A stretch of 64,000 nucleotides of DNA from Lepidodermella squamata (taxonomy: Eukaryota > Animalia > Gastrotricha): assembly GCA_047495785.1 (NCBI GenBank), contig JBLDXI010000018.1:248001-312000 (forward strand), given 5' to 3'. How positions within the stretch are numbered: the first letter of the stretch is position 1; each line of letters begins with the position of its first letter. Below are positions 1 through 64,000 of this stretch, piece by piece. The notes under the pieces were generated by a model. It was not told the origin of the DNA and searched no databases. It worked only from the letters and a program-made list of their open reading frames with translations. A program made the position numbers and the translations under genes.

Positions 1-1350
1 TCGGGTCGATTGGCATCAATGAACATTTTTTCCTGTCGCTACTTCGCGTGTTTTGCTGCGAGGAGCAGGCGAAATCACCGTGGGATGAACTGCACGTTTT
101 TACGAAATCGCTGTTCTGCACTGGAATTACTGAAAAGCTGATCGTTACATCGAGGTAATGGACAAATTAATTTAAAATTTTGATAATTTAGTTCGTTTTT
201 CGATGGATTTGAACAATTTTCTGTTTGTTCATATTTTGGGTTGTGAGGCGACAGTGGGAAAGACGATTTCTTATTTTTTTCCCAATTTTTTTCCATTTTT
301 CTTGTGAAACCGTGATTTTTGGAAACCTAAAATATCACTGTAATTTTGGACGTTACTGGAAATTCTGATTTTGATGTGATATAAATCGGAAATTTCGCTT
401 TGCAACTGGGATTTGACCAACTTTGAAAGAGTTGAACATTTAATTACTTTTCGATTTTTTCCAGCTTCGCGGTTAAATTGGCGTTGTCTTACGACGATGT
501 GGACGATAATTTTGCGTGGAAACTGGTCACTCCGTACTTCACCCAACTTTCGCGAGACGTGTTAACCAGCCAGCAACAGCGTTGCCAACTGGTTGCCCAC
601 TCAATTTGCCGCGAACTGATCAGCTCAAAGGAACATTCCTCAGTATTCGCCCTGGCCGAGAAGGCGCTCGACTCAACCTCGCTCAACAACGAGTTTTTAC
701 TCGACAGGTCTATTTAGTGTGCATCATCGATATTTTCAGGCGATTTCGCTAACTACAGATTGGTTGATCTGGCGCTGCGCGGCCCTCAGAAGCCCGATCT
801 GACGTACCTGGCCGGCCTGGCGTGTCGGATTTCGTGCGAGCTGCAGCTGCGGCCGAGGAGACCGCGTTGCTTCAACACGCTGCCGTGCCAAGGCGCGGTC
901 GTCCGGTGTGTTCAGCGTTGCATATCCCCTATCTAAGCATTAATCGCTAGTTTTTGTTTGTTTTTCCCCTCATTTTTTCGGCCGAAAAGACTCATCAGCG
1001 TGCTGGCTGCTCCGAACGCATCGAATTCGTCGCCGCAAACGCGAGCCGTTGTGATACATTCGGTTCTTGATTTGTTTTACGACCTTCATCCCCCTTGACT
1101 CTCGAATAACCCCACTTTTTTGACCCGCAAAACAGGCATTCAGACTCACGTCCTACTGCTTGGTGCAGCACCCGTTCGACCTGAGACTCTGGAAATTGGT
1201 TTGTCTTATTTGTGCGTGTTTTTTCGTAATTTCTCGGCGATTTTCTGTGAGCAGCTATTCGCGAGCCAGCGATCCCTGACAGCCAAGTTCGAACCCCTGC
1301 GGATGTATTGCCGTTTGCTTAGCCATTTGGGCCTCACTGCACCGGTGTGA
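1..1350 (+). CDS. 3' part of a multi-exon gene (5' end outside window); helical C-terminus, possibly HAT/TPR-like, family not identified
   Basis: Exons ~1-153, 464-707, 759-905, 990-1061, 1136-1198, 1255-1350 join in frame via GT-AG introns, giving ...SAFRLTSYCLVQHPFDLRLWKLLFASQRSLTAKFEPLRMYCRLLSHLGLTAPV*. Confidence 0.6.
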
Positions 1351-1752
1351 GATGCTTCTCTGTGTTACCCGTGCCCCAAATAGATTGATTGATGAAACAC
1401 ATGAAACACCCCTGTCGAACTGTGTTGAAACTTTACTCGCACTGTAAAAAGGAACAGAAGAATCTTGAATATTTTCTAACCCGGAGAAAGGTAAGTTCAG
1501 TTGCTGCTTTAAACTCAGAACCGATGAATTGCAACGAACCGGCAAAGTTCGAAGTTTTGTTGATGTTTCGCTGCTTCCGCGTTTGTGTTTATAAAAAAGA
1601 GAGGAAAAAAGAAAAGTTGCCTTGTAATTATCATATCAAAACTAACTGCTACCGTTGTTTATGCGTCTGTTAACCTTTCTTGCTGCTTATATACAAACTA
1701 AACTAGTTTTTTCGAATTGAATACAAGTGATTAAATAATGATGAATTGAACT

Positions 1753-2539
1753 TTATAAGCAAAGAATATCAATAAAAAACGGAAATGAAAATAAGGGTGA
1801 CTTGTTGGCATTGCGAGAGTTGATGATCGTTCTGAGCTGAAGAATTCCAGTGAACAAGTGGAAAAATGTGGGAAATATCTGCATGAATCCTTTCAGCCAG
1901 TAGAAAATTGAGTTGAATTCTCCAACGAATACTCGGCAGTACATGATAATCTTGCTATGATCCCTGTTTTATGCTCACTCCTCACTACTGTTCCAGCCGA
2001 TGCGGGAAAAACCTTAGCGCGATAGCGGATGCAGATTGTACGAGCAATAACCCAGCCGTAACGCCGTTTTGAAACTGTAAGGAGCTGAAATTCGAGTCTG
2101 ACTGCTTGTATTGAGGATCGCAGAGCAAACAGCGCCATGACCAAAAAGCACCGCACAATTCATCGCTGCCACTTGGATTAAGTGCTGTCATGCTGGACAA
2201 CATTGTTAGCCAATTTATAATACTGTCAATATAGTAAGAGGCGAAATATCAGGTCAGCGGTTAAAATTGCCCCGATCGCTACCGTCCAATAAGGCATCCA
2301 TCCATAGTTCGCCCGTGGACGCACAATTTCCAACTTGCTTCGACGTACAAATCTTCTTCCTCACTAAATTGCATCTCCGTCGAGTGGACGGCAATTCTAC
2401 AGGGTGACGTTAGAATCCAAATGACTAGAAGTATTGCACCAGGGATCAGGGATATTGCAAGCAGGACGTAGGAAGCAGAGATCGGGGTGAGTTCATCTAC
2501 AAGGATGGCGCGCATTGTGATCCGCAAATTTGACCCCAT
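1753..2539 (-). CDS. Putative uncharacterised multi-pass membrane protein (probably 3 exons)
   Basis: ORFs 2279-2539, 1985-2203 and 1753-1944 on one strand with hydrophobic stretches. A GT...AG intron at ~2224-2282 joins the first two in frame. Confidence 0.4.
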
Positions 2540-2653
2540 TCTACAGCTTTTCGTATCTCAAACTGTGTTTGGTCGTAACTCAAACTGGTTGTACCGTAGC
2601 AAGTCTAAACCACAAGCTTCAAAGAAGAGCGGAATCACCTTCTTTGCAAGCCA

Positions 2654-2726
2654 GGTTCCGTAGTGTAGTGGTTATCACGTCTCCTTCACACGGAGAAGGT
2701 CGCGGGTTCGAACCCCGCCGGAACCT
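2654..2726 (+). tRNA. tRNA-Val(CAC)
   Basis: GGTTCCG/CGGAACC acceptor, TCTCC-TTCACAC-GGAGA anticodon arm, GTTCGAAC T loop. Confidence 0.93.
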
Positions 2727-2804
2727 CGACTCTAGCCATGTTTTTTGCTGGCTGACTCTCCAATCGCTCATTCTAGAAATAGTCTGCTTTTTCTTGTACA
2801 ACAT

Positions 2805-2876
2805 GGGGATGTAGCTCAGTGGTAGAGCGCTTGCTTTGCATGTAAGATGTCCCGGGTTCAAACCCCGGCATCTCCA
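2805..2876 (+). tRNA. tRNA-Ala(TGC)
   Basis: GGGGATG/CATCTCC acceptor with G3:U70, CTTGC-TTTGCAT-GTAAG anticodon arm, oligo-T terminator follows. Confidence 0.94.
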
Positions 2877-2950
2877 ATTTTTTCAGCTTTTCAGGTCTCA
2901 GAATCTGCCACGTTCGATGGATAATCAATAAACCCAAGTTGACAGAAGGC

Positions 2951-2976
2951 GGCCCAGTGGCATAATGGTAAGGCGT
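2951..2976 (+). pseudogene. 5' fragment of tRNA-Arg(CCG) at a rearrangement junction
   Basis: GGCCCAGTGGCATAATGGTAAGGCGT matches the first 26 nt of intact Arg copies (one mismatch), then breaks off. Confidence 0.85.
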
Positions 2977-3374
2977 TTGGGTTTTTCGGAAATGAAGCAA
3001 GGCTGCCCGGTTTGCTTCATGCCTATGGTAAGGCTGCCCGGAAATGAAGCAAACTCGCTCCAAAAGATTATGCAAAGGTTCTACATGCGTTCAGTCACGA
3101 CAGCATTTTCAACTTTCGAAGCACATTTTCTATACCATTTGGAACTAGATCGATTGAAGTGTTCGGAATTACACCCAATTATATCAACCATGATTTCAAT
3201 CCAATTCAATCCAATTAGACTCCAAATTAGCATTAACCAAACCGAAGCTGAGCAATAGTAGCCAAGGTGTTCGTGATTCATCACCCCAACCTCAAGCCCC
3301 TCAAGCATTTTAATAAAAAATTGTTACGGCGAAAACCTCCTACAACTCTCAACTCTCAAGCTCTCACCATATAC

Positions 3375-3480
3375 GGCATGAAACATGCGTCACGTTAACA
3401 CGTTGACTCATTTGTCAGGTACGACGACCGTAACGCACGGCGTATAAAAAGTGAACAAGCGCGCCGTTTCATTCATTCAG
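3375..3480 (+). promoter_or_regulatory. Pol II promoter of the Cys-rich cassette gene (TGCGTCA, AP-1 TGACTCA, TATA box, Inr-like TCATTC)
   Basis: TGACTCA 3404-3410, TATAAAAA at 3443, TCATTC ~26 nt downstream. The block is nearly invariant in all three copies (also ~22149-22255 and ~57822-57925 minus). Confidence 0.7.
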
Positions 3481-3532
3481 CCAACAAGTCTTTTGTATAC
3501 TATCAAGTAAATCTAATCTACATCATCTAATC

Positions 3533-3940
3533 ATGTCAGTCATCGGCAGCAACAACTACAGGGCGAAAAGCGCGTCCCAGAGCGACATTGTGTCGGCCAT
3601 CTCGATGCCACAAGCAGCACCCGTTGTCGTGTACCAGCAACAGCAGGAAAAGAACAAAGGCTGCACGCGGAAAAAGTGTTTCATCGGCACGGCGCTGGGC
3701 GTGTTCTTCGGCCTGCTCGTGCTCGGCACCATCATCTACGTGGTGATGGTGGTGGAGTCGCAGTGCTACCGCGGCTGCCAGCGCCTGTGCACCGACGACA
3801 ACCACTGCACGGACACGTGCTGGAAGACGTGCTGGAAGGCGCAGTGGACCAAGTGCCCCGAGGACGGCGCCCGCGCCTGCTCCTACATCCTGTGGGACAA
3901 GGCCGTCATTAACATCGGCGGCCTCTTCGGCAAGAAGTAA
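3533..3940 (+). CDS. Orphan type II membrane protein with 8-Cys C-terminal domain, copy 1 (135 aa, intronless)
   Basis: Intact ORF with strong GC3 bias, one TM helix ([24 protein letters not shown]), C-x3-C-x3-C-x5-C-x3-C-x3-C-x7-C-x7-C, TATA upstream, AATAAA at 4121, conserved in 3 copies. Confidence 0.88.
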   Translation: MSVIGSNNYRAKSASQSDIVSAISMPQAAPVVVYQQQQEKNKGCTRKKCFIGTALGVFFGLLVLGTIIYVVMVVESQCYRGCQRLCTDDNHCTDTCWKTCWKAQWTKCPEDGARACSYILWDKAVINIGGLFGKK

Positions 3941-4204
3941 TCAGTCATCACTGTTCGCAATCACACGAGAATGGTTGACGAGTTGTTGCTCAGTCATTTG
4001 AAGCTACAACAGAATGCCGGAATCTCTTTTTAAGCTCACTTGAACAACTTGGTTCGGAAAACCGTCTTTGAATTATTTTTATACGATCATTATTTATAGT
4101 CAACTCAAATATTTTCAACAAATAAAGGAATTTTGTAATGCAATGCAAACTGTTTATTTACGGACAAACTTGGAAATGAGGTAATGAGACAGGACTATAA
4201 CGAC

Positions 4205-4276
4205 GGCCCAGTGGCCTAATGGTAAGGCGTCGGCCTCCGGAGCCGGAGATTGTGGGTTCGAGTCCCATCTGGGTCG
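4205..4276 (+). tRNA. tRNA-Arg(CCG)
   Basis: GGCCCAG/CTGGGTC acceptor, TCGGC-CTCCGGA-GCCGG anticodon arm, GTTCGAGT T loop. Confidence 0.93.
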
Positions 4277-4350
4277 AAATCTGTTTTTTCGATTTCAGGT
4301 TTCAAGCCAAAGACTTGATCAGCTTCAGTGAAACCAACATTCCATGAGCC

Positions 4351-4376
4351 GGCTCAGTAGAGCATCTGTCTTTGCA
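4351..4376 (+). pseudogene. Degenerate tRNA-Thr(TGT) remnant (also ~17921-17946, ~23135-23160, ~56895-56925 minus)
   Basis: GGCTCAGTAG-AGCATCTGTCTT is the intact Thr 5' half with the D arm deleted; same position in the unit (after Arg). Confidence 0.75.
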
Positions 4377-4503
4377 TATACTTGCATATAATAACAGATT
4401 TCTGTGTATATTTTTCTAACTGTCAGTTGAAGTCGACTGTCGATCAAAGCCAGTCAATTGATAAAGACCCAACTCTAGAAATGACCCAATTGCACCTCGA
4501 GCA

Positions 4504-4577
4504 GCCTCCTTGGCTCAGTTGGCTAGAGCGCCAGTCTCATAATCTGGAGGTCGTGAGTTCGATCCTCACAGGGGGCA
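4504..4577 (+). tRNA. tRNA-Met(CAT), elongator type
   Basis: GCCTCCT/AGGGGGC acceptor (G1:C72, not initiator A1:U72), CT-CAT-AA loop, GTTCGATC T loop. Confidence 0.93.
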
Positions 4578-5469
4578 GCTTAAATCTTTTTCTGTTTCAA
4601 TTCTGCATTTGGGACACACGCTTAAAAAAAGTCATGCAGTTGATTAAAAAGGGTCTGCCGCAATAATTAGGTAGCTCACCACTTTATCATAAATAAACCA
4701 TGTAATAATAAAAACGTGGGTACGTTTTTTCGGGTGTGTCTCATTTCTCTAGGGGAAGGTCACACCTCTCTGCCCCAGAAACCAATTTGGAATATATTCG
4801 TTGGAATATAAATGATTCGACAGATTGAAATTTACAACCGAATAAAAAACCAACTGAGTGACACTGCCGAGCTCAAAACTAACTTGCGGGAATCCCGGGC
4901 GTATCTTATTTTCCGCCTGAAACATCAGCTTTTTTCGTCCTGCTGCAATATTATTCACTTATGTAATTTCCACTCAAAATAATTCCCCCATCCTTCGAAT
5001 CAAATTTTGCTGGTTGTGCTGGTCAGCCTGGTCAGATTTTTCTCTTATTGGTAATTATTTTTGTTAGAATGGTTGGACTTTGTATTGTACCAGGACACAA
5101 ATAAAGATTTTTATGTTTTTATGTTTATATGCTTAACGTCAATTTTTTCTCTGCTAGCTTGTTTTCCAATATATGTTCCGTTTACACACTTCGCTTTAAT
5201 AATATTATGCCCCAGTAATTTTTCAACATTCAATACGACAAAAATTTGATAACATTTCAACCAGTTGCATACCTGCAGAAGCACGTTTTCTCGTCAGCTT
5301 TATTTTTATTACACCTAATTATCTGCAATAAACTTCACAATCATAGACCATTGAAGAAATCTGCTCTTGAATAATGAAACTATCATGGAACGATGAGTAA
5401 AGCTTGTTATTTATCGTGATAGCAGTATCTATCATCGACAGAAAGGTATTCATGTTATTTTGCTCAAAA

Positions 5470-8400
5470 TCAGTAACGGCCTTGGCCAATAGACGTGTCG
5501 CCTTTCTTGATTGTTGAAACAAATTGGGGCCAACGACCACCAGTGTCCTGAAGAAACATTTCAAAAAATAAATTGTTTTCCACACTTTGCAGCAAGTTTT
5601 CATCGGTCGATTGTAAACATTGCTGACTGAGGTTGAATGCTTCGCGATTTTCTTCAAAAAACTCTTTGTACCTGCGACACTCCTCAATCAATCCAGATGG
5701 CTGGGCTTCAGGAGTTCTCAGCGTTTTTCGTCTTGTATTTTCGTCGCCTTGGCTTAACATGTCGCATAATCGGTAAAGCGTTTCCATGATGCTGGACTGA
5801 TCCTTGACGATCAACGCGTGGTGCAATTGTTTCATAAGCAAAAAATTCAATCGAGCTGCCAACTGTACATGTTTCTGTTTTTCCTGTTCCAATTGCGCTT
5901 CGAGCCGATTCACGTCTCCACCGGTGGATTGAAGGACTTGCTCAGATTCTTCAACGATTTTCTGGAGGCCTTTGAGTGCCGCAGCCTTCTGCGTCGCATG
6001 AAGGATATGTTCACGTTCCGTAATTTTCTGCTTCAGCTGCTCGGATTCGTTTTCAAGCTTAAATAGTTCATCTTTCAACTGGAGAGCGCTGGCTTCTTCT
6101 CGACTACAGGAAACGTACAAGGAATAAATTTCAGCATTCAGGTTGACAATGGAGCTATCGTTCAAATCGATGTTGGGAATTTCATGAATTATCTTGAGAC
6201 AAGGATACGGTTTGGATCCATTGAAATCTAATTCGAACTGATAGCAAACGCGTTTTGAATCGCTGGCAGCCTTTGAAGAGAGCATTCGGAACTTTTGTCC
6301 TCGCAAAATCGCGCGGTACTTGCCACCTTGACGACTAGACATTAAAAGCTTGCGTTCTTCGCCGTTTCGAGGCGCAATATAGAAGTCTTTGGATATGAAC
6401 ACATGGTTCAACAGACTTGCTTTGTAGCCTGCCAAGTTATGCACTTGCTCGCTGCCATTTTCCTCATCAGCGTCCGTCATAGCTCGAACTTTTTCCAGCG
6501 CACGCTCGCCTGCACCTTGCTTCCAGTGCACCGTAGTTATTTTCGATTCTTTCTTGTAATCAATTTCATACAATATTTGTTCAGTGGAGCCTGTTGACAG
6601 TTCTTTGATTTTACCCTCGAGAATTTTCTGCTGCTGCCGTGCATCTGTTACATGGTCGGCAATCTCTGTCAGTTCAAGGCGGATAGCACTGATCCTGTTT
6701 TCCTTCGACTGCGCTTGAGCTTTCATCGCCATTACACCGCTTTCCAATGCCGAGGTGTTCTGTTGATTCATGGCTTGTATGAGCTGTTTCAATTCCTCTT
6801 CAACGTCTGCCGGGTCGCTACTTTTAAGCTGTTCCATCTTTCCTTTCGTCGATGCAACCTCTTCTATCAGTTGAGCCATCCTTTCTTTGGTTTTTTCAAC
6901 TTCAGATTGACAACGCTCGATTTCACTGGCCTTCTTCGATACTTCTGCTTTAGCTTTCGCGATATCAGACGGGAGGAGTTCTAGCATTCGCTGTAACACG
7001 TTCAGATTGGTGTGCGCTGAAAGATTGATGTAATGAGCCAATTGTTGCCTCAAATCGTCTCGCTCGAAAACATTATTGATATCAGTTTTTGAAATGCCAG
7101 GGCAAGACAAAAATTTCCGCAGCGTCTTCCGACGTTCCACCGTATTATCAATGTCAACAAAGACGACTTGTTTTCTTAGGTGCCATCTTAACAGAGCTTC
7201 CAATACGGAAATCCGGCTTCGAGTTTCCTCGGTATCACTGACCGCTGACTCTTTGAGCTGGCGTTCCAATTGAATCTTATTTTCTTTGAGTAGATCATTG
7301 ATTCGCATTTCAAAAAATTGTTCCGTTTCAAAAGGATCTTTCGCCTTCGTAACCAAAATGAAAACGGAATCTTTTGCCGTTGAGTTAGGGTCGAAAGCGG
7401 TGGGGAACATTTCTTGGAAAGATTGAATGTTATCAACCAGAAGACTTGAACGATTGGCGGCGAGAAGATTGTAATCAATAACAAGAACAGCAGCCCGAAT
7501 TTTAGCAGCAACCTGGATCGTCTGCTCAATGCTCAGCATCGCCAAGATTTGATAATTGATTCCACGCGTGTCGCTAAATCCAGGAGAATCCACAAATGAA
7601 CACTTATCAAAGTTTTCCCGGGGCAGTGACGCATTTTTGTCCCGACATAATTGCTTGATAACATCAGGTGGAATAGGAAACCCTTTGGTGAAAGCAGTTT
7701 CAGAAGTTCCCAAAGATTGTCCAATCTTCGCGATTGATGCGGGATCCAAATTTCTTTCATCGACTTGCAAAAAGACTTCGCCCAATCGTGTGTTTTGGAG
7801 AAAAGCATGATTCAAATAAAAATTGATGCAAGTGCTCTTGCCAGCGCCGGTGAGTCCAAGAAATAAAATCAGTTCTTTTCCCATAAGATCAGCAAGATTA
7901 TCCTTGAACTCATCGGACAGTGACATCGCTTTCATGACATCCAAGCTTTCTGGTCTCATTAGCCATCGCATGAAGTTGGCACGATGGATCAAAGGCTTGA
8001 AGACTTTACAAAAATCAACTTTGGCTGAGTTCACCTCATTGCCACGAACACTCGCATCAAGTTGCAAAACTGAAGCGACTTTGCGTCGAATTGCAGTCAT
8101 TAATGTATCATCGACGGGCGTTGATAGACTGTCCGATATGGCCGCATTGGCTTCTGTTTCAGTCTTTGTTAGCATAACTATCAGCAAACTGTTCAGCAAT
8201 CGATGCTTTGGATCCTGGAGAAGCAAGTTAACAATGTCATCCTGAAGCTCTTCGATCATTTCAAAGTTTCGTAATTTCATCTCGTCATTGGACACGATCT
8301 TCTCTCTGACAACAATTCTTTCTAGTTGACTTGTCTCCAAAGCAACCTCTTCCCATGCCAAAATCGTTAAACTACGGACGTCGTCGAAGGAGAAATCAGC

Positions 8401-9201
8401 CTTTTGACCATTGATGTGGAATAAATCCACCGAAACAATCGCTCCTTCACTTTCTTCGGTGCTGACTTTCAAATCGTAGACATTATTGCCCGAATGTTCA
8501 TCTGTTGCATGCAGTCTGAACTTAACAATAGCGTCATTTTGCTTATAACGGATAACCGATAAAAAAGCCGATAGAGGATTTTGATACGGGTCTGTCTCTC
8601 GAAGTCTCTCGATAGAATAGTGCCAGTTCCCGAAAATTGATCGCGATCGACTTTGCTGGGCAAACATGACTTTGTCCACTTTCTCCGTTTTATTGCAAAT
8701 CAGCTCTTGCAGGAAGTCGACCAAGTCGCGTTGCCTCGCTCGGGACATACTAATCCCACAGAACAAATTGTTTTGGGCTTTCATGAGAAGAGTCGCTTCA
8801 GTTTTCAGCCTCTCCTCCGCCTCCAATTTTAGTTCCCACTCAGTCTCATTGCCAGGGTTACAATGCTTTCGCACTTCCAGCACTTCATAATTCGCGTTTA
8901 TTGGAGCATCGAACTGCAAGACCTTCTCTTTAAGCTGGTCGGCATTTTCGATAATTAGCTCGTGCAACTTGCGAAGTCGGTGGGCTCTCATCATTTCCTT
9001 CACCACACTCGTCCAGTTGTCTTGCAACTGCTGCGACAACGTCGTCAGGTTTTCGTTGCCAACCTTCTGAGTTATGAACTCCACCATTTCAGTTATTTTT
9101 TGCTGATCCAGCTTTTTGAGAAGCTCGCGTCGAGTGTCTTCATTCCAAGACTTTATCAGCGGAATTTCAAGAAAACCCTTCAAATACTCGTTGCCAGACA
9201 T
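5470..9201 (-). CDS. Intronless ~1243-aa TRAFAC-class P-loop GTPase with long coiled coils (AIG1/septin/dynamin-like G domain)
   Basis: Uninterrupted 3.7-kb ORF (ATG at 9201). G1 GLTGAGKST, G2 SET, G3 DSPG(F-DTRG), G4-like TKAKD. Two heptad-rich segments flank a ~140-aa beta-rich insert. Confidence 0.85.
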   Translation of the reverse strand: MSGNEYLKGFLEIPLIKSWNEDTRRELLKKLDQQKITEMVEFITQKVGNENLTTLSQQLQDNWTSVVKEMMRAHRLRKLHELIIENADQLKEKVLQFDAPINANYEVLEVRKHCNPGNETEWELKLEAEERLKTEATLLMKAQNNLFCGISMSRARQRDLVDFLQELICNKTEKVDKVMFAQQSRSRSIFGNWHYSIERLRETDPYQNPLSAFLSVIRYKQNDAIVKFRLHATDEHSGNNVYDLKVSTEESEGAIVSVDLFHINGQKADFSFDDVRSLTILAWEEVALETSQLERIVVREKIVSNDEMKLRNFEMIEELQDDIVNLLLQDPKHRLLNSLLIVMLTKTETEANAAISDSLSTPVDDTLMTAIRRKVASVLQLDASVRGNEVNSAKVDFCKVFKPLIHRANFMRWLMRPESLDVMKAMSLSDEFKDNLADLMGKELILFLGLTGAGKSTCINFYLNHAFLQNTRLGEVFLQVDERNLDPASIAKIGQSLGTSETAFTKGFPIPPDVIKQLCRDKNASLPRENFDKCSFVDSPGFSDTRGINYQILAMLSIEQTIQVAAKIRAAVLVIDYNLLAANRSSLLVDNIQSFQEMFPTAFDPNSTAKDSVFILVTKAKDPFETEQFFEMRINDLLKENKIQLERQLKESAVSDTEETRSRISVLEALLRWHLRKQVVFVDIDNTVERRKTLRKFLSCPGISKTDINNVFERDDLRQQLAHYINLSAHTNLNVLQRMLELLPSDIAKAKAEVSKKASEIERCQSEVEKTKERMAQLIEEVASTKGKMEQLKSSDPADVEEELKQLIQAMNQQNTSALESGVMAMKAQAQSKENRISAIRLELTEIADHVTDARQQQKILEGKIKELSTGSTEQILYEIDYKKESKITTVHWKQGAGERALEKVRAMTDADEENGSEQVHNLAGYKASLLNHVFISKDFYIAPRNGEERKLLMSSRQGGKYRAILRGQKFRMLSSKAASDSKRVCYQFELDFNGSKPYPCLKIIHEIPNIDLNDSSIVNLNAEIYSLYVSCSREEASALQLKDELFKLENESEQLKQKITEREHILHATQKAAALKGLQKIVEESEQVLQSTGGDVNRLEAQLEQEKQKHVQLAARLNFLLMKQLHHALIVKDQSSIMETLYRLCDMLSQGDENTRRKTLRTPEAQPSGLIEECRRYKEFFEENREAFNLSQQCLQSTDENLLQSVENNLFFEMFLQDTGGRWPQFVSTIKKGDTSIGQGRY

Positions 9202-11211
9202 CTTGCTCAAGGCCCACTAAATTTTAATTAAAAAAACAAAACGATGAATAGGAACAATCAAGTGAACAATGTGGGAATCGAGGAGTTTTCTCGAAGAATT
9301 AATTTTGCAATCAATTAAGGGCTTTTGATTGGATAAATCGATGTGCAAAATAACATAATTAGGGTGACAATGTCCCTTAATTAGGGTGCATTTTTCTGGT
9401 GTATTATGAAACTATGCAAAGCCCAAGATTGAGCCGAAAAACTTGAATTTTAATTTTGCGGCCCAGTCTTGCATTCAGATCTGGACAAATTTAATCAAAC
9501 AATGTATTGTTCCTCAAATTTTCATGTTATTTTATCGAAATCTGAGCGGATGATGGCATTTTGAAAAATTTTCAAAAGAAACGGTTCATTAAGCCTGACT
9601 TGAATGGACAATTAACCTTTTACATTTCCTAGAATAAGAATGGTAGATTACTATAGAAATTTAACCCGTTGTAATAATTTTTCGATGGAGTTTTCGCATT
9701 TCTAAGCACTCAATGGCTTACTCTTTATGTACTCTTCATGTATGGCTTTTCCTAGCTTCCATTATTGCAAACAGAACTATTTTTTATTGTCAAGGCTGAT
9801 GGAAAATTACCTACTTTACATATCGAAATAAAGGGCGGTGCCAAAATAAAGGGCGCTCTGAATAGAGAGTAGGGTTGTGGGAAATTCGAAAAATTATAGG
9901 ACAGAACCGAAATAGGGGGCAGGCGCCTTTTCTCAATAATCCAAGAGTTGGCTAAAATCACGAGATAGAAATGCTCTAAATAAAGATTTTCGTAAATTCA
10001 TCGACAAATCTGAGTGGCGAAAGAGTATAACTAAGGCACAATCACACATTGCAACCAATTAGGAGCACGGAGTAACATTTTCTCTTCCGAGCACGGTAAA
10101 AAATCGAACGTAATTCTCGGCTCAAAACGACATTCCACAATTTTAATGGTGCGTTAGAAAGGCAACCGGTTCAAAGGGCGGGAAATTCCTCAAGTGGCCG
10201 TTATTTTTTTACTGGAAGCGGAAATGATTTGAGAACATGGGTCACTGGGTCAACAAGGTCAAAACTCGTAAATAAAAGAGCAACATGTACCTTTAAATCC
10301 GCTGGCCGAAGCTGTGATCGTTGAAGCTGTTTCCTTCAATTAATCAGTTACGTCCTAAAACACAAATCTCATTTAAAATTTGCTCATTGTGTTGTTTGCA
10401 TGGTGCATGGTCATTATTCTCATGAACTCAAGAACTGCCTCCAAGAGATCATCCATTGCGAATTTTCAGAGCTTAAAATGACGCTTGAAATTAAGCGATA
10501 TAAGAAAGCAAAAAGTCGGAATTTATCAATACACTAAGATGTGATTCATCGAAAAAAATCCTTCAACAGAGCCTTTGGAACGACGTGCTGCGTGCGCCGA
10601 GAACAGCACCTAAAATAGCTTGTGTTAGACCCACAGCTGAAAAGTCGGACACGATTTTTCGCAAACTGGCCGACCTTTCGACATCCGTCGTTTTTTGCAA
10701 AAAAAAGTGTTCATAACTGGCATCACTTCTAGCTTGTAGAACAGTAGAGAATTGAATAACGCTTTCTCAAATAAATTGTTGTCAGCCGGCCCGGTGATAG
10801 ATCCGCCCGCAAACTAAAATGACTAAGAAGCGCTAGTTGCAGCTCGGTACATCTCCTCGGGGAGCGTCTCATTTCTTGAGCCAAATCATCGCGTTACTCC
10901 CTCGGAAACGGCAATTCTTATCAAATTTGAAGTCGAAACTTCTCAATAGGAAATCACGCGATGTAGTTCCGCCTCGAAATCAAAAGGTCTATAACAGAGA
11001 TAAGTCATTTCAGAAAAATGTGTTGTCACTCAGGAACTCAACGCAAATTTACAACTGTTTCACGTATTGATAAAACAAGGCCATTTATTTTAGTTTCAGC
11101 AATCTATCTTTCTTTCTTTCTTTTATTCTTTATAAGTGTGTCGGAAAAGCCCAATCACAATAGCAACTATTCGCACTCTCAGCAGTCGACAACGTTCGCC
11201 ATCGAAGTCGC

Positions 11212-11876
11212 TTAGTTTCCACCGAGCGACTCGATGATCTTCTGGAGGGGCGCGATCTTCGCCGCAACGTTCTTCTTGGCCTGCTCGACCAACTTGTGCT
11301 CGGCCTTCTTCGACTCGTGGTATGCCTTCGCCTTGACCTGGCGGCGGGCCTCGAGGGTCTTGATCACCTCCTTGTACTTCCATCCGACCTCGTGGGAGAG
11401 CTCACCCAGCTTGCACCACTTGCGGCGCGGGTGCATGCGGAGGGCACGCAGAGCCGACGGGACAACGACGCGCTTGGTCTTGTCGTAGGGTGGTGGGACG
11501 CCTTCGAAGGTCTTAAGGCGGGCCATCGCCTCCTTTCCGCGGTGGATCTTGTGGGGCAACATGCCACGGACAGCGCGCCAGAACATCTTCGACGGCTGGC
11601 GGAAGTGGAACGGACCACGGCGAGGGTTGGTGTTCGTCCGCTTCTTAAGGAAGACGTGGTACTTGACTAGAAAACAAAGCTTCAAAACCAATCCTTAACA
11701 CATGCGAGAAAGCACTTACGCTTATTGCGGTAGAGGCTGCCAGACACGTTGATGTCCTCGGTGCGGACAACAACGACGCGCTGGCCGTTGAGGATGGCCT
11801 TGGCCACGACGGAAGCCAGGCGACCAAGGATGTGACCTTTAGCGTCGATAACGAGAGGCTTCGACTGGATGAACAT
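11212..11876 (-). CDS. RPL13A: 60S ribosomal protein L13a (uL13); exons 11720-11876 and 11212-11666
   Basis: [14 protein letters not shown]...[27 protein letters not shown]; 53-bp GT-AG intron 11667-11719; 203 aa. Confidence 0.97.
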
Positions 11877-11919
11877 TGTTAAGGTCTAACAAACCTAAGC
11901 AAAACAAGAGTTGAACAAG

Positions 11920-12828
11920 TTAATTTAATTGAAAATTGCGCTTTTCAGCAAGACACTTCAGAGTTAAATCCCACAAAGCATCGGCCATTTCATTTGTCCC
12001 TACATCCGATGAATACCGACCAAAAATGCCTTTAACCCAGTAACGACCTGTAACATCAAGTTCACTTGTCGCTAAAAATACTTCATTCTCAGCAGCTTGG
12101 GCTGGAGAGGGCGCTAATGGCCAGTAAATTTTAGCAAGGAGGCGAACCCAGAAGGAATGCCTAGCTAAACTGGTTTGGACGAGGTTTCCTGGATGAAGGC
12201 TGTGAGCAGAGATACCTTTGTCATGGAAGAGTTGATCGAACTTTTTAGCAAATAAGACATTACAAAGCTTAGAGTCGTTGTAGCAGAAAAAACCAGAGTA
12301 TCGGTTTGCATCGGGAGAAAGTAATTCAAGTGTTATATTATCTTTACTGCGAATGCGGCTTTGCTTACATGAATCCGATGCAACGACAATTACACGAGAG
12401 GGTGATGACTTCTCAAGTACTCCTAGTAATAAAAAAGTGAGATAAGCATGCGATAGATGATTAACTTGAAATGTTAATTCGTAGCCATCCTTGGTGACCT
12501 CGTACGGCGGCATAAACACAGCCGCATTGAGCACCAAAGCATGTATTGGAAGATTCGAGTTGATGTATTGGGTAGCGAAAGCCTCGACCGAAGACAGGTC
12601 AGCCAAGTCCAACAAAAATCCCTTGACTTCGCTGTCGGGATAGCATGCTTTGATCTTAGAGATAGCATCATTCATTTTATCAGCATTCCGACAAGCTAAC
12701 GTTACTGTCGCTCCACGGCTGCATAATAACTTGGCAGTTTCAAATCCAATGCCATCATTAGCACCGGTCACAACGTAGTATTTTCCAAACAGCGATGCTG
12801 ATGCGCTGGCTACAGCATTGGAATCCAT
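11920..12828 (-). CDS. Intronless short-chain dehydrogenase/reductase, WWOX/retinol dehydrogenase-like (no WW domains in this ORF)
   Basis: TGANDGIG Rossmann motif, LDLADLSSV, LNAA, FQVNHLSH, YNDSK catalytic YxxxK, LHPG. Confidence 0.88.
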   Translation of the reverse strand: MDSNAVASASASLFGKYYVVTGANDGIGFETAKLLCSRGATVTLACRNADKMNDAISKIKACYPDSEVKGFLLDLADLSSVEAFATQYINSNLPIHALVLNAAVFMPPYEVTKDGYELTFQVNHLSHAYLTFLLLGVLEKSSPSRVIVVASDSCKQSRIRSKDNITLELLSPDANRYSGFFCYNDSKLCNVLFAKKFDQLFHDKGISAHSLHPGNLVQTSLARHSFWVRLLAKIYWPLAPSPAQAAENEVFLATSELDVTGRYWVKGIFGRYSSDVGTNEMADALWDLTLKCLAEKRNFQLN

Positions 12829-13479
12829 TATTTAAATGAAGTTATTCGGTAGAGAAGATAGTTTCTAGTTTTCAAGCCGGGGTCGATATAAAAAAGTTCG
12901 GAGCTTCGTTTCAAGAGGCTCAGCAAGGTGGCTCGTCGCACAGTGAGACCGCTTCTTACAGCCTCACTCGATTTCACTCGTCACATGGTCGACAATTTCC
13001 TACCCTTATTATATTCTCACATAATTTAAAATGCATGTCAACAATAAATATCAGAAGAAAACTCAAAAATAATAATAAACTGGCCCCAGGTTTATTTTAA
13101 ATAAATGGAAAAAGTATGTTCTCGTTAACCCGGGACCGCCGGTTTTGAACATTTCAACCGCCGCACTCGGACTCGAAACCCACCTTGCTCTGGTGAAAGT
13201 CAGCATCCATTTCGCTTGAAACTTGAAGCCTACCTAATGCTCAACTCGATCAAGTCTACTTCTGCTTTTCAACTTTTCTCGTCACAGTTTTTCTGTAAAA
13301 GAATTACGCTTTTTGTGAGGTTTTTGTGAGGTGGTTAGTGGTTTCTGCTGTTTGTTTGGAGACTAGCCAAGAAGAATCCTCAGAGCAATTCTTGGTGTTA
13401 AATATTTAGGGTTTAATGAGTATCATACCCTGATGCACACTGCTTTTTTCATTTTGCCTAGAATTTACAACTGGATCAT

Positions 13480-14769
13480 ATGAAAGGTCTGCAAGACGTC
13501 GTGAATCAGGCTAAGGCTCTGGTTCAGCGATTGCGTGAGAAAGAAACTGCTGTCGATGCGACACTGAAAGATGTTAATACCCTCACTGAACAGCTGTCGG
13601 CGATGCGCCAATTCCGCGAAGAGACAGTTGTTGCCGTTGCCGTGGGAAAAGTGCATAACAGCCCCAGCAGCAATTTAATTCAAGCAAAGCCGCCTCAAAT
13701 CACCCCAGATAGTAACAGCGATGGCGAGAATCAGAACAAAGAACTGTTGATAAAAAAGCCGATGGTCTCTCCCAAACACGAACCTTTTGTGCTTTCTCAT
13801 CAGCCGATCGTACTTGCCCTTCTTAGTGAAAATCGACGCCTGGCTGCGTTGGAAGCTGAAAATGCCGAGTTGGTAAAGTGTTTAGAAGAATATCAATCTG
13901 CCCTCGATATGATAATGCACAAATATCGGACACATGTTACGAAATTTGCGGCGACGAATCAAGTATTGACTGCTACCATTGCGGAAATGGGTCAAAAGTC
14001 AGAATCAGAACGGCGGGCAACAGAGTTGCAGCTACTTGATAAAATCAGCGACATGGCGAATGTTATGCATAAGGCGTGCGAACTCGAGGATAATTATACG
14101 ACAGACGTTGTCGCATTAGTCTCGCGGCTGTACCACGAAAATAAATGCTTGAGAGAACTGTTGGATTCTCGAGTTATCGGTTCGTCGAAAAGCCAACAAC
14201 TCGCGAGTAGCCTACCACCTCCACCACCGCCACCCCCTCAAACTGTTTCGCAAATGCTGTTGAACGGCATATTGCCGGCGCAAACTTACCAGTCTGTGAT
14301 CTACACAAATAACAACCGCAACGCGTCTTCCGAATCATCCACGACTATCGTGCAACAATCGTCGGCCGTTGTAAATGGCCTGCCTTACCGCGTGACAACC
14401 GGCAGTCGCCACTCGCCAACTTCATCATCTTCCTCTTCATACGTCACTTCTACCACTCAGAATTCATCTCTCGACTTCAAGCTTCAAAAGCGGCAAGTTA
14501 AATCGACTGATTCTGAGAAAGCGGCTGATATTATCGCAGCGGCTGAGGAGGAGCGGTTTCCAGATATCGACAGCGACACTGAAACGTCAAGCGTGTCAAC
14601 ACTATGTCCCGATTTTGAACGGGACGAGAAAGAACTCGACGCCGAGTTGGCTGATCAAGCGTCTGCACCGCTAGCCAGCGACGAGCCGAGCAATGAAGCG
14701 ATCGATGAACTAGTCGATGAAATGATGGCTACGATCGAAGCGACCGTCGTTGAGCCGGCGTCTTCTTAA
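13480..14769 (+). CDS. FGFR1OP2: FGFR1 oncogene partner 2 / SIKE family coiled-coil protein with long low-complexity C-terminal extension
   Basis: AKALVQRLRE...AMRQFREE, ENAEL..CLEEYQSALDMIMHKYR and ENKCLRELL match the family. Confidence 0.85.
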   Translation: MKGLQDVVNQAKALVQRLREKETAVDATLKDVNTLTEQLSAMRQFREETVVAVAVGKVHNSPSSNLIQAKPPQITPDSNSDGENQNKELLIKKPMVSPKHEPFVLSHQPIVLALLSENRRLAALEAENAELVKCLEEYQSALDMIMHKYRTHVTKFAATNQVLTATIAEMGQKSESERRATELQLLDKISDMANVMHKACELEDNYTTDVVALVSRLYHENKCLRELLDSRVIGSSKSQQLASSLPPPPPPPPQTVSQMLLNGILPAQTYQSVIYTNNNRNASSESSTTIVQQSSAVVNGLPYRVTTGSRHSPTSSSSSSYVTSTTQNSSLDFKLQKRQVKSTDSEKAADIIAAAEEERFPDIDSDTETSSVSTLCPDFERDEKELDAELADQASAPLASDEPSNEAIDELVDEMMATIEATVVEPASS

Positions 14770-16430
14770 CGTCTTTTTTGATACAATAGTTGACTTCTAC
14801 TTCTCGTTTTTTTGTGATATTTGCGTGTTCAGTGCTCTACTAATACGTCATTATAGCGAAAATACCCTCGTGTACCGTGAAGTTACCCGGGAAACTCCGC
14901 TTAATATTTTATAATCAACGAAAGCGATAAGATATTATCAAAAATTGCCTGGTATGAGTTGATAGATATTTATTAATGAATATTTGTAAGATTAAGATAG
15001 GGAAATAATCTCTTCTGACATTAAACAAAATCCGGTTGAAATGAATGTTGAATAGTTTTTAGTGAAATTTTACAGGGGCTGTGAAATTCAATATCCGATG
15101 TTAAGTATAGGAACAGCGAATTTTCCCTGAATTCACGATTCACGAGGGCGATTTGATAAAAATTTCACGCTCTCTAATTGTATATCTGTAATTTTGAAAC
15201 TCGACGTGTCGGTTGTTACTAATTTTGCGACTTGTCGAAGACAAAACGAATATTTGGCTCTGCTCGGCTCGGTTTTGACAAAATCGCCAACTGACAAATT
15301 TGCTGCAGAAAAGTGGTGTTATTCCATATTATATCGACGTAGGAAAATACCAAGCAACGACGGCTCTTAGTGTCGCTTCTCAATCGATTGCATGACACAT
15401 TTTTCGCTCCTTTCCGGCTTGAAATTGTTAGACTAAACGTGTGAAAAATTACTTTCTAAAATCGAATCTTTCTCGCTGTAATAGAAAAGCCGTTATATTA
15501 AATTATTACGTCAAGAAAAAATAAAATTGGATAAAAAACTAGCGATAATACGTCCTTTAATTTTGCTTGTGTTCCCCTGATTTTAGGGGTGAAATTAATG
15601 CGCAAACTCGGTCTTGTTAGTATTATTACTTATGCTGTTCCATTTTTCTATTAGGTCTTTGAAGCGCGGAATGAAAAAATGCTAAATTATTGTTCTATAT
15701 TAACAAATGAATCAGAAAAATCGCAATTTATGTGTGAAAATCAGCGGTTATTAACCTCTTTATAATCATTATTGCAAACTTGATTTCAGCAGCGAAGAAA
15801 ATACAGAAAATGATAAGAATAATTAATTGAGAAAATAAAAGTGAAAAGTCGAAACTCAACAATTTGCGTTTTCTTCATTATTGATATTCCAGCTGTTTAT
15901 CAAGAGGTTCGGATCGATGCCACCGAGTATTATGTTTGCTGTACCTGGGTTTGACTTGTAGTGGGTATAATGAGATGATCTGGCATTTGACAGTCCGCAT
16001 ACTTATTGATATTTGCCGTCTTATTATTATCGATTTTGCAGAAAGTCACCGCCTAATGCGAGATGGCAAATTCTCAAACTATGCGAAACACGATTGTCTT
16101 ACTTTAATTTGACGAAAGGAATTCAATTTTACATGAGTTTTTTTCCCCGGAGTGGATTTGAAGAGGAGTTATTCTGCTGACCTACATAACGTGGTTCGAG
16201 TTAGTATGTAGTTCGAGCTGTGAATCCCAGATTCGCACAAGTATTTCTTGGTAACAGGCGGCAGCTTGATTTCAAGAGTCAATCATGATATCAATATTGG
16301 TTATTGAATCAATAAAATCTCATTATAATGATGGCATGAGAGTCAACATTTTAAATAATCAAAGATGATTAGCTAAAGTCCAAGAACAGCATGATGATAA
16401 CAAGAAAAGCATGAAAATTGAAGCAGCCTC

Positions 16431-16502
16431 GGGGGCATAGCTCAGTGGTAGAGCGTCTCATTCGCATTGTGAAGGTCTCGGGTTCAATCCCCGATGCCTA
16501 TA
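16431..16502 (+). pseudogene. tRNA-Ala(CGC)-derived probable pseudogene
   Basis: A and B boxes present, TT-CGC-AT loop, but the acceptor 3' strand TGCCTAT and the anticodon stem are mismatched. Confidence 0.7.
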
Positions 16503-16619
16503 AATGGCAATTTTTTTAGAAATATTTCTTTCTACCTTTTACCGTTCAATGTTTAGAAATATCATAGAGAACGTAGTGATCTATGAGAAAAACAAAGTAA
16601 GACCGCCAAGTCACAGGCA

Positions 16620-16693
16620 GCCTCCTTGGCTCAGTTGGCTAGAGCGCCAGTCTCATAATCTGGAGGTCGTGAGTTCGATCCTCACAGGGGGCA
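16620..16693 (+). tRNA. tRNA-Met(CAT)
   Basis: Identical to 4504-4577. Confidence 0.93.
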
Positions 16694-16774
16694 GCGTTGA
16701 TCTTTTTCGATACAGCTCATAATGCAATAGCTTGCTCAAGACAAGACTAGATAGACATCGTGTTACCATGCACA

Positions 16775-16846
16775 TCCCTGATGGTCTAGTGGTTAGGATT
16801 CCGCGCTTTCACCGCGGCGGCCCGGGTTCGATTCCCGGTCAGGGAA
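16775..16846 (+). tRNA. tRNA-Glu(TTC), the only intact Glu copy
   Basis: TCCCTGA/TCAGGGA acceptor, CCGCG-CTTTCAC-CGCGG arm, oligo-T terminator. Confidence 0.94.
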
Positions 16847-16916
16847 CTTTTTTAATAAATGAGTCGAGCGGGAACCAAGCTTCAAAGAAGATCGGAATCT
16901 TCTTCTTCACAAGCCA

Positions 16917-16989
16917 GGTTCCGTAGTGTAGTGGTTATCACGTCTCCTTCACACGGAGAAGGTCGCGGGTTCGAACCCCGCCGGAACCT
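16917..16989 (+). tRNA. tRNA-Val(CAC)
   Basis: Identical to 2654-2726. Confidence 0.93.
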
Positions 16990-17064
16990 TGATCCAAGCT
17001 GTTTTTGGCTGGCTGACCTATCTAGACGAGCTATTGTAGAGACAGTTCGCCTTATCTTCTACAT

Positions 17065-17136
17065 GGGGATGTAGCTCAGTGGTAGAGCGCTTGCTTTGCA
17101 TGTAAGATGTCCCGGGTTCAAACCCCGGCATCTCCA
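17065..17136 (+). tRNA. tRNA-Ala(TGC)
   Basis: Identical to 2805-2876. Confidence 0.94.
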
Positions 17137-17198
17137 ACTTTTTTATCGTTTCAGGTCTGTCAGAATCCGACACCTCCGATCTCCAATGCATAATTGAA

Positions 17199-17505
17199 TA
17201 CCGTATTTTACGAATTATAAGACCCTGCCCTGTATTTTTTTCAAACGAGGTTCAAGTCCTGCCCTGTATTTAGGGTCTGCCCTTTAATTCGGCTCTGCCC
17301 TGTAATTTTTTCGAACCTAATCAGTCACCTGAACAGTACCTAGATCAACAGTTATAACCGCCGAATAACCGCACTATAGCTACTGCCTTCCACCTGTGAC
17401 TACACGCGTGAAGTGAGTGCTCAAATGGATTAGGGTGGATAAAGGACGATTAGTGCACTTACTGACGAAAAATCGCAACCTATCCAACTTTAACCACTTA
17501 CCCAG
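17199..17505. mobile_element. ~300-bp insertion between Ala and Arg, starting with a DNA-transposon-like end (Tc1/mariner-pogo-like)
   Basis: Absent from the equivalent spacers at 2877-2950 and 58767-58839. Begins TA-CCGTATTTT...TATAAGAC, followed by four CTGCCCT(G/T)TA subterminal repeats. No matching other end found. Confidence 0.55.
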
Positions 17506-17511
17506 CAAGGC

Positions 17512-17583
17512 GGCCCAGTGGCCTAATGGTAAGGCGTCGGCCTCCGGAGCCGGAGATTGTGGGTTCGAGTCCCATCTGGGTCG
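17512..17583 (+). tRNA. tRNA-Arg(CCG)
   Basis: Identical to 4205-4276. Confidence 0.93.
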
Positions 17584-17656
17584 ATAAATTTTTAGATTCC
17601 ACGGATATTACCAAAGAACAGGAGTTTCAGTGTGGCATTTCTTCATCAGTTCAGCC

Positions 17657-17728
17657 GGCTCAGTAGCTTAGTGGTAGAGCATCTGTCTTGTAAACAGAAG
17701 GTCGCGGGTTCGATCCCCGTCTGGGCCT
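17657..17728 (+). tRNA. tRNA-Thr(TGT)
   Basis: GGCTCAG/CTGGGCC acceptor, TCTGT-CTTGTAA-ACAGA arm, GTTCGATC T loop. Confidence 0.93.
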
Positions 17729-17821
17729 CGGCATACCTTTTTTTCCAGACTGGGGCTTTTGAGCTTGACCTATCAAATCTCAAGGAATCACTTATGGGAT
17801 AACCAAGGGCGACTTCAAGCG

Positions 17822-17847
17822 GCCTCCTTGGCTCAGTTGGCTAGAGC
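17822..17847 (+). pseudogene. 5' fragment of tRNA-Met at a rearrangement junction
   Basis: GCCTCCTTGGCTCAGTTGGCTAGAGC, then switches into post-Arg spacer sequence. Confidence 0.85.
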
Positions 17848-18073
17848 CAAAGACTTGATTGACTTCAGGTTTCAAGCCAAAGACTTGATCAGCTTCAGTG
17901 AAACCAACATTCCATGAGCCGGCTCAGTAGAGCATCTGTCTTTGCATATACTTGCATATAATAACAGATTTCTGTGTATATTTTTCTAACTGTCAGTTGA
18001 AGTCGACTGTCGATCAAAGCCAGTCAATTGATAAAGACCCAACTCTAGAAATGACCCAATTGCACCTCGAGCA

Positions 18074-18147
18074 GCCTCCTTGGCTCAGTTGGCTAGAGCG
18101 CCAGTCTCATAATCTGGAGGTCGTGAGTTCGATCCTCACAGGGGGCA
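18074..18147 (+). tRNA. tRNA-Met(CAT)
   Basis: Identical to other Met copies. Confidence 0.93.
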
Positions 18148-18689
18148 GCAACGATATTTTTATGAGTGATACAGCGTGTCCTATCGGCATCGGAAGCGAA
18201 TCATTCAGGCAGTTGCAGGGGCTCTAGCAACTTTAACGATTTAAATCACGCTATAATCATCTTCCTTCTTCTCGTGCAATTTATGTTGCAGGATTAGATG
18301 GGGGAACAGGGCACATTTGGCACTCTCCTGATTTAGGCCTGCTCTTCTTGGTGTCATAAATACCTCTTAACAAAAAGCCATCTCCCTCGGAAACCATGTA
18401 CTTCCTTCGGCGCCATATATTGAAACTGGTGTCACCCCAATATTAAGTAGTGAGGTTCTATACCGCCGATGCTACTTACAGGTAAAAGCATGCGTGTGTG
18501 TGCATAGCGCATAATATCTAGGTACATATTACATGTGAGAACTTTTTTCTCTTTCGTTGAATGGGTTATCTTTAGTTCGTATGGAAAACACACTGCAGTG
18601 AATTGAATGTCTAGCAAAAGCCACAGCCCCTTTCTCTGGAATTCTTCCATTTAAGGAAAATTGACAGTAAGGTAAGATCCTAAAAAGAA

Positions 18690-20367
18690 AGGCAGCAAGA
18701 AGCCGTGGCAGTTTTTCGTCAGCCTTACCGAGAAGTTTGGACCTATTTTCACGCTTTACTTGGGACAGGTAAATGTTATGTAATGTTATGGTAATGTTAT
18801 GTTATGTGTTATCTTGTTACTTTGGACAGTTTCGCACCATTTGCCTGCACGACGCCAAACTCATTCATGAAATCTTCGTCGGCCAGGGTAAGACGTTTAG
18901 TGGTAGAGTCATGGAGTTGCTGCCTGGTGTCGAGCCATTGAATGTTGGTAAGCCAGCATCCTTTGATGTCTCTGCAAAAAACAGGGCTTTTTACATTCTT
19001 TTATTACAGGTGTTATCAATACGAGCGGGGAAGTTTGGCGAAGGCATCGACGATTCGGTTTAAAAGCCATGAGAGATTTCGGTAACTAGGTGCAATCAAA
19101 ATCGTCTGTTGTATATAAGTGCAATTTGATGCCAGGAATGGGCAAGGAAGTTATGGGGACTAAGGTTCAAGATGAGGCTGAGCATTTAATTGCAGAAATG
19201 GCTAAGCATACTGAAATGCCCTACGATCCACGGAAGAATCTGGCTAACGCCGTCTCCAACGTCATTTGTTCATTCGTTTTCGGCAAAAGGTTTGAGATTG
19301 ATAATATATTTTATAACAATAACTAGAGAATAAGCCGTTTTACACAGGTTCGAATACGATGACCCGCAGTTCAAAAAACTTCTCGAAATTATAATACCTC
19401 TCGTTAGCGAATTTATGGGAGAAAGAGATATGTTTCTGCTGTTCCCATTTCTTTCGAAATTGTATCTGCCTATAGAGGTGAGTGTGAGAATGCAAGAAGG
19501 CTCTCTACCTATCTCTAATAACTATTTTTATACCTATTTCTCGCTGTAGACGAAGCTGCAGTTGAAACTTGGAGATGAAGTAAAGAACATGTTGGAAGAT
19601 ATTATCCGTGATCATCGAACTGATTTCGACCCGGAGAATATACGGGATTTTCCGGATCTTTTCATTCAACTTGAAAATCAGCCAGATGCCTTGTCTATGG
19701 ATGACTTCAGCCATGTCATGGTCGATCTTTTCCTGGCTGGTACAGAGACAACGGCAACTGCAATCAATTGGACGCTGGTCTATTTAGGAACTCATCCTGA
19801 GATTCAAACCAAATGTCATGAAGCGATTGATTCGGTAATCGATACAGATCGTATGCCTACGACGAAGGATAGGCAAAAGTTAACTTACATCGAAGCTGTA
19901 ATGAATGAGGTTTTGAGGATCGCTTCGATCGCACCATTCGCAGTATTTCACTCGAACGCGGAAACTCCGGCAAAGATTGCAGGTATTTCATGCTTCAGTA
20001 GGTCTGCGTACTCACATTTTTTCTATATAAAGGCTACGATGTGCCGCCAAATTCCATGGTTATGTACAACCTAGCGGCAGTCCATCATGACTCAGAGTAT
20101 TGGGGCGACCCTGATGCCTTTCGCCCCGAGCGATGGATCGACTCCGAAGGTCGTCTGATGTCGCATTCGAGTCACTTCATGCCATTTGGACTGGGGCCTA
20201 GGATATGCCTGGGCGAATCATTGGCAAAAGTGGAATACTTCATCTTCCTGGTGTCAATTTTGCGTCGTTTCTCGTTCTCGCTTGCTAAGCCTGTCGATCT
20301 AGACGACTACTTGTGTGGAGTCATTGCCATGTCACCAGAATACAAACTCAATTTGAAAGCACGCTGA
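18690..20367 (+). CDS. Cytochrome P450, CYP2 clan, multi-exon; N-terminal anchor exon not resolved
   Basis: KFGPIFTLYLG, WRRHRRF, AVSNVICSFVFGKRF, AGTETT (I helix), EVLR (ExxR), FRPERW, PFGLGPRICLGESLAK (heme Cys). Confidence 0.9.
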
Positions 20368-20606
20368 TAACTCTCAGCTCTGCAATCATAAAGCAATTAG
20401 CAATTTCCAACCCTCCGTTTTCTACTTTTTCTGAATAAGCATTAATATAGGCGCCTTTGATGGACTACCGATGTTATCTAAATAGAAAATCGATAAATTG
20501 TTATACCTGAGGAACAGAAGTCTCATGATCGAAGTCCGACTAAAATCCGGAAGCGTGATTTCTGGAACTCGAGACACCGATTATCTAATCCTGTTTCAAA
20601 AAGCAT

Positions 20607-20678
20607 TGGAGATGCCGGGGTTTGAACCCGGGACATCTTACATGCAAAGCAAGCGCTCTACCACTGAGCTACATCCCC
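20607..20678 (-). tRNA. tRNA-Ala(TGC)
   Basis: Reverse complement of the Ala copies. Confidence 0.93.
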
Positions 20679-20753
20679 TTGTAGAAGATAAGGCGAACTG
20701 TCTCTACAATAGCTCGTCTAGATAGGTCAGCCTGCCAAAAACAGCTTGGATCA

Positions 20754-20826
20754 AGGTTCCGGCGGGGTTCGAACCCGCGACCTTCTCCGTGTGAAGGAGA
20801 CGTGATAACCACTACACTACGGAACC
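20754..20826 (-). tRNA. tRNA-Val(CAC)
   Basis: Reverse complement of the Val copies. Confidence 0.93.
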
Positions 20827-20895
20827 TGGCTGTTTTCAGGAATTTTCATTCTTGCTTGGAGACTTGGATTCTTTTGATTGCAGACTTCAAAACGT

Positions 20896-21312
20896 CATGA
20901 GACGTACCAGGACGCAGCGCCTCGATTTAAATGCCTGCTTTTTGTGTTATTTTTTAATAAGGTCCGAAGGTCGTTGTAGCTAAAAATAACCTCATTAGCA
21001 GCGATCGTTATTTTTTTCCTGTGACCAACAAAAAATCTCATTCATGAAAATCACGTATTTACGCAAAGATCAGCTTTTTTGCAGCAGCATGAAGATCTCG
21101 ATCTTCAAGAAAACGGCGGGTCGCGAAAATATCAGTTATTCTGTTTTGAATTATAATTGTTATTTTCGATGGCAATTTTATTTTTTAATAAATAAAAAAT
21201 TTGCCATCGAAAGTAATTATTATGCACACTTATGCTAAACACATCACGTGATTTTTTACGCAAACCCGGATAACGGGAGCTTCGAAGCCGCTGCGTCCTG
21301 GTACGTCTCATG
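20896..21312. mobile_element. 417-bp MITE with 24-bp perfect TIRs and 8-bp TSD (P- or hAT-type)
   Basis: TIR CATGAGACGTACCAGGACGCAGCG at 20896-20919 and its reverse complement at 21289-21312. CAAAACGT duplicated at 20888-20895 and 21313-21320. Empty site at ~58470-58490. Confidence 0.92.
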
Positions 21313-21477
21313 CAAAACGTCGCTGAAACACAAACCCGGGCCGCCGCAATAAAAGCGCAGGATCCTAATCCATGCGCAGGCATATACGACGTCTATCGAC
21401 TCTTTCCTGATGCGGTCTATTCACATACTGAGTTCAATCGACAAAAAAAGATTGAAGCTGCCCCAGAGTTGGCCCCG

Positions 21478-21737
21478 GCTCCAAAAGAACGACAGGTCCA
21501 TCTCGTTGAAGGCGCGCTGCAAATAGCAAAGCATAGCCAATAGAGTTCAGTAATATTTCGGCGCAAGATAAATTTAGAAAATTACGAAAAATACGAAAAA
21601 TACGAATGGAAATGCACAGGTGCATATACCCGGTAACATCGAGTTCTTTTAATCTTGATTCAGTGTGCAGTTCGAAAATTGGGATCTGGGGCACGGGGCA
21701 CGGATAAGTATTTTGGGAGCTGGAAAAAAATTGTAGC
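21478..21737 (-). repeat. Duplicated fragment of DNAH6 intron 3' end, splice acceptor and ~35 nt of exon
   Basis: Reverse complement matches 59219-~59468, including GCTATGCTTTGCTATTTGCAG|CGCGCCTT(C/T)AACGAG(A/C)TGGACC. Confidence 0.92.
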
Positions 21738-21811
21738 TGCCCCCTGTGAGGATCGAACTCACGACCTCCAGATTATGAGACTGGCGCTCTAGCCAACTGA
21801 GCCAAGGAGGC
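21738..21811 (-). tRNA. tRNA-Met(CAT)
   Basis: Reverse complement of the Met copies. Confidence 0.93.
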
Positions 21812-22326
21812 TGCCCGAAAATGAAGCAAGCTCGCTCCAAGATTATTCAAAGGTTCTACATGCGTTCAGTCGCGACAGCATTTCAACTTTCCAAACACAT
21901 TTTCTATACCATTTGGAACTAGATAGATTGAGGTGTTCGGAATTACATGCAATTATGTCTAGCATGATTTCAATCCAATTTTTATGTCACCTTGGACTGC
22001 AAATTAGTAATAACCAAACCGAAGCCTGAGCAATAGTATCTGAGGTGTTCGTGATTCATCACCCCAACCTCAAGCCCCTCAAGAATTTTAATAAAAAATC
22101 GCTACGGCGAGAGCCTCCTACAACAACTCTCAGGCTCTCACCATATACGGCATGAAACATGCGTCACGTTAACACGTTGACTCACTTGTCAGGTACGACG
22201 GCCGTAACGCGAGGCATATAAAAAGTGAACAAGCGCGTCGTTTCATTCATTCAGCCAACCACCACCAGCCAACAAGTCTTTTGTATACACTATTAAGTAA
22301 ATCTAATCTACATTCGCAATCTAATC

Positions 22327-22725
22327 ATGTCAGTCATCGGCAGCAACAACTACAGGGCGAAAAGCGCGTCCCAGAGCGACATTGTGTCGGCCATCTCGAT
22401 GCCTGCAGCACCCGTTGTCGTCTACCAGCAACAGCAGGACAAAGGCTGCACGCGGAAAAAGTGTTTCATCGGCACGGCGCTGGGCGTGTTCTTCGGCCTG
22501 CTCGTGCTCGGCACCATCATCTACGTGGTGATGGTGGTGGAGTCGCAGTGCTACCGCGGCTGCCAGCGCCTGTGCACCGACGACAACCACTGCACGGACA
22601 CGTGCTGGAAGACGTGCTGGAAGGCGCAGTGGACCAAGTGCCCCGAGGACGGCGCCCGCGCCTGCTCCTACATCCTGTGGGACAAGGCCGTCATCAACAT
22701 CGGCGGCCTCTTCGGCAAGAAGTAA
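22327..22725 (+). CDS. Orphan 8-Cys type II membrane protein, copy 2 (132 aa)
   Basis: Same ORF as 3533-3940 with only small in-frame deletions in the N-terminal Q-rich linker. Confidence 0.88.
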   Translation: MSVIGSNNYRAKSASQSDIVSAISMPAAPVVVYQQQQDKGCTRKKCFIGTALGVFFGLLVLGTIIYVVMVVESQCYRGCQRLCTDDNHCTDTCWKTCWKAQWTKCPEDGARACSYILWDKAVINIGGLFGKK

Positions 22726-22992
22726 TCAGTCATCACATTTCAGAATCACACAACAACCGAGTGAATGGCCGACGAGTTGCTCAGTCTTTAGAACAAGCTA
22801 CATTGGAATGCGCTGGAATCTCATGTTAAGCTCACTTGAAGTTCGGAAAAACGTCTTTGAATCATTTTATACGACCATTATTTATAGTCAAATCAAATAT
22901 TTTCCACAAATAAAGGAATTTTATAATGCAATGCAAACTGTTTATTTACGAACAAACCTGGAAATGAGGTAATGAGACAGGACTACAACGAC

Positions 22993-23064
22993 GGCCCAGT
23001 GGCCTAATGGTAAGGCGTCGGCCTCCGGAGCCGGAGATTGTGGGTTCGAGTCCCATCTGGGTCG
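22993..23064 (+). tRNA. tRNA-Arg(CCG)
   Basis: Identical to other Arg copies. Confidence 0.93.
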
Positions 23065-23291
23065 ATAATTTTTCGATTTCAGGTTTCAAACCAAAGACTT
23101 GATCAGCTTCAGTGAAACCAACATTCCATGAGCCGGCTCAGTAGAGCATCTGTCTTTGCATATATTGCATATAAAGACAGACTTCTGTGTATATTTTTCT
23201 TACTGTCAGTCGACAGTCGACTTTCGATCAAAACCAATCAATTGATAAAGACCCAGCTTTAGAAATAAGTAACCCAATTGCACCTCGAGCT

Positions 23292-23365
23292 GCCTCCTTG
23301 ACTCAGTTGGCTAGAGCGCCAGTCTCATAATCTGGAGGTCGTGAGTTCGATCCTCACAGGGGGCA
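23292..23365 (+). tRNA. tRNA-Met(CAT) with G10A change in the D stem/A box (possibly impaired)
   Basis: TTGACTCAG instead of TTGGCTCAG; otherwise identical. Confidence 0.75.
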
Positions 23366-23700
23366 GCTACAATATTTTTATGAGTGAAGTGTCCAATCGG
23401 TATCGGAAGCGAATGTTTTATCTGAGGCACTCTCTGTATTTATCGCTGAACATGAATTCAATTTCATATTCGATTGCTTTAATGGCTTTCCTGCTTAAAG
23501 CTGAACAGCCGCATTGCGATCAAGTAAGTGTTGGTAATTGATTTCCGCTAAATTGACTTCAATTCAAATAGGTAAACATGGCAGTTATATCTCTTGTAAA
23601 TGCAAAGAACTAACGCTAGAATTAAAAATACATTCTTTATTCGTTATTCGATCTCATACTTTTTAACTTATAAGTATTGATTAATATGGTCGAATAAAGT

Positions 23701-25086
23701 TCAGAAATCGAAAAACAGTTGGCCACAGTCTTGAATTGTTACCGTCCCTGTGGGCCGTTCGTTCATGGTTTCAACAGCTTTCATGGCCTCGAGCGTATCA
23801 AAGCCTTCAATAATTCTCCTGTAATACAGAGCAGGTTCAGTTTTTACAAGAAAATATGGAAAAAAGTTTGACCCGTACCCAATGGCTTCGTATTTCGTAT
23901 CCATCCAGCTGGCAGGTTGGAGGGTGATATAAAACTGTGATTGATTGGTATGAGGGCCTTTGTTGGCAAACCCAATAATGCCGGCTTTATCGTGCTTGAT
24001 AGCAAAGCATTCATCTGAATGGAGAAATATCTCATAAAATTAGCCGCTTAATCGCAAATTTGCTCTCACCGTCGAAAACAGGCCCATAAATTGATTCTCC
24101 GCCGTTTCCACGGCCTTCGTGAATATCACCACCCTGTATCCAGCCGTTCGGAACAATGCGATGGATCAACGAGTTTTTGTAGTGCAGAGAATAGGCGGAA
24201 GTTTTCGATTTTCCGAATTCGCCCGTGCACAATGCTCGGAAGTTTTCGGCAGCTTTCGGAACAATGTCGTTAAACAGCTCGATTACTAAGCGACCTAACG
24301 CCTGGCCGTTGTTTGCGATATCAAGGTAGACAATGATGTGCTGTAAAAAGTTAATATAAAATCCTCGCTCGCTTCCATAATTCGCCATCATTCTTACCCC
24401 GCTGTTTTTTATTGTGTTAATATATAGCTCCTTGCTGAGTGTTTGACACAGAGCTTCGGGTCGAAAGTCACAGAAGTCATCGAAATTTTCAGTCGCCCAG
24501 GCAAGAAGTTCTGCTAGTCCGCCAATAAGATTTTTATTGACGAATATCATAACCGGCTCTGAGTAGGTCCAGACTTCGCCACGAAGCTCCTATATGAGAA
24601 GATTCAGTTTACGTGATGGAAAGTATACAAATATCAATTGATTAAACAAAATCTTCAGATGAAATTATAGGCGTCAAACCGAGCAAACTCAATTTTCAAA
24701 TGTAACCCACCATCAGACGTTGGCGATATTCCTTGAAAATTTTAAAACATGCGATTAATTTGAGTTCACATTCACAAGTGATATCACATCGTGATTTGTG
24801 AATAAATACTGATAACACGTAATTGTGATGTGAGCTGAAGGTTGTTCCGAACTCACCTTTCGTTTAGAAATTAGAAACTGCTTCCAATCAAATTCGAAAA
24901 GTGCAACAATAGTCGGCTGGAGAAGCACGTCTTCATGAGCATCATATAGATCCTTCAAAGCCACACAGGATTAGCGTATAATTTCAATTTTACTTTGAAA
25001 GTGCTTGCCTGTAGGAAATTTCTTGCCTTAATGAAGTGCAATGAATCGATGAGACCATAAACTGACAAACTTGTCTTCTCTGGCAT
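23701..25086 (-). CDS. PPIL6: Cyclophilin-like protein PPIL6, multi-exon
   Basis: N-terminal VYGL...FEFDWKQFL..KRKELRGEVWTY typical of PPIL6; cyclophilin domain with HRIVPNGWIQGGDI..GRGNGGESIYG, NKGPHTNQSQFYITLQPASWMD. Confidence 0.9.
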
Positions 25087-26436
25087 TTTCGAAGGTTGTC
25101 ACCAGTAAATAAGCTCTAGGATATCAGAAAAACATGTAAACACAATGAAAGTAAATAATCTTTGAAATTAATGATTTCTTCTATTAACTTGGATGAATAA
25201 CCAACCAATCTAGCCTTTCATCTGAGGCTGCAGCAGGTTAATTCACCGACGAGAGCGCCGCTGGAATTCTACACCTCGGACAGTTTGTGATTAATTTTCA
25301 GTAATTTGGGTGCTATAAACATCATTTTGGCCGTCATCTTGTCAACTCCAGGCTATTTGAGTGAAGAGTGAAGCCATAGGTATAGCTACAGTCGGCGTCG
25401 GTTTGTCGGCGTGGAAGAAAATGGCGCAGAAAATTGACACCGATTTTAATCGGATGAAGCACCGGATGAAGTATTGCCTAGTCTGATTAATTGCTGCGAA
25501 AGTTGGCGTTCAGGTTATTCATCAATTAATCAGTATCGCAACGATCAAATAGTGTAATAGCCGAAGGCATGATGTTTGACGGGTCGCGCTTATCCTCGTT
25601 TTTGCGAATTACTTAGGTGTAACGCAGCGGGAATACCGCGTGTCGGTAATAGTTGAAGAGCTTGGTGTCGGCTTTCCTGATGTCGCTGTCAGCGAGCGCG
25701 TCATATAATATCCTTTCAGGTTATTTCAAGTTACGTAAACGCTATCGAAGGGCTCAGCGCGTGATCAACGTCGCTATGCTTGTTGCTAACCAAAATTATT
25801 TTCACAGATATATGTACATATTTCATATAATTTATTGGAGTACATTTTAATATGATAATTCAGTTTTAAGATAATTATGACTCAGTTTTCGTCTTTTTCT
25901 TCGCCAAGAAAAGCCTTTTGTTAGTGAGGAGCGTTGCGTTTTGTGCTGCCACTGTTGTTTTCGTTTTTTTTTCAGAGGACAAATCCACCTAAGCACCTTC
26001 AGACAGTGCTATCTTGTTTATGCTTTTCTCTGGTTCATTATCTTTTTTTGATTAGCTCATGTCTCAAAATTGCTTTGCTTATCGTGACTCCATACTCCTT
26101 ACTCCTAGTTCCTTGTCGTCAGCTTGTAGATAACCCTATTATTTATTGCATCGACTGCTATGATATCATCACTTTACAACATGCACTATAAGTTATCCAT
26201 AGTATTTGTAGTTTCCTCACTCTTCATTTCTGCCAAGATTACCACTTTCCTTGTCATGCGAAATGTAATGTTTTATTTGGTGCATCTATGAGCCGAACCA
26301 ATCCCGTATCAGCTCGTGCTTCCTCTTTATTGTTGCGTATTAGAAAATCCGTGACGACTTAATATTCTTGTTTTCATGTGTAGTATTTTTTGAAAGCTAT
26401 CACTAAACACCGACTACTGATCAGCCGAAGGGCGTT

Positions 26437-27260
26437 ATGGTTTTAATTCCTACCGACAAAATTACAGGTAAGCAATAAATACCATATAAATAAATACATT
26501 CAATTATGTGATTAACTCTTCCAGATATCGAGAATTTCGGTCCGTTTACGAGTAATATTTCAAGTAATAACAAAATGCTTAATTGGGTTGAACTGAATTC
26601 GATTACACCGGCGTCAACGTAAGTCAAAGCAATATTTTTGTGTAATACCAGGTTAATTGGTTTTTATCAATAGTAAAATGGTCATGTCGTCTCAGTATTA
26701 CTCTCACAACCCTCCAGAATACCAGTGGCGCTCCTGATGAGCCCCACGCTGCAAAGTTGAAAGTTCTCAAGCCGCAAAATCTTGTCCCGACAGAGGACAG
26801 CAGCAGTGTGGGGTTGAAATCATCGTCCCCTGTCACGTCAACACCTGCAAGTCTTAAGTATCAATTTACTATTTCTGCACCAAATCTTGATCCCGCTATT
26901 GTTGGACTTGTCCGCGAACTCGTCAAGTCGAATGGAACTGCGCAATTGCAAGTCACCGTGCAACTGATCGAAGGCGTCCAGACCACCTGGGACCTAGCCA
27001 TCGATAAACGCTGGATGATCGTCGAGTGCCCGAGCGGTTCGCTGGGCGAAGGATCGAAGCAGTCGCTCATCTCGCTGCTCGAACTCGCCGAAGCCGTCGG
27101 CTGCCAGCGTTGTGTTGTGTGCATTGCCAAGGACCGCAAAGACCGCCCGGTCCTGGTCAAGACGTTCCTGTTCCTCGGCTTCACGCCCATGCCACCCGCC
27201 GAATGGCCAGGTGCTTCACTACCTTCGTCGCAGTTCTTCATGGCCTACAATATTGAGTAA
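26437..27260 (+). CDS. OAZ: Ornithine decarboxylase antizyme: ORF1 exons 26437-26467, 26525-26618, 26674-26737; ORF2 in +1 frame 26736-27260
   Basis: ORF1 (62 aa) ends TGG CGC TCC TGA; the +1 frame reads D-E-P-H and continues to EGSKQSLISLLELAE...KDRKDR..LVKTFLFLGF...FFMAYNIE. Confidence 0.95.
26732..26834 (+). other. Programmed +1 frameshift site (TCC TGA T) with 3' stimulatory RNA pseudoknot
   Basis: Stem 1: 26740-26752 with 26803-26815 (13 bp, 2 G-U). Stem 2: 26789-26798 with 26825-26834 (9 of 10 bp). Confidence 0.88.
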
Positions 27261-30200
27261 AATCGAAATTAGGGCAAATGAAAAATCTGATACTTGAGTG
27301 AAATAATAATAATAATTAAGGAATTCAATGTTGTTTGAAAAATTAAGATACCTATTACAACCTAAGCCATCCACCTGGATTTGAAAACAATATGTGAAAC
27401 AATAACTACTGCTCCTCTTGTCTCTCGATATAGGTTTATGCGCGGTTTGTTTCTTCAACAAAAAATTAACATAATATCTATATATCTCTATCGTGTGCTT
27501 CTTCTTTTACGCACCTATTGTGAAAAAACTATTGAAAAAACTCGTTTAAAAAAAAACTTTTTTTCTCAATTGTCTGGTGGATGATCGATTCGTTATACAT
27601 CGGTTGTTTGTGTAACTCTTTTCGTCGATTTAATTACTTGCTTCGTAGCTTGCTAATTAGGCCGTTATTACTGTTATTATCTCCTTTCAAAAGTGTATAA
27701 AATTTGAGGCAAAGTTTTTCAGTCGTGTCAAGGTCGTGACACTAAGCAGCGCACGCTTCTAGCCCTCTCTAACACAGAGGATGGAATTTAATTCAACAAA
27801 AATATTAAATATGGTCAATAATAAAACTTGAAAAATTATTTGTCTTGGTTTTTTTGTCTGGACTCGCGAAACTTCGCTGTGTAATTAAACTCGGCTGAGA
27901 ATAGCGGAAAAATCGATCCAAGGTCGCGGATAACAAAAAAAATGCCGTCTCGTTGCCGTCGTATCGATCGGTCGTCATAATAAAAGCACGTATTGCGATT
28001 GTGCTATCGAACAAATTTGCGTGTGGGCGTACAAGACTTTCCCGTTTTTTTCTCTCTTGCTCATTGTTTCCCCAGCGAGCAGACGGACAATTTTGTGCGC
28101 GCCAAGAAAAGCAGCGATATAACGACGTTATTGATAGATGATCGATCAGGGAAAGAATCGGTAATGAGTTTTTTATGAGCTTTGTTTATATTCAACAAAA
28201 AACGCGACGGTGGTAAGGAGGAAAAATGAATTTGAATCTCAGACGCAAATCCTAGGCACTTAATTGAATAATCTGGCTGGAATTTGCTCAGTCAATGGGA
28301 TTATCTTGGATATGGAAAAAATCAGATAATAATTTCTGGAAAGCCACACCCGGAATATTCTATGAAAATATATAAAAATAACCCAAAAGGCTATAAATTA
28401 TTGAGCAATTATTTTCCATTTTTTATGAAGACAGGCCACATAATAATTTATTAGCTCTCATTTCCCTATTATTTTTGCATCGTATCGAATTTCCGTCACG
28501 AAAAATAAAACCGCAAAGTTCACTGAGCTCAAAATAAAATTTGCATCGAACTTGTTCCGACATGTCCGATTTGTTCCGGATGAAGACACTTCAATATACG
28601 GGAAAATATTTCCACTCAGCACTATATCGCAACATCATTACTCGGATTGAATTCGCCGTGTTTTGTTTACATTAATACATCTACGTAAAACGCTCTTTTC
28701 ATTTTTGCTTTTTTGATGGTTTTCCCATGATATTTTATGACGTTTTAAAAAAGGTAAATATTTAGCCGTGAGAATTGCGTAGAAAATACCAATATGGAAA
28801 AACAAGCCTGATGAATCATACATTTCCGAAACCAGTGCCAACAAAATTACGACTTTTGACCTTGAGATTGTAATTATTATTATCAGTGCTCACGTTTCAG
28901 CTGCATATCGTATATGGTACAAGGTATAATTTTTATCAGTTCCAGATGCTGGCAGGCGGTCTCGCGTTATCTGGTTCACTGGCGCATGATATTAATGAAA
29001 ATCGCAGGTCAAAACACCTGGCAATAAAATCGTTCATCAATCAATTATGTTTATATGAGAACGTTATTAACATAAAAAAAAAACAAGCAGGTCTTTTCAT
29101 TTTCTTTACCAGAGCGTGTAAAATGTATGAGCTTTGATTTAACAACACGTGAACCACGAATGACGAGTGAGTGTGTGCACCCTGCACGCACCCGCTTCAC
29201 CCTCATCGAAGGAGACTCAAACACACGAGTGATTCTACGCATCTCTTTTTTCTCCGATTGATGGGCTTGCGTGAATGACGTAAATCTTATAGATGGTATA
29301 GACAACGAACCGCGCATTTTTTTTACATATTCAGCGTTGGATCAATAAATAATAGTGCTTCTGTGCGCAAAAAATGACGATGGATCTTGGAGGGAAGCGC
29401 AAGTAGGCATTTCCACAGACAAAAAATGTTGGCAGCGTGGCGTTTGTATTGCAGCTGAGATATCCAGGGTTCGCTAGCGATCGGGCGCTTCGAGCATTAT
29501 TACAACGTACATGTTATATAATACTAAACCCGGGACTGGTTTTAATATGCTATTTTTAATGCGCCAAAACTGCGTACAAGTTTCAATGGAGGCAGAGAAT
29601 AGCGCATCTGGAATCTGAGATTCCACGCGCGATATTCAATCAATTTGAGTTAAAAGCATCATGCTTTTTCAGCTGCGTGTGGATGTCGGAAAAAGGCAGG
29701 CGAAAATTTCCGGTTGCGCATTGCTCTTCACGCCCTGGAAAATCGAGTCACTTCGCAATTGAAAAAGGTCACCACTTTTTGAAATTGAAATTGTACGTGA
29801 TATAATATGGGACATGCGATTGATTAACATTAAAATCATTCGGATTTTGTATAAAAAAATTTCCCGACGAAATGAAGGGAAAAGCTACGATAAGCCAAAA
29901 AGCAGATTCTTCACTGAGGAAGGCAGCAAGGACGTTACTGATGATTTTAAGAGAAAGCGTTTCTCATCAAGCGCCTATCACCGACCCGGATAGGTCGAGA
30001 ATAAAATGACACCAAACGAATTTTACCTCCTGGACGATCACGGAATATTGTTGTAAATTTGTTTGCAATCAGTTGCAGCGGGAGAAAAATTGTGTCGGCT
30101 GGTAGTATTGTGGCTTCTACAACGTAGTAAATTATATCCTCGCTGGGATTTTCTCAGGGATGTGATAGTAAGAAAAGTGCAAACATGAGTCTTGAATACA

Positions 30201-30721
30201 TTTGAATGGGTGATCCTGACGAGCCCAATTTTTTACACAGATAACTCTTAGGCAAGGTTAACGCCAGGTAAAATTGTGCTCTTATCGGATCTTTCTTTAT
30301 TGTATAACAAACATTGCAAATTTTCCTTTTTACTTCGATCACATCTCTGGCTTTACCGCTTTCGAAGCAAACAAAAATAATTTTGCAAAAAACCTCCTGG
30401 GCAACTCCTGGAAAAAACACCGCGATATTTTTGTTTGAAACATTAGGAATCTCAATGCGAAGCTTGAACCTGTTTTCTGAACACTCCCAAAAAGCCGTAA
30501 TTAAAAAACGCAAAAAATTCGAATCAACAACGCAGAAAACTTATTTTATTCCTTCCTTTTGCACGGTGACTTTATTTTTCAGTATTTTTCACGCAGGATG
30601 ATTCGAAAGAAAGTGTAAAAATAAAACACAGCTAGAATAGGATTTTCATTCATTTGGATTTCTCTCTGTCGACAGAATTCGAAGAAGCTATTTATACACA
30701 GGATTGTTCGTTTTTTCGCCG

Positions 30722-31002
30722 CTACAAGTTGAAGCCCATTCGCCGCATGCACTCGATGTGCGCTTGGATGAGGTGCTGGCAGTTTTCCTCGCCGTTTTCG
30801 ATGATACTGCGCAGCAAACACGAACATGAACCGGTGTGAAATTACAGATTTGAAAAAACACTCACCACTCGTCGCGTTCCTTCTTCGTCTCCGGGCACGC
30901 GCAGCACGGCTTGAGTTTCGGATCCTTCGAACTCACCAGCTTCGTGTCACACTCTACTGCCGGTTTTTTGTCACCCTGCGGCTTTGCGCTGCTGCTCGAC
31001 AT
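30722..31002 (-). CDS. COX17: Cytochrome c oxidase copper chaperone COX17 (73 aa); exons 30866-31002 and 30722-30806
   Basis: Spliced product ...[46 protein letters not shown] has CCxC and twin Cx9C; not in the ORF track. Confidence 0.96.
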
Positions 31003-31882
31003 CTCAACAATATTTTATTAAAATTCTACAACACAGATGAAATGCAAATTTGTTAAAAAAAATTGGAGAATTTTTTGAAAAATGAAGACTGTGCAGAACC
31101 GAACTATTAGAAAATCGTGAATGGCAGAGATCGAATAATGAAAAATAATGAAATTATCATTATGGTTTTCGAAGTATGATCTCGGTGCTAAACATAGCGA
31201 CCTAGCTCGACATTCAACCTCTAATTAGGGATATCCAGTTTTCATCTCGTGATCAAATTAACTGTCCCAAGATCAGAACATTTGGTTTAGCAACCCCAGG
31301 GCATAAAAAACTAATGGTCTATTTCGGTAAAAAGATGAACTGGCCGCTAATTGAAGTGCGAAAATTTGCGGTTGAGGACAAGTATGGTTTTCACCTATAA
31401 AAATGGCATCGATTGATTTTAAAATTCAATAAAATCACTGATCGATCACGGTTGTATGAAAAACTTCTAAAATTCTTCTCACAAATCAGATAAAAACCCA
31501 GCAAAGAAACACATTAAATCTCCAGAAAGCCATTTCGATTTTAAAAACCTATGAAAAAAAAACAGGAAAAATTACAAATAAATTCTTATGTTTGATCGAT
31601 ACTTTGAAAATTCTAAGGAGGAAGAAAGCAGCAGTCTCAAAAAGAAAGCCAATGTTATGAGATATTTACACAAGGAATACAGGCATTATTTACACGTGGC
31701 ACATGAAACAGCGAAATCGACAAGAGAAACACAGTGATCTCCGTACGAAAAGCGAAAATGCGACCAACAATTTGTGGCAGTGATGGCCGTTTGTTTTTCG
31801 TCGAAGATTCGACAACGGTGGTAGCTGGCTGCTCCATTTGTTTGTTTGTTCGTTTGTTAGGGCTATATCGAATAGAAAACTC

Positions 31883-34800
31883 CTACGATTTCTTCAAGTG
31901 CTTGTTCATTTCAGCGTACAGCGTCAACACCAGGGCGCCGCCCGTGCTCCGGAACACGTTGGAGAGGGCGCCTTTGAAAAACGCCGTGTAGCCTTCGTTT
32001 CGCGCGATTTTCACCCAACAGTCGAGAGTATTGCGGTACATGACGTCGAGGCGACCTATAAATTGATAATCGAAATGTAAAAATGTTGTAAAATTTCAAT
32101 ATAGGTAATTCTGTAAGCCGGATTATTGATAAATTTTTATTCCTCCTACTCCTGATTTTCCTTGACTCTTGTATTTTTCTTACTGATGAGAAAACGCATC
32201 AGAAACGATTCATTTGAAATTTAGGCAAGAATTTTTCCTCCGTCATCAACATCCTCTTACAGCTTGTGGGGTCAGATAGGAAAAACCCGACTGTGTAACA
32301 ATAGACTGCTTTTGAATTATTCTTCAGCGATTTCGATAGCCGATTTCCGTTGGACCTCAACAGCTAGCAGTACTCGTTTCTCTGTATTAATTGTGTAATT
32401 TCATTTGGAATAGAATTGTCATTTTTTATCGTGAAAGGTTGCTGTTCTTGTTTCGCACTACTACTTGTTTCGCAATCCCATGTGCATTGAGGGAGCTCCT
32501 GTGGGATGGAGTATTCATGACCTGACTGATCGAACCAAAAACGGTATTGAGAGCTGTCTCCATTGTTAGAACAGATGAAGCAACTTAACGTCTGGTGCTC
32601 GATCATCATCAAAGAAATAATTTGAGATGCTGCGAGCCAGAAGAAACTCACTAAGAAATGCCCGTGAAAAATCTTGAAAAAATAAGTCAAGATCTACCGA
32701 GAAATGGCGCGCATCACTATAGAATTCGACAGCGTGGCTAAGAATAACGCCAGACATATTCAGCTGATTATCCTCTCGATGACTTCCTCAATGACTTCCA
32801 GCAATTAATGTGCGAGAGCAAATTAAAACAATTCGAATTTATCAGCATTTTTCATCCCTTTCGACAGTTTCATTGAAAAACCATAAAATGTTGACAATTT
32901 TGTTCCAAATTTTGAGCTCTATTATGGTTTAAGTATATTTCTAGTATATTTTTGTGTGGGCGCGACAGTGCCTCATTACCAGATTGAATTAGTTCATGTC
33001 AAGGCCCTATTCGGCCTTTGGAATAGTACTTGTATGTTTGCCTCGAATATGGTAGCAAGTACTTTTATGCGACGGCGCGACTGGTGCGACTCAATATTCG
33101 TCAAACATAAATATAATTGACTGCCTGAATTGTATAATTCAAAGTTGCTTTTTGCCTCAGTTGCTTCATCTGCTTTTTTGCAGCATAAAATATAAAATGC
33201 ATCAAATTTCGTTGTTGCTGAATATTTTCTTTCTAAAAGGGTAATAATATCGCTGGCCGCGTAGCTTATTTTTGCGATACGTCGGGCCAACCAAAATCGC
33301 TGATCACCAGCCACGATAATGTTGAGGCTGGCCGGTACAACATTGTCACGCTTTTAATGCGAACAAATATAGTCAATCTTTGGTATTAATCGAATTTATT
33401 GCTGCAATCATAAATGCCACCTAAGAAAGTGGCTATTCCACCGCCACCAGCAGCAGCCAACATTGATAACCCACTGGCTGCAGCGTAACTGCGTAGGCCC
33501 AGGACAGTTTTAATTTGGTAACACTTGTTATCAATAAAATAAATCTCACCTAGTTCTATATCAGAATTGGGTGGGAACATTCATTATTTAAAAGGAATAG
33601 ATCATGAGCTTGAGTTAACTAGGTCTCAAGGCAGCATAAAGTCTGCTGTTTCCAGCGGGAAAAATGACGTAAATATCACATTTCCAGATGGAAAGTAATA
33701 TTATTTTAATCAAAATAGCAGTGAAGAAATGAAATATCCCGGAAGATTTTTCTTGCATTTATAATATGTTTTCTTGATATTCAACAGTATTTTTGTCCCG
33801 TTCAGGGATGGAGTCAGGTGTACTTTTGTACGAATCAGGATATATTTTTAGCTCGATTTTCATGTCTGTTATGTCGGGACCATAAAGATCAGATTAACCT
33901 GATCAGAATATCTGATAGGTTAATCTGGTCTCAATGACCGGGACATATAAAAACTATCATTCTACATACAAAAAATTAGGGCGGTATTCTCTACATTCGT
34001 ATTCTCTTCATCCAGCCATCATTGTGAACATTTACTATACTTCGACCCTATATTATTTTATTATGTTATAACACTTCCTCGTTGATTAATTACACGCTCA
34101 CACGTATTTGGTAATATTCTGAAATTTAAATATAAAACGCAGCGCGAAAGGTACACATTCAAACAAACAAAAAACAGCTAATTTTCCACCATGATCTGTT
34201 TCCCGGCCCAAGTTTCATTGAAACGTGGCCGATTGTGTCTAATTTTAAGCCTGTTTGGCTTCAAGATTGTTCAAGAAAACTGACGGATAAGTCATCTGGA
34301 TGTTTTCTCATTTGGAAAAATAATCCCCAAGACACCAGACTGATTCGCTTCAAACTATTTCCAAGTTGATCTACTGCTAATTCTCGTTCAAATTAGGAAA
34401 CGTTGAAATTGTAAATACAACGATTAAAAAAATTGGATAAAAGCACAAACCTGATTGCATCATCAGTCGCCGCCGGACCGTGTCCATCGGATACGCCGCA
34501 ATGCCGGCCGCGGTCGAAACCAGTTGAGCGACGCCGAAAACCACGAAAAAATTATCACTGCTCAACATCGGCTTGAGCGTGTCGAAAAAACCGAAATACA
34601 CCGCCCGGTAGATTACAATGCACTGCACCGAGGCAACGAAGCCGCGATACAGCCCGTACAGACCGTCCGATTTGTAAATCGACACCAGACAGTGCGTCAG
34701 GCCGCGAAATTCACGACTAAGCCCAGTTTTTCCAACATCAGCCGCCAATCGGGTACGGGCAAAGTCGAGGGGGTAGACGACACACAACGAGGTGGCCCCG

Positions 34801-35156
34801 GCCAGTCCTCCAGCCACCATGTTCGTGCCGAAAAATTTCCATGGATGTAATTTCCGGTCAATTCCTGACATAAAAACGCGTTTGTACTCATCTTTGAAGG
34901 CGAAATTCAACGCTTGAGTCGGGAAATATCGCAGGACGTTCGTCCAATTTCCGCGCCAGAAGGAGGCGAAGCCCTGTTCCCTCGGGATGCGGATGAACGC
35001 GTCGATGATGCCCTTGTACTTGGTTTCGATCGACCTCGAAGCGTCCTGCACTTGCAGGATCAGTTTCACGCGTTCGATGGGCGCGACGGCGGTTTTCGAA
35101 ATCGCCGCTGACACGCCGCCGGACAAGATGTTTGTCGCGAAATCTCCTTCGCCCAT
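31883..35156 (-). CDS. Mitochondrial ADP/ATP translocase (SLC25A4/5/6/31 family); exons 34451-35156 and 31883-32055
   Basis: [68 protein letters not shown]; 2395-bp intron. Confidence 0.95.
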
Positions 35157-35830
35157 TTATATGGGCGTCAGAAATATCGAGTCGCTCTTCTTTGTTTCAA
35201 ATATTTCTAATTAAAATGGAATAAAATCGAGTTGAGGAGAAGTCGTATTTCGAATTGTTTGCCCTCCAAACAGAACTTTTCCAAAATGGCCAAAATTTCT
35301 GTTACCTCTTTAGTTCCTCTTTGGTCCTCAAACGCTTCAAATTGAAATAAAATTTCAAATAATCGCGGTGTGTAGTAAAATTCCGTGGCGCTTTATTCGT
35401 TGTTATTGCAGAAAACTTCACCAATATATCTCATTAATTTTATAACAAGAATTGCATCGAAAAATATAATAAGGCACTTCGAGATGATGGGGAACTCACG
35501 AGATTAAGTAGCACGATTTCAAGGCAGTGGAATATTGTTATTACAGAAGTATAATGATGAAAGTGTAGCCAGTCCACCAGAAAAAATACGATTTTCATAA
35601 TATGTTCACAAATAAATGGCACGACCCGACGCGGCTGCATAGTTCTCTCGGCTCCGAAACTAAATCTCTCCAAAAAATCCGTAGCAACAACAAAGCGGCA
35701 ATAAGTTTAGTCAAGATCTATAAATGGCGAAGAAAGTAGTAATCAGTAGGTGAGCGTAGCGCTTTATATCAGACCGAATGCATGAAGAAGAGGAAAAAAT
35801 TGGTGGCGTCTAAAAATGTACGTGAATCGC

Positions 35831-36668
35831 TTAGCCGGGAGGCCACGACATTTTGCGCTTGCCCATCACGTGAACATGAATGTGATAGATGTCTTGACCG
35901 CCGCCGGGGCCATCACTGCAAAAAATCAAAATTTGAAATAATTAAACGTCAATTTATATGGAGTTAAAAATAATTTTAAACGATATTTTGGAGTCCGGAA
36001 TTTTGAAACAAAAATCAATTTATAATTTTTATATTTTTTTACGGCATCTTTTCCCGGCTTTTATTAAATTAAACAACACAATACTGTGACACTGACAGCG
36101 AAAAATAAAATTGGCACCACCGAAATGGAAAAAAACAAAGCATGGGTGTTGATCGAAACGTACTTGATGACGACTCTGTAGCCGTGGTCGAGGTTCAGCT
36201 GCCGCGCCACGTCTCGCGCTACGCACAGCAAGTGGCCAAGGAGGGTTTTGTCGGCATCGCTCGACTCGGAAAGTCTCGGAATCGGTTTTTTCGGAATGAC
36301 GAGAAAGTGAACAGGCGCCACCGGGTGAATATCATTTATTGCAACTGCCTGGAATTCAGATTTTCGAGGGTAAAAAGCAAAGCAATAAGCGTAAACACAA
36401 AACAAATAAGTTTTGACTTTAATAACTAGATCGAAAATTTAATTCTGTAAGCTGATTTTTCGGGCAGTAAGCAAAAGATATCATTTTCAGCTTTCAGCCA
36501 ACAGGATAAAATCAAGCAAATAATAAATTTCGGTCTTAGTTTTGATATTTTATATATTAATTTCTTGATAGTTCTAAAAAAACGAACCATGTCGTCCTCG
36601 AAGAGAAAAGTCGCCGGGATTTCTCTGCGCAGGATTTTGCCAAACACGGTCGGTCCGAATTCGGCCAT
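35831..36668 (-). CDS. Histidine triad nucleotide-binding protein (HINT1/HINT2 family), 3 exons
   Basis: [53 protein letters not shown]. Confidence 0.94.
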
Positions 36669-36934
36669 GGCGGTTAATTAAAATTACAAAATTGATAAAA
36701 ACTAAAATTCTTCGAAAATGCAAAACACAATTAGCCGATTCATCTCAAAAATTATTTATTAAAACCACAGAGAAAATGACGATCATGCTCAGTCGAAAAA
36801 TTCGATGATAAAACAATGAAACGTTAATAATTGCTATGTACACAAATTTCGACAGCAGAAAAATTACTACGAATGTTTGGCATCAGAAAAGGCACGCTCG
36901 AAAACGTTGTTAAAAAGCACCGATTTACTAACAA

Positions 36935-39346
36935 TTATTTTGGAAGAGTATTTTTGAGATATTTGAGCGCGGACGCGCCGTGTTTCGACGCTAATTCATT
37001 GACAAATTCTAGCTTAAAATTCTCTAGACACGTTTGATACAACGAATTAGATCGGAAGCGCATGAGATCCAACGAAGGCAGATGAGCTAAATGGAGGAGG
37101 AACGCGCTCGGATGGACTAGGAATCGGTAACCAAGCGCGTCCAATTGCATTGCGTAGGAAACTTTATTCCAGCCAAAACCGACGAATCTCTCGTCAAATT
37201 TCGGCGATTTTTCGTTGTGTTTGAGCAGGACGTATGGCTCGTAGTCGGGCGCCCATTGCACTTGATAGGCGTCATCGCTCGATCGCCATTTCGTGAAATT
37301 CGTAGGGCCGTGACCAGCCGGCCACTTCAAAGACTGGAAAGGTTGTGCCAATTTTCGATCGATCAAGTCAATTAACGCATTTTTGCCCTCGATATTCGCA
37401 CCTTCCTTGGACAGCGACAGACTGTAGATAAATAACCAAAAATTAGAGGAGATTCGACAAAAATTCTAATCGTTAGTAAATTGATTTTTATCAGTAATTA
37501 TGTTCAAAATCAGGCTTTTTCAAGCTTCATATCTTCCTATAAAAGCATCATTTAAAACTAACGAAAAAATCAAGATCTAATTGGAAAACGTACTCAACAA
37601 AACTGGAAATGTCGAAAGCAGGAATTACAAGAGCTGTTCTCTCAGTGAATACGCTCAAGTCGATCGATTCAACGAAATTAGGCGATGGAATGAAGTCTGC
37701 GTCAATCATGAGCACGAATTTTTGAAGTGGCACGTATTTTAGAGCAATATTTCGCAATAAATTGACAGGATATGTTGAGCCATGCTTGAAAACTAGATGC
37801 AGATGAACAGGACTTGAAGATAAACAACTCGAATCGTCGAGCAACAACCGAATCAAGCCGATTAGATCAGCGTCATTCAGGTAAATCGCGGCTGAAATCG
37901 GGCCGGAATTCCAGTTTCGACAAATCAACTCGAGTTGGCTGATTCTTTCGTAGCTCAGGTGAGTTACCAGCCATAATTTTGAATACGAACTCGCTTTTAG
38001 TCGGCCTGAGAAGAAAAACGGGAATAACCGACGAATTGTTACTGTTTCAACGCGAATTTCGTAGCATGCATCGGCAGGTGACAAATCTTCAAGAGATCGG
38101 CTATTGCTAGGACTTTTTGCCGGATCCATGTTAGAGCAAGCGGTGAACATTGATCGGAAATAGTAGCCATTTGCTTCGACTGCTTTGGCGTAGACGTTTG
38201 CGAATAACCCATCGATATCAAGACCATCGCCGTACTCGAATAATAATGCAGTCTTCTCAGGATGGTTGAAGTGAACAACGCGAAAGATAGAGGTGAGATT
38301 GGTAAGGCAATGAGATTCTCTTGAGCCGTAACTCAACTGCAAATTCCAGTCGCAGTTCAATTTGACGACGATATCAGGATTTTCGGCAAAAACGGCGTTG
38401 AAAATGTCTTGATCTGCCAGGGTAGTGTATTTGAATGTTTTCAGATGCCGCTCAGCGACCGATTTCCATGTGTTCATCCAATCTAGTCCAGACGCCTTCA
38501 AACCAGCGATGTTGATCAAAATAAGCCCGGAATTGAAGCCACGGCCCAGAGCTGGCCACGGCAGTCGCTGAGATTTTGAGGAAGGATCTTCCTCTGTAGT
38601 CGTGACTGAAGTCTTCAAGTACCAATCACTTTGATTTTCGACAAGCCCGAAAAACTTCTTGCTGGAGTACAAAATTTGGAGAGCCTTCCACATTGGCAAG
38701 ATGTCGTCCATAAATAACAAATCGGTATCGAGTACAATCACCTTTTCGACGTCGGGAATAACGTAAGGGACTACGAGCTTCAGTAAACCGAATGTACCAG
38801 AGTAGTGAATGTTCGGCACCCAATCGATTAGCTGCTGGTAATTTTTAATTTGATAAAATTTGTATGAAAGACCAGGAACGAGCCAGGTTTCCAGCATGTC
38901 TCTGATGACCATTTCAGAGTTGTCATCGACGAGCAGATGGAGCATTAGTGGATTGTGCCGAGTAGAGAGTAGACTTTTAAGGAGAACGGAAAAGCCAAAT
39001 GTCGCATTGTGACCACCGACCACACTCATGACGTGTATTACATCGCAGGTCAGGTCAACGTCACGGCTACTGAAAAAAACCAAATTGCTGAATATTTGTA
39101 AACGGATTGTAGCAAATAAACATACTACGCGACTTTTTCGGAGGTAATCGCCATTTCGACATCACTCCAAGTCCGGTAGATGAACAATCCGAACAACAGG
39201 AAGAAGCATATTGAGACGATAGCAAAGTTGATGGATCCAAACTTTCGGAGCAACCTATTCTTGTATCTCCTGAAAAATGCATCACATTTCACATGGCTTC
39301 AGACGTTAGTGGCTAATGCATACCTGAACATTTCATCGTTCCGCAT
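36935..39346 (-). CDS. LARGE: LARGE xylosyl/glucuronyltransferase (GT8 + GT49 domains, type II membrane)
   Basis: N-terminal TM exon; WVPNIHYSG.FGLLKL, VIVLDTD, GLVENQSDWY, PWPALGRGFNSG, LADQDIFN, YPVNLLRNIAL, DERFVGFGWNKVS. Confidence 0.93.
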
Positions 39347-39724
39347 TTGAAAAGTTAGATTCTCCGAGAGATCATCTCTTTCAGCACATAGCAAAGAAAG
39401 ATAGGTAATCCAAAGCAGTCAGGTAAATGCTCCTATTAAACACATACAGCACGAATGATCAAAACTCGAAAACAGCGAAGGAATAAGGAATGTACAGGAG
39501 GAAGAAACCCAGCGGAAATGGCACCAAAATTATTTAGGCAGATGTGATTTTCACGCAAGCTTTTTGACCGCGTTGCTGACAAAGCACGCCGCAGAGTCGA
39601 AAAAAATGTACAAAAAACCAAGGATCGCGCGGCATGTCAAGATGTTTTTCACATTATTATATTGTAAATTAAAGTAAAGCTTTGTGTTAAGTTACTAATT
39701 TTTATTAAATACTTTATATTTTGT

Positions 39725-39738
39725 GTTGTCCCGGCAAC
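39725..39738. promoter_or_regulatory. Candidate RFX X-box upstream of DNAH6
   Basis: GTTGTCCCGGCAAC resembles the GTTGCCATGGCAAC palindrome and lies ~400 bp before the ATG of a ciliary gene. Confidence 0.55.
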
Positions 39739-40139
39739 GCTTGCCGATACTTGCATGTGCTTGGCCACTCGCCTGAATTACCTGTATGTTATGCTTGGCC
39801 TGGCATTCTAGCGGGGGCCGATATTTTCATTAATAATCTACATAAACCGGTATCATCCTGGATCCTATTATAAGTCTATTATAAGTCCTAGCAGCACCTG
39901 GAATCTGAAAAGTGCTTTTTCATCGTTCCAATATACTTCGATTTGCTTGCTAATTGTTGGCAAAATCCATCACACGTGCGCTCTCTGGATGAGTTTTCCG
40001 CAGATAATACTGTCATGTTTTCATTACACTCATGTTGGGAGTGATTATTCAGGAGCCTCATGTCTCATGCGTTTTCAATTGCATAATATTGTTGTAATGA
40101 CTATTGTTTTTATTTCCAAGTTCCTGTTAGCATTTTAAA

Positions 40140-43100
40140 ATGTCTAACATGAAAGGGAACTCATCAATCACTATGAATCGAAACCTACTCGGCTTGCCAG
40201 CCGTGGATCCTCAGAATTTGATAGACAGGCTCGTTTTCACCGCTGAAAAACCTGTTCCTATTCCAGGTTCCGGTAGTGTCGTTGCTACTACCATACCAAA
40301 AAAGACGTTCGGTCTTCGAGCGTCTTCCGACAAGAAGCCAGAATTCTTGGTAAGCTCCGATTTTAAATAACGTTGATTGCAACGAAAATCTTGAAATTGA
40401 CAGCCGGCGCTCAAACGTTATCAAGAAGTGAACCATCCAGATTATATTCACGAGCAAGCACGGCTCAGCTTTGCGAAGCAGAAGGAAGATGAGCCTGAAT
40501 CCAAAAAGAGCAAAAAACTTGCTCAGCTGGAACCCTTCCCGAGACCTAAATCCGGTCAAGGCCAAGCTCTCCCAGAATTGCCGCCGGTAATGAAGAAGCA
40601 GCAGGTACACCTTATCAAGCAGAATTATGCTTCGTAATATCAACAATTTATTGTTAAATTTTAAGGAGGCAATGGAGGTATCGAGATCTTTACCAATATT
40701 CCCTGGCTACGAAGACCATCCAATCAATCAAGCCAAAGGCTTCGCTGCGGGACCAACTGTTCCGCTGAAGAAAGTCGAAATCGAGCGCTCCCAATTCGAG
40801 GGAGAGACTGATATGATCAAAGTTATCGATACCATCAGACAAAATCCTCAGCTCGGCTTGTTCTATCTAGCCCCAGCTGTTCCGCATCACAATGTTCATT
40901 ACTATTACTATCACCTCAAGTAATATTTGATTGAATTTGAAGTGAATTTAGTTTAAGCTTTCGTTTACTTTAGGGTTGTTCCGCATGACTTGCTTGCTCA
41001 CGTTGAGGACCACGCGACAATTTCGCTGAAGGGCGTAATGCGAACGCGTAAAGACGAAGAGGTCGACTATGTACCTCTCGAGCGTTGGGAAACTGAATAT
41101 CGAACTTTCTTGCGCCTACGCCAAGTTGGCGTTTTTAAACGCTTCCGCATTTGGAAGCAATTCACCGTTTGGCGTAAAAACGTGCGCTACCACAAATTTC
41201 ACAAATCGAAGAAACAGCTCGAAGAAAATCTGTTCATCGTTAATGACGTAAATTGCTAATAATCTCAAGTTTTGCGATACCTATCATTTATTTGTGTTTC
41301 TCTAGTCTCTTCGACCTGGGTTGCTTAACATTCGCGAAATGTGTTATCGCATCAGCTACAGGAGTATGTGTAAAATCGAAAAATTCAAAACATATTCATT
41401 GGCCGCCTTTATCGAGCTGCAAATGGCTACCCTGCAAGAATTATGCGTTCGCCTTAGCGATTTCCGTGATTTGGCGAAAGAAATCGTTCGATCTGTCGGA
41501 CGACACGCCTTACTTCAAGCTGGATTCACCCCCGACGATTGGACAGCTGATGACGATGGAGCTAGCCCAGATCGCCTTGGCACGGCTTCGACTCATCAAT
41601 ACGACGTTGAGGTCTACGGTGATGCCCCTGAGCAGATGTCCTACACTGAACAAGCGGCTAAACGTGGGCATTGCCAGAGAATTACGTGTTTCATTCGACT
41701 GGCAGATTACTTAATCGTTAACATGCTGCACCAGTTAGTCGTATCGAGTGTTAGGCAGTTACTTCAGGCCCTGAAGGACCATTTAGCTCGAACTCCAAAC
41801 TCGGAATTTATCAAAGACTGGCCGAGACAGGTTGAACTTGCTGCGATTGCCAAGGAGCAAGAGGCTGCGGAAAAAGCGGCGGCTGCCGAAAAGAAAAAGC
41901 AGCAACAGGCCGCTGGTCCGCCGTCAATTGCCCCAGTCGAAGAGGAGGAGAAGGAGAAAATCCCGCCACCCCTTTTCCTGGTAGAATTCGCGCTGTCAAC
42001 GATTCAAGTCGGTTTTGAGCCGCACGAGAGCGAGTTTAAGAACGAAATGGTTGAACTGATTAAAAACTACCAATCAGCCATGTTGTCACTCGCAAATTTG
42101 ACCCCTGATTCGTACTTCAACGCATTTACCAGCCCAACGATCAACGGCAAATTTGAGGAGAAAATCTGCGGCGAGGGGCCGAATTTGGCCGGAATTTTCG
42201 AAGATGACGGCTATTTACGGTCGCTAATCGACCAAATTCGTTCAGTCGTGACTCAAGCTTTCGAAGCTAACTCAACCTATGCTCATACCTTTGAGACGTA
42301 TCGCGACTGGTTTACAGACAACGAATCGCAAGATTTGTTGGGTATAAAATCTACCCAACACGACATGATTTTCTACTCAGAACGGCTTGAGCTGTACCAC
42401 AACCAACACAAAGCCGCGCTGAATATACCCGACAACCGCGATTTGGGTCTTTTCGTAGTTGATGGCGTTAAAATGAAAGAGATTTTAGTGCCATCGCCGA
42501 TTCGCTGCTTGGATGCAGTCAACCATATCCTGCCAATTCATGCGAGACGGGAGGTTGATCGGCTGCTGGCTGAACTGCAAGATGCCGAGTATAAATTGGC
42601 CTTCCAGCCACAGACTACGGTCGAATTTGTGGACACTTTGTCGTTCTTGGACGCTATCCAGGAGAGATTTGAGCCGCTAACTAAAGAGGCCGAAGTTGTT
42701 CGAGAAATGTACGCGCTGATCGACATGTACAAGGTAAGAAATGTTGCTTTCATATTCAATATTCAGCATTTTTGTCAACTTTTTTTTGCCATAATTTTTG
42801 AAAAATTGACATTGCTTGGTTTTTTCGTTGCATTTTTTGCTTTTTTTTCTATTATTTCTTGTGTTGCAATTACCTCAAGGACGTGCTGACTGAGGCGCGT
42901 AAGCAACCGACATGTAAATTTGTCGGGTATATCGATCCGTTTCGAATGGAACACTACGCGGCCTATAGCGCTTACGCCTATTCCGGCGTCAAGAAAGACC
43001 CTAAAGTACTTGACAATAGAAATCAGTGCCGTTAATAGCTACATGTATAGCCTTTTTTATTTCCGTTCGTGTTAGACTTCTAGATTTTTGGGTACGATAT

Positions 43101-46100
43101 TAGAACTAGATCTATTTTTAACCTTAACTTATGTTAGGTTGGCTCATTGATGCCCACCTCCAAAGCCTAAATTTAGACATTCTGGCTAATTTTTGGATTT
43201 TGGATTCGGGGGAAACGGCCCTAAAACATTCTAATTTTTTCATAAATACTGATTTTTCTTACTCATTCAACGAAACGAGAAACTTGAACTCTCTGAATTT
43301 TGAGAATTTATTTGGCGGAAATTTTTATATGCAACAATTTTTCGGCTCTGGCAAAATTAGCGTGAAAAATTGATAAAATTGTATTGAATTAAATGATGAA
43401 TTTCACAATTGCGGAATTAATATTTTCAATTACAGATTTTTTTGCACCCCCACTTTTTCATATTTGTTGAATTGTTGTGGTGAGTTTCTTATTTTATTTA
43501 CATTGAGGATCAAAAAATTGTCTTGAATTTTGCGAAACTTTGGAGCTAGAATTTTTCATTAATTTTAGCCATTCACTATCAATTTAGCTGGTTCATTGTT
43601 TTTTATTATTTAGAAAAATTGTAGTTCTAGATTTATTGAAACAGCGAAAATGATATTTTTGTTCTTAAAGGTGCCAACGCCGCCCGAGGACTATGTCGTG
43701 TACCAAACACTGGGCCCAGCCATTACCAACTGCCAACACGCTATCGACCGAGCGTTGGCCGAACGCGACCAGAACATCGAACGATTCTGCTCGCTGATGG
43801 ACCACGACATCAGCGAAATGGACCACGAGTTGAAAGAAATCAAACAAGTCGCGCAATCGCCGTTCATCCTCGACATCAACTCGCCGCAGGACAAAATCAT
43901 GGAAACTCTAACGAAACTCCACAAACAGACTGACGAGTTGCAGCGAAAGGCGCAACAGTACAGAAATTACCAGAAAAATTTCAAGTTAGAAGTGGCGAAA
44001 TTCGAAAGTCTCGAGGAAGTTAGCGCCGAGTTGAAGCTGAAACAAACCCTCTGGGAATCGATGGAAGAATTCGATAACATCCGCCAGAGTTGGACTGACG
44101 CTCCGTTGGTGTCACTCGACGTTGAAAGCATGAATGGAACTGTGGTGAAGTACGGAAAAACCGTGTATCAACTCGAAAAGGGCCTGCCCCCAAATAACGC
44201 TGTGCCTAAATTGAAGTCAAAGGTTGAAGATATGAAGGAGAAATTGCCAGTGATTGCGAATTTACGTAATCCTAACCTGAAATCGCGTCATTGGGAAAGG
44301 ATTGAGCAGATTTTGAATTTCCACTTCACTGACGCGGACCCTGTTTCGCTCGGCAAGTTGATCCAACTATCGGCATTTTCATTCGGCGAGCAGATTATGG
44401 AAGTCTCAGGCCAAGCTAGCTCCGAGGCGAGTCTCGAGGCCCTGCTGCGAAAGGTTGAAGAGTCGTGGAAAAATGCTGAATTCATCGTGTTGCCGCACAA
44501 AGATTCGAAGGATATCTACATTCTAGGCATCACTGACGATATCCAGCAGTTGTGGGACGATTCGAATATCAACATTCAAACCATCAGTTCGTCTCGCCAC
44601 GTCGGCCCGATTAAGCCGCGAGTCGAAGACTGGGCCCGCCAGCTTGATTTATTCGGCAAAACGCTCGAGGCGTGGCTGAATTGCCAGCGAAATTGGCTGT
44701 ATCTCGAGTCGATTTTCTCCGCGCCGGATATTCAGCGCCAACTGCCGGCCGAGGCGAAAATGTTCATGACCGTGGATCGGTCGTACAAGGACGTGATGCG
44801 GAAGGTGTACAAAGTGCCGGCTGCGCTACGAGCCGCCACTCAGCCGGGCCTTCTCGAGCGATTTCAGCAGAACAACGCGCTGCTGGACCAGATCCTGAAA
44901 TGCCTCGAGGCGTATCTCGAGTCGAAACGCGTCATTTTCCCGCGGTTCTACTTCTTATCCAACGATGAACTACTCGAAATTTTGGCTCAAACTCGCAACC
45001 CACTGGCAGTACAGCCGCATTTGAGGAAATGCTTCGACGCTATTGTTAAGCTGGAGTTCGCCGTTGATAAGGGCGAGTCGAAGCACGACGAAGAAAGCGA
45101 GGCGCAGGAGGGTGGCGTTAGGTACCTGAATGACATCTTAGCCATGCTGTCACCCGAGGGTGAACGGGTCGATCTAGGCAAGGGCCTGAAAGCTCGTGGT
45201 AATGTCGAAGACTGGCTTGGAAAGGTCGAAGAGGCTATGTTCAGCTCGCTTCGAAGAATCACAAAATTCGCAATTTCGGATTATCAGCAGAAAGAACGCG
45301 AATATTGGCTGACCTTACACCCGTCTCAGGTCGTGTTAACCGTGTCCCAATTAATGTGGTGCCGCGAGGTCGCCACTGTGCTGAACTCGCCGCCCGAGGA
45401 GGTCGCGGAGAATCTTCGAAATTTCGAGCAGAAATCGTTTTCTGACCTGAATAAATTAGCGGCGATTGTTCGAACTGATCTGCCGAAATTGGTCCGTTTG
45501 ACCCTGTCGTCCCTGATCACCCTCGATGTCCATGCTCGTGATATCATTTCTGAGTTGGTCGTGAACAACACGAGCTCCGAGCAGGGCTTCGACTGGCAGA
45601 AGCAACAGCGGTATTATTGGGACGTTGACCTTGACAATTGCGTTGTTCGAATGTCGACGGCTATGTACGTGTATGGCTATGAGTACTTGGGCGCGGCGCC
45701 GCGTTTAGTCATCACCCCGCTTACCGATCGGTGTTATTTGTGTTTGATGGGCGCGTTGCAGCTGGATTTGGGCGGCGCCCCCGCTGGACCGGCCGGGACG
45801 GGTAAAACCGAGACGACGAAAGACTTGGCCAAGTCGATTGCGAGGCAATGCGTCGTTTTCAACTGCTCGGATGGTCTTGATTACAAAATGATGGGAAAGT
45901 AAGTTCCAAAAAATCACTCGAAGATCCGAAGTTCAATGACCGCAAAATTTGATGATGGGAATTTTCAATTCAAAACTTGAATTTTCAAAAACAAAAATTA
46001 AATTTCGATTTTTAAGATCGGAATGATCATTATTTTAATTTTCTCTAATTTCGAATTTTTAATTGAAAGCAAAATTTTCCGAATTTTCAAATTTAGTGTT

Positions 46101-49100
46101 GAATCTCTTATACATTTTTTACAATTTTTCTTGATTTTTTTCAGATTCTTCTCCGGCCTTGCGCAATCCGGCGCTTGGTGCTGCTTTGACGAGTTCAACC
46201 GTATCGATATCGAAGTATTGTCCGTCATTGCCCAACAGCTGATCACGATTCGAAACGCTAAAGCAGCCAAACTTCAACGTTTCATGTTCGAAGGCCGTGA
46301 AATCAAACTTTTGCCAACTTGCTCAGTCGTAAGTATCAAATTTCGACCCTGAATTTCCTCTTAACAATGAAAGGCAAAATCTATTCGAAAATCGATCTTA
46401 ATATCGAAATTCGAGAAGGAAATTGGGTTTCAATTGAAATACTCCAATCAAATTTCAATTTTAAATTTTAAAAACTTTTTATTTGAATTTTTATCAAATT
46501 TTGTTCCATTTTCCTTCCAGTTTATCACAATGAATCCTGGCTATGCTGGTCGTACCGAACTTCCAGACAACTTGAAAGCGCTGTTCCGCCCCATCGCTAT
46601 GATGGTGCCCGACTACAAACTCATCGCCGAAGTCATTTTGTACTCGGAAGGCTTCGAAACCTCGAAACCACTGTCGCAGAAGATGGTCCAAATGTACAAG
46701 TTGTGCTCGGAACAACTCTCCCAGCAAGACCACTACGATTTCGGTATGCGAGCCGTCAAATCTGTCCTCGTCATGGCCGGCTCACTGAAGCGGCAAAACC
46801 CGGACAAGCGTGAAGACGTCGTGCTAATCCGAGCGTTACGCGACTCGAATCTGCCGAAATTTTTGAAGGATGACGCTGTTTTATTCAAGGCGATTCTTCA
46901 AGATTTATTCCCGGGAGTTGAGCTGCCCGAACATGACTACGGCCGTCTGCTGAGCGAGATCGAATCCGTGATTAAAGGCCGCGGTTTCCAGGTGGTCGAG
47001 TCCCAAACTCGCAAGATCATTGAGCTGTACGAGACGATGATAGTCCGTCACGGTGTGATGTTAGTCGGCCCAACCGGGGGTGGCAAAACGGTTTGCTACC
47101 AAATCCTAGGCCAGGTTTTGACAAATCTCCACAAGGCGAAGTTGCCGAACGCGTTCTACCAACCAGTCCATACGTACGTAATGAACCCGAAATCGGTAAC
47201 TATGGGCGAGTTGTATGGTGATTACGATAAGTTGACCATGGAATGGCACGACGGCCTCATGGCGATCATCGTCCGTGTCGGCGTGAATGACACAACCGAG
47301 GACCACCAGTGGATCGTTTGCGACGGCCCAGTCGATGCGTTGTGGATTGAAAACATGAATTCAGTCCTTGATGATAACAAACTGCTGTGCCTCGCCAATT
47401 CTGAGCGAATTAAATTGACAAATTTCATCCATATGATGTTCGAAGTTCAGGATCTGGCTGTCGCGTCGCCGGCCACTGTCTCGCGATGCGGCATGGTCTA
47501 CATCGACCCGGCCGAACTGGGTTTCATGCCGTTCGTGAAAACGTGGGCGAAACGCAAGTTGGAGGGCCGCGTTAGGACGGAGACGTTCGACTATATAATT
47601 GGGCTGTTCGAGCGATTCGTTCAGGATGGCATCAATTTCGTAAAGAAAAAGTGCCAGGAGATGATTCAGCAGGTTGATATTTCTAAGGCGACTACACTGT
47701 GTAAACTCCTTGAAGCACTCCTCCTTCAACCAGGTGCGTTTTAATGAAAATTGTGAACTGGGAAATTTTTTACTTGTAACTGAGCTTTTATTTCCTCAAA
47801 ACTGATAGAGGATTCCATCAAATTATTTAGTCTACTCCATTTTCTAATTGTGAATCAGTTCTGCGAAATGTCCGCAAATTTAAATAACGCAAATTTACTT
47901 GGAGAATACAGGAAGATGAAAGCTATTTTTTTCTCAATTTTGCCGGTACTTTCGACGGGGAAAATTTAGGCTATTTTCGTTTGGCATTGAGCCCTAATCT
48001 GAGAGTTTGTTGTTTACTAGGATCTCCGTTCCTAATTAAAAAGAAAACCAAGCCCGACGGTCCGTTTACGAATCCATCTTCAAATTTCTCTACACAAAAT
48101 TTGAGCACTTTCTAAAAAATTTATTTATGTCCTGTTTTGAAACAAAAATGGTTCACAAAATCACATCTTCAAACGAGCGGTCTTTTATCGGCACATTTTC
48201 GAATAATTTTTCAATTCTTATTCGTTGAAATTTGAATTGCAATTCTAAACAATATTTTTTCATTTTGATTCAGTTCTTCATATTTTAAATAATTGTTGGG
48301 TATTTTATTAACTAGGAGGCCCTGATCTATCTATGGACGATTCGCGTCTCAACCCAATGCTGTGCACGACCTTCGTATTCTCGTACCTATGGTCGGTGGG
48401 CGGCAACATCTCCGACTCGAACTGGGACATTTTCGAGGCGTTCATCCGGTCGCAATTCGAAGAATTCCCCGACGCCAAGCTGCCAACCTCCGGCGACTTG
48501 TGGTCCTACTACATGGACTACACGACGCGGCGCATGGACATGTGGGAGCGCCGCGTGCAGCCGTTCAAATACTCGAAAGACGTGCCTTACTTCGAAATGT
48601 TAGTGCCAACAGTCGATACAGTTCGATACGGCTTCCTACTCGAGATGCTGCTGACAGTTAACCAGCCGGTCCTATTCACGGGTAATACCGGGGTCGGTAA
48701 ATCGGTAATTGCCCGCGAGGTGTTGAACAAAGCGACCGAGCGCTGCAATTTCGTGCCGGTTTTCATTAACTTCTCAGCGCAGACTTCGTCGAAACGAACG
48801 CAGGAAATGATTGAGGGAAAACTCGAGAAACGGAAAAAGAACGTGATCGGCGCGCCGCACGGCAAGCGGATCATCATTTTTGTCGATGATTTGAACATGC
48901 CAAAATTGGATACTTACGGCTCTCAGCCGCCGATTGAGTTGTTGCGGCAGATGGTGGATTTCGGTGGAACTTACGACCGATTGACGATGACGTGGAAGGA
49001 GATTCAAGATGTGATCCTTGCGGCGGCTTGTGCACCGCCTGGTGGTGGCCGAAACCCGGTTACGCCCAGGTTTTTGCGGCATTTTTCGATGCTGACCATC

Positions 49101-52100
49101 CCATCAGCATCAGACTACGTTCTCAAGCATATGTTTACGGTAAATTTCCTGCTTAATTTGCTAAATTTTAAAGGTCCATTTTGAATTTCCGGTTCTTGAT
49201 CTAAAGATTCAGCTTTTTTATTGGTCTATGGGAACCCCTTGAACTTTGAACTCCGAGAATTGGGGTTCCCTAGAAATCCCGAAAATGTGGTGTTGAAATT
49301 TAGAGAATTTATAAAATTTAGAGCCAAAAGTTGAAAAAGTTTCAAGAAAGATCTCTTACTTTTTGAACTCGATGAATGCTCGAAGTCGTAAAATTGGAAA
49401 ATAATGTCAAATATCAATATCATCACAATGAAATTCGCTAATTTAGCTCTTTAATCACATAATCTAATCAAGATTCTCTAACCATCGAAGTCCAATCGAA
49501 GAGTATAGAATCGAAGCTCGAACCTAAATACTGATTTCAAATTTCAGCCCTAAAGCCCAAAGCCCTAAATCCGGGAAAAAACAATGAAGCCGGAATTTGT
49601 ACAATTCTCAAAATTTTATTTTCAAATAATTTAATTTTTTCTAAATTTTCAGTCAATTTTGGGCGGATTCTTGAACGATTTCCAACCGCAAGTGCGTCAA
49701 TGCGCCGAAGCCGTGGTGTCAGCCGCCGTTGAAATCTACGCCCGCATGTCGACCGACCTGCTGCCCACACCAGCCAAGTCGCACTACGTCTTCAACCTGC
49801 GCGACTTGTCTAAATGCATCCAGGGCGTTCTGCAAGTCGACGCTTCAATCATCCGCGAACCGAAACAGCTGTACCGGCTGTTTTTCCACGAATCCCAACG
49901 CGTTTTCCACGACCGTCTCATCAACAACGAGGACAAGATGTACTTCTACCAAATTTTGGTTGAAATGGCTCAGAAGCATTTCAACGAAAATCACCAGGTT
50001 GAAACTTTCCAGACGGCGCCGATTATTTTCGGCGATTTTATGAAAATGGGCGCGAACCAGGAGGATAAATTCTACGAAGAAATAACAAATATGGACAAGT
50101 TGAAGGCGATTTTACAGGATTATCTGGACGACTACAACCTCGTGAATAACAAGGATGTTAAACTCGTGTTTTTCCTCGACGCCGTCCAGCACGCGGCTCG
50201 AATTGCGAGAATGATCCGCCAGGCCCGGGGTAACGCCCTCCTCGTCGGCGTCGGCGGTACCGGAAAGCAGTCGATGACGCGGTTAGCCGCCCACATTTGC
50301 GGCTATCGGTGTTTCCAGATCGAACTGACGCGCGGCTACGATTACACGGCTTTCCACAACGATTTGAAGAAGTTGTACACATTTGCGGGGGTTAACAATG
50401 AGAACACGGTGTTTTTGTTCACCGATACGCAAATTGTGGTCGAGGAGTTTTTGGAGGATGTTAACAACATGTTGAATTCTGGCGAGGTGCCGAATTTGTT
50501 CGAGCCTGATGAGTATGAACGGCTGATTATTGGCTGCCGGCCAGCGGCGAAGGAAGTCGGTATCGCTGAGGGCAATCGCGATGGCATCTACGAGTTTTGC
50601 ATCAACCGTGTTAGGTAAATTTAAATTTGATTTTTTTTATCTCAGACCAGCATAAAATTGCGAATTTTTCTTCAAGTTCAGTTATTACGGTAACCGTAAA
50701 TTTGTTGTTTCATCACTTTGTCTAATATCACGAAATAAGGAATGATTTATCAGCAAAATTTAAATAGCAGGATACAAGTTAATATTGAAGCTGAAATTAA
50801 AATTTTATAATAGGTTCACAGAATTTGAAATCAGAATCCAGAAATTATTTGTAACATCTGTGAGCTTGAAAATCGTGATAATTAGTATAGAAAGTAAAAC
50901 TGTAGAATCTATAAAATTTCTAATTTAAATTTTATGAAATTGAAACTTAACTTTTGAAAAAGGCGGAGTTGTTATTTGTTATGGTTCGGGTTAACGAGGA
51001 GCAGTTTTAGTCTTCAACGGGAATGTCAAATAACCATCGATTGAGCCTGTCCGGATTTTCGAAAACAATTAAACATAAAAAAATCGATTAATAATAGCAA
51101 TTAGATCGTTACGTCGAAATGGTAAATCGTCCCAACTTTTAAAATGTCGATTTCTTCAATATTTGACTGTGAAGCCCGGTTTCTTAGCTGAAACCAGGTA
51201 TAGCTCAAGCTCAAGATTCCTGGTTCTTTATCTGTGAAGCGGCATTAAAATCTCATCAAATAAAAAACTTGGCCGAATTGTTGCGGATGACTTGGGTACT
51301 TTTACTTGGAGCTAATGGATAACCCAAAAATGCTAGAAAAATGAAACATTTGTCTATCAAGGACGTGGGAAAAGCTGACAAAAGTTGAAAATATCCGGAA
51401 CTTGAAATTTTGAACTCGAATTTTCACTTCCAAGTCCAAATCACACGGTCGCGTTTTTCACACCTTTTTCAATTTGAATTCAAAATTTCAAATGTTTTCC
51501 TTTCTGTATTTTTTCTTAGGAATAACTTGCACGTAGTGCTGTGCATGTCGCCGGTTGGCGCTGCCTTCCGAACGCGCTGCCGCATGTTCCCATCGCTGGT
51601 CAACTGCTGCACAATCGACTGGTTCAGCGAGTGGCCGAGCGAGGCGCTGCTCAGCGTCGCTAAAATGTTCTTCGTCAGCGTTGACCTCGGCGGCGATTAC
51701 TGCGACAAAATCTCGCAAATGTGCGTCGAAATTCACACGAGCGTGCAAGAAGTCGCCGCTCGGTTCCAGGCCGAACTCAAGCGATACTACTACACAACGC
51801 CCACTTCGTACCTTGAACTCATCAATTTATACCTATCGCTACTGGCCGATAAACGTAAAGAGTTGACTTCGGCCCGGGATCGAATTCAAACTGGTCTGCA
51901 TAAGCTGTTGGATACGAATGAGTTGGTCGCGAAAATGGAGCAGGAACTCGTGGCGCTTGAGCCGGAGTTGAAGAAAAAGAGCCAGGAAACGGATGAGTTG
52001 ATGGAGCGGTTGGCGGTTGACCAGGCCAAGGCTGATGCTGTGCGACAGGTCGTCAAAGTTGACGAGAGTGTGGCGAGGCAGAAGGCCGATGAAACTCAGG

Positions 52101-55100
52101 CGATTGCCGATGATGCCCAACGCGATTTGGACGAGGCGCTGCCAGCTTTGGAAGAATCTCTCAGGGTAAGTCTCGAATTCGTTTAATTGATTGAAAAATC
52201 GATCGAAATTCGCATCTCAAGTTGTTTAGAATTGTATTTGAAATTGAATATGTCCCTAATCTTGTTATTTTTCAGGCTCTCGATGCGCTGGACAAGAACG
52301 ATATTTCTGAAATCCGTGTCTTCAAAACACCGCCCGAGTTGGTACAGACCGTCATGGAAGCTGTCTGCCTGCTTCTTGGTGCCAAGTAAGTAAAACCATG
52401 ATTTTTAGTCCCAATTCTTTCAATTGCTTCTGTAAATTCGTTGATAAGATTGCATTTGAAAATTAGAATTTTGCAATTTTTGATGATTTATTTTACGATT
52501 TTAGGCAAGATTGGAAATCTGCTCAGGGTGTTTTGGGCGATCCCTATTTCCTAAAACGCCTAGTCGAGTACGATAAAGACCACATCTCACAGCCCGTGCT
52601 TCAAAAGCTGAAGAAATACATCGACAACCCGCGTTTCACGCCCGAAGCTGTCGAAAAAGTATCTCGAGCTGCGAAATCGCTGTGCATGTGGGTGCGCGCT
52701 ATGGACAAGTACTCGTTCGTGTTCAAGACTGTGCAGCCGAAGAAGGAGAAATTAGCAGCGGCTCAGGCTGAATTGGACGCTGTAATGTCTACTTTGAGGG
52801 ATAAGCAACAGAAATTGGCTGATGTCGAGGCGCAAATCGCTGCGCTACAGCAAGCCTACGACGAGTCGGTTGCCGAGAAAAAACGACTTGAGGTAAAATA
52901 ATTATTTTAAACTGATGAAATGCGTTGAAAATTGTGGAAAATATTCAATTTTTATATTTCTGAAATAATTGAAATTTAAAAAATGAAAATTCATTTCCGA
53001 ATTTTTACAAATTTCTAGGATTTGACGTTCAAAGTTGCAATTTGAATTTATTTTTTATCTAGATTAATATTGCAACTACCCAAGCTCGTTTACGCCGTGC
53101 GGGTAAGCTGACAACCGCGCTCAGTGACGAACAAGGTCGTTGGAAGGAGTCGATCGAGCGCTTCAACAAGGAACTCGGCGATGTAGTGGGCAATGTGTTC
53201 GTATCAGCGGCCTGCATTGCCTACTATGGCGCGTTCACGTCTAATTATCGCGTTGAATTGGTCGAGCGATGGACTCATCGATGTGCCGAACTTGAACTGC
53301 CCATCACACCTGGCATGACGCTGGTCTCGGTCATGGCCGATCCGTTCGAAGTCCGCCAATGGAATGCCGATGGACTGCCTCGAGATCAGGTAAACCTTTA
53401 AACTCATCCTAAATGTTTGTCCAAACAACATTCACTCTTCGAAACGATTCTATTGGCTTTTCTTGGCGTCTCCGAACTTTTTGAGAACGGCTCAAATTTG
53501 GGACATATTTTGATCAAAGTCTGATCTGATATCGCTTGAATTATTTAGCGTGGTATGGGAAATTTCAATCCAATTTGAGAAATTCTGAGCCATTTTTGAT
53601 CGCAACTTGATCTGGTTCTTTTAATTTGATCGACATTTGATCGATTATACATCAATTTTGATGTTTTGATCATTATTTGAATTTATCTGTGGTCAGCTTT
53701 GATCTGCGTTTGATGTTTTTCGAATCGATAGTTTATTTTTGAAAATTTGATCCGAATCACTTATAAATGTCATTTTCCGATTTTTCAAGGTATCGACTGA
53801 AAATGCAATTTTGGCGACGCGATCCCGCCGCTGGCCCCTCTGTATTGACCCTCAAGAGCAAGCAAATCGTTGGATTCGTAACCGCGAGAACAAGAACAAC
53901 TTGCGTGTCATGAAGCTGACTGAATCTGGATTTTTGCGGCACCTTGAAAATTGCATCCGAGTCGGTATACCAGTTCTCATGGAAGATATCGGCGAGCAGT
54001 TGGATCCATCCCTTGAACCAATCCTCCTCAAACAAACTTTCAACAGCGTAAGCTATAAATTGAAATATAATGTTTTCAAAATATTTCTTTTTGTAATTTC
54101 TCGCTCATTCATTTGATTTGTTTGACTTTTCAGTTTTACAAAAGGGTCGACAATATATTTGATGCATACAAGAATAAATCTTCAGGAGTAATAACAATAT
54201 TGCATATTACATATAGCCTTAAATCGTTACAATAATCGTCTCGTGACTTTGATGTTAGATTTTATTAGAAAAATACTCGTTATAGTGGTCTGCCTTTATG
54301 GGATTTTGCATGCTGCGGTATCAAATATTGGAAAGATTCCGTTGAAGATTGATGCGAAATGGGAATTTTAGCAATTTCTTGTAGTTTTTTTAATTTTTGT
54401 TTGGGCATGAAAAAGTATTGAATTAATATTTTTCTTTAATATTATAGCTAGATTCATTTTTTGTTAAATTTCATAGTATATTAGATCAATTTTTTCAATG
54501 CCACTAAATTTTCTTTATTATTTGAAAATACAGGGTGGTCGGTTGTTGATCCGCCTCGGCGATACCGATGTCGACTACGATCGAAATTTCAAGTTTTACA
54601 TGACCACAAAATTGTCAAACCCGCATTACCTACCCGAAGTGTCGATCAAAGTCACAATCATCAACTTCACCGTAACAAAATCCGGCCTCGAGGACCAAAT
54701 TCTCAGCGACGTAGTCCGCATCGAACGGCCAGATTTGGAGGAGCAGCGCAACCAACTGATCGTTAAAATCAACTCGGATAAAGTCCAGCTGAAATCGATT
54801 GAAGACAAAATTCTTCGAATGCTGTTCGAATCTGAGGGGAATATTTTAGACAACGAAGAGCTGATTAATACGTTGAATGAGTCGAAAGTCACGTCTCAGT
54901 TAATTGGCCAGCGTGTTAAAGACGCCGAGGCGAACGAGGTTAAAATCAACGCGGCCCGTGAAAAATACCGACCAGTCGCCACCCGCGGCTCGGTTATGTA
55001 CTTCGTAGTCGCGAATATGGCCGAAATCGACCCGATGTACCAATTTTCGTTGAAATACTTCAAAAATCTCTTCAACCTCACGATTGAACAAGCGCCGAAA

Positions 55101-58100
55101 TCTGACGATTTGGAGGAGAGGTTGGAAACCCTGATCAACGCAACGACCCTAGCCGTGTATAAAAACGTGGCTCGAGGGTTGTTTGAAAAAGATAAATTGG
55201 TCTTCTCCTTCGTGTTATGCATCGACATTTTGAAGCAAGCCGGGTTAGTTTCGAATACTGAGTGGAACTTTTTCCTGCGTGGGCTAGCCGGGCAGGTGAT
55301 TGACCGCCCGCCGGTACCCGAAAACGTGCCGTGGTTAACGCAAACGGTCTGGAACAATTTGTACGATTTGAGCGAGACAATTCCTGAGCCGTTCAAAAAC
55401 ATCCATCTCGAGGCGGTGAACAACCCTATCATGGTTCAGCTGGGTAATATGACGATCAGGGTGAACCCGGAGAAGTGGGAGGGTTACCAGGGCCCAGCGC
55501 CGGAGCAGCCCTGGAATGAGAAACTCACCCCCTTCCAGAAATTGATGTTACTGAAAGCGGTTAAGGAGCAGCAAACTGTTATGGCTGTCACTGAATTTGT
55601 GCGATCGGTTCAGGGTCAAGCTTTTGTCGAAAGTCCAGCCTCGGATCTGCCGACGCTGTACGAAGATACGGACAACGTGACGCCGTTAGTTTTCGTGTTA
55701 TCGCAGGGTTCCGACCCTATGGGCGCCTTTTTGAGGTTCGCCAAGGAGCGCAATTATTCCGAGCGGGTTCAGTCCATCTCGCTGGGCCAGGGTCAGGGTC
55801 CAGTTGCGGAGAGGCTGATCACGGCTGCGGCGAAATCGGGCGATTGGGTGTTCCTGCAGAATTGCCACTTGGCGCAGAGTTGGATGACGGCGCTGGAGAA
55901 TTTGGTCAAGGACATGGCGGAGACGCCGAAGAACGTGCACCCGGATTTCAGGCTCTACCTGTCTTCGATGCCGGCTGGCCATTTCCCGATCGCGGTACTT
56001 CAGAACAGTGTCAAGGTGACTAACGAGCCGCCGAAGGGCCTGAGAGCAAATATCAAGGTGAGTGGAAAAAAATATTTTTTGAAAACTCGTGAAAAATTAA
56101 AAACACTTTTTAATTTCAAGCATTCTGAATAATGCTTTGTTTGAGGGTGATAATGCCTTTTCTACATTTTCAAATTATTTGCGTCTGTTTTGGACGGTGT
56201 CGATCTTTTCAGAAACTTTTCCTCTTGGTACATTTTGAAATATTGTGAAGATTCAAAATTAGGCTCTGGATGCTAAACATGATCGATAAGTAAAAAGTTG
56301 GAGATGCCGGGGTTTGAACCCGGGACATCTTACATGCAAAGCAAGCGCTCTACCACTGAGCTACATCCCCATGTTGTAAAAGAAAAAGCGGACTATTTCT
56401 AGAATAGAGCGATTGGAGAGTCAGCCATCCAAAAAACATGGCTAGAGTCGAGGTTCCGGCGGGGTTCGAACCCGTGACCTTCTCCGTGTGAAGGAGACAT
56501 GATGACCACTACACTACGGAACCTGGCTTGAAAAAGATAATGATTCCGATCTTCTTTGAAGCTTGGATCCCGCGAGATTTGCTAGTAGAAAAAGTTCCCT
56601 GCCCTGGCCGGGAATCGAACCCTGGCCATGGCGACTTCTTTTGTATATGTTCTTGAGTCGATCCATAAATAATGTGCCCAATCGAAAAAAGATTGAAGCT
56701 GCCCCCTGTGAGGATCGAACTCACGACCTCCAGATTATGAGACTGGCGCTCTAGCCAACTGAGCCAAGGAGGCTGCCTGATGTCGAAGTGTGCCATTTCA
56801 GGAGTTGGGTCGTCATTAATTCAGTGATTGGTTTTGATAGAGAGTCAGAAAAATATATGCAAATCTTACCCGGAACCTTCTGTTTATACAAGAATGATGC
56901 TCTAGTGCTAAGCCACTGAGTCGGCTGATGAAAAACGGATAGATTGAAACTTTTCTAGTCTTTGTTTTGAACCCTGAAATCGAAAAATGTTATCGACCCA
57001 GATGGGACTCGAACCCACAATCTCCGGCTCCGGAGGCCGACGCCTTACCATTAGGCCACTGGGCCGTCGTGGTAGTCCTGTCTCATTACCTCATTTCCAA
57101 GTTTGTTCGTAAATAAGCAGTTTGCATAGCATTATAAAATTCCTTTATTTGTGGAAAATATTTGTTTTGACTATAAATAATGATGACGCATCGTCTAAAA
57201 TGATTCAAAGACGTTTTTCCGAACTTCAAGTGAGCTTAACATGAGATTCCAGCGCATTCCAATGTAGCTTGTTCTAAAGACTGAGCAACTCGTCGGCCAT
57301 TCACTCGGTTGTTGTGTGATTCTGAAATGTGATGACTGATTACTTCTTGCCGAAGAGGCCGCCGATGTTGATGACGGCCTTGTCCCACAGGATGTAGGAG
57401 CAGGCGCGGGCGCCGTCCTCGGGGCACTTGGTCCACTGCGCCTTCCAGCACGTCTTCCAGCACGTGTCCGTGCAGTGGTTGTCGTCGGTGCACAGGCGCT
57501 GGCAGCCGCGGTAGCACTGCGACTCCACCACCATCACCACGTAGATGATGGTGCCGAGCACGAGCAGGCCGAAGAACACGCCCAGCGCCGTGCCGATGAA
57601 ACACTTTTTCCGCGTGCAGCCTTTGTTCTTTTCCTGCTGTTGCTGGTACACGACAACGGGTGCTGCTTGTGGCATCGAGATGGCCGACACAATGTCGCTC
57701 TGGGACGCGCTTTTCGCCCTGTAGTTGTTGCTGCCGATGACTGACATGATTAGATTGCGAATGTAGATTAGATTTACTTAATAGTGTATACAAAAGACTT
57801 GTTGGCTGGTGGTGGTTGACTGAATGAATGAAACGGCGCGCTTGTTCACTTTTTATACGCCTCGCGTTACGGCCGTCGTACCTGACAAGTGAGTCAACGT
57901 GTTAACGTGACGCATGTTTCATGCCGTATATGGTGAGAGCCTGAGAGTTGTTGTAGGAGGCTCTCGCCGTAGCGATTTTTTATTAAAATTCTTGAGGGGC
58001 TTGAGGTTGGGGTGATGAATCACGAACACCTCAGCTACTATGTATTGCTCAGGCTTCGGTTTGGTTATTACTAATTTGCAGTCCAAGGTGACATAAAAAT

Positions 58101-61100
58101 TGGATTGAAATCATGCTAGACATAATTGCATGTAATTCCGAACACCTCAATCTATCTAGTTCCAAATGTTATAGAAAATGTGCGTGGAAAGTTGAAATGC
58201 TGCCGCGACTGAACGCATGTGGAACTTTGGCCTAATGTTGAAGCAAGCTTGCTTCATTTCCGGGCAGCCTCCTTGGCTCAGTTGGCTAGAGCGCCAGTCT
58301 CATAATCTGGAGGTCGTGAGTTCGATCCTCACAGGGGGCAGCTTCGATCTTTTTCGATTGAACTCAACATGTGAATAGATCTCCTCAGGAAAGAGTCGAT
58401 ACACGTCGTATGGGCCATGCGCATGGATTAGTATTCTGCGCTTTCACCGCAGCAACCCGGGTTTGAGTTTTAGGGAAGCTTTGACGTCTGCAATCAAAAG
58501 AATCCCACTTTCCAAGCAAGAATGAAAACCTCTGAAAACAGCAAGGTTCCGTAGTGTAGTGGTCATCACGTCTCCTTCACACGGAGAAGGTCGCGGGTTC
58601 GAACCCCGCCGGAACCTCGATTCAAGCTATGATTTTGGTCTGCTGATCTATCTAGATAAGCTATTCTAGAGACAGTTCGCTTCGTCTTCTACATGGGGAT
58701 GTAGCTCAGTGGTAGAGCGCTTGCTTTGCATGTAAGATGTCCCGGGTTCAAACCCCGGCATCTCCAATTTTTAAGCTTTTCAGGTCCCAGAATCTGTAAC
58801 CTCCCATGGATAATCGATAATTCTAAGTTGAAAGAAGGCGGCCCAGTGGCCTAATGGTAAGGCGTCGGCCTCCGGAGCCGGAGATTGTGGGTTCGAGTCC
58901 CATCTGGGTCGATAATTTTTATATTCCACGGATATAGCCAAAGAACAGGAATTTCAGTGTGGCATTTCTTCATCAGTTCAACCGGCTCAGTAGCTTAGTG
59001 GTAGAGCATCTGTCTTGTAAACAGAAGGTCGCGGGTTCGATCCCCGTCTGGGCCTCGGCATACCTTTTTCCAGACTGGGGCTTTTGAGCTTGACCTATCA
59101 AATGTGATGACCTCACTTCTCTGATAACCAAGGGCGACTTCAAGGCCTCCTTGGCTCAGTTGGCTAGAGCGCCAGTCTCATAATCTGGAGGTCGTGAGTT
59201 CGATCCTCACAGGGGGCAGCTACAATTTTTTTCCAGCAGCTCCCAAAATATCCGTGCCCCGTGCCCCAGATCCCAATTTTCGAACTGCACACTGAATCAA
59301 GATTAAAAGAACTCGATGTTACCGGGTATATGCACCTGTGCATTTCCATTGGTATTTTTCACGAAATTTAAAAAAGTTCATCTTGCGCCGAAATATTATT
59401 CAACTCTAATGGCTATGCTTTGCTATTTGCAGCGCGCCTTTAACGAGCTGGACCAGTCGTTCTTCGAGGACCACATCCTGATGGGCGAGTGGCGGCGCAC
59501 GGTGTTCGGCATCTGCTTCTTCCACGCCATCATCCAGGAGCGCAAGAAGTTCGGCCCGCTCGGCTGGAACATCAAGTACGAGTTCAACGACTCGGACCGC
59601 GAGTGCTGCCTGCTCAACCTGGAAATGTTCACGCGAAGCGGCGAGTGGCCGTGGGACGCGCTCGTCTACATCACCGGCGAGATCACGTACGGCGGGCGTG
59701 TCACCGACTACTGGGACCAGCGGTGCTTGCGCACGGTTTTGAGGCGATTCTTTGGACTCCACGCCCTGTCTAAAAGTTACCGTTTCTCAGAATCAGGCAA
59801 GTTTAAATTTTTCAGGAAAAATTGGATGTTGGATGAAATTTAAAATTGATGAATTTTTTTTAATTTTCTTGAATTTTAAATAATCTTGAAAATATAATTG
59901 AAAATTGAAAACGAGGCCTTCGTTTTATTGCCGATTTTTATAGGAACCTATTTCGCTCCTGAGTTCGAATCGCTTCAGCAGTACAAGGATTATATCGAAG
60001 CGTTGCCGCTTATCGACAATCCCGAAGTTTTCGGCATGCACGAAAACGCAAACATTTCATTCCAGCTGCAAGAAACCGGCGCGATGGTCAACACCATTCT
60101 TAGCGTTCAGCCACGCGTGTCCAGCGGCGAGGGTGGCAAGTCGAACGATGACATTGCCTACGAACAGGCGGATGTTATCTTGGAGAAAATACCAGCTAAA
60201 ATTGACATCGATGCGGCGAGACCTGAAATTTTCGAGGTAATTTTAGATTATTATTTGATTCAATATTTCGCGTTCAAATCGAGATCGAATTAACATCGGT
60301 AATTTTAAGTTATATTCTCACTGTTGTATCAACTTTGGCGTGAATTCACTCATATTATGATCAAATATTGATCAAACCTCTTGTTAATAAACTTCCATCG
60401 TCTTGTTTGCAAGGTTAAAAACGGTATTTGATCCAACTGTCAATTTTAATTGAACGATTATTGATTCATTTTTGATGCTATAATTTCTCAGATTCTATTT
60501 GAGGTAAGTGTACGAGCAGTTTCAACGGGTAGCCAGCTTGTTATATTTTAATAGTCAATTTAAATTTCATCATACAAATATTTCATTTTATAATCATGGA
60601 AATATGTGCAAATTTAACTAACAGCAACTTCATGACGAAGAGAAATCGCATGAATTCACTTCATCATATTTTATTTAAAAATTCAGATTAATTTGGACTC
60701 TTCTTATCTTAATTTTCGATTTTTTCAACTATTTTTAGAAAGACGATATGGACCGCCAACATTCGCTGACGACGGTACTTCTGCAAGAAGTCGAACGCTA
60801 CAACAAGCTTTTACGGCTAATTAGAGTAAGTACATCGACTTTGAAAATTTTGAAAGTCCTAATTTTATATTTTAATCTTGATTTTTAATAATATTTTTTT
60901 CGTTATTTCAGTCTTCATTGGATCAACTGAAGAAGGCCATCAAAGGTTTCGTGGTGATGTCAGAAGAGCTCGAGCGCATCTACGTGGCTTTCCTCAACAA
61001 CCAAGTGCCAGCTCGGTGGGGCGCGGCGGCGTACCCGTCGCTGAAAACGCTCGCCTCGTGGGTGAAGGACCTCGTGCTTCGCATCGATTTCATGACCAAC

Positions 61101-61862
61101 TGGGTCGTGAATGGCCAGCCGAAGTCGTTCTGGCTCAGCGGGTTCTTCTTCCCACAGGGTTTCCTAACCGGCACCCTGCAGGTCCACGCGCGCCGCTACA
61201 ACCTGCCCATCGATCACTTGAGCTTCGATTTCCACCCCGTGCCGGTTATTCGCATGCAGGCCGATGTTTCAGTGGCTATGGCTAGTCTTCAGTTTGGTCA
61301 CGTCATGGATTGCGACCAGCAGTTGCCGGATGTCAAGGACGGCGTGCTTGTCCACGGCCTTTTCATGGACGGCTTCAGGTATGATCAGAAAAATTGGCCC
61401 TAACTCACAAATTCAATTTAATTTAATTTTCTGGAACATTTTTGACATGAGGGAAACTCAAGAAAATTTTGAAAAAGTTATTTTTAAATTTTCAATTCAA
61501 ATTAGTGAGAATTAATTTAATAGAAAATTCAATAGAGTTTTCCCCTCGGTTTCTCGATCGTATCTCGATTGATGAACGTTACTTTTTATAGGTGGGACAT
61601 GGATAAGATGGTTGTAGCCGATTCGCACCACGGCGAAATGAACCCGCCGCTGCCTGTGTTTCACATGGAGCCGAAAATGGACTTCGGACCCGATGCGACC
61701 AAGTACATATCTCCGTTGTACAAAACCGGCGCCAGAGCGGGTGTTCTGTCAACAACAGGCCATTCGACCAACTTTGTCGTCGCGTTTTTCCTACCCTCGA
61801 GCAAGGAACAGGACTATTGGATCAGTAAAGGCGCTGCTCTGTTGACCCAATTAACAGACTGA
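40140..61862 (+). CDS. DNAH6: Axonemal inner-arm dynein heavy chain 6, ~21 exons
   Basis: P-loops [32 protein letters not shown]; [22 protein letters not shown]; C-terminal [14 protein letters not shown]...[10 protein letters not shown]. Confidence 0.93.
56299..56370 (-). tRNA. tRNA-Ala(TGC), inside DNAH6 intron
   Basis: Reverse complement of the Ala copies. Confidence 0.93.
56451..56523 (-). tRNA. tRNA-Val(CAC) variant with T-stem mismatch (possibly impaired)
   Basis: Three substitutions relative to the 2654 copy, one breaking pair 49:65. Confidence 0.7.
56595..56630 (-). pseudogene. tRNA-Glu remnant (other remnants ~21321-21370 minus and ~58425-58477 plus)
   Basis: GGGTTCGATTCCCGGCCAGGG...GGGAA T-arm remnant at the Glu position between Met and Val. 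Confidence 0.7.
56700..56773 (-). tRNA. tRNA-Met(CAT)
   Basis: Reverse complement of the Met copies. Confidence 0.93.
56994..57065 (-). tRNA. tRNA-Arg(CCG)
   Basis: Reverse complement of the Arg copies. Confidence 0.93.
57340..57747 (-). CDS. Orphan 8-Cys type II membrane protein, copy 3 (135 aa), nested antisense in DNAH6 intron 56058-59432
   Basis: Protein identical to copy 1; own TATA promoter and polyA signal. Confidence 0.88.
   Translation of the reverse strand: MSVIGSNNYRAKSASQSDIVSAISMPQAAPVVVYQQQQEKNKGCTRKKCFIGTALGVFFGLLVLGTIIYVVMVVESQCYRGCQRLCTDDNHCTDTCWKTCWKAQWTKCPEDGARACSYILWDKAVINIGGLFGKK
58267..58340 (+). tRNA. tRNA-Met(CAT)
   Basis: Identical to other Met copies. Confidence 0.93.
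58545..58617 (+). tRNA. tRNA-Val(CAC)
   Basis: One D-loop substitution relative to the 2654 copy; stems intact. Confidence 0.92.
58695..58766 (+). tRNA. tRNA-Ala(TGC)
   Basis: Identical to other Ala copies. Confidence 0.94.
58840..58911 (+). tRNA. tRNA-Arg(CCG)
   Basis: Identical to other Arg copies. Confidence 0.93.
58984..59055 (+). tRNA. tRNA-Thr(TGT)
   Basis: Identical to 17657-17728. Confidence 0.93.
59145..59218 (+). tRNA. tRNA-Met(CAT)
   Basis: Identical to other Met copies. Confidence 0.93.
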
Positions 61863-62705
61863 TTGAAAAAAGATTATATTGGAAAAAATCAGAAATTTTG
61901 TGTTGTTTTTGTCACATCTCAAGGTGTTTAGAACATTTAAAACAATTATTTATTTTATCCACCTTCATCCACTGTGATATCCCAGTTATATCAAAATCAG
62001 TAATATTATCATTATTATGTGAAAAATGGATTATTTTAATATAGCTTGTTATGCAGTATATATTTTATTACCATAAATTATAACAAAAAATAGCCATATT
62101 ATAATTATTGCTGTTTTGTTTACGATAACTAATAATTGGCATGTTTGACCAGCAAAATAAAAAATCGGAATGAATATTTTCGGTCATTTTTTAAGGTCAC
62201 ACTGATCGGTGAAAAAAAGCTTCCAGACTTTTCGCTCGATACAGAATTGAGTAAATAACACGTGCATTCGGCTATAAGTATATGTAATTATATGACGATG
62301 GCATATGACATCAATAAAAAATATACTGAACGAAAAATTACAGCCAGTCGCTAAATGAGGTGTGATTGTGTCGCAGCAGTCGTCCAGTCGCCAGTCAGCG
62401 CAATGTCAATTTATTCAAACTTTGGTCGGCAATAAAAAGCCTCATTATCAGCCGCGGTTTTTTCGGCGGGAAAGAGCAGATTTTTTTTCGACAGAATTTC
62501 GCCATCAATCTTCGCCTACATTTATACAATTTCTACTCAGTATGAGTATCATGTACATACCTAATTTCAGATGGGAGCATATGGTGGTTTTCCTCATTTC
62601 AGTATACTTATATTGGTATAGCATAGTCCTAGATCACTCAAGCGGAACGAGAACTATGCGTTTTTTGTACGTCTTTTCCACTTCTGGCTCTGAAAAATTC
62701 TAATA

Positions 62706-63694
62706 TATGTTAGAACACCGAGTTTTGATTCTAATCGAGAAAACGCGTAATTTTTCAGATAATCTCGAGTAAACGAAGACGAGTGAAAAACGAGCAAGCG
62801 GAACGAGGCGCAGCCGAGTGGAGCGCGAGTTTTTCACGAGACGAAGTTTACGAGAGGGAGCGTTTTCGAGATTAGGATCAAAACGAGTGATCTAACATTA
62901 TTAGAGCACGGCTTCTAATTTTCAGGGACTGAGTTACGCGAGTTTTTTCACCTCATTTTATTCACATTTCTGCTTTAAGTGAGCATCAACTAGGACCTCG
63001 CCGAACATGCCCAGCTTATCGAAATTATGACCACCTTTGAGAGCGAAGCCAATTTACTGAAATCGCTGTACCTAGCAATGCGAAATTCGTGCCAGTTTTG
63101 CAACGCTCGCATTATTGCATTATTGCTAACACTGGTGTGTGCGTGTTTTATTGAGGGTAATAATTTTGCACTCGCCGCACGAAGAATGAGTCACTCGCTT
63201 GGCGATACTACGTTAAATAAACAGCAGGCAGAAAAGTGGCTTAAAGTGGAAAAGTGGAAAACGTTGAAACTCGTCTCCGCACTCGTTACACTCGGCTGCG
63301 CCTCGTTCCACTCTTGCTTCGACTCGTTTCAACGTCTCATCCAGGCTCGCTTCACTCGCCTTTCACTACTTGACTCGGCTTCGCCTCGTTTTATTTTAAA
63401 GGCATCGCTGCGCTCGCCTTTAGTAACCTCGGCTATCGCCTCGGTTATTAACAGCGTTTTGTGTGTGCAATAAAAATGAGAAATTATTGCTGTGCGTAAA
63501 AATGCGTTGCTGTTTTATGAATGAGTAATTACGCGCAATAAAAAAACGTGCGTGTTCTAATTCGCTAATTAGAACAACGCACGTGTTCTAAGTGAATTAG
63601 AAATGCGAATTAGAAAATCGCACGCGTTCTAAGTGAAAAACTCAAAATTAGAAATCGTGCGATTTGCATTGTAAAATTAGAAGCAGTGCTCTAA
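62706..63694. mobile_element. Non-autonomous repeat with nested inverted repeats (Crypton-like or MITE; family uncertain)
   Basis: TTAGAGCAC(G/T)GCTTCTAATTTT inverted at 62901-62922 and 63673-63694. GGAACGAGGCGCAGCCGAGTG at 62800-62820 inverted at 63289-63309. Imperfect hairpin 62709-62896; recurrent CTCGGCTTCGCCTCG-type motifs. Confidence 0.6.
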
Positions 63695-64000
63695 TTTGCT
63701 AGTTCTCTCTAAATAACTGCTGTTTTGTCTCAATTATTGTATTGGGTCTGTGTTGTAGATGTTTATTACACTTAATTGCTAATGAGGTGTTTCGAGTAGA
63801 TGCGCGCATGAAACAAGTGTCGATGCTATCATCATCATCATCATTCATCATTCAGCCAATGTTACAACAATAGAAACGCTTGTAATTTATTCATAGCTTT
63901 TGTTACAGCTATATAAACGCACAGATTATTATTCATACATTGTTATAAATTGTAGGTAGGTGTATTTGCGTTTGTAAACGCGGGCGACCTGTGAGAGAAC

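Follow-up and report, generated by a model that had tools for sequence, protein, structure and literature searches.

Local duplication of a nuclear tRNA gene cluster as the probable origin of three copies of a small passenger gene in Lepidodermella squamata

The 64-kb window (the whole stretch of DNA that we analysed) contains a fragile, fast-evolving nuclear tRNA cluster that was probably copied, inverted, truncated and partly homogenised locally, with a small Pol II gene as its passenger. The three copies of this gene, all found within 57 kb, likely result from ordinary duplication and rearrangement at the DNA level and do not call for a new kind of mobile element. The process is already known, and this cluster is a new instance of it.

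Four arrays cut from one tRNA unit

ARAGORN and Rfam (RF00005) returned identical sets of 27 tRNA genes in the 64-kb window, grouped in four arrays (2654-4577, 16431-18147, 20607-23367 and 56297-59218). Their Rfam scores range from 53 to 72 bits (gathering score 29), and all 27 have a run of at least four Ts no more than 30 nt downstream. With a canonical fold and a T-run terminator, they look like functional Pol III units. When we compared seven tRNA types with the window by BLAST, the cyclic order Met-Glu-Val-Ala-Arg-Thr-Met was common to all four arrays. All of them are thus cuts of one cyclic unit, Met-Glu-Val-Ala-Arg-Thr, and the original prediction of four arrays built as permutations of one six-tRNA unit is confirmed by ARAGORN, Rfam and BLAST. 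Six amino-acid types are represented, the spacers mostly measure 70–350 bp, and the arrays are heterogeneous clusters in the sense of at least two tRNA genes of different acceptor types less than 1 kb apart. Glu is intact only at 16775-16847 and Thr only at 17657-17729 and 58984-59056. The remaining Glu and Thr positions are relics (ψGlu at 21333-21368, 56602-56627 and 58428-58463; ψThr cores at 4357-4372, 17927-17942 and 23141-23156).

Array 1 (2613-4592, plus strand) starts with tRNA-Val(CAC) (2654-2727) and tRNA-Ala(TGC) (2804-2877), both found by ARAGORN and Rfam. They are followed by a tRNA-Arg truncated to nt 1–27 (2950-2976, 96% identity over 27 nt), junction filler (2977-3030), gene module c1 and a 3' part (4204-4577) with tRNA-Arg(CCG) (4204-4277), the Thr relic core at 4357 and tRNA-Met (4504-4577), all on the plus strand. 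Array 2 (16431-18201, plus strand) has no ORF. It reads Ala(CGC), Met, Glu, Val, Ala(TGC), a unique insert of 330 bp, Arg, Thr, a tRNA-Met truncated to nt 1–26 (17822-17847, plus), ψThr and Met; its Ala(CGC) gene was absent from the original list.

The other two arrays are of mixed orientation. Array 3 (20598-23414) carries Ala and Val on the minus strand, a MITE-like insertion, ψGlu (minus), a piece of dynein DNA and an inverted tRNA-Met (21738-21811, minus; ARAGORN and Rfam), which forms the left edge of module c2. The module and the 3' part (22992-23367) lie on the plus strand, the latter with tRNA-Arg (22992-23065), the Thr relic core at 23141 and a tRNA-Met (23291-23367) that has one mismatch and a reduced Rfam score. 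Array 4 (56291-59233) sits within an intron of a dynein heavy-chain gene, between exons at 54498-56132 and 59431-59843 (both plus; the start of the latter inferred from the splice acceptor). Its minus-strand part consists, in order, of Ala, Val, ψGlu, Met, ψThr, Arg and ORF c3, and is followed by a plus-strand part with Met, ψGlu, Val, Ala, Arg, Thr and Met. The outer parts of this array (56291-56777 and 58263-58773) are imperfect inverted copies of each other over about 480 bp (Met-ψGlu-Val-Ala).

The arrays lie in four different gene contexts, and the ORFs near them are housekeeping genes (RPL13A, SDR, SIKE, P450, cyclophilin, ODC antizyme, HIT, LARGE, ANT and dynein).

A repeated block with a complete gene

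Three arrays share a repeated block of about 1.6 kb that consists of a TATA box, an ORF, AATAAA, tRNA-Arg, the Thr relic and tRNA-Met. In the self-comparison, 3031-4591 corresponds to 21808-23379 and to 58270-56686 with 87–92% identity. The same module of promoter, ORF and polyA signal had been described in three arrays before, at about 1.2 kb; the repeated block is longer because Arg-ψThr-Met has been co-duplicated. The gene copies lie at 3.5, 22.3 and 57.3 kb in the orientations +, + and −, with unique genes between them. The modules span 3031-4203 (c1, plus; with TATAAA at −90 upstream of the ORF and AATAAA at 4121 in the 3' region), 21812-22991 (c2, plus) and 57067-58266 (c3, minus). All three keep TATAAA (−90 or −110) and AATAAA (+181 to +191).

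Identity between the copies rises from 78–95% in the flanking sequence to about 100% within the ORF. Copying took place at the DNA level, with the promoter, the 3' region and the spacers duplicated together with the ORF. We rejected a retroposed copy, since the promoter region and the downstream tRNA genes travel with the ORF. The signs of a retrogene (promoter loss, poly(A) tail, TSD) were not found in the three copies, and no A-tract follows AATAAA. The intronless state is family-wide in the passenger gene family.

Could the copies be an artefact, with tRNA repeats collapsed or falsely duplicated during assembly? Arrays of tRNA genes are hard to assemble, and here the tRNA genes are about 100% identical from array to array (BLAST). 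However, the copies are set apart by 5–22% flank divergence and specific indels, each sits in a unique and coherent gene context (including the intact dynein exon pair), and one of them has a private MITE insertion with its TSD. We therefore consider this explanation extremely unlikely.

The passenger gene

The ORF is intact in all three copies: 3533-3940 (c1, plus, 135 aa), 22327-22725 (c2, plus, 132 aa) and 57340-57747 (c3, minus, 135 aa). The c1 and c3 proteins are identical, with one synonymous difference between the ORFs, and c2 differs from c1 by an in-frame indel of 3 codons, one non-synonymous and three synonymous changes. The product is a predicted single-pass membrane protein with a C-terminal domain of eight cysteines. 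It has no named family in Pfam (best match Podoplanin, E=0.15, below the cut-off), and a PDB profile search gave no match at E≤1. Only 12 relatives were found among 1.84 billion representatives, all 12 unnamed, and the AlphaFold model has a pLDDT of 58.7.

The GC3 of the ORF, 0.90, matches that of the nearby ribosomal-protein exon (RPL13A, 0.84) and not that of the neighbours (0.39–0.65), so the gene is probably highly expressed. If so, extra copies may be tolerated or favoured. This raises the possibility of a dosage-driven amplification, in which selection for more copies of the passenger gene was the driving force and the tRNA cluster was the fragile context that supplied duplications. The three intact ORFs, the few differences among them, the GC3 value and the conserved TATA and AATAAA signals are consistent with such selection, as is the finding that the family is multi-copy in a related species too. 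But the gene did not accompany the duplication of array 2 or of the right half of array 4, and gene conversion could equally explain the conservation; we regard dosage as a possible but somewhat unlikely driver. The near-identity of the ORFs would have been kept by gene conversion, by strong selection at the codon level or by both. It is no proof of gene conversion, given that strong codon bias could suppress synonymous change.

A related species is collinear with the window at 38.9–30.7 kb. It has members of the passenger family at four loci, with tandem paralogues at two of them, and no tRNA genes were found on the contigs of these four loci. Duplication of the family therefore needs no tRNA flanks. 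The original prediction had tied the gene copies to tRNA flanks and named copies without them as evidence to the contrary; such copies exist, though in a related species.

Junctions and sequence exchange

The alignments show two kinds of junction, one formed by exchange inside identical tRNA genes, the other by microhomology accompanied by templated filler. An example of the second kind is the left junction of c1, where tRNA-Arg meets the 5' end of an inverted tRNA-Met at a 4-nt microhomology, AGGC. The filler of about 50 nt contains local direct copies of 14, 12 and 10 nt and one inverted copy of 11 nt.

The first kind is found in array 3, where the sequence downstream of one tRNA-Met of array 4 is fused, via a single tRNA-Met, to the sequence upstream of the other. 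In this Met-Met recombinant, 21723-23379 matches 58355-56686 and 21485-21811 matches 59464-59145. The dynein piece that accompanies c2 (21485-21737, minus) includes about 33 nt of exon together with the splice acceptor and the end of the intron. It corresponds to 246 bp of the native intron end and exon start (59219-59464, plus), to which it is 92% identical, and its breakpoint lies about 33 nt inside the exon. Judged by this intron/exon piece, the direction of copying is from array 4 to array 3, and array 3 is derived from array 4.

The arrays also exchange sequence with each other, as shown in the alignments by mosaic relationships and by a segment of array 1 (4291-4579) that is 99.65% identical to 17861-18149 in array 2. 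In c1 coordinates, c2 goes with c3 over 3151-3524 and 3910-4076, and c1 goes with c2 over 4307-4500; the nearest relative among the three copies switches across the stretch with the polyA signal and tRNA-Arg.

Breaks lie inside tRNA genes at three junctions. Together with the Met-Met joint and the switch of nearest relative, they bear out, for several junctions, the proposal that tRNA genes serve as homology or break sites. The accompanying claim that the module ends at tRNA genes holds for several junctions; common ends are lacking, with one end inside the dynein exon and one in filler. We also considered whether breakpoints fall at random. Of 53 homology end-points, 34 are inside a tRNA gene or at most 20 nt from one, compared with 32% of array bases, but the enrichment is partly an artefact: the alignments are anchored by the conserved tRNAs, and the end-points depend on one another.

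Hallmarks of mobile elements

No transposase, RT, TIR or TSD had been noted originally, and we came to the same result. Pfam scans of 23 window ORFs detected no transposase, and no scanned ORF of at least 110 aa had a transposase or RT domain; the scan covers window ORFs, and a transposase acting in trans from elsewhere lies beyond its reach. Helitron and Maverick domains (Rep/helicase, polymerase B/integrase) were not found in these ORFs either. The array ends have no TIR (12–24 of 60 matches in inverted register) and no TSD (the longest shared flank k-mers are 5–6 nt and lie away from the ends). A class II (TIR) or composite transposon was rejected, since TIRs are not shared by all copies, and neither a TSD nor, within the window, a transposase gene was found.

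Unlike the array ends, the MITE-like insertion nested in array 3 (20896-21312, 417 bp) has clean TIRs of 27 nt and a TSD of 8 bp. Array 4 represents its empty site. The MITE is no part of the cassette and inserted after the duplication. It also illustrates that the genome has active-looking DNA transposon derivatives, which could suggest that arrays and gene are cargo of a larger element (Helitron, Maverick/Polinton or another DNA transposon). However, it is nested in one copy only, the array ends lack TIR and TSD, and self-comparison of the 64-kb window shows no repeated sequence beyond the arrays. The scanned ORFs are housekeeping genes or have no transposon domain; the ORF of 1246 aa adjoining array 1 encodes a P-loop and coiled-coil protein. 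Such cargo is highly improbable, and the original assumption that no larger element surrounds the copies holds for the window.

How the copies may have arisen

In the explanation that we prefer, the tRNA cluster would be reshaped locally by segmental and inverted duplication, by deletion and by exchange of sequence. The Pol II gene, which in one unit variant (Arg-ψThr-Met) has Ala/Met on one side and Arg on the other, would be carried along passively. The tRNA genes may stall replication forks and thereby cause breaks, which could be repaired by template switching, break-induced replication or end joining. Simple unequal crossing-over would not suffice: the arrays lie among unrelated genes, one of them in a dynein intron, which implies insertion of array DNA at new locations. 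The copy census behind this explanation covers 64 kb of one assembly.

The original prediction went further and proposed a discrete, transposase-free composite cassette, in which tRNA genes act as homology, and perhaps as insulators, to move an expression-ready gene repeatedly to unrelated loci. Several observations fit this idea. Inverted tRNA-Met copies of 95–99 nt bracket the block head-to-head in two of the three copies, array 4 has its inverted repeat, homology end-points are enriched near tRNA genes, the arrays occupy different gene contexts, and the ORF travels with promoter and polyA signal. However, c1 lacks the inverted Met, the copy ends differ (one breakpoint inside the dynein exon, microhomology plus filler elsewhere), array 2 is a unit without the gene, and tRNA conservation inflates the end-point enrichment. 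The homologues in the syntenic relative, including the tandem paralogues, have no tRNA flanks. Dispersal to unrelated loci is not supported, since all copies are confined to a 57-kb stretch of one chromosome, which is what local segmental or inverted duplication would give. We thus consider the cassette quite unlikely; tRNA homology and the absence of machinery remain from it, a discrete element with fixed ends does not.

Equally doubtful is a version in which array units, with or without the gene, would insert as a self-templating cassette driven by recombination. Breaks in nearby genes and introns might, for example, capture pieces that had been cut out of a tandem array or copied from it. 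Circular intermediates may have been involved, and would account for the circularly permuted cuts of one unit. If this were true, tRNA clusters would be a general transposase-free vehicle for highly expressed Pol II genes, and the genes spread in this way would bring their own chromatin boundaries.

Comparison with known systems

Clusters of tRNA genes turn over fast, and a connection with instability and the pausing of replication forks has been suggested (PMC2888827; PMC2997554). Like the eukaryotic tDNA clusters surveyed by Bermudez-Santana et al. (2010, PMC2888827) and Rogers et al. (2010, PMC2997554), the arrays combine different, mostly parallel tRNA genes less than 1 kb apart, with relics or pseudogenes and poor synteny. 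Those surveys describe tRNA content and not passenger genes, whereas here one unit variant contains a complete Pol II gene that was co-duplicated three times.

In yeast, replication-based repair (BIR/MMIR) gives rise to segmental duplications whose breakpoints lie at tRNA genes or inside them, and tRNA genes have been proposed as fragile sites. One of the microhomologies in that study is located within a tRNA-Ala(UGC) gene (Payen et al. 2008, PMC2518615) and compares with the AGGC junction inside tRNA-Arg. The arrays resemble these duplications (PMC2518615) in DNA-level copying and in junctions in dispersed repeats or few-nt microhomology. As in segmental duplications generally, spacers, flanks and dynein DNA were copied, without a TSD. 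The yeast events (PMC2518615) are tens to hundreds of kb long and came from laboratory selection, whereas ours are natural, 2–3 kb long and reshuffled several times.

ODIRA shares with our arrays inverted junctions at short inverted repeats, transposase-free amplification and secondary rearrangements. Its product is a triplication of adjoining copies, the middle one inverted, whereas our copies are oriented +, + and − with 18 and 34 kb of unique genes between them. An ODIRA-type inverted triplication was therefore rejected, the copies being non-contiguous and the middle one not inverted.

The human tRNA VNTR at 1q23.3 (Darrow and Chadwick 2014, PMC4041453) is likewise a multi-tRNA unit present in many repeats, with unstable copy number and a suggested boundary or insulator role. 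It is a strict tandem of 7.3-kb units at one locus, and its published summary mentions no protein-coding passenger, unlike the four short arrays of mixed orientation among genes found here.

Organization of the tRNA arrays

ARAGORN identified 27 tRNA genes in the window, and the Rfam tRNA model, applied to the same 64 kb, returned the identical 27 genes and no extra ones. According to both methods they form four arrays, A1 (2654-4577, + strand), A2 (16431-18147, + strand), A3 (20607-23367, mixed orientation) and A4 (56297-59218, mixed orientation). Every one of the 27 has a T-run no more than 30 nt downstream. Array order was determined by BLAST using the seven tRNA types of A2 as queries, and the cyclic order Met-Glu-Val-Ala-Arg-Thr-Met was common to all four arrays. 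The original prediction, which had described four arrays built from permutations of one unit, was therefore correct on this point. Many array positions proved to be relics in the BLAST comparison, and only one intact Glu and two intact Thr genes are present in the window. Glu relics lie at 21333-21368, 56602-56627 and 58428-58463, and A1, A2 and A3 each have a Thr relic between their Arg and Met genes. We also found a truncated tRNA-Arg (nt 1-27, at 2950-2976) and a truncated tRNA-Met (nt 1-26, at 17822-17847). Two further genes may be decaying, namely tRNA-Val 56450-56523 (3 mismatches; Rfam score 58.5 vs 68.4 bits for its siblings) and tRNA-Met 23291-23367 (1 mismatch; 57.3 vs 65.2 bits). 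A2 also carries a unique insert of ~330 bp (17178-17506) between tRNA-Ala and tRNA-Arg, which contains a 14-nt motif four times and lacks TIRs; the equivalent A4 spacer measures 71 nt.

The repeated block and its genomic setting

Self-BLAST delimited a block that occurs three times (3031-4591, 21808-23379 and 58270-56686) with an overall identity of 87-92%. Each block has a TATAAA 90-110 nt 5' of the ATG and an AATAAA 181-191 nt past the stop codon, followed by tRNA-Arg, a Thr relic and tRNA-Met. The enclosed passenger ORF is intact in all three copies: c1 in A1 (3533-3940, + strand, 135 aa), c2 in A3 (22327-22725, + strand, 132 aa) and c3 in A4 (57340-57747, - strand, 135 aa). On its left, the block begins in A3 and A4 with the 5' end of an inverted tRNA-Met, so that inverted Met copies of 95-99 nt bracket it there; A1 has a different left edge.

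The surroundings of the arrays are ordinary animal genes. They include an RPL13A-like exon (11.2-11.7 kb), a cytochrome P450 (19.5-20.4 kb, in a gene of ~18.2-20.4 kb), a cyclophilin (23.7-24.5 kb) and an axonemal-type dynein heavy chain (41.3 kb to past 61 kb), in addition to genes for a short-chain dehydrogenase, a SIKE-family protein, ODC antizyme, a HIT protein, a LARGE-like glycosyltransferase and an ADP/ATP carrier (ANT). Searches with the multi-exon genes (dynein, LARGE, P450, ANT) used their exons one at a time. Best protein matches of the window genes came from animals generally: the ANT exon shows 64-75% identity to many animals, and the LARGE-like exon is about equally similar (~35-39%) to all metazoans, with one metagenome match at 60%. 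The source is accordingly a non-human animal that lacks a close relative among sequenced species. Exons in the window are large and introns mostly shorter than 0.8 kb. The CpG observed/expected ratio of ~1.2 over the whole window suggests that the germline of the source animal carries little CpG methylation, if any.

A1 lies beside an uninterrupted ORF of 1246 aa (5470-9210, - strand) with a P-loop (GxxGAGKS) and long coiled coils. It matched no Pfam family and no PDB sequence, and probably encodes a lineage-specific NTPase. A2 occupies the SIKE-P450 spacer, A3 is located between the 3' ends of P450 and cyclophilin, and A4 fills a dynein intron (56133-59430) that would measure only ~350 bp without it. 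The P450 gene is bracketed by inverted Val-Ala tRNA pairs (16912-17144 and 20599-20831, 98% complementary), which would be a ready substrate for its inversion.

Domains of a transposase, reverse transcriptase, Rep/helicase or integrase were absent from the scanned ORFs of the window, and the ends of A1-A4 showed neither a TSD nor a TIR, in agreement with the original prediction, which had seen no transposase, reverse transcriptase, TIR or TSD. An internal control is provided by a MITE-like insertion of 417 bp nested in A3 (20896-21312). It has 27-nt TIRs (96% complementary) and a hAT-like 8-bp direct repeat (CAAAACGT) at each side. True transposon insertions in this genome thus leave classical marks, whereas the arrays show none. 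The empty site is the paralogous A4 spacer (~58455-58520), so the MITE must have inserted later than the A4-to-A3 duplication.

The passenger gene and its relatives

The passenger protein combines a disordered N-terminus, a basic CTRKKC motif, one membrane helix and a 60-residue C-terminal domain with eight Cys residues, and it had no Pfam and no PDB match. A full HMMER scan of 1.84 billion representative proteins yielded only 12 relatives, all of them unnamed and derived from eukaryotic contigs in ENA metagenomes. The family alignment has ten invariant columns, six of which are Cys. A structure model built from the 12-sequence alignment was poor (pLDDT 58.7), with the membrane helix alone being confident. 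The family had no match in IMG/VR, and hence nothing suggests that it came from a virus; JGI metagenome contigs matched neither the ORF family nor the dynein exon adjoining A4. Neither the passenger ORF of the window nor its SIKE protein had an exact match in the protein collection, indicating that the source genome is absent from it. These searches bring out an uncharacterised animal family of small, Cys-rich, single-pass membrane proteins.

All homologues originate from one eukaryote found in four ENA assemblies (ERZ23486764, ERZ23486787, ERZ27332993 and ERZ27333047). One of its contigs (L012, from ERZ23486787) is collinear over positions 1-5961 with window 38933-30716 at 60-78% amino-acid identity, covering LARGE, HIT, the ADP/ATP carrier and two more genes. 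This collinearity identifies a true relative and shows that those metagenomes contain an animal related to the source. The relative carries the passenger family at four separate loci: a tandem pair of paralogues flanked by genes for PAP2 and a kinase (contigs L001-L004; L001 619-1050 and 2021-2404), one locus on L005, one adjoining an F-box gene (L006/L007), and three adjacent members (L008-L011; L010 9042-10390). No tRNA genes were found on these family contigs (L001-L011), nor on L012 and L013. Duplication of the family therefore needs no tRNA flanks, and the tRNA association of the passenger gene is specific to the source genome.

Within the window, the proteins of c1 and c3 are identical, and a single synonymous site distinguishes the two ORFs. 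Compared with c1, c2 has in-frame indels amounting to three codons, one amino-acid change and three synonymous differences. The block flanks differ by 5-22% between copies. ORF identity by itself cannot separate conversion from selection. The GC3 of the passenger ORF is 0.90, compared to 0.39-0.65 in neighbouring genes; that of the family homologues in the relative is ~0.37. Most simply, this value probably reflects codon bias associated with high expression. GC-biased gene conversion between copies may contribute, but as the sole cause it is weakened by the RPL13A exon in the window, which has a GC3 of 0.84.

Sequence exchange and junctions

Informative sites over the three blocks revealed a mosaic pattern. 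c2 and c3 agree over 3151-3524 and 3910-4076, all three copies are fully identical over 3654-3909, and c1 and c2 agree over 4307-4500, with the switch of nearest relative located in the stretch from AATAAA to tRNA-Arg. Segments are also cross-linked between arrays: A1 4291-4579 is 99.65% identical to A2 17861-18149, the Val-Ala pair of A2 is matched by that of A3 in inverted form (98%), and the Val-Ala of A1 has its nearest match in the left arm of A4 (94.5%). Together, these patterns indicate that sequence exchange among the arrays is ongoing. Homology end-points lie near tRNA genes in 34 of 53 cases, compared to 32% of array bases, with the other 19 elsewhere. Since the end-points are non-independent and selected tRNAs anchor the alignments, this enrichment is read only as being consistent with tRNA-associated breakage.

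A3 preserves a record of the copying direction. Next to its inverted tRNA-Met we found a 92%-identical copy of 59219-59464, a stretch that runs from ~210 nt before the end of the dynein intron through the splice acceptor and ~33 nt into the next exon, where similarity ends. This host fragment shows that copying occurred at the DNA level and from A4 to A3, and that one breakpoint fell within an exon and not at a tRNA. In A3, the fragment and the block are joined through a single tRNA-Met. In A4, by contrast, the fragment follows Met 59145-59218, while the block adjoins Met 58267-58340. A3 is thus a recombinant across two identical Met genes that lie ~800 bp apart in A4, a genuine case of a tRNA gene serving as homology.

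The left junction of c1 (2977-3030) is of a different kind. The truncated tRNA-Arg is followed by ~50 nt of filler pieced together from nearby sequence, copied three times directly (14, 12 and 10 nt) and once in inverted form (11 nt). Where the filler meets the block there is a 4-nt microhomology, AGGC, which tRNA-Arg has in common with the inverted tRNA-Met at the latter's 5' end. Such a pattern is the hallmark of template switching or of templated end joining, and not of transposition or long-homology recombination. At the internal junction of A2, Met nt 26 is joined to the spacer normally found 3' of Arg, which marks a deletion in a once-longer tandem array.

Interpretation and comparison with known systems

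The proposal that tRNA genes act as portable homology is partly right, the Met-Met recombinant in A3 being a case of it. The exon breakpoint, the filler junction with its microhomology, and array ends without TSD or TIR leave the proposed defined composite element unsupported, and a new class of mobile element is not established by these data. The best-supported account is a fragile tRNA cluster evolving by local segmental and inverted duplication, deletion and exchange, with the small gene as a passenger that is probably highly expressed. The templated junctions point to a replication-based or break-repair process that would have copied the array pieces. It is possible that putative circular intermediates took part in their insertion at the four sites.

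The window offers a base-resolved natural example of a tRNA cluster reshaping its own neighbourhood, in which tRNA genes double as exchange homology and break sites, and the amplification of an entire protein-coding gene comes as a by-product. Our literature search for protein-coding passengers in tRNA repeat units gave mitochondrial genome papers only. Clusters of tRNA genes are known for quick turnover and a link to fork pausing (PMC2888827; PMC2997554). In yeast, replication-based repair gives rise to segmental duplications that show microhomology and have their breakpoints at or within tRNA genes (PMC2518615), and template switching at inverted repeats can amplify genes without a transposase (PMC11790251). 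The fragile-cluster account of the window agrees with all three.
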